Positions 1 to 64,000 of a stretch of 64,000 nt of DNA are shown one piece after another. The notes below the pieces were generated by a model, which worked only from the letters and a program-made list of their open reading frames with translations, searched no databases and was not told the origin of the DNA. The position numbers and the translations under genes are program-made. Every line of letters starts with the position of its first letter. Positions within the stretch are counted from its first letter, which is position 1. Origin of the DNA: Raillietiella orientalis (Eukaryota); contig JAYWIR010000011.1 in the NCBI GenBank assembly GCA_036172245.1, forward strand, positions 2,542,001-2,606,000, given 5' to 3'.

Positions 1-470
1 AGTCTGACTTGTCGCAACTGAACCGCATCGGTACCTCTGCAACAGCTGAGCGGATGGTAGATTCCTCAACAGACATGGTCAGAGCATCACCCAGACAGCA
101 TAATTGTTATGCATCTCCTGCATCCGTATCTCAGTTGTCATATACTTTACGTTCTCTTTACGCAGCCTTGTGGTGCGTCCTTGGAGACCCTGTCTGAAAA
201 AAACCGCAGAGAAAGAGATCAGCAGTCCAGGGATGCTTGCCGATCGTGCTCTCCTTCAATCAGGATTACACTAAGAGGACCGCGTCTTCAACAGCAAAAA
301 GATGAACTTGCCCATATTCTGGAGAGAATGATAAGGACTTGAGGGAGACAAACCACTGATGCTCCCTTAGTCCTTTTTTATTCAAAAATTCATTTTTTTC
401 CGTTTGTTCTCTGGATTTTTTCTTGGTCTATTCACCTCCTACCCTTCCAATCCCCGATTGCGAACCTTTC
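1..470 (+). mobile_element. 3' fragment of decayed L1/Tx1-like non-LTR retrotransposon
   Basis: Translation 'LYAALWCVLG...DELAHILERMIRT*' (stop 340-342) parallels the C-terminus of other copies ('LAALCCLRG...EELAGNLQRM*'); followed by a T-rich 3' UTR as in those copies. Confidence 0.55.
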
Positions 471-899
471 CCAACAAGCTACCTGGGAGCAGAAAAATGC
501 CTCCTAGGCATCCTCCGACATAGCGAACCCAGCTACCAGCAGACGAACTTCCGTGACCGACCTCATCGTGAATGTTCGTTTTTCTCAGGAAGCGACCCGG
601 CGAATCCCGTGGAAACTGTCAGCACGTAAGAAAAGCCATCCCTTCGCCGCGGGACGGCAAATCAGCGCGTGTCCAGGAGGCGTTTTCGCTCGAAAGCAGC
701 TGGCTCAGCGAGGTCCACACGGGGGGGGGGGAGAAGAGCGCAAAGTAGAAAAAGAAAGGAAGAACATAAAAATCGTCTTCAAAGAACTATGAAGGGTGGA
801 TTGGAGTAAAGGGAAAGGGCATGAATCCTCCCTGGAGCCCTCGTCAAAACAAGTTCAAGGACTTGCAGACAAGTTCCTCCTTGTGGCGTAAAGGGTGAG

Positions 900-2753
900 G
901 CCACCTGGTCTTCGTCCTCGAAAAGAAGGACTCGACATCCTCGTCGGCTCAGGTTAAAGTCATCTGATTGCAGGTGACTTTAACCTACGTCTGCTGTCAG
1001 GTGCGCCGGACACACTAAGGGTCAACGACTTGTGCGCAGGAATGCACACGTGCAACTTGTTGGCCGGAGATCCAGCAATGGCGAACAGCGCTGATCACGC
1101 GTTTCTGGACCAGCATCTATGTTCACGCGTGGGCAGGCGCGACAGTCGGCAATGGTCGGAGCTGTCCGACCATTGACGACTCGTGCTCGAGGTGCATCAG
1201 CGCGACAGGGGTCCCCCCTCGAATGAGTGGCGTCTGCCAGGGGACCGAACACTCTGGGAGCCGCGGAACATTTCCGCGCGTTGATACGGGGGTTCAGTAT
1301 GCGGACACTTCCGGATTGGGACCGCTTCATGCTTTCGGTCCGGGAGTTCTGACGGACGAAGGGTCTCCTGAGAATCGCCCTTTGGGGCAGAGGAAGGCCC
1401 CGAGTCCGGCTTGCGGACTTGTGCGCTTGACGTCGGAACGGCGGTCTCGGCCTCCTGACGCTGGAGCGGCTGGAGCGTCAGTTCCAGTTCCGGATAGTTG
1501 CCTTCATGGCGAAGAATTGGAGCACCAATTGATGGGACCTTGCACGCCTCCTCGTCGAGCAGGCCACCGGCAACGCGAGACTCTCATGCTACCTTGCACT
1601 CCGGAGCCCCACCTGCCACTGCGGACTGCAGCTTCGGAGGGCGAACAAACTCGCGAGGACAAACCCAGGATGGATCTCCATCCGCCCCGCGAATGGTAGT
1701 GCCTGGCTTCAGGAAACCGTTCGCACGTGGGCGAGGAGCCAGGAGCAACGCGCGCAATAGGAGCGAAGATTCCTGTTCGCGAGGCACAGCAACTGTACGC
1801 TCCGAGAGATCCTGGAGGATCCCCGAAAACTTCCCTTGATGCAGAGCTGCCTTCCCTCAGGGAACATCTGGGCAGCGACAATGCGGCAAAATGGGAGATT
1901 GACGTGAAGATCTCTGGAACGGAGAAGAGGATCGGGAAATGGAAAACTGGCCACCTGACCAGCACTGCGACCCCCACACGGACTCTTGCGCTAGGGGTGA
2001 GCTGCTGGATGTTCCTGCAGAACATCTGAAGGGGCCCCTGGTGCTTATGAACACGCGCACCCTCCTCACGAAGTGGCAACAGTCGGCGCTTCTGGTGCCG
2101 CATTGGGTTCTCCCATGCAACGCCCGCCATCACCACTGGACGCAAGGGGGTGTAAACCTCAATAGTGTCAGGTGTGGGGAGCGAGAATGCCTCCCCACCT
2201 GTTGGTGGACTGTGTGGCCCTCCGGTCCCTCTGGGAACGCTTTGACGCGGCCCTGGGAACCCCCGCAGGCAACTTCAGGGACGCTTTAAAATCCCTCTTC
2301 GTTCGTGACGCCCTTCGGCCAGCGGCCTCCCTTGCAGCCTTGTGCTGCCTACGCGGGATCATCGCAGCCTGGAGGAAAGCAACGGGAGGACCCAGCGATA
2401 GGGATGCCAGCGAATACGCCATCCGCTTCCTGAGGATGGCGACGCGATGGCCCTACCTGGAATCCCTTATTCAGGAAGAGCTTGCCGGCAACCTCCAGAG
2501 GATGTAATGGGCCTCCCAGCAGACTGTGATCCCTTCTTGCTCCCTCGCTAGATCTTTTATTTATTTTTAACTTTTGTTTTTCTTTTTGTTTATACCTCCC
2601 TCCCTTCTGCTACCGAGGTGGACCGTACCGGTCTGCGAACCGGTGACCCGGCAGGCTTTGTACATCTAGCGCGTGGCTGGACCACTGTACCAGCCAGCAC
2701 AGATCCTCCAAATGCTGCATTAGAAAGAATAAACGCTTCGGCGCACCCGGGTG
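900..2753 (+). mobile_element. L1/Tx1-like element, internally deleted (APE endonuclease + C-terminal Cys/His domain, no RT)
   Basis: GDFN at 973-984 and SDH at 1165-1173 in the same frame. Post-RT segment 'RTKGLLRIALWGRGRPRV' from ~1351. 'RCGERE..PHLLVDC' knuckle at ~2170-2215; stop at 2505-2507; AATAAA + terminal hairpin at 2728-2753. 5' boundary approximate. Confidence 0.7.
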
Positions 2754-3668
2754 GGTATCGTCGGCGTGGCTTCTCGCGGTCACGACATCGCGGACGGAGC
2801 AGAGAGCTGCGATCAGAACGGCGATCGACATGGCGCCACGTAGCCAAGAGGTGCCTCGACACGTCTTGCGGGTTGTTCCTTGGGGGTTGTAGGACGGTAG
2901 TAAAACGCCCGAGTGACTCTCCGAAGGGCAGCAGACGCAGGAATGCTTCCGTTTCACGGTACCTGAAACAGCTTGAGGTTGCATTCCTCCTGGTCCGAAT
3001 GCCGCCCTACTGCCATGCCGTTTATCACTCCTCCCTTCCCTATCTCGCTCGATTCACTGGGGCCTCCTCCCGAACGAAGAAGAGCCGACAACACGTCCCC
3101 GGACGAGCTTAGCAAAGAACGCTCACGCGCGCACTGCCCAGTCGTGTGGATGCTGGAAGCAAGAGATGCGAAGGGGGCAGCGCGGGTCCCGGACCGGCGT
3201 TGCGAAGAGGTTGCTGCCGAGGAAGGGTCTCAGCAGCTCTTCGCCACCCGCCTTTCGCTGCGTGCCAGGAACGGTAATACCCGAGGCGGGAGTTGCCTCT
3301 TTCTGAGAGTCCATCGTGCTGAGAGGTACGCAGCGGCACGGTCGGCATGCGGAACAGCAGAGAGTCTCCAGGAAGAAAAGCTGTAAACGCAGCGGCAGCG
3401 CCCGTTCCACCTCACCCCCGGAATCCCGAGACTGCCGTGAGGCCGGTCTATGCCCTCTTTCCCTTCCCCAGTCTGTGTGTCTGCAGATCCTCCCTCCTCG
3501 CACTTCCTTCCCACTGAAATGACTGCCGTTTGACGGGAGTTTCGGTTTTTTCCCAATTGCTGAGACACTTCACCTGGGCATCTCAGGTGGTTTTTCACTA
3601 CCAGTCGACGGTTACGTCTCCCCTGCTCTGATAGTCTGAGACCCTTCCAGGCTTCCGACTCCTGGTTT

Positions 3669-5170
3669 GTACCCAGTCACGCCGAGACTTTCACTTCAGA
3701 ACGAATAAACTGCAAATCCGGGGTCCTTGGGCGTCTCCCGAGTACAAGCAAACAACAATAACAGCACGAAGTTCAACGGCGATGACCACCGGCACGTAGA
3801 CCGGCTTTTAGGGGAGTCCGGAGCACAAGGAGGCGACAAGAAAGAAGAGGGAGAGGGGACAAGATGGGGGGGTAGAGACAGGGGTCTTTGGTTTCGATCT
3901 CTCCTCTCTCCGAGAAGCGGCTGTGGATGGTAGCCATTTCCCTGAAGACTCCTTCTGACAGGTGGGGCCGTCTTCATGAAGGCGGTTGCCAGGCTGTTGG
4001 CCTTCCTCCTCTGAGAACGAAACTCCATCACCGAGAAGTCCCTGTGACAATGGCGCGGAAGCAGCATGCCGTCGCGACCATAGCGCCGCAGAAAGTCCTT
4101 GGCTGTGTCCTCCGGGTGGCAGACCGCCGAAGCGAGTCGCCACCACATGTCCTTCGTGGCACCGCGGTCCAACAGTTCGGGGAGGCAACTCCCACGCGAA
4201 CCAGGAGCCTGCGCTGGTTGCAGGGTAATCCCCTCAGAGCAGAAACAGCAAAGCATCCTGTGGTTCCTACCGCAGAGGTATCACCATAGTGTCTGCACAC
4301 GGGGGGGGAATGGTGAAGAAGGTTGCGCGTTCTTCGGGGCGCACACCGAGCAGGTCGTTCCACAGAAGGAGCCCCTTCGTCCGGGACCGAGTGGCAGCGT
4401 CCATCTATTCGCTCGTCTTGCAATGGTCGAGGAGTTTCTCGACTTCTTCAACGCTGCAGGATAAATTCCGCCATCACGCCGGTTGGCTGCTGCCGTTGGT
4501 TGTCCCGAGGGTGTGCAGTGCTGCGGCAAGGGGCGGGACGGCTATCCGGAACCGTTGAGTCCAGTCCAGCAGGATACCTCCTAGTGGTTCGCAGTGGAGT
4601 TTCCGAAGCGGAAGAAGTTCCTCTGGGAGCACTGCCAGTGTGGCAACCCAGGACTCTGGTGCCTCCTGCCGCCAGGCATCCCCGTGTTTTGAGTGACAGG
4701 GGATCCAATAGTGGGATTCCAGCAAGGAGGACAGTTTCCCTCTTGATACGCGGCAGGAACGAGAGAAGTCCTTCTCTGCCGGCGCATCCGGAAGATGAGG
4801 CTTGCTGGAACGCGCCAAACGGAGGTCCTCAATTTGGCAGGGAGTGCCAAAAGACGAAACTGCACCTGCAGTCCGACTTTGTGCAGGGAGTCAAGGAGGG
4901 GGGCGTGCAACTGTGAACTTCCAGTCAAGCAATCGCAAACGTGCAGCTCGGCTCGCGCACAGACGTCCTAACATACGCGATCTTCAGGCCCGACCTTTGG
5001 GTGGAAAAGGACGGATCTCGCCAGTGGTGGAGTCATGGAAGGAGCTGCGGTGTTCACTGCCCTCCAGCAGGGGTACTTCCTTCAGCAACTCGTTGGCCTT
5101 CTGCTTGGCCTACCGTCGCTCTCAGGCGTTCCTCCCCTCCGTGTGAAACGGAGGGAGCACAGCAATGGCA
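3669..5170 (-). mobile_element. Decayed non-LTR retrotransposon 3' portion (subfamily B)
   Basis: Terminal hairpin at 3669-3688. 3' UTR/C-terminal DNA (~3860-3920, 4200-4580) is similar to 6910-6965/7310-7650 and 56975-57035. 5' end uncertain. Confidence 0.6.
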
Positions 5171-5539
5171 GTAAAGGCAGAAAAGGAGCAATCCTTAAAA
5201 TCCATGAGTCCAGAAAGGGAATCGAGGAAAGGACTTATACACAAGAAGCAAGACAGCAGTGCAAACAGGGCTGCACATGCGTGTAACGTCCCTCGCTCCT
5301 GCAAAGCGCTGAGTCCAGTCCACCTTCGACGATGGTCCTTTTCGTGAGCATTTCCGATGACGGAAGAAGGTATCCAGGAATGCTCAAAGTGGAGACCTCG
5401 GACAACGAAGAAAAGATTGTTACTCTCCAGCAGGGGGCAGTACGAGTGACAACATTTGTCGGGATGGCTCAGAAACAGCCGTGTCGGAGATGTTGGTGAG
5501 TCGCCGGGCGAGACGAGAAGCACACGTCATCTTCCCAGC

Positions 5540-8345
5540 GTCGATGGGAGGAATCGCGGTCTCTCGCCGTCTCACTACGCCAGCGGGCCACGTGAGGGCA
5601 AGAAGAGGCCTTCCATAGCCGCCGCACTTCTCCCAATCGGTCTCGTACTCCTGCAGGGAGATTCGTGCCTTCTCCGACCAGGAGGTTGCTGGGGTCGAGG
5701 GAGACAAGGTCGGGAAGCTACAATGTCGCCGGAGCTCCGCACAACCATGTAGAGCCGCGTTTCCTTGTTTAGCCCAGGGTATAGAGGGTGGCGCGCAGAG
5801 GTCGTGTCGGCGAGGGCGGACGAGTGGACCAGCTTGCCTCCGAGTGGTCCGACTCGATGACTCGATCGACCCTGTCGCCGCGAAACGCGTACGCGCCGAG
5901 GGAACGCGTTCTTTGGTGCTCTCCAGAGTCAGTGGCTAGTGGACCACCGCTCCAAAGTGGCTCATCCCATCACGGGGGACTTCAGTGCCCACCGTAGCAG
6001 GTCCATGAGGCAAAGCGAACGAACTGCGCGCGCAGCTCGCCAGCTGGCGAGCCTGGAATGATCTCCGGATCTCGCCTTCCTCGACGAGCGCCTTCTCCCT
6101 CGCGCAGGGAGGGGGGAGGAAGAGAATGATCTGCTCTTCTCGACCGTCGCAGGTCGGGGTTGGAACTCCCTTTCCTGGAAAGGAGCTTCGTTTGGAGGAT
6201 GCAAGTAGACTGGCTCGGCCTCCCGGGAGCTGTGGGGCATCTCTACCAGTTCCTCCTTCCTTCAGCTGATTCCCCTTGCATATGCCTCCTCACATCTTCG
6301 AAGAGGGCGTCGTGGGAAGAAGCAGAGGCTTTCTGCAGGTCCGCACCTTCTCCGGGCGTGCGCGGACGTCCCGCGCTTGGAGGGCTGCGAGGCGCGGGCT
6401 GTGTCAAGTCTGGCAGTCTGGAGCAGTATGTCTGCTCGACGGCCAGGAACGCTCTTCCCCGGACGACCCACGCGTGTTGTCAGGCGCCATACTGCTCGCT
6501 GCTCGCGGGGGCCGCCTCTCGGAGCTGCTGCCGCAGGCGCATGCCCCAGCTGTGGATGAGAAGCAACACGCATCTCGGAGTCCTTCGCTTCGGAGAAAGT
6601 TCCCTCCTCCATCTTGGGGCGCTCAAGAGGATGAAGGCACCAAGTGCGGATGGCCTGTCAGCGGAGTTCTTCCGGTGCCTCGCGGAGGAGCCAGCCCCTT
6701 GGTGTCGACCCTCTCAGTGCTGATGAGGCTTGTACCCGGTCACGCCGGGACATTTATTGGAAAACAAACCACAAGTTTGAAGGGATTATATCCCTCCGAG
6801 ACACAAGAAACGCCCATACAAAAAGTTTAACCCGGAAAACCACCGACACGCAGGCTGGCTTCAAAAAAGAAGGGAACGGAAGGAGGGGACTCAAAATAAA
6901 TAAAAAAAGAAGGGAGGGTGGGGATAGGGATCTTTGGTTTGAAACATTCCTCTTCTTCTAGAAGCGCCACTTGACGATGGCTACTTCCCTGGCGACTTTT
7001 CTAGGCAGATGAGGCCACCTTGCAGCTGCCTCCATGAGGTTTGCTGCTATGCTGGTGGCATCTTTTCGCTGCGAACTTCTTTCCAGCTTACGATGGGCTG
7101 TCAGGATGGTGCGGATGCAACAGATTGTTGCGATCACAGCGCCTTTCTTCAGTTGCCTTCGCTGAAGAAGCGTTGCAGCAGGTTGATGACAGTGTCCTGG
7201 GGACGACGAGGTGCCGAAGCAAGTCTCCGTCATAACTACTGCAAGTCACTGCAGTCCAGAAGTAGGTGCGGAAGCGACTCCATCGCCTTGCACCTGAGAC
7301 AGTTTGGGGAGGCAACTCTCCCGGAAACCAGGTGCCTGCAGGAAGCCTCAGTGCAGGAACAGCGGAACATCCTGTTTTCAGCGAACCGAGGTGTCCACGC
7401 ATAGGGAAGGGATCACGAGTTCTTCAGGAGGTACACCAAGAAGTTCACTCCACCGAAGAAGTCCCTTTGCCCGGTAAGGAGGAGTGGCAGCTCTCGTTCT
7501 GCAGCCGCTCAAAAGTTTCTCGACTTCTGCAATGTTGCAGGAGAACTCTCACCCTGCCAGTTGGCTACTGTCGTTGTTTGCCCTGAGGGCAGACAGCGCC
7601 GCAGCCAAGGGTGAGACGGCTACCCGGGACCAAAGCGACCAGTCCTGGAGGATAACTCCAGCGCTGATGAGGGAGGCAGACCTTGCGCTTGCCTACTTCC
7701 TTCCGGCAAAGGTGCGTCTCCTGCCAATAGGAGGAGCCGCCCGCTGTTCCAGCTGCTTAAACGGGGGGGGGGTCCTCCTTTCGGTAGCTGGCATCCGATC
7801 ATATTGATGGATGCGGATGTCAGATTGCCCTCGAAGCTGTAGACAGCGCAGCTCGGAAGGGTGGTGGATTCCTTGGTAAGTGTGGAGCAGACATACACTG
7901 TTCCAGGGAAATCCATGAGCGCCGATCCCTTTTTCGCTCAGACTTGCAGCATCGCAGGGAAGTGAAAGCTGCGATGGGCTGCGGGAAGAGGAAGCGACAG
8001 CGGGTGGAGACTCGGAGGTCGCAGTTGATCTGCAGAATTCTTTCCGTCGGCCTCCCCCTGAATCTCCTGGAACGCCTCCGCCTTCCGGAACACTTGCTGT
8101 TCTACCTGAGCTCCTGCTGGTCATAACACGATGACGAGCATCCCTTCCAGCGTTGGTTTTCGCGTGTACGGTGTGCCTCCATACTCAGAGGCATCAGGAG
8201 GGATACCAACTTGCTCTACTTCAGCACCTTCTTCGAGTCGGTGCTAAAGGAGCGCGGACGGATGCTGGCCGACCTGCCGGCTTCCTGCTTGTGCATGCCG
8301 ACCGTGGCCGCCTATGCAGACGACCTGCTCCTCCTGCCGCCCGCG
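5540..8345 (+). mobile_element. Frameshifted L1/Tx1-like ORF2 (endonuclease + RT), interrupted by a nested insertion
   Basis: Ordered motifs: LVLLQ (~5640), NAYAP (5884-5898), ITGDFSAH (GDFS 5975-5986), KAPSADGLSAEFF (~6635-6672), WHPIILMDAD (~7790), EQTYTVPGKS (~7885), AYADDLLL (YADD 8313-8324). Confidence 0.8.
6729..7658 (-). mobile_element. 5'-truncated non-LTR element (subfamily B) nested in the RT region of another copy
   Basis: Flanked by CAGTGCTGATGAGG (6715-6728) and CAGCGCTGATGAGG (7659-7672). Minus-strand AATAAA at 6753-6758 and hairpin at 6731-6752. C-terminal peptide 'NLMEAAARWPHL'. Confidence 0.8.
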
Positions 8346-8619
8346 TCCACCCCGGTTTTCAGGCACGGGGACTTCTTCGACTCGATCCCGTCCAGGGAGC
8401 GGGCGCGCGCGCCAAAGGAAGCAAAAGCACGGCCGTCACCAGTCGGCGCAACGGGAGAGAGAGGGGGGAGGGAGAGGCAGTCTACTGGATCCGCCCGAGG
8501 GCTCTTACGAAAAAGTGTTCAAGCACCTCGGTACTCCGTCGAGCGCCTTCCGTGTCCCGTCGCAGAAGCGAGTTCAGACTTCCTTCAAAGGTCTAAAGGT
8601 GGCTATCGGTTCCCTCCTC

Positions 8620-10280
8620 TATGGTAGGTCCTGAACGCTGTCCAATCCAACCCGAGGGTGCCTGTAGTAGCTCTTCAAGTTAGGGGTTCACTCCGGGAGA
8701 GGACCACGCTGTGCATCCAGGAAGTGCTCCGGATGAAGGAGTCTTCCATTCCTCGCACGCTTGGAAGGGAACTCCAGAGGGAACTAACTCTTCCTCATTC
8801 TCTCTGAAGGGACACCCCGGTTTGTGGGGGCCGCTCCTGGAATTTTCTCCTCTGAGGAGAACTCGGAAAGGATCCGCTCCTCGTTTCCTCCTACTCTGAA
8901 GAAAAACCTCGAAGGAACGCTTCCCGATCTTCTCTGGAGGGTGCTCCCTGGAGGGAACCTGGAGGCCAACCAGCGTCGTTCTGTGGCGGGTGCTCGAGAC
9001 CCACGACTCACTCATCTCTTGATGTCGGTCGCTCCCACTTGTGAGATTCGAACCACGGCGCCTGGTGCCACGCACGGAGACCTCAGCAGCCACACAGACG
9101 CCGACGTGGTCCCCCCCTATTCAATGGAGCTCCAGGCTGTTGATAGGAGTCCTGAGGTTCGTGATAAGCCTCAAGGACTTTGTGGCTCCGCGCAAGGGTG
9201 CCGGAGCCTGACGTTGGACAAGGTGGAAAGTTCCGGACACTGGCCATCTCTCTGACAAGTTGTGAACTACCCTGTGGCGCATGCCAAGGCCTCGAAGGAC
9301 TCGTTTCCATGCCTCCGCATGACCCTCAAAAGATAAAGGAGTAAGGACATCCCGAGCAGGGTGGCGTCGACATTGGACCTTCTGCAGTCCGCGAACTTAA
9401 ACGCTTGTCTGACAGGGGTCTGAGGAAATCTGAGTGTCCATTTTCCAAGTGACCCCGGAAGAAATTCGTGACCTTGAGAACCTGCGCAGCATCCCTTTGG
9501 AAGTGCTGCTGCAGGACTCCAGGACTGGTCCAGACCAGCGGTCACACCCTACGCTGTGCAGCCTTGTCTGTCCTTAGAGTGAGCCATGGTAACATCAAAC
9601 CAGCAGGGAGGGAGTTCTTCCCCACTGAGAGACCGGCTAAGCTCGAAGAGACGGCTGGAGGACGAGCGAGCCAGTCTTACCCTCCGCTTTACCGGGTCGA
9701 GGGATGGTTTCGCTGGTGTGGAGCTCCTCGGTGCTTCCTCCACAGAACTGGTGGCCCTCTGCCCCTCCTTTGGACGCTTCGATGCTGCCTCTCAAATGGA
9801 AGCTCCAGGCAGTGCCCCTCTTTCCGCACTGGAGGCTCCAAGTGCAGAAAGGGCCTCCAGCACCTCGTTACCGGGGGAACTGCATTTCCGTGCCGTTTCG
9901 GGTGCGGGGAGATTCGAATCGTTCCCGCATCCGCTGCTGGACTGCGGAGTCCTCCAAGAAATCCGACGGAGGCTGGCACAAGTGCTGCTTCATTCAGAGG
10001 GCACCGCAAGGGCCCTGCCCGCGACACCTCCTCGTGGGCGACGGGCCTTCGGGTGGCGTCCGGATCGCGACGTGGAGCTGCGTCCGAGCCATTCCGGTGT
10101 CCGACGGCATTAGAACTACGCTCGCGGCAGCCTTCACGAGGAGCGCAGGGAGGTGATCCCATTGCGGAAAGAATTTGCCGAGGAGATCGCCTGCATGCTG
10201 CTCCAGTACTAGGAAGGAGGGAAAATCCTACCCCAAACATCCTCGTCCCGGAACCTTTTTTTATATATTTATTGCCCTTT
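8620..10280 (+). mobile_element. Subfamily C LINE derivative (degenerate endonuclease-like region + C-terminal domain)
   Basis: 8630-9100 is homologous by eye to 34870-35570 (+) and to 41460-40977/38794-38635 (-). Later peptides 'LPLKWK..' and 'ESFPHPLLDC' match the family C-terminus. T-rich 3' UTR at ~10255. Confidence 0.6.
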
Positions 10281-13200
10281 TCCCATCCTCCTCGGACGCC
10301 ATCCCGGTCGCTACCTCCTTGTTTAGGAGGGTGATGAGATGGCAGAGATACGAGGAGGAGGCAGAGGACCCAAGGGAACCAACCAACTGTGGTACCTTCC
10401 CGCGTAGTTCTCCCATTCCCTCCCAAAGCACCACACAGATGTTTTTCTGTCTTTCCATTCTTTCCGTTTCCTCTTCTCGCCTTTCCGAAACGGGATTTGC
10501 CCGCCAGCAGGCTGGTCACACGCCATGGGACTACATTCATCTTCTTGAGGATTTCTCGAGGTCCGAGCAAACACAAAACTTCTTCGGAAAAACGAATCTG
10601 GAGGCTGTGAAACCAGGGATGGAGTCGAATTGCTTCCGTCTCACGCCCGGATGTTGCCTCCAGCTCCACATAATCAGAAACCAATCAAATTGCCGGATCT
10701 CCCTTCGAGAACGAAGATCCACATCTCGAAGATCAGCAGGAATGCCAACCCCTCTGTATCTCTTATTGCTGCCAGCAACCGGAAAGTACCCAAGATGAAG
10801 ATTCGGGAGCCGCGTTTTTACATGCCCGAAATTTCTCACTCATCGGCTGGCAAGATGGGGCCGACGGAAATTTGGAGAGCAGCATTTTTGACCGCTGCCA
10901 TAGAAGAATCCAAAGCTCTGCATCCAGATGTGTAGAGTGGAATTCCTTCCGCTTTCCGCGCTTCATGCTTTTCCGGTATTCTTATATATTGAGGAGGACA
11001 CGGGCCAAGTGCATTCGCAAGCTTCCTTGTGCAGACTCGAGATGATAAAGCATTCGTCACCAATACCTTCATCGCAGGCGAAGATCAATGACTCGCTGTC
11101 TCAAGAATATTCGAAAAATGGAACTCTTCTTACCCATTTTTAATTCATGAATGAAAAAACAACAACAGCAACAACTACGGAAGAGCAGTCTACGGAGAAG
11201 ATGAACACATCGGTGTTCTACGATCTCCAAGTCACGGTGAATGCAGACTTTTCTTACCTGCTGCCGTTTGCACCAGCCAGCTCTGCATTACCCAACGCGG
11301 ATCCTCCAGCATTTGGTGACTTCACTCGCGTGCAAAGCAAATTCACGCGCGAAACGCGAATCCGAGGGAGAACAACGACGAAATCTCTCAGCAAGGCTCA
11401 AGCAGTGTCGACGAAATAGTGATCCTCTGCGGAAACTTTCGATCTTGGAGGGATGTCGCGGCGGGGTCCCGTTGGAAATTCTCTGGACCGGAAAGAGGGA
11501 GGGGACAGAGAGAACGCTCTCGGTTGTTTTTCGGAGATACGAAGCTCGTTTGACAAGAATAAGCCCGAAATGCACATCTGAGGCTCGCAACTGGTTCGCG
11601 ACGTTCATTCCTTCAGAATGCCACGGAGCTTCCAAGCAGCCAGCAGTGCCACTAGGTGCCGCTGGAAAGAAACACAAATACTGCCCTTGGAACGGACACT
11701 TTCGACAAACCATTCAGAAAGATCGATTTCTTAGCTGAACTTGGGACTGGACGAAGTGATGGGATCAGTGTGGGAACTGACCATGGAACCACGCAGGGAA
11801 GCGCTTCAGAATCCCTTCACAAAAGCATTTGCAAACTGCACTGGAATCCGTAATTTGCTCCTGTGCTGCTATCGGTCAAAGATAATTCTGATCCGTCAGC
11901 TTGAGTCGTTTAAGAATTCGTCTCGAGGCTCAAAAGTCATGCTGAAACCTCTTAATCCCAGATCGTCAACACCAATCGGCCAAACCATCCCCACCGTCAC
12001 TACCCGCTTCGCGGCAAACACGATCGTGACTGTTGTGCATGCACCAGCGGCAGCTTTGAAATACCATTGAGTAATCTACGGCTGACTGTCAAATCCGGGA
12101 AACAGGAATGCACCGGGAGTTGCAAACGTTGGTACTTGGGCGAGCCTGCATGTGTGCCTGCCGAACCAGAACACTTGAATTTCCCCGACAATGTCATTCT
12201 TCCATTTAGGGTGCTTTTCAGGGTTCCCAGAAACAAACTTGATCCTTCCGTTAATTTAAAATCCTCTTCTGTGATCATTCCATACTCCCCATTCGACTCT
12301 CTTCGCTCAGTTTTGATTTGCCCTAACACATGCCATCTATTTAAATTCGGCAAAGTGTTGGGACTCTTTTTTCAACGGAACTTTTGGATCCTCGCTGTGA
12401 TTCTGCTGATTTACACTGATAATTACTCGTTTTTCAATCTCCTTCGAAAAGAGTACTGAGCAATTACAATTTACTGAAGTATATGAATAAACATTACGCA
12501 TAAAACGTGATACACCTCAAGAAGACGCATTTTTCCTTTTCTTCTTCTTCAGAATCCCTGATTTAATTTAATCACTGATACAAAAAAAAAAAAAGGAAAA
12601 AAAAAAAAACAATTTAACGCACTTGACTATTTTATTTCTATTTACAAGGTATAAGTGTAAGAAAACATCTCAGGAATGAAATAATAATAAGTAGAAGCCT
12701 TACCACATTTGTCCACCTTGCAAGTAAAAATGCTTGTACTACATGACTAAATTGTTTTGTTAAATAATTTACAAAGAACAATAATATCAGTGCTAAGGAA
12801 ACCTTTGATGTAATTCGACCAGAAGGTCGTTCACACTGCAAAGGAATGGCCTGCAATTTTTGGCAAGCATGACACGGAAATCTCGGGAGTCCCTCATCCC
12901 ACGTGGAGTGCATTACAATGCATTACAATGAAATAAACTCCTCTTAAGATGGACTCTGCTAATGAATGCGTACTGTTTATGTCTCGAAATCGTGAAGTAC
13001 TGTGCCTTTGGGAGCACATGCTCGTTTGGCACGCAGTGAGAACGCCAAAAACCTTTCGCGTAGGTACACGCAGGCCTCGCAGCGCAACCCAAAGTTCCGT
13101 CTTTCGTGCTAAACGGCGCCGCCCTTTTGGCCCTTAAGCTGCAATAATTTTCGCGTGGCCTCTTCTTCATCGGCGCTGGAAGGATTCTTTGCTGCAACAG

Positions 13201-13879
13201 TCAGCAGTGCCACTTGGTGCCGCTGGAAAGAAACACAAAGACACACAAATTCGTCAAGGATCGCCTCCTTGACGAATTTACGTTTGCTCTGATTTCTTTG
13301 ATTTGGGCTCCACGCATCTCATCCCGAACGGATCGAGCTCCTCACGAATTTTCGACTGTCCAAAAAACGGCTGGAAGATCCCTGGAAACCCTCGAATTCC
13401 CCTTTCTGCAGCGGTAGCGCGCTGGCTATGTGACCTTAGCAAAGATGTCTTCGCAACCGACGTGCGCCAAATAAGGAAAGAGGTTACGAGGAAGATCTGA
13501 AAACGTTCCAAAGAGCCTTATATTTTAGCGCATCACTAGATAAAATGCCGGATGAAAAGGTGCGCAAAGGCGGAGGAAGTCTAAGAAGGGTGCACGAATC
13601 CTTACCTACAGAACACCATCAAAAAAGGTACCTTCTATCGGGGAAACTATAAATCAGGGGTCCTCCCAGACAAAGAATAACGCAACGTAAATGATGAAGG
13701 GTGAAAACGCATTTATGCTTTATTTAGCTTGGGCTTCGACACGATGCCAACAAGCATTTTTACAATTCAAATCTACAGGAACTAACTTTGTTGGTGCAAA
13801 TATAGGAAAATGAAGTTTAGTGCTTCTTTTTAAGTATGCAGAAGACGCCACTGAAGCAGATCCGGAAAAGATTCCCTAA

Positions 13880-14800
13880 TAAAGCTCCAATAATAAAGTC
13901 CCTCATGAACAAAACTTTTGAATCCTGATTCGTTTTGAAGGATTTTTAAAAGCCTGAACCGAATTCTGAGGAACAGAAATCATCAAACCATGATGCACTC
14001 CGAATATGCAGCAGCAGCAGTGTTTAGGATGCAGGGAATCATTGGATGTGTGTGTGTGTGTGTGTGCCTTTTTTCTTTCAAGGTCAGCACAATGTTTCCT
14101 GCAACCATTCGAAAATGGAGTCATTAAGATGATGGGATGTACCTTGAGAAACTTTGCGTCAGAAAGCAGTTCACCTATCCACTTATTCATTCTGAGAACG
14201 GTCGATGATTTGAAACTTCAAATTGATCAGCCATCTACTCTACAACTATTCCTTCCACCCCACCCCCACCCCACCCACCTCGAATTTCATACTCACAACT
14301 ACACGGAAATACGGTTTTTCAAGAGAGGAACGTACGGGAAAAAAAGTTGGTCGCAGTGGGACTTGCAGGGATTTAGAATTTTCTAACTTGTGATTCCCTC
14401 TCCCCCCTATCATTGCAGTGTGTTCAGTTACCCAATATTTCGGCGTTTTTGTTGCTAACAGTCGAAATCAGCATCCTCTGTTCTAGGGAGGAGAAGACTG
14501 TGTCCGGGTTACTGAATTCATTATGGGAAATAATTAACTGGTTTCGATTGATGCAATCTACTAGAATAGCTGAATAATTATTCTTGATTTCCTGTTTCAG
14601 GAGAACTTCATTTCATAGTAACATCCAAAACGACTCTGTCCTTACCAAACTCGGACCGTTGAGCTGTCCCTTCTCTAAACCCCCTTCTTCCCTGCTCAAA
14701 TCTCCCTCATCTAATGAGATCCTTTTTCCTTTAGCGCCTTGTTTCATTTCGAAAGCCTCAGCATGATTTGTCCCTACTTTGCTTCTTTTGAAAATGCAAT
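13880..14800 (-). mobile_element. Highly eroded, AT-shifted relic of the same LINE family
   Basis: Peptides 'KRISLDEGDLSREEGGLE' and 'WIGELLS...LK.HPII' occur in the family order. DNA CCTGCATCCTAAACACTGCTGC (minus, ~14015-14036) resembles CCGCATCCCTAGCAGCACTGTGC of the 39 kb copy. Confidence 0.35.
14047..14066. repeat. (TG)10 microsatellite
   Basis: Direct reading. Confidence 0.95.
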
Positions 14801-17800
14801 GCAGCAAAATATTTTGGAACACTTTTGCAACACGTAAAATGTAGAAATCACTTGATTATCTAAACATGCCTAAAATGTTAACTGAGTTGACATTTCTATT
14901 TGCATTTAAATAGCTTCATTCGGTAGAGGTGGCAATAGGAAATTTATTAAATAGGGGGAAGCTTTTACATTGAATAAACCTCTGGAAGTACTTGCTATAG
15001 AGTTAGCACTTCATTCTGAAATTATGGCTCATTTAAATTTGAAAAGAAAAGAAAAGAAAAAAAAATACTCATTTACCAAGTGAAAACGAATTCACTGATA
15101 CAGTGCCGATATCGAGTTGGTTACATTACTTATTATGCCTCCCGTTTTAGACCATTTGAAGCACAGCTTTATTTCTCTTGCTTACCAACATTACATAAAC
15201 TGTTGGCGACAGACTTCAATTACGTATAATATCAATTTTTTGATGTGAGGACAGATAGATATAGAAAATACCATTTCAGTGATTTGAAATGTTTGTGATG
15301 GTTTTCTTAAATCCCCACAGCGTGTCTTTATTAGAATATATATATATATACATACATTTTATCATATACAAATATTACTTACTACCAGTATTTCTGTTTT
15401 AAGTTTTTATGAAATATTTTGTCAAATACATGTTCTTGAGTCGTAAATGCAATTGTATGTGTATGGTACTCATATGGAATGCTCTATGGATCACGCAAAA
15501 TCGCAACGATTATACTGCCACTGAATCACTGAACCACATCATGAAATAATTCAATGTTTCCTGAAATTACATATCTTAGTATGGAGACCTATTCAGCGAT
15601 GTTGGCCGTACACATGCTTTTATCTGCAGAGCAGTATTTATAAATGTAACTAAAAATATAATAAAGGTAATATAAATGATCCAAGTTTGGGAACTACCTG
15701 AGGTAATTATATTAATGTCTTTCTATATTCCTAAATATCTTAACCGTGCAGATCTGCAAATAATGCATTCGTACTTTCATAAATTATATCATTATTAGAT
15801 TTCGTTAATAGTATACTTAAGTATAGCGCACAAATTATTCTTTAAATCAGTAACTTGGAATTGGAATTCTTCGAATTCTGCTAAACCCGTTATGAACACA
15901 TGGCTCCCTAATTGTCTTTTTATCTCTTCATCTTAATTATATTCAGGTTTACATATCATTCTGATAGATTTCGAATCTTTGAATCTTTCATCAGTTTAAG
16001 AATTTGATTCTGAATCTAGAGTTCATTAATGGGATAAACCTATTATACAATTCACTGTGTCCACCAAAATTCCAGGATCATATCATCAAATCATTGCATT
16101 ATTTAGCGAATACAAGTAAAAATATGTTTTATAACTCTCGCTTCTTCAATAGGAATAATTTTTTATATCCACTAAGGGAAATAAATATGGAATGTGCACA
16201 GGAGCAACATTATTTCAAAAAAGGGTTTCATTTACTCATTTCATACTTTTAAAGAAACGTTCTTAAAGGAACTAAGATTACTGTCTCAAATCTTTTATTT
16301 GTCTTCTTTTCTGTGTTTGGTGGATTTTTGTCTTTTCACGATAGGATTGTACATACGCTACATTGTTCGTATATTTTATTTCAACTTTATTAATTTTCAT
16401 TCTTTTCAAACATTTCATTCAGTAAGACGTAATGACTTAGTTTACTTAAATATTTGAGTACATAAAAATTTCGTACAACTAGAAAATTTTTTGCATACAT
16501 AACTCACAATTATTTTCTTGATAAAAGTAATCACCATTCTTTCGGACTTTATTCTCCAAAGCCATGTGTGTCTACTAGCCAGTTACCGAAGACAGCTATT
16601 TTGTATGAAGAAGAAGTGCTTGTAACACTGCTTTGGACGACCAAATGTTAAAGAATAGCTTGCTTCCTAAAGAATGCAAGCTTGCTATTTGCAAGCATGC
16701 GATGTTACATAGGAAACCGAAAGCTTTTCTATATTTCATGTTTCACTTCTCTTTCTGTTCTTGTTTTTTTTTTTTTTTATACGGTTTGTGTTTTTGTCGG
16801 TATTTGATATGAGTATGAATAGTATAACCACGAAGTTATGTTTGTGCTTTGTCAGTTAGAAGAGAGCACCACTAACTGGATAATTGAATCGAGATTTCTC
16901 AAGATAAAAAGTTGCAAAGCAATACTTTATGTCATTCTAAAGAGATGTTGATGCTCAAGCTGCATAAAATTGTGTATGTTTTTCAAACCTGATAACATTT
17001 ATTGGTAAGACGAAATTTTCAGATTGAAATTTGAATGACATAAGAAAATCGCATGGTTGCCTAATCAGGAAAAAAATGGATGTATCATGTTGAAATGGAG
17101 ATTTGTGTTTTCAAAATTCATTCCCTTTAGTCTTTATACATAACTTGTGTGTGATTTACGTTTTCTTTTTGTTTTTCGAGATCCGATACAGCCACCGTTT
17201 TCGTGTAGAAAAGTTCGTTCGTTAATTACGCTTGCTTGACTTTTGTGAGAATAGCATGCCCGAATAAAATATGAATAATGGTATCACAATTAGTGTGCAT
17301 CCAACCAGTTTATACATCGCTCCATTTAAGTTGATCCAGAATCTGATCGATATTTAAATAGCTTGGAACATCCTTTTTATGTTATATTATTTCATATTAT
17401 TAATACATGCATAGCACGAAGAAAACAGAAAGAAATATTTAATTCCATCATTCCTTTTCAGGCTTATTCCATTGTTTCCTTATTTAATACATTTCAAAAA
17501 TTCATCTACTTGGAAATTCCATTAAATTGCATTGAAAACTTTTCATTCCGGTAGTGTAAGGATCCATCTAATTAATATATGTAAGAATAATTAGGTCATC
17601 AGTAGTTGGTTATTTATGGGTGTCAGATTGGAGGTTTCGAAAGGTGTGCTTGGTGGTGGACGATGCTTTTTGACTTCTGTATAAGTTGTATATTTTTTGA
17701 GGAATGGTCTTTCTTGCGATACTTTATTTGAGGAATACTCATGCCAAGTATTTTTTGATAGGCTCCATTTATTGTCTGTTTGTAGTGCTATAGACCTATT

Positions 17801-17858
17801 TGATAAATCATAATTTGTCTGTTTCGAAATAATCAAAGCACACAATGTAACTTTTCAG

Positions 17859-20724
17859 TGTAATCATTTATTTAAAACTTCAATCAAATACAAGGAATGC
17901 CAATGATGAAGGTATAATCAAAAAGTGCATATCTCATGAGGATAATCAAAGCTTAGTCATGACAGCCAATGATTCTGTTATACCCTGTCATTTGAAATCC
18001 TTTCCTAATAATATTGTGAGTGATGAATTCAATAATAAAACTGTGGTGTACTCCCGATTGCCTCCCATGTCCACATTAAGACGTAGCATTTTATTGTCAA
18101 GTACTACATTTGCACCCAGAACTGCACCTCATAATGAAGGATTGGCAGCAGCTGTCAGTTTTGTGACCAATGTGGATTCAGAGTGCTTAGTTAGTGTTCC
18201 TTCAAAAATGCTCTCGATCCAAAATCTTAGAGTGTCCCATGATCACGAGCATTCACCACCAAGTGAGATGCTTTCTTTTCCATTTTCTGATAGCCTTAAT
18301 ATTTTAAATAATTCTGGTTTTTCTGTTTCCAAAAATTCTCAAAAGCACTGCCAGTCATCTACCAGAAGTGTTCTAAGTAATGAACTTTCGTGTATTCATG
18401 GACATTTAAGTTCTGATAGAAGTGATTGTGAAAATGTGAAGGAAAGCACAATGCAGTTTACAACAGAGAATGGAGAAGAGTACCATACCATAGAGGGTTC
18501 TCATTGTGATAATAAGCTTGAGAAAACAAACTCAGCAACCAATTTGGGAAAACCAATTAGTGGACATAATACAAATCCCGAAAGTTCCTTAATTTGTGAT
18601 CAGACATGTAATTCTCCTAATTCTGATTCTTTAAATGCAATAGAGAATTCTAATCATCAGTCTACTTGTTCAAGAAAAAGCTGTGAAGTGAACTCTGTGA
18701 AATCAAAGGAATTCAATAGGATTAATTATTGTGATTATTTTGAAAAAATTACATGTTTTAAATGTAAATTTTGTTGTGCCATCATGGAAACCATGGATAA
18801 GATGAAAGAACATTTATTACAGGTTCATGGAGAACTTATTGATAGATCAGAACATTTAGAAATAGCAAAAAGTGATCATAAAGATCAATTTTTTTGTATC
18901 AAATGTGCTATCATATTTACTTCGTTTGATCTGTTGGAAGTTCATGTGCGTAACTGCCATCAGAGTGTTTCTTTACATTATTCCCCTCTTATCAAAGATC
19001 AGAATTGCACATCAGCATGTTTTTTGAATCCTGCTGTTGTTGAGATGGATCATCTGTATGTGAAAAATGGTGGGGATACTGATGTGAATGATGATGATGT
19101 AGCCAGAGCATTCCTTCCTGTGAATTTTGCTCTGAATGGTGCGGAATATAATGGAACAGTCATGGAGGATACATCTTCTATTGCTGATCGAAAATCTGAG
19201 ACTGTTAACATGAATACTTTGTTGAATAACTTGAATACTTCAACAGAATCAGCTGTCATGAAGGAACTTTTGTCAAAAGATCATGATAATCCTTCATTGA
19301 GGGGTAATTCTGTTTCAAGTGTACCCACAATTAAAAAGAGGGGGAGACCACGTGGATCTCGTACTATTGGTTTAGGTATACTGAAGAAAAAGGACCTGGG
19401 ATCCTACAATGAAGACATGCTGCAGGATAAATATGGTATCCGCTGTGGTATTCATGGTTGTGCTGTACGCATGAGAGTATCCTCTAATCTTATATACCAT
19501 AAGAATTGCCATGATAATACTTCAACTGTAGCATTATCTTTCAAATGTCCAGAATGTGGAATTGGAGCAGTGAGTTGGAAAAAAATGAGTTTGCATTTAT
19601 GGAGAAGTCACAATGTGGATATGGAACTCTATGCTTGTGAGCAATGTTCATATAAGACTGTTAGCCATAGCAAACTGATCAATTTACATACACGTATCCA
19701 TACCAAAGAGCGTCCATTTTTGTGTGATCACTGTGGGAAAGGCTTCAAAACAAACAAGCAGTTACGCAATCATAGGGTAAACTAAATTATTTCATGGTGT
19801 GTTGAACATCTCTGTCTAATGAATTCTGTAGGTCATTCATTCGGATAAACGAAAGTCTAAAAAGAGCAATGAGTGTCAGCTGTGTCAGCGCATCTTTTCT
19901 GATCGGCGCATGCTCCGCCATCATTTGGAAACAGTGCATATGAAAATTCGTCGATTTTTATGTAATTTTTGTGGTTACTCTGCTTCCTCTCAGAGTTCTT
20001 TGAAAATGCACATGAGGCAGCATACAGGTTGAGGTGCCATGAGCTTCTCATTTTTTATTCCATATTCTAGGTGAAAAACCATTCCAGTGTGATAAATGCT
20101 GCTATTGCACAGCTGACCACAATTCTCTACGACGCCATCGTATGAAACATTCGGGTGAAAAAAAATATGTATGCCCATTCTGTTCCTATGCTTCCATTCA
20201 GTCCAGTACTTTCAAAGTGCACCTAAAGAATAAGCATCCAGGTAAATAAGTACTAATACAAGGAAGCTTGCATTTGTTTTGAAGGTCAGGAAGACGGATT
20301 GATGTTCAGCTGCTCTTTCTGTGCATACAAAACGGTAAACAAAGAGAACATGGCAGTACACTTATCAGAACACAAACAAAATAAAGAGCAAATAGCACAT
20401 TTCCTTGATAAAGTGAGTTAAATTGCTTTGTGAATTCAGTTTCAAACTTAGCAGCAGCCAGGTAGTGCACTTGATCCTGCTCAACATACTAATGTATTGG
20501 AACTCAATGGAATCTCTAATGAAAATCAGTTATGTACTCCTGTTGAAGAGATACCAAATAATACTTCCCATCCAACTCTTCCACAGTCCTCAGGTCTCAC
20601 AGTATCACAGCTAAAATTAGGTGAAGATGGTCAAATGTATGCCATCATAGCAAGTCAGCAAATGGCTTGGTTGTCTGCAATCAAATCTTCGCCTTGTGAA
20701 AATGAAAATGCTAAATTTTACTGA
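17859..20724 (+). CDS. Multi-C2H2 zinc-finger transcription factor with AT-hook-like motif (5' end unresolved)
   Basis: Exons 17859(or ATG 17959)-19776, 19832-20027, 20071-20241, 20285-20412 and 20452-20724 splice GT-AG in frame. Tandem C2H2 fingers with HTKERPF, HTGEKPF and HSGEKKY linkers; KKRGRPR motif; AATAAA at 20823-20828. Confidence 0.9.
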
Positions 20725-23700
20725 GTTTGTTCTATCAAATGCAAATCAACTGAACATGTACTTAGCCTTACTTATTATGTGATCTTAAAGATACTATTGA
20801 TCTTTAACTTATGTATACTTTAAATAAAAAATTGATAATCATCTTATCAGAAAGGAAAAAATTGCCCTTCTAATTCATGATTTTCCTTAGTTGCATTAGA
20901 TGTGTACATATGTATGTATGTCGCGTTTGTATGCCACAACAGCATGACCAAAGTTCGCCATGTTTGTCAGTTCAAATGCATTCCGCATTTGCTACTCTTG
21001 AAGATTTTAGGCCTGAAACCCTTTGGTTTTGATTAAACTCGAATGCAAGCTAATATGCACCTCATCTGTGGAATCTGTCAAGTGCAGACTGTAGTGGTGG
21101 TTGTAACACCCATGCTACGTAGAGGGCAGTAACGCTCAAGGGGATGTTTACTATTATTTTGCTCTTAAGAAAATGAGATTCACGTGTATTCAAATAAAAC
21201 TCGGATTAGAAGTTGCACTCAATCACTTGTCAAAGTGAAAATTTTAATTCATGTAGCCGCAAGCACATGTAAAAAGTTGTAAGCACCCTCTAAGTGCTGA
21301 TGCGAATTGCTTTGGTAAATCTGTCCGATGGCGGAATTACGAATTGATTTCACGAATTGTACTTCGGTTATACATCTTTCATTTGCATGATAGGGAAACG
21401 AGATTTTTAAGGTGGGAGAGAATGACTTATGAGTAAGAGTAACCACCATGGGAATACAGAGATGTGGGAATCATATACATTGAATTAAATGCTAGTTTGT
21501 TTCAAAACATCGGACACGTGCTACACTGATTACGTCATTACACCAAGGCAACAGGATACAGCGCCTGCACTGTATCGTAAATTTATTAAAGAAAAAAACA
21601 GAGTTGGAGGAAGGAATTAAAATAAAGAGAATGAATTCTGTAACTTCTCTATGGCTTTAAGCATGAAGGAAGAAAAGTACAGAAACAGGAAGTTGATTGA
21701 TTCATCTAAATAGAAAATGTATACCTAAGAGATGAAAGAGCAGACACTAGCATACTAATGTTTTCATACAAAAGCATTCAGTATAGACTTTTCATGTAAT
21801 GGGATTATGTTTCAGTACTAACTGGAAAATGCCACACCAGCAAAAAAACAAGAGATATAAAATTCGAGTTCAAGGAAACATTTATGACGGCCATCAACGC
21901 ATTGGATTTAAGCTAGCAACTGCAAGAAAAGGACCATCCGAAGAACAAGATGTTTGGCACCAGTGAAATGTTATGTATTTTGACAGAGTGCAAATATATT
22001 TTATATTTACGATTTATTGAGTAGTAGTGATATGAATCAGAAAGATATGATTATTGATATCGTCAGTATGCAGAAATAAAGTTACTTGAAAAAATGTATC
22101 CAAAGTATGTTTTGCAATGATTGATTATCTCAATAAACAGTATGGAGATTTAAAAGAAAGGTTATTTTTCATTGCTGGATTAAAATCGGTCTTAGGAAGA
22201 ACGATGCACTCATGACCACGAAGCAGGTGATCGTGCATAACTGGTACATCATTGCCAACAGCATGTTTATGATCTGATTCAGTTTGCAACTTTCTTCATG
22301 TATTCGGGTTTTAGTTACCATTAATGCATTGATTATGCTGAAAATAAATTATCAGAATCATATAGTAAAATTTCGCCTAGTATTTTTTCCATATGAGTGC
22401 GTTAGTTTTATTCATTTCCATATGGTTAAACGAACACAAATTTTCCAGTCAGTTGAACATTTGAACTAAAAACCGAAAAACAGGTAAGTATGCATTGTCG
22501 CTTTGCAATGTATAACTCATATTGGAGTCTTAATTTGCCGATTCATAATATAGGATGTACACAAAAGTAGAATAATCATGCCCTTTTAAACTGATAACTG
22601 TTTTCTTTTAACTGGATAATCCTAGGAGATTGGAGCGAATCCAGAAAGGCTTTTTGTTTGTTGTCGGCTGCATAGATGACTATCTGCCCATGCGAAATTT
22701 TTTTCCTTTGGTCTTCAAATGGCAAAAACGAAAATTTTTTGTCCTTAAAATCACTATGTGCTAGAAGGCAGGATATGTTAGATGGCATGTGATCAATAAC
22801 TTCCGAGGAAATCTGCGGGGAACATATGTATGTATAGGTTGAACCAACACAAGGCAGCGTTAACAGCCAATGACCACTTTATGGTTGCACACGTTCTGAA
22901 AGATTCATACCCTCGATTACCACTTCTATCCAATGTCCAATTAGATCAGATAACTTTCCAGAAAATTCCCAGAAAATGTATTCTTCATACATCATCGTAC
23001 TGCATTTTCCACATTCCATCGATCACAAACTTCGTATATCGTAAAGAGTTCTTCGTGATGTAACGTGTTCAGGTATAGAAAGGAGAGGAAATCAGGAAAA
23101 AAAATTCCATGTTGCCATAGACATATTGTGGCATGAACGAAAGCGAATTCTGTTACGGTGATACTTCATCCGACATTCACAGTGACTGCATTTGGATATG
23201 ATTCTCATTAACCATGTGTCACACAATAGTTCAAGAGTTTGACTCTGCAGAGTTCTCATTCAAGACAGCATAAATAAATGTTTCTCTTTTAGTGAATATG
23301 CAGTGACTGTGATGCATGTATTGAAACAATCAGCGCGGAAGAGCTTCAGATAGGAGCTTTAGGAGAATGGGTTGCCCTCGTGCAAGTTTCACATTGAGAG
23401 AATGACTGATCATTTGCCCATCTTTGGATGTAATTCTGTGGAATTTTTCTTATTGGAATGTGAGACATTGAGCACCATAAGTGAACCTTAGTATCAATGC
23501 ACACTCAAGCTATTTTTTTCTCCACGACATCAGATTCATTTCAAAACCCATGGATTGAAATGGATATCTTCAAGTATGGTATAAAAACTAATGACTCGCA
23601 AAAAATTATCATAGATTCCATCACCACCGAATTTTTAGCAGGAAGCAGGATAAAGATATGCTGTTCCTTAGGTCAAGGCTTACTACCTTCTAGTGATTTA

Positions 23701-24613
23701 GTATTTATATTCTTTGTATGCAATCTGCACTACTATTTAAGCTATATATCGATTTACGTGACTGAATTTCTCAGTCGATGAAAGTTTTTATATTCATCCT
23801 TCATCCCCCTTTTGAATTGCTGCGTATTGTAATTAAATCACCTCTCTCTGGCAGCCTTGAAAGTTGGTATTGTAAATCACTCATTTTATTAATCTCCATG
23901 TTTGCATAGATGAATCACATTATATCCAACATTTAATTTTTCGAGGCATTAAAAAAACATTTTTAAGACCTCAAAGAAGAATATTTTTCCTCTCATAAAG
24001 AGCACACAAAATGAATAATATCGAACACATTGTGACCACACTAACATAAACATAAGCCAAATCAACTCCTTTCTTAAGTCAACCATAACCCATCCTGCGT
24101 AGAAATTAGGCAGATTACATTGTTTATCAAAGCAGATGATTATCTCACACACGGACAGGATCTGTTATTCACGAAAACTGAGAAATGGACATTCAGTTTA
24201 TCTCAGCTGAGTGACTCTGGGCATCTCTCAATGAATAATTGGAAAAACTTCTAAGATCTTTTTGCACACCCCGCAAAAACTTTACTGAGACATCATGTCA
24301 AGATATCAAATCAGCAATGCAAACTTGCAACAGATACAGTGGATAAACATCTCTGAGAGCTATCTAGAGTCTTCAAAACAAGCAGCTTCGTGATACATGC
24401 ACTGAGGATCTCAAAGTAACCCACCTTGATTGATAAAGATATCATTCTTATATTTTGAGCTTGATAGAAGCACATAGAACTTTTGATTTATATTTGCGAG
24501 AGTGTAAAACATAATAAAAACCATATTAAGGCTGCAAAAATTTCACAAAATATATTAACATATGTAAATATTCTCAGAAATTTATTTTTCAAGATGAAAT
24601 CATGTACGAGACC

Positions 24614-24649
24614 GTGAAAATGGATTCAGGATCCTGAATCCATTTTCAC
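24614..24649. repeat. Perfect 36-bp palindrome
   Basis: GTGAAAATGGATTCAGGATCCTGAATCCATTTTCAC equals its own reverse complement. Confidence 0.95.
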
Positions 24650-25730
24650 TGTATTTCATTGTATCTTTTGAAAGTTTTCCTAGGCTGGATTTATGAAAAC
24701 CTCTAGGAGGAGTTTCTATTTTTATGTGAATGAAAATTCTCTCATTGAGAGGTTATTTGAGGAGATATATTTCCCCCATTTGAACGAGTGAAAGATTATT
24801 TGATGCTATGTAGGATGAAGATTTTAAAAGTCTTTCCCAGACACCGAAATAATGGAAAGAATGTGGCTTTTGTCACACTGCTATTCGTCTGGATTGATTT
24901 TGACAGAAGTGATTCTTTCGCTCCATTTCGTATTGGTCTCCAAGTTACGATCCACATTGGTGTTAATCAACTACTAACTATTATACCATTAAATAATGAT
25001 AAATGACAATAGTTAAACGTCTTTGTTCGAATACACATAATCCAATAATCTATTAAGTTTTGTATCATCGTGTTGATGCTTTTTTCTAAACTTCCTAACT
25101 TTTCGTGCCCTTCATATCCTTGAAGCGTCGCGAGGGAACATCCATACAATAGAAAACGCTACATAATGTTTATTAATGATAAATCTACTTGATTGCAAGG
25201 AGAAAAAAGAGATGAAAATGAACAGTTAATTGATTAACACATAATAGTAATAGTTTTTTCTTCTATTATAACAAGCTCTGATTTTGATTTATTAAAATTA
25301 TGAGATTTCAATAAATTTAATGATTAGCAATCAAAAATATAACTTGTCATAAATGAAAAAAAAGTTGCGAACATATGCGATATTTTGAAGCCTATTTTTC
25401 AATTTATTTTGAAGCCTTAATTACAGTCGATGCGTTTATTTGAATAAATACAGATTTGAATGCACTTATTTTTGTTTGTGTTTTGTCCACTGTTATAAGG
25501 TCAAGCACTGAGTTGAACGCTTTGCATTGTGGGTAATCTTCGCATGTCCAAAATCCCTGACTGTTATGAAATTTGTGGCGCCATTTGTGTGGCGTAAAAG
25601 TAATTTTAGTGAAATGTATAATATAATTCGCAAAGCATCCAGATAAACTTCAATATAACTGTAATTAATTTTTTAATTTATGTACAATGTGAATGTTGAA
25701 ATTGTGTCTGATTAGTGGTGGAATTAAAAG

Positions 25731-28700
25731 ATGACTGAAAGAAATAAATTCATTAGCAATAATAAACGATTCCGAAATAGAAACAAACCTTATGAAAGAT
25801 CAAATACCGTGAGTATATATTGTATTTGATTGTTGGTCTTTTGTCCCTACATGTTTGAAGTAAATGTTAATGAACTATTAGGATTTCCATTTTTTTCACA
25901 GTAATTTTTCAAGGATTTGCTGGATACCTAAAGTTTGAATGTTCATATGTGCAAGGGTTGCAAAGTAAGAGGAATGAGAAAAAAAAATTTTTTTACAAGT
26001 TACAAGTTACAAAGTATGTATGAATAGTTGGAATTAGTATATTGGAAATCGTTGCATGCACGTGTTCTCATATGATCTTCTGTGTTATCTGATGAAGATA
26101 TTGCCCATGGTCGATGAGAGATATTACAAGTGTATACCTTAGAAACGTCAATCGTTATTTGCAAACATGCTGTCGAGAGTTGCAAATAGTGATGAGTGAA
26201 CAAATTGCAGAGTGTTTTGGGTAATTATTTTACTTGGAATTTGAAGGTTGCATATTTAACTTTTTTAAGTAACGAAATTCAGCATCGTATTCGCTCAGAG
26301 TTACGTTGCTGAGTTTTTTTGCTATATGGAAGGGATAAGTATAACAAGCATGCAATGTAGAGCTGCATGATCAGTGGATGATGTCTTTTGTGTACTCTAA
26401 ATCCTGTGTATCAGGCCAGTAAGTTAAGTTAGGTTTATATGTATACATAAATAATTTGTGTATGTATGTATTTAGGTGTGTGTATATAGTAATGTGTACA
26501 ATAGATGCCTAGTTACAATGTTGTGAAAACGTTGCATTGAGCCCAATCTGAAATGTTTATGTTTTGATATGTGCCGTGTTTACTTATTTATGCTTGTTGA
26601 AAATTCATATTTGTAAATATATCTAGCTTGAAGCTGGTCTTACAAAGTACCAAGTAATTATTAGAGGTGGTTTTGATAAAATCTAATATGAGGTCTGGTT
26701 ACTAAGACTCCAGTAGATTGCTGAATTTCTTAGCAAGCACATATGCTGTAAACATCAGGGTAATGAAACAGTCATTTCTAAAGTAATCTTTCATGAAGTC
26801 CATTGTCAGAAATGCTGATGTATAGTAATGTGTACTGATGATACCATTATCAAGTATTGAATTTCAGTATAAAGCAATGTATTTCATTGCATTTTTCAAT
26901 ACCCACTTTGTTAACAGTTTTTTTTTGTATGTCTATTCAGTTTCTGTTGATACATTTCATTTGCTGGAAAGATTTTTATTGTTTATTGCACTTGACAGAC
27001 CAAGGATTTGATTAAAAAAAAAAAAGACTTCGCCATAGCAATCTGCAAGCTTAGTTAGCACAAATTTTATGATTACAGCATTTTCAGGAGCTATTTTAGT
27101 GATTTACATGATGAAACATTTGTGTTCTGTATTAAGGATCGTTTCTGATACCTATTTGTGATACTAGTGGGTGATTTGGTGGTCATAAGTTTTTGTCGGA
27201 TGTTTACAAAAGCATAAATTTAATGAAAACCCCAGTTTTGTAATTCTGCTAGTTGAGTGCTAGAGAAATTGCATTGATGAGAACATAAGGTGGTGTATGA
27301 TATTAATTTCCTTTTGTATCAAGCACATATGAGTTAGATTTGTGGGTTGAAATAAAAACTGATTTACAAGCCCTGTCATTCAGGAATGTTTTAAATACTT
27401 GCATATGTTTCTAAATTGTATTTTTGCTGTGGCATGTTTTTCTTTTTCTTGCCAATTTTTTTAGCCAACTGTAATACACTTATTGTGGATCCCCCTCTTC
27501 TCATTTCTCTTGTTTAATCAGTTATTTAGTGAAAGGCCTTACATGAATTTTTAAAGCTGATTTGAAACTTTTAAATAACTTCGATTTTCTAAAACTGTTC
27601 CCAAAATCTTGTTGGATTGTATGCTCTGCGATTTATTTTTTTCAATGCTATAAATTTCAAGTAATTTCTCAGATTATGGAGATAGGAAAAAAACCGTTTT
27701 CAGCATTGCAAATTCTTCAGATTTGTATCCACATTCAGAGGTTATGTTTTGTAGTTTGGTATGTCTTCACATCATGCAAGACCATGATTGTAGCATTTTC
27801 TAAGATAATGTGCTTTTGAATATTTTGTATGTTGTGTTTATTATGTTGTTCTCATAAAAATACCCTTTATAATGATTGAAAGTTATAAAATGCCCTGCAT
27901 AAGTGCTGATCATTGAACCAGTGTGTTTCATAATCCACACTGTTGAAACATTCCAAAGTTATTAATTAGAAGTATTAGTTGCTTAGAAAGCAAGTTCATT
28001 TTTCAGTATGCCATGGTATTAATTGAATTTTATTTAAAAATCACTTATTCTTCTGTTAATAAAATAGCTTTGAGAAATCGTCTGAAAGGGAATAGTGGTA
28101 GTTGTTAAGAACAAATTAATTGATGAAGTTTTGTAAATATTTTGTCAGTCATTTCCTTGATGAATTCTGTGCAGCAATTTTTTTTTGTTTTGCATTTGAG
28201 TGTGCCAATATTATTGTAAAAATCACAGTTTTCAAAAATATACAAGTTCTTAAAGCATCTTGAACTTGGTTATAAAGTTTTTCTGGCTGCTTGGTGCTAT
28301 CTGAAAATTATTGTGCTGTAAATATAGGAGCTTTCAAAAATATGTAAAATAACTAGAGCAACTTATTTTTCAAATTTAAACGATAATATTCATATGCTCT
28401 TTTGTTAATACATTACATGCACATTTCATGTCATATTAATACCTTTCTCAATAAATGCTGTGATCTTCACTCCTTTCATTTGTTGGCAATATTGTATTGG
28501 CCACTGTGAAATGCTCAGATGCTTAAATCTAACTGAATTAAGTTTTGCATAAGCACTTTTTTGTAAATTAGAATATTGATGTCACATTAGAATATTTGAT
28601 TGCACCTATCTCTATTTGACCCAATTTTAATTGATGATTCCTTGATTCACTTCAGTTCTGCATTTAGCAGATTTTTGATGAAAGTTGTTCCTTGATTTTT

Positions 28701-31700
28701 AGTCTTTGCTTGGGCGGGTTTCCAAAAGAATATCAGAAGTTATACCATATACATTGCAACTGTTAACTAACAAAGTCCTTAATTTCCAATCTCATCAAGT
28801 GAATCACGAGGAAACAGGAGACAAATTAGGTGAATGCAAGTATGAATTTTGTGAAGATTTTATCATTATTTCTTAGATGAAAAAATACAGTCTCCACTTA
28901 ACAGTGTGATTAAGTCCAACTCCTGCTTGCTTGCAGAAAGCAATCCTGGACCAAGTTGTAATTCTCATGTTTTTACTTCGACTCCTTATCGATCTAGTGT
29001 ACCTTTCATTAGCCATTCGCAAATTCAGTTAGCAAATGGTCAAGGAAATCGGAAGGACATAGATGATAACGTCGATGATCATTCTTCAGTAACATCTAGT
29101 GGTTGTTCTTCCATGATTCCCAATGTTCAGAGTGATTTGTTTGTTTGTAAAGATACTACAAATAACAGTTCGAAACTGAATCCTGTGCTGCACAGGTCAG
29201 AATCTGATGCTCTTAATGCTGAATCTTTTCGTGGCAATAGTTTGAAGAAAGGAACTCCTTCAAAAAAAATTAAGCAAACTGGTTGGTAACAAGTTATGTT
29301 GAAAGTATGTTGAATTACTTTTATTTTCAGAAGTGCATTCATTATGGTCAGACATTTCTTGCAGCTCTCAAAAAGATGGAAAATATACCAGACTAAATAA
29401 AACAGTAAGCAACATGGAATCTTTCCTTTGGAGTTTACTCATTGTATTTAAAGAATCAGTCTGCCCATGATCGCAGTTTGGATTCTTCCTTTTATCCTGG
29501 ACGTACTTCTTTTGGTGGTGCTGCAGCTCATTTGAGCTTAAAAAGAATCCCATATCAAATTAATGTCCGCCCACAAGTCAAAGCTACTAATCAAGATACA
29601 TTTCCCACTACTATGTTGAGCAACACTGCACAAAAAGTATTTGACAGTTTGCAGCGCCTTTCAACTCCAGTTAATGATGTGAAGAAAATCCCATTGATTC
29701 CAAATATGCGTAATGAGTTAGAAATAAGAAATAATCATACAATGATCAGAACTCGGCAGTCTCGTAAAAAGCATAGTGATGGGCCTCCTTTATCTCTGTT
29801 CAGCCTGCCATTATCATCCAACAGTGGATGTAAAATGCGAACCAAGTTAACTGATTCACATTATAGACGCAAAGAAAATTGGCTCCCTCCAGTAACTCTT
29901 CCTCAAGTCTCTCTTCCAATTTCCAGTGTAAATGAACTAAAGAAGGATTTTATGAAAATTCAGCCAGCTTGCTTTTCGTTTTCCTCCCCTATAAGTCATT
30001 TGGCCCCTGCATCTTCTTCTGTTGGATCTGATACCATTTTTCGCTTCAGTTCCCCAATTGTGGTTTCTTCAGGAGCAAGTGGAAGATCAAGTAAATCCAC
30101 AAATGAAGAGCCTTCACAAGAAAGTGCAAGTGTCATTTCCATGAAACAGTCTAATGATTTTAGATTTCAAGTATCAGAAAGTGAGGAACTTACTAAGCAT
30201 TCAAATTCTGATGTCTGTAATAATAGCAGACATTCTTGTTCAGTTCCCCAAGGTGATTCTGAAAAACAGATAAAAGGTATTCTTTCATCTTCATCTGAAG
30301 TGAAATGCTTAAATCAAGTAGCTAATGGTTCTTCATCTGAAAAAGATTGGGAATGTGATGTTTGTTGGGTACGCAATCTTTCCAGTTCACAGGTGTGTGT
30401 GGCTTGTGAAGCAACGCGCCCTGGTAAACCTAGTGCTATTGGCTCTTATCAGTTTGGTGCAATTGTCCCTCAAATTTCAAAATCCTCTACCGTTCTCCCA
30501 AGCATATCTCCTTTTGCAACATCCTCAAGCAATACGTCTATGCTTGTTTTACCGAAGGGGCGCAACGAAAGCTCTTTGACATCTTCAGAAGTTGTGACTG
30601 GTAATTTAAATCCTTTAGGAAGCATGTATAGCACACCCTATACATGCAGCAGCTCTGTCATTAGTCCGACAGTTGGTGTTTCTTCATCTTTTGAAACAGT
30701 TAGTGTGTGTCAGCCTCAGACTAGTACCACTCCTTATCAAACCCATTCTGTTAATTCTGGAAATGGCAGTGCTAGCAAAAGTTTGATCTGTGAAGCTTCG
30801 GTTGATGTTCCTCGTCCAGAGCCCATAGATTCTCTGGCAGCTTTTCCAGTGAATGCTAGCTTTTCAGTAAATGCTTCATCAAGCTTCTCAAATAAATTTA
30901 ACTTTGGTTCATCTTTGACATCTACTGTTGCCACTGTGTCAGAACCAGAATCTTCAAAAGTGACAGCCGTGGGGTCTCCAAAAGTGACAGCCGTGGGGTC
31001 TCCAAAAGTGACAGCAGTGGAGTCTCCAAAAGTGACAACAATGGAGTCTCCAAAAGTGACAGCAGTGGAGTCTCCAAAAGTGACAGCAGTGGAGTCTCCA
31101 AAAGTGACAGCAGTGGAATTGACAGAAGTAACATCTCTAAGTACTTCGTCAGTTCCAAACACCAATGCCAAAATCACTTTGGGACAATCTGCTTCCCCTG
31201 CATTGACTTCCAGTCTTGCAGGTCCTGCATTAACTTCAGGAAGTTTTGGAGGATTTATGTTTGGAACACCTACCAGTGCTTCATCAAATGCTCCAATATT
31301 TACATTTGGATCCACTGCCACAACAAGTACAACTCCAGTTTCTCTTCAACAACCCATCATCAAATCTGGTAATTTTTTTTTTCTGTAGTTATTTTTAGAT
31401 ACTCAATCTGTTTTTAAGGAACAACTATGACTCCAACCACCTCAGTATTTTCTGTTAATAACACTCCAGTTTTTACCTTTTCTGGAAATTCTACTTTTGG
31501 AGCTATGCAAGCAAATTCAGCTGCTCCTATGACAGAGATCACGAATGGAACAAAACCATTCACGGAAGCTGCAATGGCTAGTAATGTGAATCTACCTGTT
31601 CCAAATGCTGGAATATGCCATTCAAATACATTTGGCAACCTTTCTGGAAATTCTGCCATGCCAGCTTTTGAAGGCATCGAAAATAAGCAAAATGCTGGAT

Positions 31701-32483
31701 TTCAGTTTGATTCTGTTGCCAAACCAGATAATAAACTGGCACCTCCAGTGTTTATCTTTGGGGCCGAAAGTAGCACTGTTGACAGAACGAAAATGTTTGA
31801 TGTGCAGTCCCAAAGTAATTTGACTAAGCCCGCTAATACGCATACTTTTAGTATGGTTCCCAGTAATTTTCGTACTAGTTCTCTGAATGTGCCCACTATG
31901 ACTTCTACTAGTCCTGATCCATTGTTTCCAAGAAACAGTGCCTTTGAACCTTCCAATAAGTTCCCAACACTTGTTGCAGAGGCCTGCAATGCTACACCCT
32001 TTTCATTTGCTTCCAATCCAGCAGGCTCATTGCTCAACAATTCATCTGGTTCAACTCAAAGTGGTACCCCATTTTCTTTTAAATCCTCGTTTGCTCCTGT
32101 TGGATCCTCCATTTTTGAGACAAATGTATCTTTGTCAAACCCTGCCCCCCAGAATTTTTTTTCTGCTGTAACTTCGTGTGCGTCCCCCTTTCCTTCCGTA
32201 CCAGCAACTTCATCGGCAACCTTTTCTTCAAATACTAATGCCTTTACCTTTGCTCCAACAGGTGGCTTTAATTTTACGCAGCAAAACAAACCGTTTTTCT
32301 TTAAAGGAGCCCCGCAGCAACCTCCTGCGCAGTCATCCCAGTTTACTCCAAATTCTCAGAGGTAAAAAGCGAGCACGCGCCTTTCGAATAAGACTAATTT
32401 GTTTCAGTAATAACCCATTCAATCCTCCATCCCAGCAAAGGGTCGTGCGAAAAGCAGTGCGCCGACTGAAAAAACCGTCTTGA
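25731..32483 (+). CDS. Nup153: Nuclear pore complex protein Nup153
   Basis: Exons 25731-25808, 28703-28829, 28877-29281, 29331-29404, 29454-31368, 31419-32361 and 32408-32483 splice in frame. N-terminal KPYER/SLLGRVSKRISEVIP, SSFYPGRTSFGGAAA, RanBP2-type finger WECDVCWVRN..CVAC, FxFG-type repeats, C-terminal RVVRKAVRR; AATAAA at 32578-32583. Confidence 0.92.
30951..31118 (+). repeat. Coding minisatellite, 7 x 24 bp (SPKVTAV[G/E])
   Basis: Unit TCTCCAAAAGTGACAGCAGTGGAG, starting at 30951, 30975, 30999, 31023, 31047, 31071 and 31095. Confidence 0.95.
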
Positions 32484-34859
32484 TTAAGGATGTCCTACAA
32501 ACTCCAAAAAGCCGAAGAGCACTTGGTTTGCAAATGTGATAATTGGAAACTCTCCAATTTTATTCTTGAAAGATCGCAATAAAAAAAAACAAGAGGGTTT
32601 TCAGCTTTGTGTTATTTGCACCCCGCATCCGTTTCCCGTTGGTGCCCCCCCCCCCTGCGACGTGTTGGTTCTCCATCTACTACTACAAAAAGGAAATTTG
32701 CTCAGTGTGGGGTGCCATCAGAGTGGGATTTCTGGCCGACCCAAGCGCGCCCCCACTACCCCTCCCTGATCTTTATTTCGTTTCTCGTGTTTGACCTTTT
32801 CACTGCGCTGTTGCTTTCTTTTTGTGGAAGCCTCCTGCGCGCAAGGAGTCCCGGTGCCTGTACCCCGGAACGGGCAGCGGAGGCGCCTTGGTACAGAGAT
32901 TTTTCATTTCCTGCATCCACCTTTGACTTTGCAGATTGCAAGTCGTAAGGGGTCGACAGCTCTGGTCCCGGCAGCGAAATTTATTGCATTCTGTTTGCAA
33001 AGTCGCATCGATTTTCCCGAAGTTCCCGGGGGGGGGGGGCCGACGTGCACACGTGAAGTTCGCGAGTGGTGCGGACGTATCCCTGCGTGTGGATACGTCG
33101 TTCTCATCCCCGCCCTCATTTCGAATGTTATCTGAGCATTTTCTTTTTTTTCTTCAAAAGGATGTTCGACTGACGCTGGGTAGGCACGGTTGCGTCGTTC
33201 CAAGTGGACGTGGTCGTCTGCGCGCTTTCTCCCTGCGAGGAAGGCGGCGGTCAGCTCACGTGGACAACTCGTCTGCGTGTGCTTCGGGAATGCGGGAGTC
33301 GCATCAGCGGGTCTCTCTCCCAGAAGTGAGGTGGATGGGAAAATGAAAAACCGAAGTGGTCGTGGACTTCCGCTTGCTCCAGTTTCTTGCTTGTCGCCTG
33401 GTGGCGGTTTGTGACCTCGTATGCTTCCGTTCTGTGTTCCTCGTAGAGAGTCAGGTACCCGAAATGTTTCCGGAAGTCCTTGATGGAACGCTAAAACGAA
33501 ACCAAGAAAAAAGAAAAAAAAAAAAAAACGAAAGTGTTCGCCTCGGGTAGCGCTTCAAAAAACGAAAACGGAATTCTTTCCCTTTCGCGCGTGAGTTTGT
33601 AGAACGAAAAGGTGGAAGGTTACGGATCCCTTCACGGGTAAACCACGGATGTGTCAATCCTGGGTCTCGGGACGCGATTATGGGACGCTGGTGTTTCTGT
33701 GGGAAAGAAGGAAAAAATCGGTGCAATCGGGAGGATGGTGAACCGTTTCCCTGAAATGATGGTGGGTAACTGACCTTCGAATGCAGCGTGTTTCGGTTAA
33801 GAAGAAACGCGAGTTTTCAGGTTGGGTGGCAGTCCACTCGTTTCGCCCCTTTTCACTAAAAGGCCGTTCTTTCCCTCGCAGTGCCAAAAAGTTCTTGACG
33901 ATTCTTCTCCCCTCAGGCTGTGTCCTAGCCATTAGCCTTCGGGTTGCCGAATTTCGTTGTGGATCCATGATTCGTGGTTCCTCTCGCGCTGCTGTCGTAC
34001 GTAGGTCTCATTCCACGGTTCAGCTGTGACGTCACACGAGCAGCTGATTGTGTGGGGGTTTAGGGCTTGAGTGCACATTGCAAGCATCATCCTGGATGTA
34101 ATTTCGGCCCATTACGTGGCTGCGTACTGTCTTGGGGTTCGTAGGGAAGCGGTTTAAAAAACAAAAAAACACGCATTCGTTTAAAGCGACGATGTTGGTC
34201 TTCCCCTCTCCAGACAGTTTGCGCGTCGGGAACGATGATCCTTTCTTGGCATTCGGGTTTCCGTCGCTCCCAAACGGGCGGGTATGTCGCAGTTCGACCA
34301 CTGTATTGGATTCATGGCGATTGCGGAATGAATAAATCTTCTTCTGGAGTGGGGTACGTGATTTCGAGTTTTATCTCTGAAACGAATGCTTTTCCTCGCG
34401 ACCCTGGTTTGGCGGGTTTGCTCCGGGACATCTAGTTGGTCCAAACGTACGGCAGGCACAGTCCGTCTGCGGGTTTTTGCTCCTCCACCTCCCCTCCCCC
34501 GCCTACGGAACGCGGTGGGCAGCGTGACACACTTATGCAACATTGCATCGTTTCGGAGATGCTTAATGGAGTTCGCTTGCGTCACTCCTCCGTTACGCAG
34601 TCTTCAGCGTCCTCGGGAGTGCAGGGTTTTGGGCGGGGTTTCGTGCATTTTGCCATTTTCAGAAGTTCTCTTTTTGAATTCGTAACTCCTTCGAGGGGTC
34701 GCGCTGCATCTCCAGGAGTTCGTAGACGTCGAAACGTCACGGGGTCTTGCCGAAGAGTTGAGCCTGCCCGGCACTTTTTCTTTCTTTATTTTTTCCGAGT
34801 TTTCTTCTTTGTGATTCGCCGGGTGGTGAAGAAACGGTGGCCTCCTCAGGGGGGAGGCG

Positions 34860-35790
34860 AACGGAGCTCTTGAACGCTGTCTCCGCCAGCCGATGGTGTG
34901 CGCCTATCTTCAGGTTACAGGGGGTACCCCAAAGGGACCACCCTATGGATCCAGAAAGGGCTCCGGAGGAAAGGAGTCAGTTTCTCTCACGCCTGGGGAG
35001 GAATCCCCGAAAGTAGTCACCTCTTCCCCATTCTCTCCGGAGGGGCATTCCCTGGAGGGGGATCACTCCTGGAATCTCTTCTCCGGTGGGATCCTTCGCA
35101 AGGGATCCAATCTCTCCTGGTTTCCTCCTTTTCTGAAGAGAATCCCGAAGGGACGCTTCCCGATTTCTCTGGAGGGTGCCCCCTGAAGGGAGCAGCGCGC
35201 TTCTTGGCACTCTGGAGATGCACCAACCAGCTCCAAGGAACGCGATGGAAAGGGTCCTTCTCCGAGGGGAGGGAGAGGGGGGGGGACGGCTCCATTTTCA
35301 CAACCAGAGGAAGGCCCCGAAGGGAGCCGGGACTCATCGATTCTTGAAGAACCTCGGAATCCCGGCCAGTCGACGGGGGCATCCGCTTTCCGGCTGCTTC
35401 CGCCGGTGCCGCTGGACCCCGAATAGGACAACCAGTGTCGTCCTGCAGGGGGGACACTCGAAACTCATGGCTCACTCCCCCGTTCTCGGGGTCGACCCTT
35501 CCTCGGGCGGGCTTCGAACCCGCGATGGTGAGTGCGACGTGTGCGGAGGCCTCTGCAGCTGCGCGGCCGCGAGTGCGGGCCTCCCACTTTCTCGGTTTCC
35601 ACTTGGGAGCAGGGGAGAGCATCGCGGCTTCTGATTTGGAAGAGGGGAAGCTGGTCAAGAAAATCAGGTCGGAGATCTTCGCGCCGTCCGAATGCCGGGC
35701 CGCTGCTGGTGTTCCAAGTGTTGGTTCCAAGGTCAAAGCACGCGCTGAAAGTCCTTTTGCTCCTCGCGCCGCAAGAGACTCCCAGACGCG
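34860..35790 (+). mobile_element. Subfamily C LINE derivative
   Basis: Shares blocks such as TTTCCTCCTTTTCTGAAGAGAATCCCGAAGGGACGCTTCCCGATTTCTCTGGAGGGTGC with 8884-8944 and with the reverse complement of ~41170-41230. Confidence 0.6.
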
Positions 35791-36387
35791 CGCTCACACC
35801 CGCCGTCCTCTTCCGCAAGCGCGCGTCGGACTCGACGCGGGTTTCACGTCGTTGCTCTTTCGTGGTCCATGACGCTTGGGATTTCTCTCCTTTCAAGGCC
35901 AAACTTCCGCGAAGGATGCGAAGGGATTCGCCCTGCAAGTGGAGAAGGCGCCTGCTTTCGAGGAACCGCACCAGTCCGAGCGTGTCCGTCTCCATTTTGA
36001 GGAAGCAGGGAGGAACGCGGTGCAGGGCTTCCACCCCCATTCCAAGAAAGATCGCGTTTCCGAGGGACGCGTGGTTTCCAAAGAAGGGGAAGGTGGGGGG
36101 GGGGGTTCGACCCTTAGCATTCCCTCAGGACGGAAGCCGATTCGTCCCTCGCCTCGGGAAACTTCTGCCCGCACTCGCATCCCTCTGGAGAGTGCGTTTC
36201 CGCCCGGTCGTTCGCTGGGAAAAACTCGACAGCGAGTCGTTCACAAAGGTGCCACCACTTCCTCGTGCTCCGTGGCAGTCTTCTGCTCGGGTCGGTCGCC
36301 GGAAAGGATCCGCGCAGGGAGAGGAAGGGGAAGGAAAACAAACAAAATAAATACCAAACGAAGAAGACACTGAACTATTTGGGGGTT

Positions 36388-39300
36388 GCTACCCGGTCAC
36401 GCCGAGGCGTTTATTTAAAAATCTTCTATATGTTTGTGGTGCAAGGCCCCACTACGGCAAACACATCATGGGACCTGCCGGGTCACCTGTACTCAGACCG
36501 ACTCGACTCTCCTCGGCAGCGGAGGGGGATAGCGAAAAAACAAAAAGAAAAATAAAACAAAAATTAAAACAAAGAAACACTTTGGAAGGTCGGGAAAGGA
36601 TTACTCTCCGCTGGGAAGGGGTTCATCCTTTTCAGGATGCCTTCGAGATCCATCCGTATGTTTCCCAGGTGGGGCCATCTGGTCACAATCCGCAGGAAGC
36701 GAACTGCAAACTCGATGGCGTCCCTTTCGTTGTTTCCTCCGATGGCATCATTCCATGCTGCCACAATACCTTCGATGCAGCAAAGTGCTGCTAGGGCTGG
36801 AGCCGGGCTCAGAGCGTCCCGAAGAAGGAGCACGAAGAGGAGCCAAAAAACATCCCTGGGGGGAGCTACCAACCGGGATCCGGAGGGTCGTCGCAAAACG
36901 TTCCCAAAGGGGCCGGAGGGCAGCGGAGTCCACTAACAGGTGTGGGAGGGATTCCTGTTCCTCGTACCTGGCACAGTTCGGGATCTCCCTCCCCAGCGTC
37001 CAGTGGTGGCGGCGCGTTGCAGGGAAGACCCAAGTGCAACAGCAGAAGCGCCGTTTCCTGCCACTTTAGGGGGAGGGTCCTCGTATCATTCATCACTGAG
37101 AGCCACTTCAGCTCATCCGTCGGGATGCCAAGCAGCTCGCCCCATCTTATTAATCCACGCGGAAGGACGCTCGGGGTCGTGGCGTCCACCAGCTGTCCCA
37201 TGGTCCAATCGCTTAACTTCTTTTCCCTGCCTGCGATTCGACAGGAGACTTGCCACCTCGGCGTTCAGCTGCTGCCAAGTACCTTCCTCAAGAAAAGCAT
37301 AGCTGTAGCTAGGGGGTCGTCTCTGCCCACGTGCTTCTGGTGGGACCTTCCAGTATGTTCCACAGTGAGCAGCGGGCGTAGTTAGAGAAGCGCAGGCAGT
37401 TCCAGCTGTCAATTCCTCATTGAATAGATCTCTGTTCAACCTCGTCCACGTGCCATCCTCTAGTCATGCGCTAGAGTTGGTGGGGCTGCATACCATCCAG
37501 ACATTCTCCTTGGCCAGTGTGGCCATGCATCCTAGGAGAAGGCCGCATCTTCTTATCTTCCGGCTGGGGCACAAAACATGAGACTCCAGTCCTTCCGTCC
37601 CGGATACACGGCGGGCGAGGAGGCGGGTGGAACGCACCAAGGGGTGCTCCAATACTTCGCTGCAATGGCCATGGCTCGCCAGAGCAGCTGAATGTCTATC
37701 CGCTCACGCGTCATGAGGCCAAGACCGCCGTCCTGACGCGGAACGCCCAAGTCCTTCAGAGGCACGAAATGTTTGGGGGAGAGGGGGGAGGCCACGACGA
37801 CACTTTTCCGAGTGTCCGCTCGCACGCAGCTCTGCGGCGAAACTTGGGTCGCGATGGGGTCTTCGCGCAAATTGCAACTGGAGGCACGGTGTTACCGTCT
37901 CCGGTGAGACAGAGCAACCGGGCACGCTCCATCCTCGGAGTCTTCCTCCGTCACCCTTGGAAGACAACCTCAGCGGCGATCCTGAGGCAAAAGACTGGCC
38001 GCAGGACAACCATCCTCCCTCAAGATAGAGTCGAGCCGTCTGCTGCTGCTACGTCGCTCGGCTCGAGATGGACCACGCACCGATGCTAAGCAGGACGAGG
38101 CATCAAGGGTGCACCTTCCTTTTTTTTTCTTCCGTCTGAGCAGCTGTCCCCGTGAAGGACCGGTCCCGGATGCGAACAGCGCGCGGTCGCACAAGATGCG
38201 CGTGGAAGGGACAGTGCTCTGTGTACAAGAGGATCTCTGTCTGGATGACGTCATGGTTCTTGATGCTGGCGCTGAAATCCACGTCTGGACTGGTGAGGGT
38301 GTTTCTTGGGAAGAGATAGGCAGAGCTGGCTCAGGATGACACCCTGACGGGACTGAGCGAAAGGACGTCGGATTCCGTGGTCGTCCCGGCAACGTCAGCA
38401 ACCTGAGGACCTCAACGCTTTCTTCCTTGTTCGGGATGAAGACATGTGAGGGAAGCGGAGATCTGTCTAACTGATGGTGTGGGGTTCCACGTGACAGACT
38501 CGAGGGGTCGCACGGCAACCAGGACTTGCGGCTAAAGGCGCCAGGGGGTCTCCTTCCTGATGCGTTGTCCACAGTGCCGGGAGATTGCGGGCGGAAGGCG
38601 ATCCGGGAGATTTCTTCGGCTAAGTCGAAGGTCACATGGCTGCTGGGGTCTCCGTGCGTGTCGCTATAAGCGTCGCGGGTTCGAATACTCAACAAGGATC
38701 GACGCTGAGAGATGGGGGGGTATCGTGGGTTCGAGTTCCTCCCGCGAGATGACTGGTCGGCCTCTATTCGGGTGCGGTACTGGTAGAAGCTGGTTGACAC
38801 CCGGAAACGCCGGGGCGTATATTTCTAGGCCTACATGTCTGTGGCAGGACGTTTGATCCTTCCACGTTACTTATGGATACGAAAGGGAGCCTGCCAGGAT
38901 CTGGCACGCAGGCCAGCAGGATGAGCCTCGGCAGCACGAGGGAAGGGAAGACAAACAAAAAGAGAAAAACAAACAAAAAAAACTCTAGTCAAAAAGGATG
39001 AAGGGAGGGGGCGGTTCGGGAAGGAATCACTGTGTGTTGGAGGGCGCTTTCTGCATCCTTGTAAGGATGCTGGCGAGTTCCTGTTTTATGGTTCCCAGAT
39101 GGGGCCATCTTGACTCTGTCCTCGTGTAGAGGACAGCAAAATGGATGGCGTCCCTGTCGTTCTGGCCTCTGGCGTTGTCTCATGTGGTCACGATCCCTCG
39201 TAGGTAGCACAGTGCTGCTAGGGATGCGGCCGGCGAGAGGGCGTTGCTCAGGAAGAGGCGCTTTAAAACGTTTCTGACGTTGTCGCCGGGGGTTCCAAGG

Positions 39301-41460
39301 GCCGTGGCCAAGCGTCCCCAAAGGGGACGGAGAGCAACAGTCTACCAGGAGGTGAGGGAAGGACTCCTGCTCCAAGCACCGTGCACAGTTTGGGTTCACC
39401 TTTCCCCCCCGTGTCCACAGATGCCGTCGGGAGTTGCACTGGAGGCCCCAATGCAGTTATCATCAACGTCGACCCCTGCCACTTTAAAGGGAGAATGCGG
39501 GTGTTCAGGAGCACCGGGGGCCGCTGCAGGTCTTCCTCCGGAAGACCCAGTAGCATGCTCCAGCGCAGAAGTCCACGAGGTCGAGCACTCGGGGTCGCAG
39601 CGTCAGTGAGCTGGCCCGTCGTGCACTCGCCCAGTCCTTTTCTCCTTCCGGAGATTTCTACAGTAACCTCCCATCTGGCCGTAAGGCTGCTGTCCAGATG
39701 CTCCCTAAGAGAGGGCAGCGCAGCGGCGAAGGAGGTTCTGTTTGCCCATGCACTCTTCGCGGGATCTTCCAGGATCTCCCGGAGAGTGAAGTTGTTGCGT
39801 GAGCACAGGAAACGTCGTCCCTGTTCCGCGTTTGGCTCCTAGATCCTCGTCCACGCGCGGACGGTTTCCTGCAACCAGGCACTGCCGTTCGCGGGGCGGC
39901 ACGAGATCCATCCCTTTTTCCTAGCCAGCGTAGCCACCTGCTGCAGGTGCAGTCCTCAGTGAATGAAACTGAGTGGACGGCGCGCCAGGAAGGACGTGAG
40001 CCCCACGCTGCCGGTGGCTTTCTGGACAAGAAGACGTGCAGATTGGAACCAGGTGGTCTTCAGAGGTTTGCCACGAGGGCAAGGGTTTGAAACTGGAGCG
40101 GCAGCTCCATTCGCTTCAGAGTCAGGAGGCCCAGGCCGCCGTCCCGGCGCGGAGCACACAAGTCCTCTAGGTGAACTCGGGACCTCCCTTTGCCCCAGAT
40201 GGCGATCCAGAGGAGGTCCTTTGTCCGCTTCCTAATGCTGCATGGTGGGCAAACAAAAAGCAAGGGGCGGAGAAAGGGAGCCATAAACGTGCCCCATACC
40301 GCGTCCCACTCCGGCAGGGAGAACCTGAGGCCGAGTGCTTTCTGAAGACGGCCGGACCAGGCTTCTGAGAGGCGAAATTCCCCCAAGGGAACTCCCAGGT
40401 ACTTTAAGTACCGGACCGTGGGGATCCCCAGGCGAATCCAGTCCGGCCGCCCTGCCCAAGATGCGCCAGCGGGAACCACGGACGACTTCGCCTTGTTCAC
40501 CACCACGCCCATTCCACGACTGAGCAGAAACCGTCGAGTGCGCATGCCGGCGTGGACATGGAGAGCAATAGCAGAAGATCATCAGCGTATGCTGAGATGG
40601 CAGGCGTGCCGAAACATACGCTTGGGTGGAGAGCCCGAGTATTCCTGTATGCCTCAGCACCAATTCGAAATAGGTGCTAAATAGTAGGGGGCTTAGGCTG
40701 TCGCACTGCCGTATGCCGCGTCGCACCGGCACGCGTGCACCGTCTGTCCGCTGAAAAAGATATTGATCAGCACGTCGCGCCAGCAGGAGCGCAGGTAGGC
40801 CATCACAGAGTCCAGGAAGCCCAAGCGTTCCAGGAGCCTCTGGTCGACGCAGTCGAATGCTTTATGCAAATCGACCACGACCTCAAGGGCTCCCACTCCC
40901 GCCCGACCTTCCGGTCCCTGGCCGACGGACGCTCCGGAATTCCGATTGCCCATCATCTTTCTTTCCTGCTGGAGCGCTGGTAGAAGCTGGTGAAAACCGG
41001 ATGTCCCCGATGAGTGGCCGGAATTGGGAATTGGTCCTCCGGGCCCCTTCCTGGAAACTGAATCAAGAAGTGGGAGTTCCCCTCCAGTTGTGCAAGGTAC
41101 GTACCATAGAGCTGGTGAATTGATGACACCTCTGCAGAGTGCATAAAGAAGCGTGCCTCTCCCTTCAAGGGATGCCCTCCAGAGAAAAATTTGGAAGCAT
41201 CCCTTCGGAGCTCTCTTCAGAGGAGCAAACAGGAGCGGTTCCCTCGCGGGTTCCCTCCTGGAGAAGAAATTCCAGGAGTCACTCCCTCCAGGGTACCCCG
41301 CCGGAGAGAATGGGGAAGAAGTGGCTCCCTTCGGAGAAAACCGGGGTGGAGATATTCCCTCCGGGATCCTCACCAGGACGTGAGGGGAACAGACTCCCTC
41401 CGGAGTCCTGCCTGGATTCATAGGGTGGTTCCCTCCATGGGTAGTCCCTATCGTGAAGGA
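36388..41460 (-). mobile_element. Host LINE copy (subfamily C 5' part, family C-terminus) split by a nested insertion
   Basis: 'FTSFYQ' is read on both sides of the duplication 38780-38794/40977-40991. Contains 'LKDLGVPRQDGGLGL', 'RTLPLKWQETALL' and 'RWPHL..GILKRM'. Minus-strand AATAAA at 36410-36415 and hairpin at 36388-36409. Confidence 0.7.
38795..40976 (-). mobile_element. 5'-truncated L1/Tx1-like element with RT remnant, nested
   Basis: DLHKAFDCVD, GIRQCDSLSPLLF, YADD (40578-40589), VNKAKS, LKYLGVPL, PRRDGGLG and CARC..ESFPHLLVDC occur in order. Perfect 15-bp TSD CTGGTAGAAGCTGGT; terminal hairpin at 38797-38818. Confidence 0.88.
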
Positions 41461-44400
41461 TGACACGCACCCCCAGGTGGCGTGCAAGGGGCTGAGGATG
41501 CATCCGGGATTTCACGAAGACACAACCCGGCGCTGAACGTCCTCGTAGAGCGTCTTGAGCTCCCCGGGATGGCGCGCTCGCGGGCCTTTCGTGTCCACCC
41601 CAGTCGAGGCGGAGAGAAGGAGCGCCGCTGGGAGAGAGAAGGACGCCTCGTCTTCCTTCTCCCTTTCTTTCTTTTGCTTGCAATTACGCTGGCACATCTT
41701 TTTTCGCCAAGCGATCGGAAAATTGGTCTTCCTTTCGTCGGGCCGGCCGACGAAAGGAAGACTTTCCGGACTCGCGCCGAGCGACAGCGCCGTCCCACAT
41801 ACCGCCCGCCCACTGCCGCTTCCGCTACTGCGTGCACGCAGAGTGTTCGCAACCGCTGCTCGTTTCCACGAGCAGCGGCCGGGAAACGCCGGGCCCCCTT
41901 GCCCTCGTGGCCGCAAGGCGAGTCGGCTGCGACGGCAACCCTTTGCCCGGAGTGTGGCGATGGGGGGGGGGGGAGGGAGCGACGACTCCCCCGAGTTCGC
42001 GAGAGCGAGCTCGCGGGCGCGGCCGAGAATGGGAGCCAGCGAACCGTCCCGCTGTCGCGCCTCTAAAAGACCTACTCGGGTCGGGGCCGGACTCATTGTC
42101 GCGACGCCTCGGTGATGCAGAGTCCCTCGGAGGAACTCCCGCAGTGTGTCACTTCCGACCTGTGCTGAACTCTCGAGAACCAACCGTTGCGGTCCTCTCC
42201 GCCGGTGGGGAAGCAGCAGTGGAGGAGCGTCCGTGGCAGCCAACTGAGGTAAGCCCGCTGCGCCGTGGGAGAGGTCGGGTGCGCCGCCACCGCCCTGCTG
42301 CTGCTGGTGGTGGTGGTTGTGGAAGCCGCCCGACTCTTCTCAGCCGCTGCCGAAGAGTCCCTCGTGGCTTCGCTCTCTTTTGCGTTCGGTCGGCGGCGTC
42401 GGTTGTCTGAGGACACCTCCGGTCTCCCTCTCGAAGGGAGGCCGCGCGCGGGGGTCGCATGTGCACGGGATCGGTGCGGCCTTTTCCCCTCCTGCTTCTC
42501 CTTCCAGCGCCTCCCGACGAGGCGCGGGCAGACTTGGCGCTTCGGGAGCACTTGACGTCATCCTCCTCCTCTTCCTGGATTGCCCCGGGGCCTGCTGGAG
42601 CATCGGAGGCGGGGCGCGGCTGCCGAGACGAGTTCATCTGGTCATCCGGAGGACGCCGCCACAGTATCGGGTGGGATTCTTCTGAGGGTTCGTCCTGCCG
42701 CTCAGCTCACCAGCGCCGCGCTCCGAGGGAAGGGAGGCTGACCCTACCGCAATCCCCACCTGACTACTCGCGGAAAGTCAGGGTCCACGGGAAGGAAAAT
42801 TCCCTTCTCCCTTCCTGATTCATTTTCTGGGTTTTCTCGCCGTTCTTCCCGACTCCCTTATCCACCCCCACCCCCATGCCTCTCGGTGCACGACGGTGAG
42901 GCTATGATGTCGAGCAACGGAGCTTCAGAGGAAAGAAAGGGGGTGGGGGATGGGAGGAATCGTCTCGCTCCCCGGCGGTTAGAAAGCCCCAGGGAGTCCT
43001 CCCATCTTCCCTCCCGAGACAGCGCTCTTCCGCGCCGCTCCTCCTCTTCTCCCGGGTCGACCCGCGTACGGTCCCGCGAGTCCCGGTTGCCCTGGGCGGC
43101 GGGAGCTTCAGCCCTCCCGCGGGGCCTCCTCGCACTGGGTGAGTCGTGCGCGCTCCCTCGCCTGGACTTCGGCGCGATTCCCAGGTGCCACGCCCCAGCA
43201 CGGTGGTGGAAGGGAAGAGGAAGGAAGAAAGGAACCCGGCCCTTCGAGACCCGGGCGTGCCTCCGCTTCTCGAGAAGGCCCTCAGCTGCCTCGAAGGAGG
43301 GCCTGAAGGCTTCGGAGCGAAAAAAGCGTCGCGGGTCGCACCCCTCCACCCTCTCGGCCACGCCTCTCCCCCTCTCGCAAGGCCGCTCCTCTCCGTCCGG
43401 GCCTCCAGGTGCCGAGGAAGAGGACCCGAGCCTTCTCGAGAAGGGGCCTGGAGTCCCGTCTGGTGGCGCTACTCCGAGCCATCGCGCGCGTTCCCGAACA
43501 ACCGCGTTGACTAAGCTGGCGGGAGGTAGTCCCGGACGCGAGGGAAGGCAGGAAAGGGTGCTGGGCAGAGGGCTGGAAGGGGAAGGCCTCCCCGAGCCCA
43601 CCGGCGAAGGGCGCGGCTCGCAGGGTGAAGAAGCCTTGGAGAGGAGGAGACGCCAGAGGCTCTCTTCTCCTTCCGTGCATCTGCTAACCACCTGAGGTCA
43701 AGGCAGCAGCGCCCAGCGGCCGTCCGGGTAACGCCAGCCAAGGGAGTCCAGGGGTTGGGAGGGGAAGTTTCCCCTCCGTCTCCTCCTTTTTCGGCTCTCC
43801 CCGTCCGGAAGCCATCGCGTCCTGGGCCTTTCCTTTCGTGCGTTCCTCCAGCGCGGTGGTGCGCGCTGTCGGTGAAGGGTGGCCCCGGGGCCGGGCGCGC
43901 GGTGACCCACATTCGTCCTCATCTCCGGACCTGGTCGGTGGCGGATCCGATTGGGCAGACTCAGGGATTTCACACGTCGGGCGCCTGGGCGGCCGCGCGT
44001 GTCATCGGGGGCGCAGCGCTCCGCGACTTCCCTCGGGGCACCGCGGTGCGGACCCGGGCGGAACCTGGAGGGGGCGTCGTCGAAGAGACGGCGTGCGGTT
44101 TCCTCGTCAGTAGAGGAGGATGGACGAACCAGCTGCCTCGCGGACGCCACTTCCGTCCTTGTCCGGACGCTTTCCGGACACACCCTCCCGTTGCCCGGGC
44201 GACAGCGGAGGCCTGAGAGGGTCGTCCACGCCGGGCCACACCTGCCAAGGGGTGGATCCGTCGTCCGGGCCAAGAAGCGGGCGGGAGGCAGGCAGCTCTC
44301 TCCTCTTCCACCTCCCCTTTTCTTCCCCCGGCGAAGGGCAAAGGACGCCCTCCCATCAGGTCCACAGTCGCAGGGAAAGAGGAGCCCCTCACCCAAGCGG

Positions 44401-44588
44401 GGCCGCTGCAGAGGCTCCGCGGATGCACTCTGTGGCAGGGTGGCACCCTCTGGGGGCGCGCGCGCGCGTCTCCTTGCTCGCTCCTTCTCACCGAATGCTG
44501 CCGCCGACCGCAGCGCTGTCGTCACAACCGAGCTCGAGTAGGACTGCCGTTACCTCATAGGCCTATGCGAGAGACCAAAGTGCGCGTC

Positions 44589-44661
44589 GTTTCCGTAGTG
44601 TAGTGGTAATCACGTTCGCCTAACACGCGAAAGGTCCCCGGTTCGATCCCGGGCGGAAACA
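44589..44661 (+). tRNA. tRNA-Val(AAC): tRNA-Val (anticodon AAC)
   Basis: 73 nt, GTTTCCG...CGGAAAC acceptor stem plus discriminator A; A box TAGTGTAGTGG; anticodon AAC at 44622-44624; B box GGTTCGATCCC. Confidence 0.97.
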
Positions 44662-44689
44662 GGTTTGGCCTCCGTGAGCGCGGAAGTGC

Positions 44690-44694
44690 TTTTT
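44690..44694 (+). terminator. RNA polymerase III terminator (T5)
   Basis: First run of >=4 T downstream of the tRNA. Confidence 0.7.
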
Positions 44695-47600
44695 AGGCAG
44701 CCGTGCGGCTGGAAAAGGGTGGGGTGAGCAGGGGTCGGTCCTTTCGAAAACCTCCGACGCTCAGAGGTCGTCTGCAACGGGTGAGGGGAAGGGAGGCTTC
44801 AGCTCTCCTTTTGCCTCTCGGTTGTCGAGAGGGAAGAGACTCCGCCGACCCACCTTGGGGGCGACGGGTCATGGCGAGCCATCTTGCCAGAGGGTGTGAG
44901 GTAAGAACGCCCACGTCCCAGCTGCGATCCCCTGGTTTCTCTGGTTACTCCCCGCGTGAGCGGTGGCTCCTCGGACGACATCTGCCTGTTTTCTCTCCCC
45001 CCCTCATCCCTGCCGCAGACCCACCCCTACAAGGAGAAGCGTCTGGACGGCTAGATAAAAACCGAACGCATGTCCCTCCGAAGACAGAACCCTTCCCCGT
45101 CCGGCCCTACAGGGGAAGGGCTGCTGGACCCTTCTTTTCAAATGGATTCGGCTGAGTTCACTTCTCTGCGGAGCCTTCCTTTCCTGGAGGCGGGAGGTGC
45201 ACACCCGGGCACTCGCTTGTGCTGCTTTCCCGAGGGTGTTCGGTTTTGCCGCCTTCTGCACCGCGTCCCCAGCCGCGTCCCCACATGGAGGCGGGGGAGC
45301 AGGTGGGGGGGGAAGCGAAAGGAAGGAAGCGTTTTGCGACGTCGCTCTGAGCTGTCGGAACGTTTTCGAGCTCAACTTACCTTGTCCATTGGGACAGAGG
45401 CTGTTACTAGGTTACGCGTCCGAGCGGCTACCCGTGACCAGGCATTTACCCCCAGCAATTAGAGTCGCCTGCCGCGCCCGGTAGGACGCGAGCACGCAGT
45501 TTCTCTCCCTCTCCGGTGGAGGAGGTTCGTTCTTCTCCCTCCACTGGTCCGGTGCGCCTTCTGTTCCGGTTAGTATCGATGCCTTCTGTTCCGGGAGATA
45601 AACAGAGGAGACCAGTCTCCTCTGCGGCCGGTCACCACTTGATCGCATCTGAACACCCTTTGCTGCATCAAGAGCTTTCCGTTCAGCTGGGGTGGCTTCG
45701 CTCCCCCAAAACCGTGTGCCGTCGCCTCAGAGCGCTCGCTCCATTTCCGGAAGAGAGAGTCATCTTCTGATGGCGGTGGATAGCGCGACGCTTCGGCCGC
45801 TCGCCGCTAGGGAGCACCTCACTTCTCTTTCGTCCTCTGCGGGGGGGGTCGAGAAGGCGGGGACAGAGACCCTTTTCTCCCCCTCACCCCCGAGACCTCG
45901 CCCCAGGAGACCTGCCGTCTTGCTTCCCGGAACACCTCCGGGACCGTAGATCCTCCGCGCTCGCGCGGTCCCGTGTCGGTCTCGAGAGTCCCGAGGGAAA
46001 GTAGACGTTCGTCTCCGAGTCCTCCTGGACCGCCTCAGAGCACTGCCGCGTCCCACTCCACTCTTTTCTCCCCGCCCACCACCCGCGTTTCGCTGGTTCG
46101 CTCCGGAGGATGACGTTCCCGGAAAGAGGGATGAGGTTTGCCGCCTGTCAGTAAGTGACTGGAGATGAGCGAAAAAAGACAGCGCAGCTGACCTCTTCGC
46201 AGGCACCCCTCTATACCAGCCGCGAGACAAAGGTCACTGGCGTGCAAGGCTGATGAGGAAGACACCGGGAATTCACCGATTCTCCTTTTTCCTTTATTCT
46301 CCTATTCTTCTTCTTCCTCTCCCTCCTCTTCCTTTTCCCTGCCTTCTCCACTACCCACCGCTACGACTTCTCGGTCGAGAAGGGAGCGACACTCACGCGT
46401 GGGTGCCTTCAGGAGATTCCGGCAGGCGAAGACTCCCTCGAGCGGATGGTTCCGGAGAGGAAGGGAAGAGTCGAATCTTCGGAAATCCGGGTGCGCGCGC
46501 GCTCTCAGGAGGTTGATTTTTTCCCGGGGATACCTGGGAACGCTCATCTGGAGACGCGGGGAGTGCGCACAACCGCCGGCGCCGACGAATGGGCGCCGGC
46601 GAAGGGGGGAGGGGCATGCAGCCGGAGCAGACCAGACGGCGATCAAGAAGGAAAGAGGAGGAAGAAACAAGGAAAGATCCACCATATGGGAGGAGCGCAG
46701 AGGACGCAGCCACGCGGTCCTGTCGCCACAATGGGCAGGCGATGGACATCGGCGCTTTCAACTCGCCGCCGTCTCAGGAGTGCTCTCACGCGTTTTCCGT
46801 CGCCTCCGCAGCAGCACAGCAGACGGCGCATGAGGCGGGGAAGAGGGAGGGAGTTCTAATAGTAGAACAGCCGGGTTCCGAAAGCGATCGCTTGACGGGG
46901 GAGTCACCACCATCGGCCTGGGCGCAGCCGCGAGCGCTTCCCCTTCTCGGCTCCCTCACGCGCGCGCCGCGACGTGAATTCGACGCTGCTCCGGCAAGGA
47001 AGGGGACAGGGAAGGGCGAGGCTTTTTAGGACCCCTCCCCCATCCGTTCTTTCACATCAAAGGAGGCCTGAGCATCTCCCAAGATGTGTCTCATCGTGGG
47101 AAGCGGAAGGTCCCCAGGCGGCGTTTCCGTGACGACATCCTTCCCGCTGATGTTGTGGCACCGCCGAGGGGGATGGCGAACGAGCGCTCTGCCTCTTTGG
47201 CGCTGCTCCCCTTCCTTCCCGGCCGTACTGTGTAAGCGCTGGGATGAGAACTCTGGGATGGGGAATGGAGGTGGGGACCTTCCTTGCCGGTCCTTCCTGC
47301 CATCGGCGCTCTCGTCTCCCCGTGGCGGAGCGCTACCGGGCGCGCGCGAGTGAACACCTCGGACAGGCGGAATGATCGCCTCGGTAACCTGCCTTCCTCC
47401 GTTTTGAGACAGACGAGGCCGCACGAGGAGAGGGAAGGCCAAGAAAGGCAGACTTTCCTGGGGGCACGGCTGCTTCCTGCCACCGGGAGGACCCTTCGCC
47501 CGGGAAACGCGGCCTCCCATTGAGAGCCACGGAAAGAGGGGAAGGGGGAGAGACTTGGGTGGCGTGAGGGAAATCGCGGGGAGGTGGCCAGGGGGCAATG

Positions 47601-48913
47601 TGTGTGCATTCGCGGGTGAGGGGCGGGTGCCTCGCGCGAGACTCTTCCGCGACCTTCCGAGGTGCCGATGGCGCGTCCTCGCAGGATCAGGGTGGGCCCG
47701 AAGGGCCTGGTGGCTCCGTTCCCATCCGGGGAAGCTGCGCTTTCTCAGAGTTCAGCCTGCGGGAGGCCTCTGAACCAGAGCAACCCACGACGAAACTCGT
47801 GGGGTCAGCGGGACGAAGAGGAGGAGGCTGGCTGGAGCGCCCGCGCGTCCTCCTTTAGCCGGGAGCCGCTCCGAACAGTACTTGCTCCTTGTTCTGCTCT
47901 GCCTACCCACCTCTTCCTGGCCTCCATCTTTTCAAGCCCGCTGTTTCTTCCGGCATGGGAGCCGCACGGCTACTGTAATCCGCACCCCTCCCTGAGCGAC
48001 CCCTTCGTCTCGGCATAGAGGCTATGGCGTGGGCGAACCACCTCCCGACTCCGGGATGTGCTCGGGAAGAGCAGCAGCCGGACCCTCCCGCAGGCGTTTG
48101 GCTCCCGCGGACAGCTCCCGCTCTCCTCCGTCCCGTGCCTCGGGGCCTGATCCAAGGAGGAGAAAGGGGAGGAACAGAGGAGGATGTGACCCTGGAGTGA
48201 CCTCTCAAGGACCTTACTTCGAAGGAGCTCCTGGGAAAAGGGAGAAAGGAGGAAAAGAGGAGGAGTAGGAAGGGAAGAGAGGAGAGAGAGGGAAAAGGTG
48301 GACAGATGGCCTCCCAGAAAGAGGTGGACGCAGCGCCCTTGAGAGGAAGAGAGGAACGGGTGCGCTCCAGCCTTCCGAAGACGCGTCCGCATGACTCGCG
48401 TGCTGTCGACCCGGCACGCGAGGAAGTCGCTGGAGACAGCCGTCCTTCCGGGAGAGCCCGCAGAGATACTGGCGTCCTCCTCTCCCTTTCCTCTCGGCGG
48501 TGAGTTTGGGCGCGACACCTGAAAGGCTTCCTGCCCCGTCGGCAGCGACCTGGCGCCGCGGGGCGTCGGCCAACCAGCGTGCTCTTTCACGACAGGGCAT
48601 CCAGGGCGGGGTGCTTTCCTTCTTCTTCGAGTTGTTCCCGGGTCCCCGCAACTCCTCGGCTGCGCCTTCCGGGACAGCATTTCCTCTGTGCGTCTCAGAC
48701 TCGGCCATCCGAGGGTCCGACTTGCACCCCCATGACCGCCCCAGCAGATGCCCCGGTCATCGTCACGTCTTCCTGCCCTTTTCTCTCCTGCTCGCTCCCT
48801 GGGTGCCTGGCTGGGGGAGATCGACCCCCACCCCCTTCCCCTCCTGCCTCCAGGATCGGCCGCTGCTGAGCGCAGACTGTTGTTGCAGCTTCCGGGAAGA
48901 CCCCGAACCAGGG

Positions 48914-51900
48914 ATGGCGACGCACGCGGTGCTCACCTTCCTCCTGCACATATACCTGCAGGACACCGCCTCTGGAGTCAGCTGCCCACCCGTTTCCGGC
49001 CCGGCGCCTCCCCCGTGTGCTTGCCACTCGGACGCGACCGGCGTTGATCTGCGGTAGGTGTGCGCGCGGCAGCTGGGGCGGGGGACCCGCGGGTGAAATG
49101 AAGAAGACCCCGAAGTCTAACGCCGTTCCTCGTGCTGAAGCGTCCGTTCTCTTCCCGGGTTCCAGCTGCACGCACTCCAGCTTCCCAGAAATTACCCTGT
49201 TCCTGGCTGGGCTGCCGACCCGGCAGCGCGTACGAACGCTGTCCCTGGAGGGCAACGACATCCCGGAGCTGCCCGCCGGCGCCTTCGGCTCTCTGAGGTT
49301 GGAGCGCTTGGAGCTGCGCAGCAACCGGGTGCAGCTGCTCTCCCCGAGGGCGTTCTCGGGGATCGAGGACTCCCTGTCCGGACTGCACCTGGAGGAGCCC
49401 CTCCTGCACGACGTCCCGGCCGGGCTACTCGCTCGCCTGGGGGCGCTGCGGACGCTCAACGTGAGCGACTGCCCCCTGGGCGCGCTTCCGGAGCTGGGTG
49501 GCCTGGAGTCCCTGGAGGAAGTGCGGGTGCGGCGCACGCACGTGTCGGCCCTGCCCCCGGGCGCGCTGTCTCGCCTGCCCCGGCTGGAACTCTTCGAGCT
49601 TGTAGAGTCCCCGCTGGCAGCTGTGGAGGGCGGCGCCGTCGCCGACTGCCCCCGGCTGCGCGCTGTCGACCTGTCCGGGGGTCGGCTGCGCCGCCTTGCG
49701 CACAGCTCCTTCGAGGGCGCCCCGGCCCTGGAGCGCCTCTCGCTCTCCAGGAACGGCCTCGAGGAGCTTCCTTTCGTGCGTCCCCTCGCGGGTGGGATGC
49801 GTGCCCTCCGCTCCCTGGACCTCAGCGCCAACTCCATCGCCGCCATCGGGGATGGGGAACTGGGGCATCTGCCCTCCCTGGAGGAAGTTGACCTAGCGGG
49901 CAATCCCCTGATGGGGCTGCTCCCTTCCAGCTTCCGGGGCAGCTCCCGGATGCGGAGGCTTGTGCTGACCGGCGCGCGCCTGGACTCGCTCCCGGAGGAC
50001 GCCTTTCGAGAGCTCCCCCGCCTGGAGGAACTGGGTGTGCGGGGGACAGGCCTGTCCGGTGTGGGCGAGTTGGGTGGACTGCGGGCCCTGCGCGTGCTGG
50101 ACGCGGGAGCCAACTGGATGCCCTCGTTCCCAGATCGGCCCCTGCGCGCCGAGCTCCCCTCCCTGGAGCGCCTGGACGCCGACGGGAGCGGCGTGGAGGC
50201 CCTCAACGGGGCCTTCCTGCCGGAGAGCCTGCGCGCCCTGGACGTGTCCTGGAACCGGCTGACCGAGCACGCCCTCGGCGAACTGGCGGGCTGCCGGTCG
50301 CTGCGGGAGCTGCGCGTGGCCCACAATCTACTTGCATCCCTGGACCTCGGTCCGCTGATGCGCCTGAGGGTGCTGGACGCCAGAGGCAACGTCGTCGCCG
50401 CCTTGCGCCGCACCCGCCCAGGGACGTCCGACATGGAGAGTCTAGACCTCTCCGGGAACCGCATCGCCTCCCTGCCGGAGGGTATCTTCCTCGGCATGGA
50501 CCGCCTTCGGTCGCTCGATCTCAGCGGCAACCTCCTGGACGAGGTCGCGTCCGGCGTCTTCGCCCCGCTGACGGCGCTGCGCGAGCTGCGACTCGCCCGC
50601 AACCGCCTAACGCGACTGGACGCGCGCAGCCTCCCCTCGGGCGCCGCCCTGCAGGTCCTCGACCTCTCCGGGAACGCCCTCGTCGGGCTGGACTGGGGTC
50701 AGGGGCAGCCACCCGGGACCAGCAGCTGCCCGGGGCCCCGCGGCCTTCAAGAGCTCTCACTGAGGGACAACTTCGTCGGGAAGGTCGGCCCGGGATCCCT
50801 CCCGTGCCTCTCGGAGCTGCGTTCCCTGGACCTCGGTCACAACAAGCTGACTTCCGTGCCGGAGGGCGCCTTCGAGGGCCTTCCCACCCTCCGCGAGCTC
50901 TCCCTGGCGGAGAATGGGATTTCCTCCCTGGGAGCCGGGGCCTTCTCCGGACTGCCCGGGCTGGTGTCCCTGAACCTAAGCTTCAACCAGCTCCGCGGGC
51001 TCCACCCACGGGCCCTGGGCGACGCCGCGAGGGCGCTCCAGTCCCTGGACCTGTCCAACAACTCCTTCGGGTCCGCGGTGGAAGCCTTGGCGGAGCCTCT
51101 GCCCCGCGCAGAGCGGCTATTCCTGCGGGGCAACGGGATCCGCCGCCTCTGGGAACCTGGCCGCCTCCCCAGGGACCTGCCCGCCCTGCAGGAGCTCTAC
51201 CTGGAAGATAACGTCCTGGAGAGGCTCCCGGAAGGGGTATTCCAGGACGCGGCGCACCTGCGTGTGCTGCACCTCTTCTACAACGACGTGTCCCGGATCG
51301 ACCCTGGGGCGTTCCGCGACCTCCCGCAGCTACGCGAGCTCAGACTCGACCACAACTTGCTGGCGGAGCTGCCTTCGGGGGCCTTCACCCGGCTGCCCTC
51401 CCTGGAGACGCTGCAGCTTCAGGAGAACCAGCTGGCGGCGCTTGACCCAGGCTGCTTCGACGGGCTGCCCGCCCTGCGCAACCTCGACGTCAGCCGCAAC
51501 TCCCTCGTGGAGTTACCGGCGGCCGCTCTCTCCCGGCTGCCCGCCCTCGCCCGCCTCGACGCCAGCAGCAACCTGCTCGTCGCCCTGGACTCGAACAGCC
51601 TCCGGGCGCTGGACCGCCTGGAGGACTTCCTGGTAAGCGCGCGGCGCTCCGAACAGTTCGCTCGCAAGTAGGACGGTCCCCCTCTTGCTCACCCCTTTCC
51701 CCCTCCAGGGAAAGGAGGAAGCGTAGAGCTCCTTGAAGCCAAGTCCCTCAGAGGTCACTCTGGGAGTCACCTGCTCCTCCTAATCCTCCCTCGCGGATGC
51801 CCGTGACGTGCCGCAGGAGCGTGCACGATGGCCAGGGGAGGGAGGGAGACGCGTCCCGGGCGCTCAGGATGTCTCGTATCGGGAGGTCGCTCGCAGTAAG

Positions 51901-54766
51901 GTCCTTGAGTGGTCACTCCGAGGGTCACATCTTCCTCTTCTTTTCCTCTCCCTCCTCATCTTTTTCTCCTCTTTTCATCCCTTCCTCCTTCTCGTCCCTC
52001 TCCCTTCCTCCCCTCCTCTTTCCTTCCTCCTCCTCCTTCTTGGGTCTAGCCCGGGGAGATCAGTGGAAATTTCAGGACCCTCGGAATCCACGGGGACCAA
52101 ACGCCTGCGAAAGGCTCCGGATGCTGCCCTTCCCTAGCGCATCCCGCATTCAGGAGGGGTTCGTCCGCCGTCGCCCCTTTGCTGAGACGAGGGGGTCGCG
52201 CAGGGGAGGGAAGGGCAGATTCCAGGAGCCGTGCGGCTCCCGAGGGAGCGCTAGCTGACCTCGCCAAACCCCTGTGTTCCCGGGATCCAGGTGAGCGACA
52301 ACCGGCTGTGCAGGATCGAGGCGAAAGTGTTTGCGCGTCAGCGCGGCCTGCGGCGCCTGGACCTGCGCAACAACCAACTGAGCCGCATCCACAGGGACAT
52401 CTTCAGCGAGGGGGAGCCAGACCTGGAGTCCTTCCACGCGTCCGGTGAGGGTCACGGGAATGAGGATCCCGGACGAGCGGCACCCGTGCCCCTTTCCAGG
52501 AAACCCCCTCATCTGCGACTGCTACACCATCTGGTTGCGGCGCTGGCTGGTCGGCCGCCGGCGGCCGCGGTCCCTCAGCGAACCCGACTGCTTCCTGGCG
52601 GCCTTTCCCCAAGGCAGAAGGATCGCCGAGGTCCCGGAGAGCCACATGACCTGCCCCGAGGACCGGCAGTATGACCCGGAGGAGCAGTGCGTCAACGCGA
52701 CCCGCAGTCCGACGTCACCTCCTTGGATGACCGACGAGGAGCCCCCCGGCGAGGTCACTGCCCTTCAGGCCTTGCCCACCGCCGCCCTGGAGAGCGCCCC
52801 GGCCGGTGACGATGACCCCGATGGCGGGGAGCTGACCCAGGAAGAATACGAGGAGCTTCTCCACCTGGTGGCGACTTCCAACCTGACGGCGTATCTGCAG
52901 CAGTCGCTGCCCCCCGCGGGGTTGCCCGCCTCCCTGGTTGCCGCCGGCGGTGGCGGCGACGACGAGCCAGCACGCGGGGAAGGCGGCGCTCCGACCATCT
53001 ACGCGGGGTCGGCGGGTGACCCGGATGGTTCCATCGACAAGGTCGCCGACTCCCACAAGTCCTTCACGTCCGTTCTAAACCTGCCGCCCTTCAAGCTGCC
53101 CCTGTCCTTCCCCAAGGACAAGCTGACGGCGGCCCTGAACGTGGCCGCCCTGGCGGGACTCATCCCCACGCTGCTGGCAGCTAAGTCGGGACTCTCGCGC
53201 TCCAAGAAGAGGAAAGGAGCTATCAGGAACCCCGTCTGGGACGGTCTGTCTCCTCCCGAGGCCTCTCTGCCTCCTCCCCCGTGGGGGCCTTCCCGGTACG
53301 GACAGCTCGGCAGTGCTTCCCTTCAGGTGTTCCATCCGCCCGTGGCCCTTCAGGTCAGCCCCACATTGCCCTTCCTCCTCCCACCCCAGGAGAACCTCAG
53401 CCCACCCCCCGGAGGTGGCCACGTGCGCTTCCCCAGCGAGGGGGAGGAGGAAGGGGAGGAGGCCTTCGTCCCGCAGGGTCCACCACCATCCTTCCTGCGT
53501 GACGCGGACGCCCTCGCCTACTCCCCCGCAGAGCTGGCACAGGCCTCCGTAAGCCCGCCCAAGGGCACCGGGCGCAAGCGCGGAGCTTCGGTTCCCCTGG
53601 CCCTCCGGCGCGACCTGAACACCGAGGCGCCCCGAAGCACCCAGGATCTGCCCCCGGGTGAAGATCCGGGCGCGAACGGGGACTCTGCGCAGTCCGAAAG
53701 CTCCCTTTCCGAGACCCGGAGACCCATTGATTTCACGTGGATGAACATCGTGACCCCCGGCCCGCTGACCTCTGAGTTCCTGCAATCGGCCGCGCACATG
53801 GGCCTCCGAGCACCGCTCTCTGCCTTCGATCCCCCCCCCAGGCTGAAGATGAAGGTCTTCAAGCTGCCTACGGAGGCTCCTCCTTCCATGGAGGGCGGGG
53901 GAGAGCAGCTCCCTGGGCAGTGGTCACCTCTGCCTACCGTCGGGACGGCGGCCAGGTCTGAAGAGGCGGGGTCGGACGCACCCCCAAGGGGAGATCCGGA
54001 CCAGCTCCCGCACGAGCTCGCTGCTGCCACCTCCACTCTCCCGACAGGGAGCGGTGACGGGGAAGAGGAGGAGGAGGACGCCGAGAGGAAGGAGGAACCC
54101 TTCCCCGAGAAAGGTCCTTTTTCCGAGATCAAGGATTCGCCTTCTCCCTCTCGGGACCAGGACAGAGAGGATCTGCAACTGCTCCTGCGCCTGTGGGAGG
54201 AGAACGCCGAGGGTGCCCTTGCCGGGGACTCCGGGTCGGGCGACGACGACGACGACGCGCTGGTTCTGATCGAGAAGCTTCACGGCCTGGTCGGCGGGGA
54301 CGCCATCTTCCAGGAGGACGAGACGGACTCGCCTTCTTCCGCCCCAGGGACCGAGGAGGGAGGCGGCGACGGCGCAGCAGGGTCCCTGCCCTCGGCGGAG
54401 GCCGACGACCACGTGGACGCCGACGAGCCCCCGGCGGTGGACGGGGGGCCGCCGGCCGCGCCTCACGACCGAGGGCGCGTCGCGGATACCGCCGGCGGTG
54501 GCAGCGACGACGACGACGAGCCGCCCGCGAGCGCCTCCTCGACAGAGCCACCGGCCTGGCCCACCGGGAGGCGCGTTCCACCTTCTGGAACCACCGGGCG
54601 GCGGACGACGATCTCAGCCACCACCACGACGGAGAGGACGCACCCCCGATCCAAAACTACGGCCTCTTCGGCGCCCGGGAGCCCCAAGACCTTCAGCTTG
54701 ACCCCGCTGCTGCTCGCCCTGCAGTGTGCGGCTCTCGCGCGCCTGGTGGACGCCGGCAGCGTGTAG
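48914..54766 (+). CDS. Extracellular leucine-rich-repeat protein, chaoptin/artichoke type, probably GPI-anchored
   Basis: Exons 48914-49053, 49166-51632, 52291-52444 and 52500-54766 splice in frame. Signal peptide MATHAVLTFLL, LRRNT (CPP..PCAC..C), roughly 30 LxxLxLxxN repeats, LRRCT GNPLICDC, low-complexity stalk, hydrophobic C-terminus LTPLLLALQCAALARLV. Confidence 0.9.
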
Positions 54767-56297
54767 CCACGTGTCAGAGGCGGGCGCGCGTTAGTCAGTC
54801 CGGCCGTCCCCGTTCCCCCCTTACGAGGTCGCTGCAGCAGGCAGGAGCAAGGGAGGGGCAGAGGTACGCCGGAAGGGACGGAAGGAAAAAAAAAAAAGAC
54901 AAAAAAAAGAAAAGCGCCGGCAGGGAGTCGCCTCCTCCCCATTCCTCCAGCTCGAGCTGCGCTCCCTGCCGCCCTCTCCACCAGGCCACGATGGCGCCCC
55001 ACTTCGCCCTTCGCAGGGCGCGGGAGGATGCCCCAGGATCCCGAAACCGCCGCCGGATCCCTGGGGCGCCCAATGAAGGCACCGTGCGCGCCATTCCGCC
55101 TCGCCACGTTGTCGGCGAGGTCCAGCGGGCGGTGCTTCCTCGGAGGCATTTCGGGAACGCCTCCGCTCCAGGGTGTCTTCGACACGAGGAGAGGAAAAAA
55201 AAAAAAAAAAAGGTCACCCGAAAGTGACCCTGCGAACGGAAATAAAGAAGGAAAGGAAGAGGCAGATGCCCGTGGGCACGAGCTGGAACTTTCGCTCGGG
55301 CGGGAAGCAGCCGCAGCTCCGGCAAATTCCGGCCCCATCTGAGCCGGAGATCCGGATTGGGGGAGGGGGCAGGGAAGGGATCGAGGAACCGCCGCGCAGG
55401 CCCCAAGCCGCTAGAGCGTTTCTCCCCCCGGGGTATTCGCCTACCGGGCCGGAACGCGTGGATCTTGCCCTCAGTCGGAGGGAAGGGGCGAGCCAGTCTC
55501 CACACCCCCTGGCCTTCTTGTGGCTGAGGTCGAAGCAGCCAACAGCAGCGGTGTTTTGCCCTCTGCTCTCGCTTTCTTCGGGGAAGAACGCAGGAGGCAT
55601 CCGCCAGTCCCTCATCGGGCTCGCCCCGCGACCGGGCACGCGCTCTCTCGAGGGTGACGGGGGAGGCGCCGTCGCCGTCCATGGGGGTGGGGGGAGATTG
55701 CAGTTGCTGGCGATGCTGAGAAACAGGGCGTCACTAAGGCGCCTCCCGCTCGCCGCATGCGCCTTCGCCTCCAGCGGGCAAGAAATGTCTTTCCACGGCG
55801 CGGCGCGGTGTCGCTCTCCCGCTCCCTGCAATCCCCGTTAGCGCAAAGCGCCCTCGGATGCGTGTTGGCGTGTCGCAACGCTCGCCCTGCCCACGGGAAA
55901 CAACAGCAACGCGCCTCGTTTGAGAAACGCGGGCGCGGGCGCAGTGCACGTTGCTGCGCGTTCGGCGTGCGCGATTCGTGCTGCTACAGATAGACAGCGC
56001 CAAAACGGGAAGAGTCAGAAACGAGCGATTAAGTTAACGGATGCACGCGCGTAACCGCCGTCGGGCCTGTCGTCCCTGCACCCTTCCACCCCAGGCACTG
56101 TCCTCCCTCAAGGTCCGCTCCCCCTGGAAACCGTACCGTCGACCCTGTCAGACCATTCCCCGGATCGAGCTCGAGGTCTGTACGCGCGACAGGGGTCCCC
56201 CTCGAATGCATGGCGTCTCCCAGGAGACTGGGTGAACCTCCCGGGAGCCACGGAACACCTCCGCGTTCACATGGGGTTTCAGTCTGCAGACGCTCGA

Positions 56298-56515
56298 TTT
56301 TCACCCGGGTGCGCCGGAGTGTTTATTTTTCAATAAACTTATCACTGAAAAAAATTATGGTTAGACTAGCGGTCCAACCACGCCCAATTTAAAAGAGACA
56401 TGCCGGGTCCACATCTCTCCTCGTCCAGTGATGACGGCGCGCATTTCATGGGAGACCCCAATGCAGCACCAACAGCGCCGACAGAACCTTTAATCGTCCT
56501 GTTCCTGGATGGCAA
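56298..56515 (-). mobile_element. Short 3'-end insert of the hairpin-terminated LINE family
   Basis: Minus-strand AATAAA at 56322-56327 and hairpin at 56302-56321; host homology resumes at ~56516. Confidence 0.55.
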
Positions 56516-56800
56516 GTTTTGCTTGCCGGAACGGGCTGTGGTGTGGAACACGTTCGTGCCCCCCCCCCCTTTTCTCCCCTTGCTTTTATTTGCCCCCCAC
56601 ACTGCGGTGTAAAGAGACGGACAAAGGACCTCCTAATGATCGCCCTGTGGGGCACAGGGAGGCCCCGAGTATGGCTGAAGGACCTCTGCGCTCCGCGTCG
56701 CGACGGAGACCTCGGCCTCCTGACGCTGGAGCGGCTGGAGCTGCAGCTCTAGTGGAGGACACTCGCCCTTGTGGCGAAGTTGTGGAGCACCATCTGGTTC

Positions 56801-57255
56801 CCACCCGGGTGCGCCGGGGTGTTTATTTCTAAACTATCCGAGAACAGAGTTCTCGGACAAAAGACAGAAAAACGAAGGGAGGGCTCCTCGACACGCAGAT
56901 CGGTAAATCCGAAAGTCCGGAACGGGAGGGAGGGGACCACAAATACACATATAAAAAAATATAAATAAAGATATGGGGAGGGGAGGGGACAGGGGTCTTT
57001 GGCTTCGGCCGTTCCTTTCTTTCAGAACCGGCGTTGGATGCCGGAGATCTCGTTCCTTGCTTGTTCTGGAAGATGAGGTCACACGGCAGCCGACGTCATG
57101 TTGTCGCCGGCTATTCCGGTGGCCTGTCGTCGAATCGCCTGTGTCTCCAGCTCTTGGTGGGCCTTGTCGATGGCGCGGGTGCGACACACCGTTACGAACA
57201 CCGCACCTAACGATAGGCCGCCTGGTGTGAAGAAGCGGCAAATGGTGTGAGCCTG
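56801..57255 (-). mobile_element. 5'-truncated subfamily B insert
   Basis: Minus-strand AATAAA at 56822-56827 and hairpin at 56802-56821; 56975-57035 resembles 6910-6965 and 3860-3920; host homology resumes at ~57260. Confidence 0.7.
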
Positions 57256-58462
57256 AACAACACCTGGTCCAGAGAGCCAGCTGCTGCGCGGGACTGTGTA
57301 CCTTCCTGGCGCGCCGCAAACGTCGGTACCTGTTGAACTGCGGACTGGAGCTCCGGTCAGTGGTCAAGCTGACCAGGATGAACACCTGAATCTCCTGCCG
57401 GCCCGCGAACGGTACTGCCTGGTTGCAGGAAAGCCTTCGTACATGGGCCCAGAGCAAGGAAGCGAGTCCGTTGTTGCAGCAGCGACTGCTGCACTCCTTT
57501 TACAACAGCCGCTCGCTGCAGGACATCATCGTGCAGCCCGCCTCGCGTGCGTGGACTGAGGGGACCTCCCCAGCCACGTCTCTGCCCTACCTCAGGGAGC
57601 ACCTGGGCAGTAGCCAACCAGGGAAATGGGAGGTCCGATGTAGAAGCCCTACCAGAGAGAGGGAACACAGGCCAGCTAACTGACGATGCGACCCCAAGTG
57701 CCCCACCGAAGGGACTATTGCACTGGAGCGAGCTTCTGAGCATCTCGCTGGAAGTACTCGAGTGGCCCCCAGTGCTGAAGACTATCCGGGCCCTCCCCCC
57801 GAAGAAGCAGGAGTCGGCGTTTCTGATGTTGCACTGGGGACTCCCCAGCAACGCCCACCGATCTCACTGGACGAGGGGAGCTGTGGACCCGAGCTGCGTC
57901 AGGTGCGAGGATCCCTCCCGCACCTGCTTATTGACTGTGTTGCCCTCCGGCCCCTGTGGTTGCGTTTTGCAACGGCCCTAGGTGCACCCATGAACAATCT
58001 CAGAGAAGTGTTCAAGCGCCTCTTTGTGCGCGATGCTCTTTCGCCTGCCTCAGCCCTAGCAGCCCTTTGCTGCCTACGTGGGATTGTGGCGACCTGGAGC
58101 AACGCCACTAGTGGACAGCACGATAGGGACACTATTTGCTTCGCCCTGGGCTTCCTGAGGACGGCAGCCTCATCTGGGGCATACTCAGATGGAACTTGCC
58201 GGCATCCTGGAAAGGATGTAGAAGACGGCCTGCAGCGGAACGTGATCCCTTCCCGAGCCCCCTTCCCTGTCTCTGTAAATAGCGTTCTTTTTTTCTTTTT
58301 CTTTTTGTTTGTCCCCTCCCCTTCCACTGCCGAATCGAACCTCGCCGGCCTGCGTGCCGGTAACTCGGAAAGTTCCGAACTGTCTCGGATGTTGTAGGGC
58401 CGATGGCCCTACACATGTCTCTTTGTTTCAAAACAAACGCCCCGGCGCCCCTGGGTGTCAAA

Positions 58463-58950
58463 ACTTCCGACTGCTGCCGCTTCAGGGGGAGAGTGCGGTT
58501 ATCCGTGAGCACCGGGGGCCACTTCAGGAGTTCCACCGGAACATCCATGAGCTCGCCCCAGCGCAAGAGTCCGTGGGCTGCAGATGCTCGAGGACTGGGA
58601 TCGCTTGCTAAGGATGCTCGCCGCCCCAGCGGGCGGATAGGTGCACGCGATGCTGCTGCTGCCGTTCCTGAAGCGGGTTTCCCCCGCGGGCTTCAGTCTG
58701 TCGGACCGAGGCGGCCTTATGGGGCGAGGGGCTCGACTGGTGCTCCCACTCTCCTCGTGGTTTTTCGTGCGCACCTTGCGAGCTTGCCTCCCACCGCCCC
58801 CTTGTCGACCCCTGCTTCGAAAGGGAACGCTCCACGTTTTCGATTGGCGCCCGATGACGAGCCACGTGGCGGCACCACAGCATCGCTTCCCAGGGAGCGA
58901 CCGGGAGAGCTGCTGCGGGATGGGACCTCAGGTCGAAAATTCGCATGAAT
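58463..58950 (-). mobile_element. Fragment of the same LINE family
   Basis: 'WGELMDVPVELLKWPPVLTDNRTLPLKRQQS' is cut off at the 3' end of the preceding element. Distal boundary uncertain. Confidence 0.65.
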
Positions 58951-60789
58951 TCGTTCCCGGGATTAGTCCGAAGAGTCGCTACTCGTTCTGTGGCGCAGCG
59001 GGATAATTGGATGGTAGCTGGAAAGTTGATGTCTCACAATAAGCTGATTAGCCGGTCCTTTCTTTGATGATACTGATGGAATGTGTATTCAATGCGATGA
59101 GCTGTTATAAATCTCACGTTTTCCTTCAGTTGAGCGGATTTCCTGCGCCGCCAAGTCCACGCGCGGTTTCCGCATGAAAGCGTGCCTGCTGCCATCTACG
59201 GCAATAAAAAGCTTAAAGCGCACGTTCGGACGCGGAGCCGCTTATGGGATCCGACGCGTTCTTGCGGTGTTAACCAGTTAAAGTCCACAATAACGTCAGC
59301 ATTATAAAGCAGCTCACGTTGTTCCGCAGAGGCTGACAGATGAAAATAAAAACGCCCAGAGCTGGTCCGCCGCACTCATTCTAAAGAAGTCATCCTGGAG
59401 AATTTGGCCCCATTTGACGAGTTGGTTTCACCGGCCTTTTGTTTCCGGGAACTGTCGTGACGTCAGTGCGCCTGCTTTCCTAGGGCCTCAGATGGCTTCG
59501 GTGCTTCGCGTCGGAAGCCATCACCAAACGGTTCTCGTCCTCGGAATTACAACAGGCTGCGATACGCACTGACCACCAGACATCGACAGACAGACCTACA
59601 AGACAGTTTCGAGAAAAAACAAAAAACGAACAGCGTCCCGTTTCCTAGAGAGATCTTTGGACAGAGAAGGGGGTGATGGGGAACGGAGGGCCGGTGTTAG
59701 CATTGGCTGCTCACGTCCCGTTGCTGCATTTGAAGCACCTACCGCGCTGACCAGCTCCAGCCTGATAGGTGGCTCTGCCACTGCGCGGAACGGAAGATTT
59801 CTGCCTTCAGTCCACTGTTTGGCTTGGATCCTGTTGATAGGAGCCAAAATCGGTCCCGCCGTTGGTTCCCCACGCCCCAAAAGGGATTTGGGCGGCGGAA
59901 AAGCACTGATCCTCTCTTATTCAAAGATTTTCGCGAACCGGATTTCAAGGGTTGCCGACCTTTTTTTTTTTCTTCATTTCGTTTCATTTTATTTTATTAT
60001 TATTATTGGGGAGGAGAGGGAAGGGTTGGACCAGCAATCGCTCCCTTCGCCCTCACTCTCCTTCCTGTTGCGTGCTTTTCTCTGATCCGCAACTTGCAAT
60101 CGCACAGGCCAAAAGAGAGTAGCAGATGTCCGGCATGAAGGGGCGTATCAAGGCAAAGAGGGCAAAGAGGAACTGCGGCAAAGAGGGAAGTTGGTTACGG
60201 GGATCAATTAGCGCACGGAGTCTCCTTGGAACCGGGGTTCAGCTGACGCCGCCAGGCCGACCAATCGCACGCCGCCATCCCTGCTCGCAGCCGCCGCCGC
60301 CAAGACGTCCTCCTCCTTTCCCTCTTCTCCGCATCCTCGAGCGTAATCTGGCACGGGAGCCGCTGACTCCTCAACATCCGAAGGACCAAGAGCCCCTCTC
60401 GCAGGCCACGAAAGGACCCCGCGATTTGCCGGAGGCGGTCCCGCCGGCCGGTCGCCCCGGCATATCGAGGTCGAAGTTCCCGGCCGTACGGAGAGGGCGC
60501 TCTCATCGCTCCGGGCGCGTTCACCCTCGGACCCCTTCCCCCGTCCACTGGAGGGAAGCGTGTGCTCTTCGGAGTGGTATCCGGGGCCGTTAGAAGGCGG
60601 GAGGGCGCCAAAGGGCGTCCCCTGGGGAGGAAGAGGGGAATGGAAAAAGGAGAGACGCCTGTCGTCTCCTAACGGCTCTGCACCGCTGCCAGCAGCGGCT
60701 CTCGCCCTCAGACGGAGGGAAGGGGCGCCGCGTGGTTCTACCGGGGAACGTTGAGGAGGTCCCGTTTATTCGCCCCCGCCCTTCCTCCC

Positions 60790-63201
60790 TCATCGGGACG
60801 GCACGAAGACCTCGTAGTCCTCCACAGAGAAGCTGTAGTTGCCCATGAGGATGGTGGAGGAGGCTGCATCGCCGTCGTAGGAGTGGGGGAGGTTGGAGTA
60901 GCTGTCCATGCACCGGTTGCAGTTGCTGGCGATGCACAGGTCGGCGCCTCCGCCGAAGATGGGGCCGAAGCTGCCGCAGGAGGGGAGGAGGACACCTTCT
61001 TCCCGCACGGCCCTTCTTTCCTCTCCCCCCAGCGCTTACTCCGGGTGCTGGACCACGGCGAAGGTCTTCTTCTTGATCTCGAAGCGGGTCGGGGGGGTGT
61101 CGTGGTGGTTGATCAGCGTGAAGAGAAATGCCTTCTCCGTGGCGACGTACTTGCCTTTCCTGTCCGAAGACTCTCCCCAGGCGACGTCGCTGAAGCCGCC
61201 GCAGACGGACCCATTCGTGCCCTGAAATGCCCGAGGGGGGGGGGGGAAGGGAGGAGCAGGCAGACGTGGAACCTTCGCCTTCCCGGGAGGCTCACCAGGA
61301 CGATGACGAACGTCGGGGCGAACCCATCGCAGTGTCGGTGGAAGGCCTCGGCCGAGTACCCGTGCAGGGACGCCCGAAAGAGGAGGCGCCATGCCTGCTT
61401 CTGCTCCCCGTACCACTGGTTGAGGATCCTCTGGAGATGCACCTTGTCCTGCGGCCGTCGGGAGGAAGGAAGAGGTGAGGCCGATAGCTGCACGAGGGGG
61501 GCAGCCGCCTACCTGGTTCAGGATCTGGGTGTCCTGGAAAAGCCTCAAACTTATCCTAGGGCGCATGCGCTTGTCCTCGCTCTCGCGGAACTTGTTGGGC
61601 AGGGCGGCGAAGCGGTACCTCTCCAAGGACGTTTCTATGGGGACCGCCCCCGTCGGCTCGACCTCCTCGGCGAACACCTGGCTGTCTTGGGGGAGGACAG
61701 AGCTAGCTGCCGAGGTCCGCCCGCTCAGAGCCCTCCACCCCCCTCCCTTCCGGGAGGTGGGGGAGGGATGGGGCGAAACGTGGTCCCAGTCTCCCCTCCC
61801 TCACCTATCAGGAGCAGGCGGACGTGGTTGATGACACCCGAGAGGTGATGGCACACTCGTGTCCTCTCCTCCTCGGTCCAGAAGGTCGTGGGTTTCGCCA
61901 CGCCGGCCTTGTGCTTGGCCCAGGCCAAGACCCCTCTCCATACTTCCTCTTCCTCGACTTGTAGCTGCGGGAGGGGCCGCTCGTGAGCCCCGGAAGCGAG
62001 AGAGGGGTGGACTAGAGGATGGGGAGCACCCACCCCTTACCCCTCGCCCTTCTCCTCGCGAGAGAAGAAAGGGAGGGTAGTGGGGTATGTACCCGGGGCG
62101 GGACGCGACCCTCTCACCTGGTCCGACGAGAGCAGCCTGATGAGTGCCTCCTTCGACATGTTGAGGAACGACGGCGTCTTCATGCACTCCTCGGCCTTCT
62201 CCCCAATGAAGGTCACGCAGCGCTCGGCGAACACCCTGCTGGTCTTCGATCCTATCGACACAGAGGGAGGTGAGTGACCCTCGGGGAGACGTGAGAAGGG
62301 GAGGAGAGAGCGAAAGATGGGGTCTGGACCCGAGCCATTGGGCGCGCGCGCCCGCGCGGGCACGGCGCGGTGAGGAAGGGGGAAGGGAAGAGCGGCGGTC
62401 GAGGCGTCGTTGGGGCTCGGCAGCCCAAGGGCGCTTCTTTCACCAGAAGGACCAGAGCGCCGTTCTCGTGCAGGTCGCGCGCGAGGGCAGCCCTCACTTA
62501 CCGGTCGGAATCGTCGTCTTCGACGGCCGCGGAGACACGCGTCCCCTCCCGTCCCCAGGTCACGACCTCTTCCGTCCTTAGCCTGGCGGCAGCACCTCCC
62601 CGTCGCGTGGAGAGGGTGGCGCGCCTTGGGGAGATCCCCCTCCCCCGCGAGGGCAACGGACTCGTCCAGGGGTAGCAGATCGCTCCTCCGGCGTCTCGGA
62701 ACCCGCGCTGTGGGTATGGGATTGCGCTCCGGGGGAGAAGAGCAGCGGGGAGGGGTTTTCCCCCGCGTGGGAGGGAAAGCGTCGCCAACACCCCCAGTGC
62801 ATGCGGCAGCGCTCACCTGGGCTCGAGTCGCTGGCGTAGACGGCGGCGTTGAGGAAGGCGCATGCGCTGTCCACGGAAAGCGTGGATGCCACGTGGTCCT
62901 CGCAGGTCTGGCGCAGCTCCTCGCAACCGAAATCCTGGGCGATCTGCATGACCTCGAAGATGGAGTCATCACCAAAGCAAATCTATTCGGGGGAGAGGGG
63001 ACGCCGCTTTCGTCAGCGGGGGTCAACTCATGACCTGGCCGTACCCTTCCTGTGTAAATGTACGCTGTGACCAGCCGGAACACGTCCGGGGTGTAGTGGG
63101 GCAGGCGGATCCTGGTGGGGCTCCCGGCGCTCGTGGAGATGACGACGAACCCCGGAGGGCGGTTCAGCTCCTGGTTGTTCATGCTCTGAAAGCTCTTGCA
63201 C
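60790..63201 (-). CDS. BTB/POZ-BACK-TLDc domain protein (5' exons not resolved, probably beyond the window)
   Basis: Exons 63201-63045, 62982-62817, 62251-62118, 61964-61805, 61685-61513, 61448-61296, 61221-61040 and 60970-60790 splice in frame. BTB tail (PDVFRLVTAYIYTG), BACK (FLNMSKEALIRLLSSDQLQVEEEEVW) and TLDc (LLFRASLHGYSAEAFHRHCD, CGGF, FGPIFGGGADL, VEDYEVF). Confidence 0.9.
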
Positions 63202-64000
63202 CTGGGGAGGGAGGGTCGCGGCTCGGGGACGGAAGTGCCTCGGGGAGGCGACGGAGGAGAGGCGCCAGCAGCGCGCGGGTGAAGAGCAAAGCGAAGGAAG
63301 GATGCGCCCCCTCCCCCTCTCCCCAAAGGCACCCGTTCTGCTGCAGGGGGCCGGCCAGCGAGAGAGGGCGGAAACGGGCCGTGGAACCGGGGCCTCTCAT
63401 TCACCTCCCTGCATTTACCCGGAGGGGGGGAGAAGGGAGAGCAAGGGAGAAGAAGGAGAAAGGGGGAGGAGGAGGAAGAAAGGGTAGGAGCAGAAAGGGA
63501 GAAGGAACTTCCGGCCTCGGTCAAAGCGCACCCTGTCTTCAAAACGTACTCTCGGTCCCTCTTGCGTTTTAAAACACCGCAGAGAAGGGGAAGGAGCTGA
63601 CGACTCCCCACCTTCTCTGATTTGGTGATCCTACCCCTCCTCCCTTGAGGCGGAGGGGTGAGTCTAGGGAGAGTTGAGCATGGTCCGACAGGCTCGTACG
63701 AGCCCCCCCCCCTTCCTTCAAGAGAAGAGGGAGGAGTCCGATCACGGGGTCCCGGGCGTCCCTACTTGCCCTCTTTCGAGGGCTGGGAAGGATCGGAACG
63801 CGGGGCGGTGCCGATTTTAAGAGGGGTGGGTCTCTCTCCCACTCTGCTCCGTCCTTTCCCCTTCCTCCCCTTCCCACCGCTGCAGACCGGAGCGCTACCT
63901 CAGGCTGCCCAGCTCCCCCTCGGTGGAGCTCTCGTCGCGCAGGTCCGCCTCTGAGGGAATGCTCTCTTGTCGTCCCCCTTCCTCCCCATACCGCCCCTGC

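Follow-up and report, generated by a model that had tools for sequence, protein, structure and literature searches.

Eight LINE ends in the window

The window (the whole 64,000-nt stretch of DNA that was analysed) contains eight copies of a 30-nt cassette made up of an AATAAA hexamer, a hairpin and a short end, and each hairpin is preceded on the same strand by the C-terminal region of a LINE ORF2 (Table 1). The hairpin is built from a CCCGG/CCGGG core with a single bulged C, two outer pairs and a C-led loop that is specific to the subfamily. On re-reading of the window, all eight strings reported in the sequence-only reading were found at the coordinates and on the strands given there. The hexamer is intact in five copies, the others having AATATA, AACAAA or AGTGAA. 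Three target-site duplications (TSDs) in the window are good (14-15 bp) and one is weak (8 bp).

Table 1. Cassettes, elements, duplications and hosts in the window
Feature	Position	Strand	Remarks
Cassette 1	2728..2757	+	AATAAA 2728-2733; core stem-loop 2737-2751; 6-nt end
Element 1	probably 949-2757	+	Internal deletion; APE part fused to late ORF2
Element 1 TSD	941-948 / 2758-2765		8 bp, weak; short, may be chance
Cassette 2	3666..3695	-	Hexamer degenerate; stem-loop 3672-3686; 6-nt end
Element 2	to at least ~4958	-	5'-truncated; no TSD found when looked for
Cassette 3	6729..6758	-
Element 3	6729-7658	-
Element 3 TSD	6715-6728 / 7659-7672		14 bp, one mismatch
Element 3 host	~5532-6699, 7711-8453	+	ORF2 of related LINE; element antisense in it
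Cassette 4	36386..36415	-
Element 4	to at least ~37858	-	5'-truncated; neither TSD nor recognised target found
Cassette 5	38795..38823	-	Subfamily A
Element 5	38795-40976	-
Element 5 TSD	38780-38794 / 40977-40991		15 bp, perfect
Element 5 target	38647..41487	+	tRNA-headed SINE-like repeat, ~750 nt, interrupted by element 5 (head 38647-38794, body 40977-41487)
Cassette 6	56298..56327	-
Element 6	56298-58577	-	Interrupted by element 8
Element 6 TSD	56284-56297 / 58578-58591		14 bp, one mismatch
Element 6 host	~56133-56283	+	EN-RT linker of related LINE; element antisense in it
Cassette 7	56798..56827	-	Subfamily B
Element 7	56798 to ~57240	-	Short; antisense within element 8 ORF2; TSD not found
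Cassette 8	58432..58461	+
Element 8	~56490-58461	+	Antisense within element 6 C-terminal ORF2; TSD not definable

The eight matches to the core pattern compare with 0.40 expected in the window, and none of 100 shuffles reached eight. Genome-wide, the core pattern matched 3,766 times (reversed control, 617), and the strict pattern AATAAA-NNN-CCCGG-CNNNN-CCGGG-T gave 1,791 exact matches against none for its control. In other organisms the strict pattern was found at 8 metagenome loci in ~3 distinct contexts; no ORF2 match lay near any of them, and they were taken as chance.

Several other identities were considered. Rfam returned no match with E up to 5 at any of the eight sites, which speaks against a known structured RNA, the look-alike of 5S rRNA helix IV included. 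A Helitron-like or terminal-repeat element was ruled out by the APE-RT ORF2 upstream and by the TSDs. Likewise, the hairpin is not part of the target, since 10 empty copies of the SINE lack it and the TSDs begin beyond it. The SINE-like repeat split by element 5 carries the hairpin neither at the empty site nor at its own 3' end, and the cassette was absent from the 10 copies examined; therefore, it was ruled out as a partner SINE and is a target instead. No shared 3' tail was found in this one SINE.

Termini, targets and lineage

The 3' terminus of a divergent radiation of APE-RT (L1/Tx1-like) LINEs is the AATAAA-plus-hairpin cassette. As proposed from the window alone, the hairpin is the exact terminus and is common to divergent subfamilies, and the empty target sites examined lack it. 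In the DNA, insertions end in the stem, TGNN and one to three A's, followed by a TSD of ~9-16 bp. The TSDs start 5-7 nt past the stem, also in intact copies of 5.7-6.0 kb, and in the full-length copies L158, L170, L161, L152 and L153 the TSD begins +6 to +7 from the stem. A candidate TSD was present at 47 of 175 ends, most starting +6 to +7 from the stem, and the A-run measured 1-3 in 163 of the 175. The absence of an A-tail, first noted at TSD-defined ends, holds at the TSD-bearing ends of the window, and no poly(A) was seen in the young, intact copies inspected, long tails on young copies having been named beforehand as evidence against the proposal. Apart from 2 of the 1,791 strict ends, which have at least six A's counted from +5, this lineage lacks the poly(A) or simple-repeat tail that is typical, though not universal, in the L1 group.

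In these two tailed copies, A14 directly follows TGT and A5 follows TAAG, and the A-run is missing from the 5' TSD copy. Since the A's do not derive from the target, the RNA of the element appears, from these two copies, to be polyadenylated right at the hairpin end. The phrase "hairpin instead of poly(A)" is thus correct for the DNA, whose ends are tail-less, but apparently not for the RNA, the tail of which mostly goes uncopied. For subfamilies D and E, whose targets lack an A ahead of the cut, the AA comes from the element.

Several subfamilies each have their own fixed insertion nucleotide, either in a tRNA-headed SINE or in sibling-LINE ORFs, mostly antisense, and some insertions re-enter their own TSD to form tandem arrays. 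Subfamily A uses one SINE site in 25 of 29 copies, as counted in the alignment, and at least seven other end types also have fixed sites. Such subfamily-specific sites were found here and did not figure in the sequence-only reading. LINE or SINE flanks in general (36 of 80 contig-1 ends vs 49 of 200 random positions, same loci) are weak evidence, the real signal being the fixed nucleotide. A target-sequence preference, which is common in the Tx1 clade, is present here, and by analogy with Tx1-type elements the APE domain presumably sets the insertion site.

Intact ORF2s are ~1,200 aa long and have domain matches to Exo_endo_phos and RVT_1 only. Among solved relatives, human L1 ORF2p scores best (E 3e-40; R2, 3e-17), and a C-terminal C..H..C stretch aligns with it, not significantly. 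ORF1 has CCHC knuckles, with a weak zf-CCHC match in one of the four own-lineage ORF1s scanned. The ORF layout is that of the broad L1 group (L1 plus Tx1), i.e., two ORFs, an APE-RT-CCHC ORF2 and no RNase H, and the copies bear the marks of target-primed insertion (variable 5' truncation, lengths of ~50 nt to ~5.9 kb and TSDs of ~9-16 bp). In RT trees the lineage was a separate clade on a long branch (SH-aLRT 99-100), placed among RT matches from plants, vertebrates and ticks, with the base unresolved; these were quick trees without a labelled outgroup, from which 12 near-redundant rows were left out and one was lost at trimming. Named relatives of the RT were 24-33% identical. No Tx1-labelled protein occurred among the database relatives found, and look-ups in the ESM Atlas, NCBIfam and clusters gave no label separating L1 from Tx1. 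A further LINE family, H, was 27-32% identical and grouped as sister (SH-aLRT 96), a quick-tree grouping that joins two long branches. All 16 family H copies read end in an AATAAA hexamer, 4 nt, a different hairpin (-13.2 kcal/mol), AAA and then the target.

Variation and pairing of the hairpin

What had been described as one LINE family is a LINE group, but one of many subfamilies that are ~50-75% identical in ORF2. The cassette is retained across them while the upstream UTRs, as had been noted, are poorly conserved and indeed near-random (3' UTRs of seven subfamilies 42-62% alike vs 47 +/- 2 when shuffled). A conserved 3'-terminal stem-loop, as in stringent-type LINEs, is present across subfamilies.

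Beyond the eight window copies, stem changes are not confined to C/T swaps that leave G-U pairs, and CpG decay is two-sided. In one subfamily, the stems of 29 copies retrieved through upstream homology carried 11 G>A, 8 C>T, 5 G>T and 3 C>A changes; a pair was broken or deleted in 16 of the 29, and stem and UTR diverged equally fast (0.098 vs 0.108). In subfamily A, divergence was lowest in AATAAA (0.047). At the third stem pair, C>T occurred in 131 copies genome-wide and G>A in 111, doubles included, and at one stem pair ~117 C>T changes compared with 98 pair-breaking G>A. Double changes at pair 3 numbered at least 13 among 100 listed vs ~6 expected in all, roughly twofold over independence, an excess that mixed copy ages can explain. 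The G-U-preserving pattern of the eight copies is an ascertainment effect, and G-U-only drift was dropped as evidence of pairing since decay in inserted copies hits both strands. Among inserted copies, then, the variation is CpG decay, an outcome that the sequence-only reading had set against itself.

Nor is the loop always CGNNN, since 33 of the first 100 strict matches listed have another second base, with CTTGA, CATAT, CTCAC and CTTAT recurring. Loop length ranges from 4 to 6 nt with the arms unchanged; some subfamilies combine a 6-bp stem with a loop of 4 nt, and in others the loop has 6 nt. The covariation check suggested earlier, when run on 20 subfamily representatives, gave nothing beyond shuffles in the core stem, because the core pairs are invariant; the one double change lay in an outer pair, and 345 of 500 shuffles matched the observed pairing. 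A 7-pair model left 96% of cells paired, against 25-50% in slid registers. Folding energy of the cassette alone was modest (~ -9 kcal/mol), and when ends were folded in 61-66 nt of context, z fell below -2 in 1 of 10 and another fold was preferred in L157. The argument that the arms pair comes instead from subfamilies in which loop length changes but the arms do not, and from the different hairpin at the same place in sister family H. Sequence-specific binding without folding would be compatible with the covariation result.

Proposed priming beside the hairpin

Textbooks treat animal L1-type elements as "relaxed" LINEs, which copy poly(A). Here, stringent recognition by reverse transcriptase is the best reading of the hairpin, and the tail-less ends most likely mean that the element's own enzyme would grip the hairpin and copy from beside it. 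We consider it probable that the cassette, which closes the 3' end of these target-primed L1/Tx1-like LINEs, fuses a poly(A) signal with an RT-positioning tag. Host cleavage and polyadenylation factors would read AATAAA, cut ~21-23 nt downstream, i.e., 3-5 nt past the stem, and add poly(A); ORF2p would then bind the hairpin and begin cDNA synthesis at the nicked target from one of the first 1-3 A's. Since no tail is stored in the copy, each copy would need AATAAA anew for tailing. More tentatively, the hairpin could be a molecular ruler with which ORF2p starts cDNA 5-7 nt from the stem and skips the polyadenylated tail. This architecture would predate the hairpin sequence, since family H has a different stem; the loops would be cognate address labels, and the subfamilies a guild whose members insert into one another at single nucleotides of the endonuclease, linker and RT codons.

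Exact, tail-less junctions would also result if, as reported for R1Bm, the RNA extended into target sequence and annealed to the nicked strand, which would reinforce site choice and leave the hairpin mainly to shorten the distance from AATAAA to a cut within the target. Such read-through would account jointly for exact ends and subfamily-specific sites, and off-target insertions frequently match the first 3-5 nt of the canonical target. However, the A-run of both tailed copies adjoins the stem instead of lying 10-15 nt inside the target, of four TSD pairs mismatched near the junction and inspected by eye, one has the canonical base in the 3' copy, and the ends of subfamily B are exact at many unrelated targets; we therefore regard read-through as unlikely. 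There is a similarly small chance that the cassette serves in 3' processing only, aiding cleavage/polyadenylation or RNA stability, with RT starting at the tail base for another reason, e.g., pairing of the primer with the first A's. Although the hairpin of both lineages sits precisely between AATAAA and the cut, and the low divergence of AATAAA in subfamily A fits, relaxed L1-type priming on poly(A) gives long, variable tails, seen at 2 of 1,791 ends; many targets start without an A, and subfamily-specific loops are as expected of a tag for a cognate protein. That no structure is selected, the palindrome being incidental to an inherited sequence tag or to the inertia of one lineage, is very improbable: the covariation null, the symmetric decay of inserted copies and the weak folding z-scores agree with it, but 10 stem bases are kept beside near-random UTRs, the arms stay paired despite changes in loop length, family H has another hairpin at the same position, and neutral decay is expected in dead copies and is uninformative on selection in active ones.

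Recognition of the hairpin by RT, the reading we favor, resembles that of the stringent L2-clade tails of eel UnaL2 and zebrafish ZfL2-1/ZfL2-2, which belong to a different clade. In these, too, a stem-loop with one bulged C sits at the 3' terminus, just before the RT start; its stem is conserved, and its loop varies from family to family (PMC1636434; PMC4176376). UnaL2 needs the bulged C (PMC1636434), and L2 ORF2p reads the stem generally and the loop specifically (PMC4176376); binding is demonstrated for L2-clade LINEs, whereas here it is putative. UnaL2 ends in TGTAA repeats and has its tail in common with a SINE (PMC3747384), whereas here repeats are absent, AATAAA is fused, 1-3 A's follow, and no partner was found in the one SINE examined. 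Among L1-type elements, the stringent lineages of the maize LINE1-1_ZM group ("monocot 1a") and Chlamydomonas L1-1_CR have conserved 3' ends (PMC3472496; PMC3747384). In the monocot lineage this is a hairpin across diverged families, as here (PMC3472496), but its stem shows covariation and occurs in SINEs too, while the stem here is invariant and the host an animal (PMC3472496; PMC3747384). Poly(A) ends are reported for 224 of 233 flowering-plant L1 families and for L1-1_CR (PMC3472496), unlike the present elements, in which the tail is almost never copied.

Family-fixed sites in other repeats are described for the Tx1 clade (Tx1L in Tx1D; Tx1-Mar in Mariner-N4_AMi; Tx1-8_Crp/Tx1-4_AMi in LTR elements; Keno, Kibi, Koshi), in which tandem copies sandwich a TSD, as here (PMC4494074); the targets here, a tRNA-headed SINE and sibling-LINE ORFs, are unlike those, and the term "stem-loop" is absent from the main text of that paper. 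Green algae have L1-clade elements, Zepp and ZeppL-1_cRei (= L1-1_CR), that jump into copies already present and form nested clusters rich in 3' ends (PMC8226300). These are described as self-nesting, and Zepp and L1-1_CR end in poly(A) (PMC3472496), whereas several subfamilies here are cross-targeting and tail-less. R1Bm and SART1 (R1 clade) are likewise site-specific APE LINEs in which the 3' UTR sets the RT start (PMC7265360). SART1, unlike the elements here, copies long poly(A), and R1Bm uses downstream target sequence (PMC7265360), against which the two tailed copies argue here. A literature search that reached few subscription journals and not Repbase found nothing on a Tx1 3' stem-loop, tick Tx1/L1 or LINE-into-LINE targeting.

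Both 3' stem-loop recognition and transposon-in-transposon targeting are already known in other LINEs; their form here is new. Intact ORFs, a 30-nt tag, exact tail-less junctions and many loop variants would provide a system for studying RNA recognition and first-base choice by L1-type ORF2p, and the matching subfamily-specific DNA targets are a natural series for APE endonuclease specificity. The lineage could also test whether stringency is ancestral in the L1 clade, as proposed by Ohshima (PMC3472496). If the ruler reading is true, the subfamilies would constitute a natural panel of orthogonal RNA-tag/DNA-target pairs for an L1-type enzyme.

Hairpin ends in an L1-like LINE lineage

All eight hairpin strings listed in the sequence-only reading were found in the window as written, and the core pattern matched there eight times (0.40 expected). 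Across the 210-Mb genome, the core pattern gave 3,766 matches, compared to 617 for a reversed control, while the strict pattern (AATAAA-NNN-CCCGG-CNNNN-CCGGG-T) gave 1,791 matches, compared to 0 in the control; the hairpin feature is real. Every window site is preceded on its own strand by C-terminal LINE ORF2 sequence; these window copies are decayed and 5'-truncated, with intact relatives present elsewhere in the genome. Loci L151-L170 contain ORF1s bearing CCHC knuckles together with ORF2s of ~1,200 aa; the latter encode APE and RT domains and lack RNase H. The best match of ORF2 among solved proteins was human L1 ORF2p (E 3e-40), with R2 at 3e-17, and identity to named relatives was only 24-33%. 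In quick trees, the hairpin lineage formed a separate long-branch clade whose base did not resolve, with protein P0146 (~60% identical) grouping inside it. Compared with a set containing no Tx1-labelled sequence, the lineage appears L1-like in the broad L1/Tx1 sense.

ORF2 identity between subfamilies was ~50-75% and the last 160 nt of the UTR were 42-62% alike vs 47 +/- 2 for shuffles, bearing out the earlier view that the motif is common to divergent subfamilies with poorly conserved UTRs. The cassette (AATAAA, hairpin, and a few nt) is present in all 20 subfamily representatives despite their diverged UTRs, the representatives being our choice among ends found by the motif itself. Intact copies are densely nested and form tandem arrays of 5.8-6.0 kb on small contigs and at contig ends (e.g., C26, C32, C53, C96, C143; L151-L170), an arrangement that recalls Zepp clusters; Zepp is known to be self-nesting (PMC8226300).

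The window is animal DNA comprising a GC-rich repeat zone and an AT-rich gene zone. The AT-rich block (31-41% GC; ~14000-32000) contains genes, is partly CpG-depleted, lacks the LINEs, and is flanked by GC-rich (55-69%) repeat zones. No AATAAA-hairpin cassette was seen at 9950-10450, a stretch overlapping the weak ORF2 similarity of a more distant LINE.

Features of the window and copies of sister family H
Feature	Position	Strand	Remarks
C2H2 zinc-finger protein gene	17851-19785	+	host gene, AT-rich zone
Nup153-like nucleoporin gene	29409-32365	+	host gene, AT-rich zone; 24-nt tandem repeat, 7 copies, 30951-31117
Long LRR protein exon	48870-51671	+	host gene, GC-rich part
tRNA gene	44589-44661	+	host gene, one
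tRNA-headed SINE-like repeat, ~750 nt, three copies	8650-9027; 34804-35225; 38647-41487	-; -; +	internal CCCTTCGGGG-type repeats
More distant LINE	9731-10260	+	similarity match; weak ORF2 C-terminal similarity
Family H	L191:2244-2281; L192; L201-L214; 5' parts in L155, L164	+ (L191); - (L192)	young, tail-less, site-specific

Element termini and tails

In full-length copies the TSD begins 6-7 nt past the stem; its length is 9 bp in L161 (5.91 kb), 10-12 bp in L152 and L153, and 12 bp in both L158 and L170 (5.95 kb). In L158, L170, and L161 no A precedes the cut in the target, so the terminal AA is the element's own. Candidate TSDs of at least 11 nt were found at 47 of 175 distinct ends, with stem-to-TSD gaps of 4-7 nt, in a search that could not report gaps above 7 nt and in which some 11-mers are possibly chance. 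At the same ends, identified with a detector slightly biased toward A at the sixth nucleotide past the stem, the A-run from the fifth nucleotide was 1-3 nt in 163, 0 in 8, 4 in 3, and 10 in one. Genome-wide, six or more A's occur at only 2 of 1,791 strict ends. The cassette is the true element terminus, and TSD-defined ends lack an A-tail, as had been noted. One tailed copy has 14 A's immediately past TGT and an 11-bp TSD, the A's being missing from its 5' copy; the other has 5 extra A's ahead of a 15-bp TSD. From these two copies, it is simplest to suppose that the transcript would be cut and polyadenylated 21-23 nt past AATAAA, with reverse transcription usually starting within the first A's. 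A rarer subfamily end (L046:3661-3710, +) has an 11-A run after TGG and no clear TSD, so that the run is either tail or target.

A second LINE family, H, was found beside intact hairpin-lineage copies, to which it is 27-32% identical, and in the tree it is their sister group (SH-aLRT 96, on two long branches). Its 3' end consists of a hexamer, 4 nt, a different hairpin, and AAA, followed directly by target, in 16/16 copies read (14 of them picked among 40 listed matches). The hexamer is perfect in 14 of the 16, the hairpin folds at -13.2 kcal/mol (two copies folded), and the L164/L192 copy shows a 13-bp TSD at both ends. Because family H shares the layout but carries another hairpin, it is the layout that is conserved and not the stem sequence, which supports the hairpin-end architecture.

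Stem and loop variation

Stem changes had been described as C/T swaps leaving G-U pairs, an overstatement beyond the eight window copies, since G>A and other changes occur in subfamily A and genome-wide. Upstream homology identified 30 subfamily A copies, of which one, with no UTR, was excluded. In the remaining 29, the stem carried 11 G>A, 8 C>T, 5 G>T, and 3 C>A substitutions; nine stems were intact, three showed nothing beyond wobble changes, 16 had a pair broken or deleted, and one had another standard pair. Divergence was alike in stem (0.098) and UTR (0.108). At the third stem pair, C>T occurred in 131 copies genome-wide and G>A in 111, doubles included; both occurred together in 13 among 100 listed G>A copies, giving ~117 C>T vs 98 G>A singles. 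These stem changes are two-sided CpG decay following insertion. Deletions of 5-10 nt lie within the hairpin in four of the 29 copies (L037, L050, L058, L059), one removing exactly the loop, possibly through slippage between two CCGG repeats or RT skipping the folded stem.

Nor is the loop always CGNNN: its second base differs in 33 of the first 100 listed strict matches (manual count), and variants are fixed per subfamily (a 4-nt loop on a 6-bp stem; a 6-nt loop). When the 20 representatives were fitted to a model of seven pairs and a single bulged base, 96% of cells were paired vs 25-50% in slid registers. Covariation was not found across these representatives, 345 of 500 shuffles pairing as well. 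The cassette alone folds at ~ -9 kcal/mol, and in sequence context z fell below -2 for only 1 of 10 ends. That the cassette is a sequence tag without selected structure is the least probable explanation, and a very doubtful one. The sequence-only interpretation was largely right, one of its supporting arguments being wrong.

Target sites and a model of insertion

By manual count, 25 of 29 subfamily A copies lie antisense at one nucleotide of the tRNA-headed SINE, and because of this their homology extends past both element ends. Truncation points differ among these copies, indicating independent insertions, and no hairpin is present in empty SINE copies. A second end type (loop CGTGT) is inserted in the same repeat at other positions. 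Other end types occupy sibling ORF2s: E lies just past the endonuclease QEIH motif (5/5 copies with this type of UTR, tandem ones left aside), B some six codons beyond the E site, D in the GDFN codons in sense orientation, the tetraloop type in the linker (7/7 assigned copies), and the 6-nt-loop type in the DLHKAF region of RT. Family H targets ORF1 of the hairpin-lineage LINEs, in antisense orientation. TSD alleles vary between copies yet agree within a copy, which favours separate insertions, with the reservation that some copies sharing a site within a cluster may be segmental duplicates. D, E, and H form head-to-tail arrays with units separated by one TSD. In L063, L064, and L152, a second element sits in the TSD directly behind the first, leaving a spacing of 220-1,100 nt between the two cassettes. 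Of the window elements, 3, 6, 7, and 8 are antisense insertions in related ORF2s (element 7 in 8, and 8 in 6) and 5 is in the SINE; no target was assigned for elements 1, 2, and 4.

The ends, TSDs, missing tails, and fixed sites are established in DNA. The model that probably accounts for them combines a poly(A) signal with a hairpin tag: host factors, directed by the signal, would cleave the transcript and add the tail, ORF2p would bind the hairpin and start reverse transcription at a fixed distance from it, and the endonuclease would choose the insertion site. Read-through priming on target sequence is an unlikely alternative to this model; next comes the idea that the cassette is a processing-only element, which is improbable as well. 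In this model the cassette would act in the manner of the stringent UnaL2 and ZfL2 tails, down to the bulged C and the combination of an invariant stem and a variable loop (PMC1636434; PMC4176376). Among L1-clade lineages, those of monocots and Chlamydomonas are known to have conserved 3' ends (PMC3472496; PMC3747384), a stem-loop has been proposed in the human L1 3' UTR (PMC5135761), and Tx1 families insert into other transposons (PMC4494074). In the literature searched (partial coverage), we found no paper on the combination seen here. What sets this case apart is that combination: an animal L1-like lineage with an AATAAA-hairpin fusion, in which the tail is hardly ever copied, terminal repeats are lacking, and subfamilies target one another.
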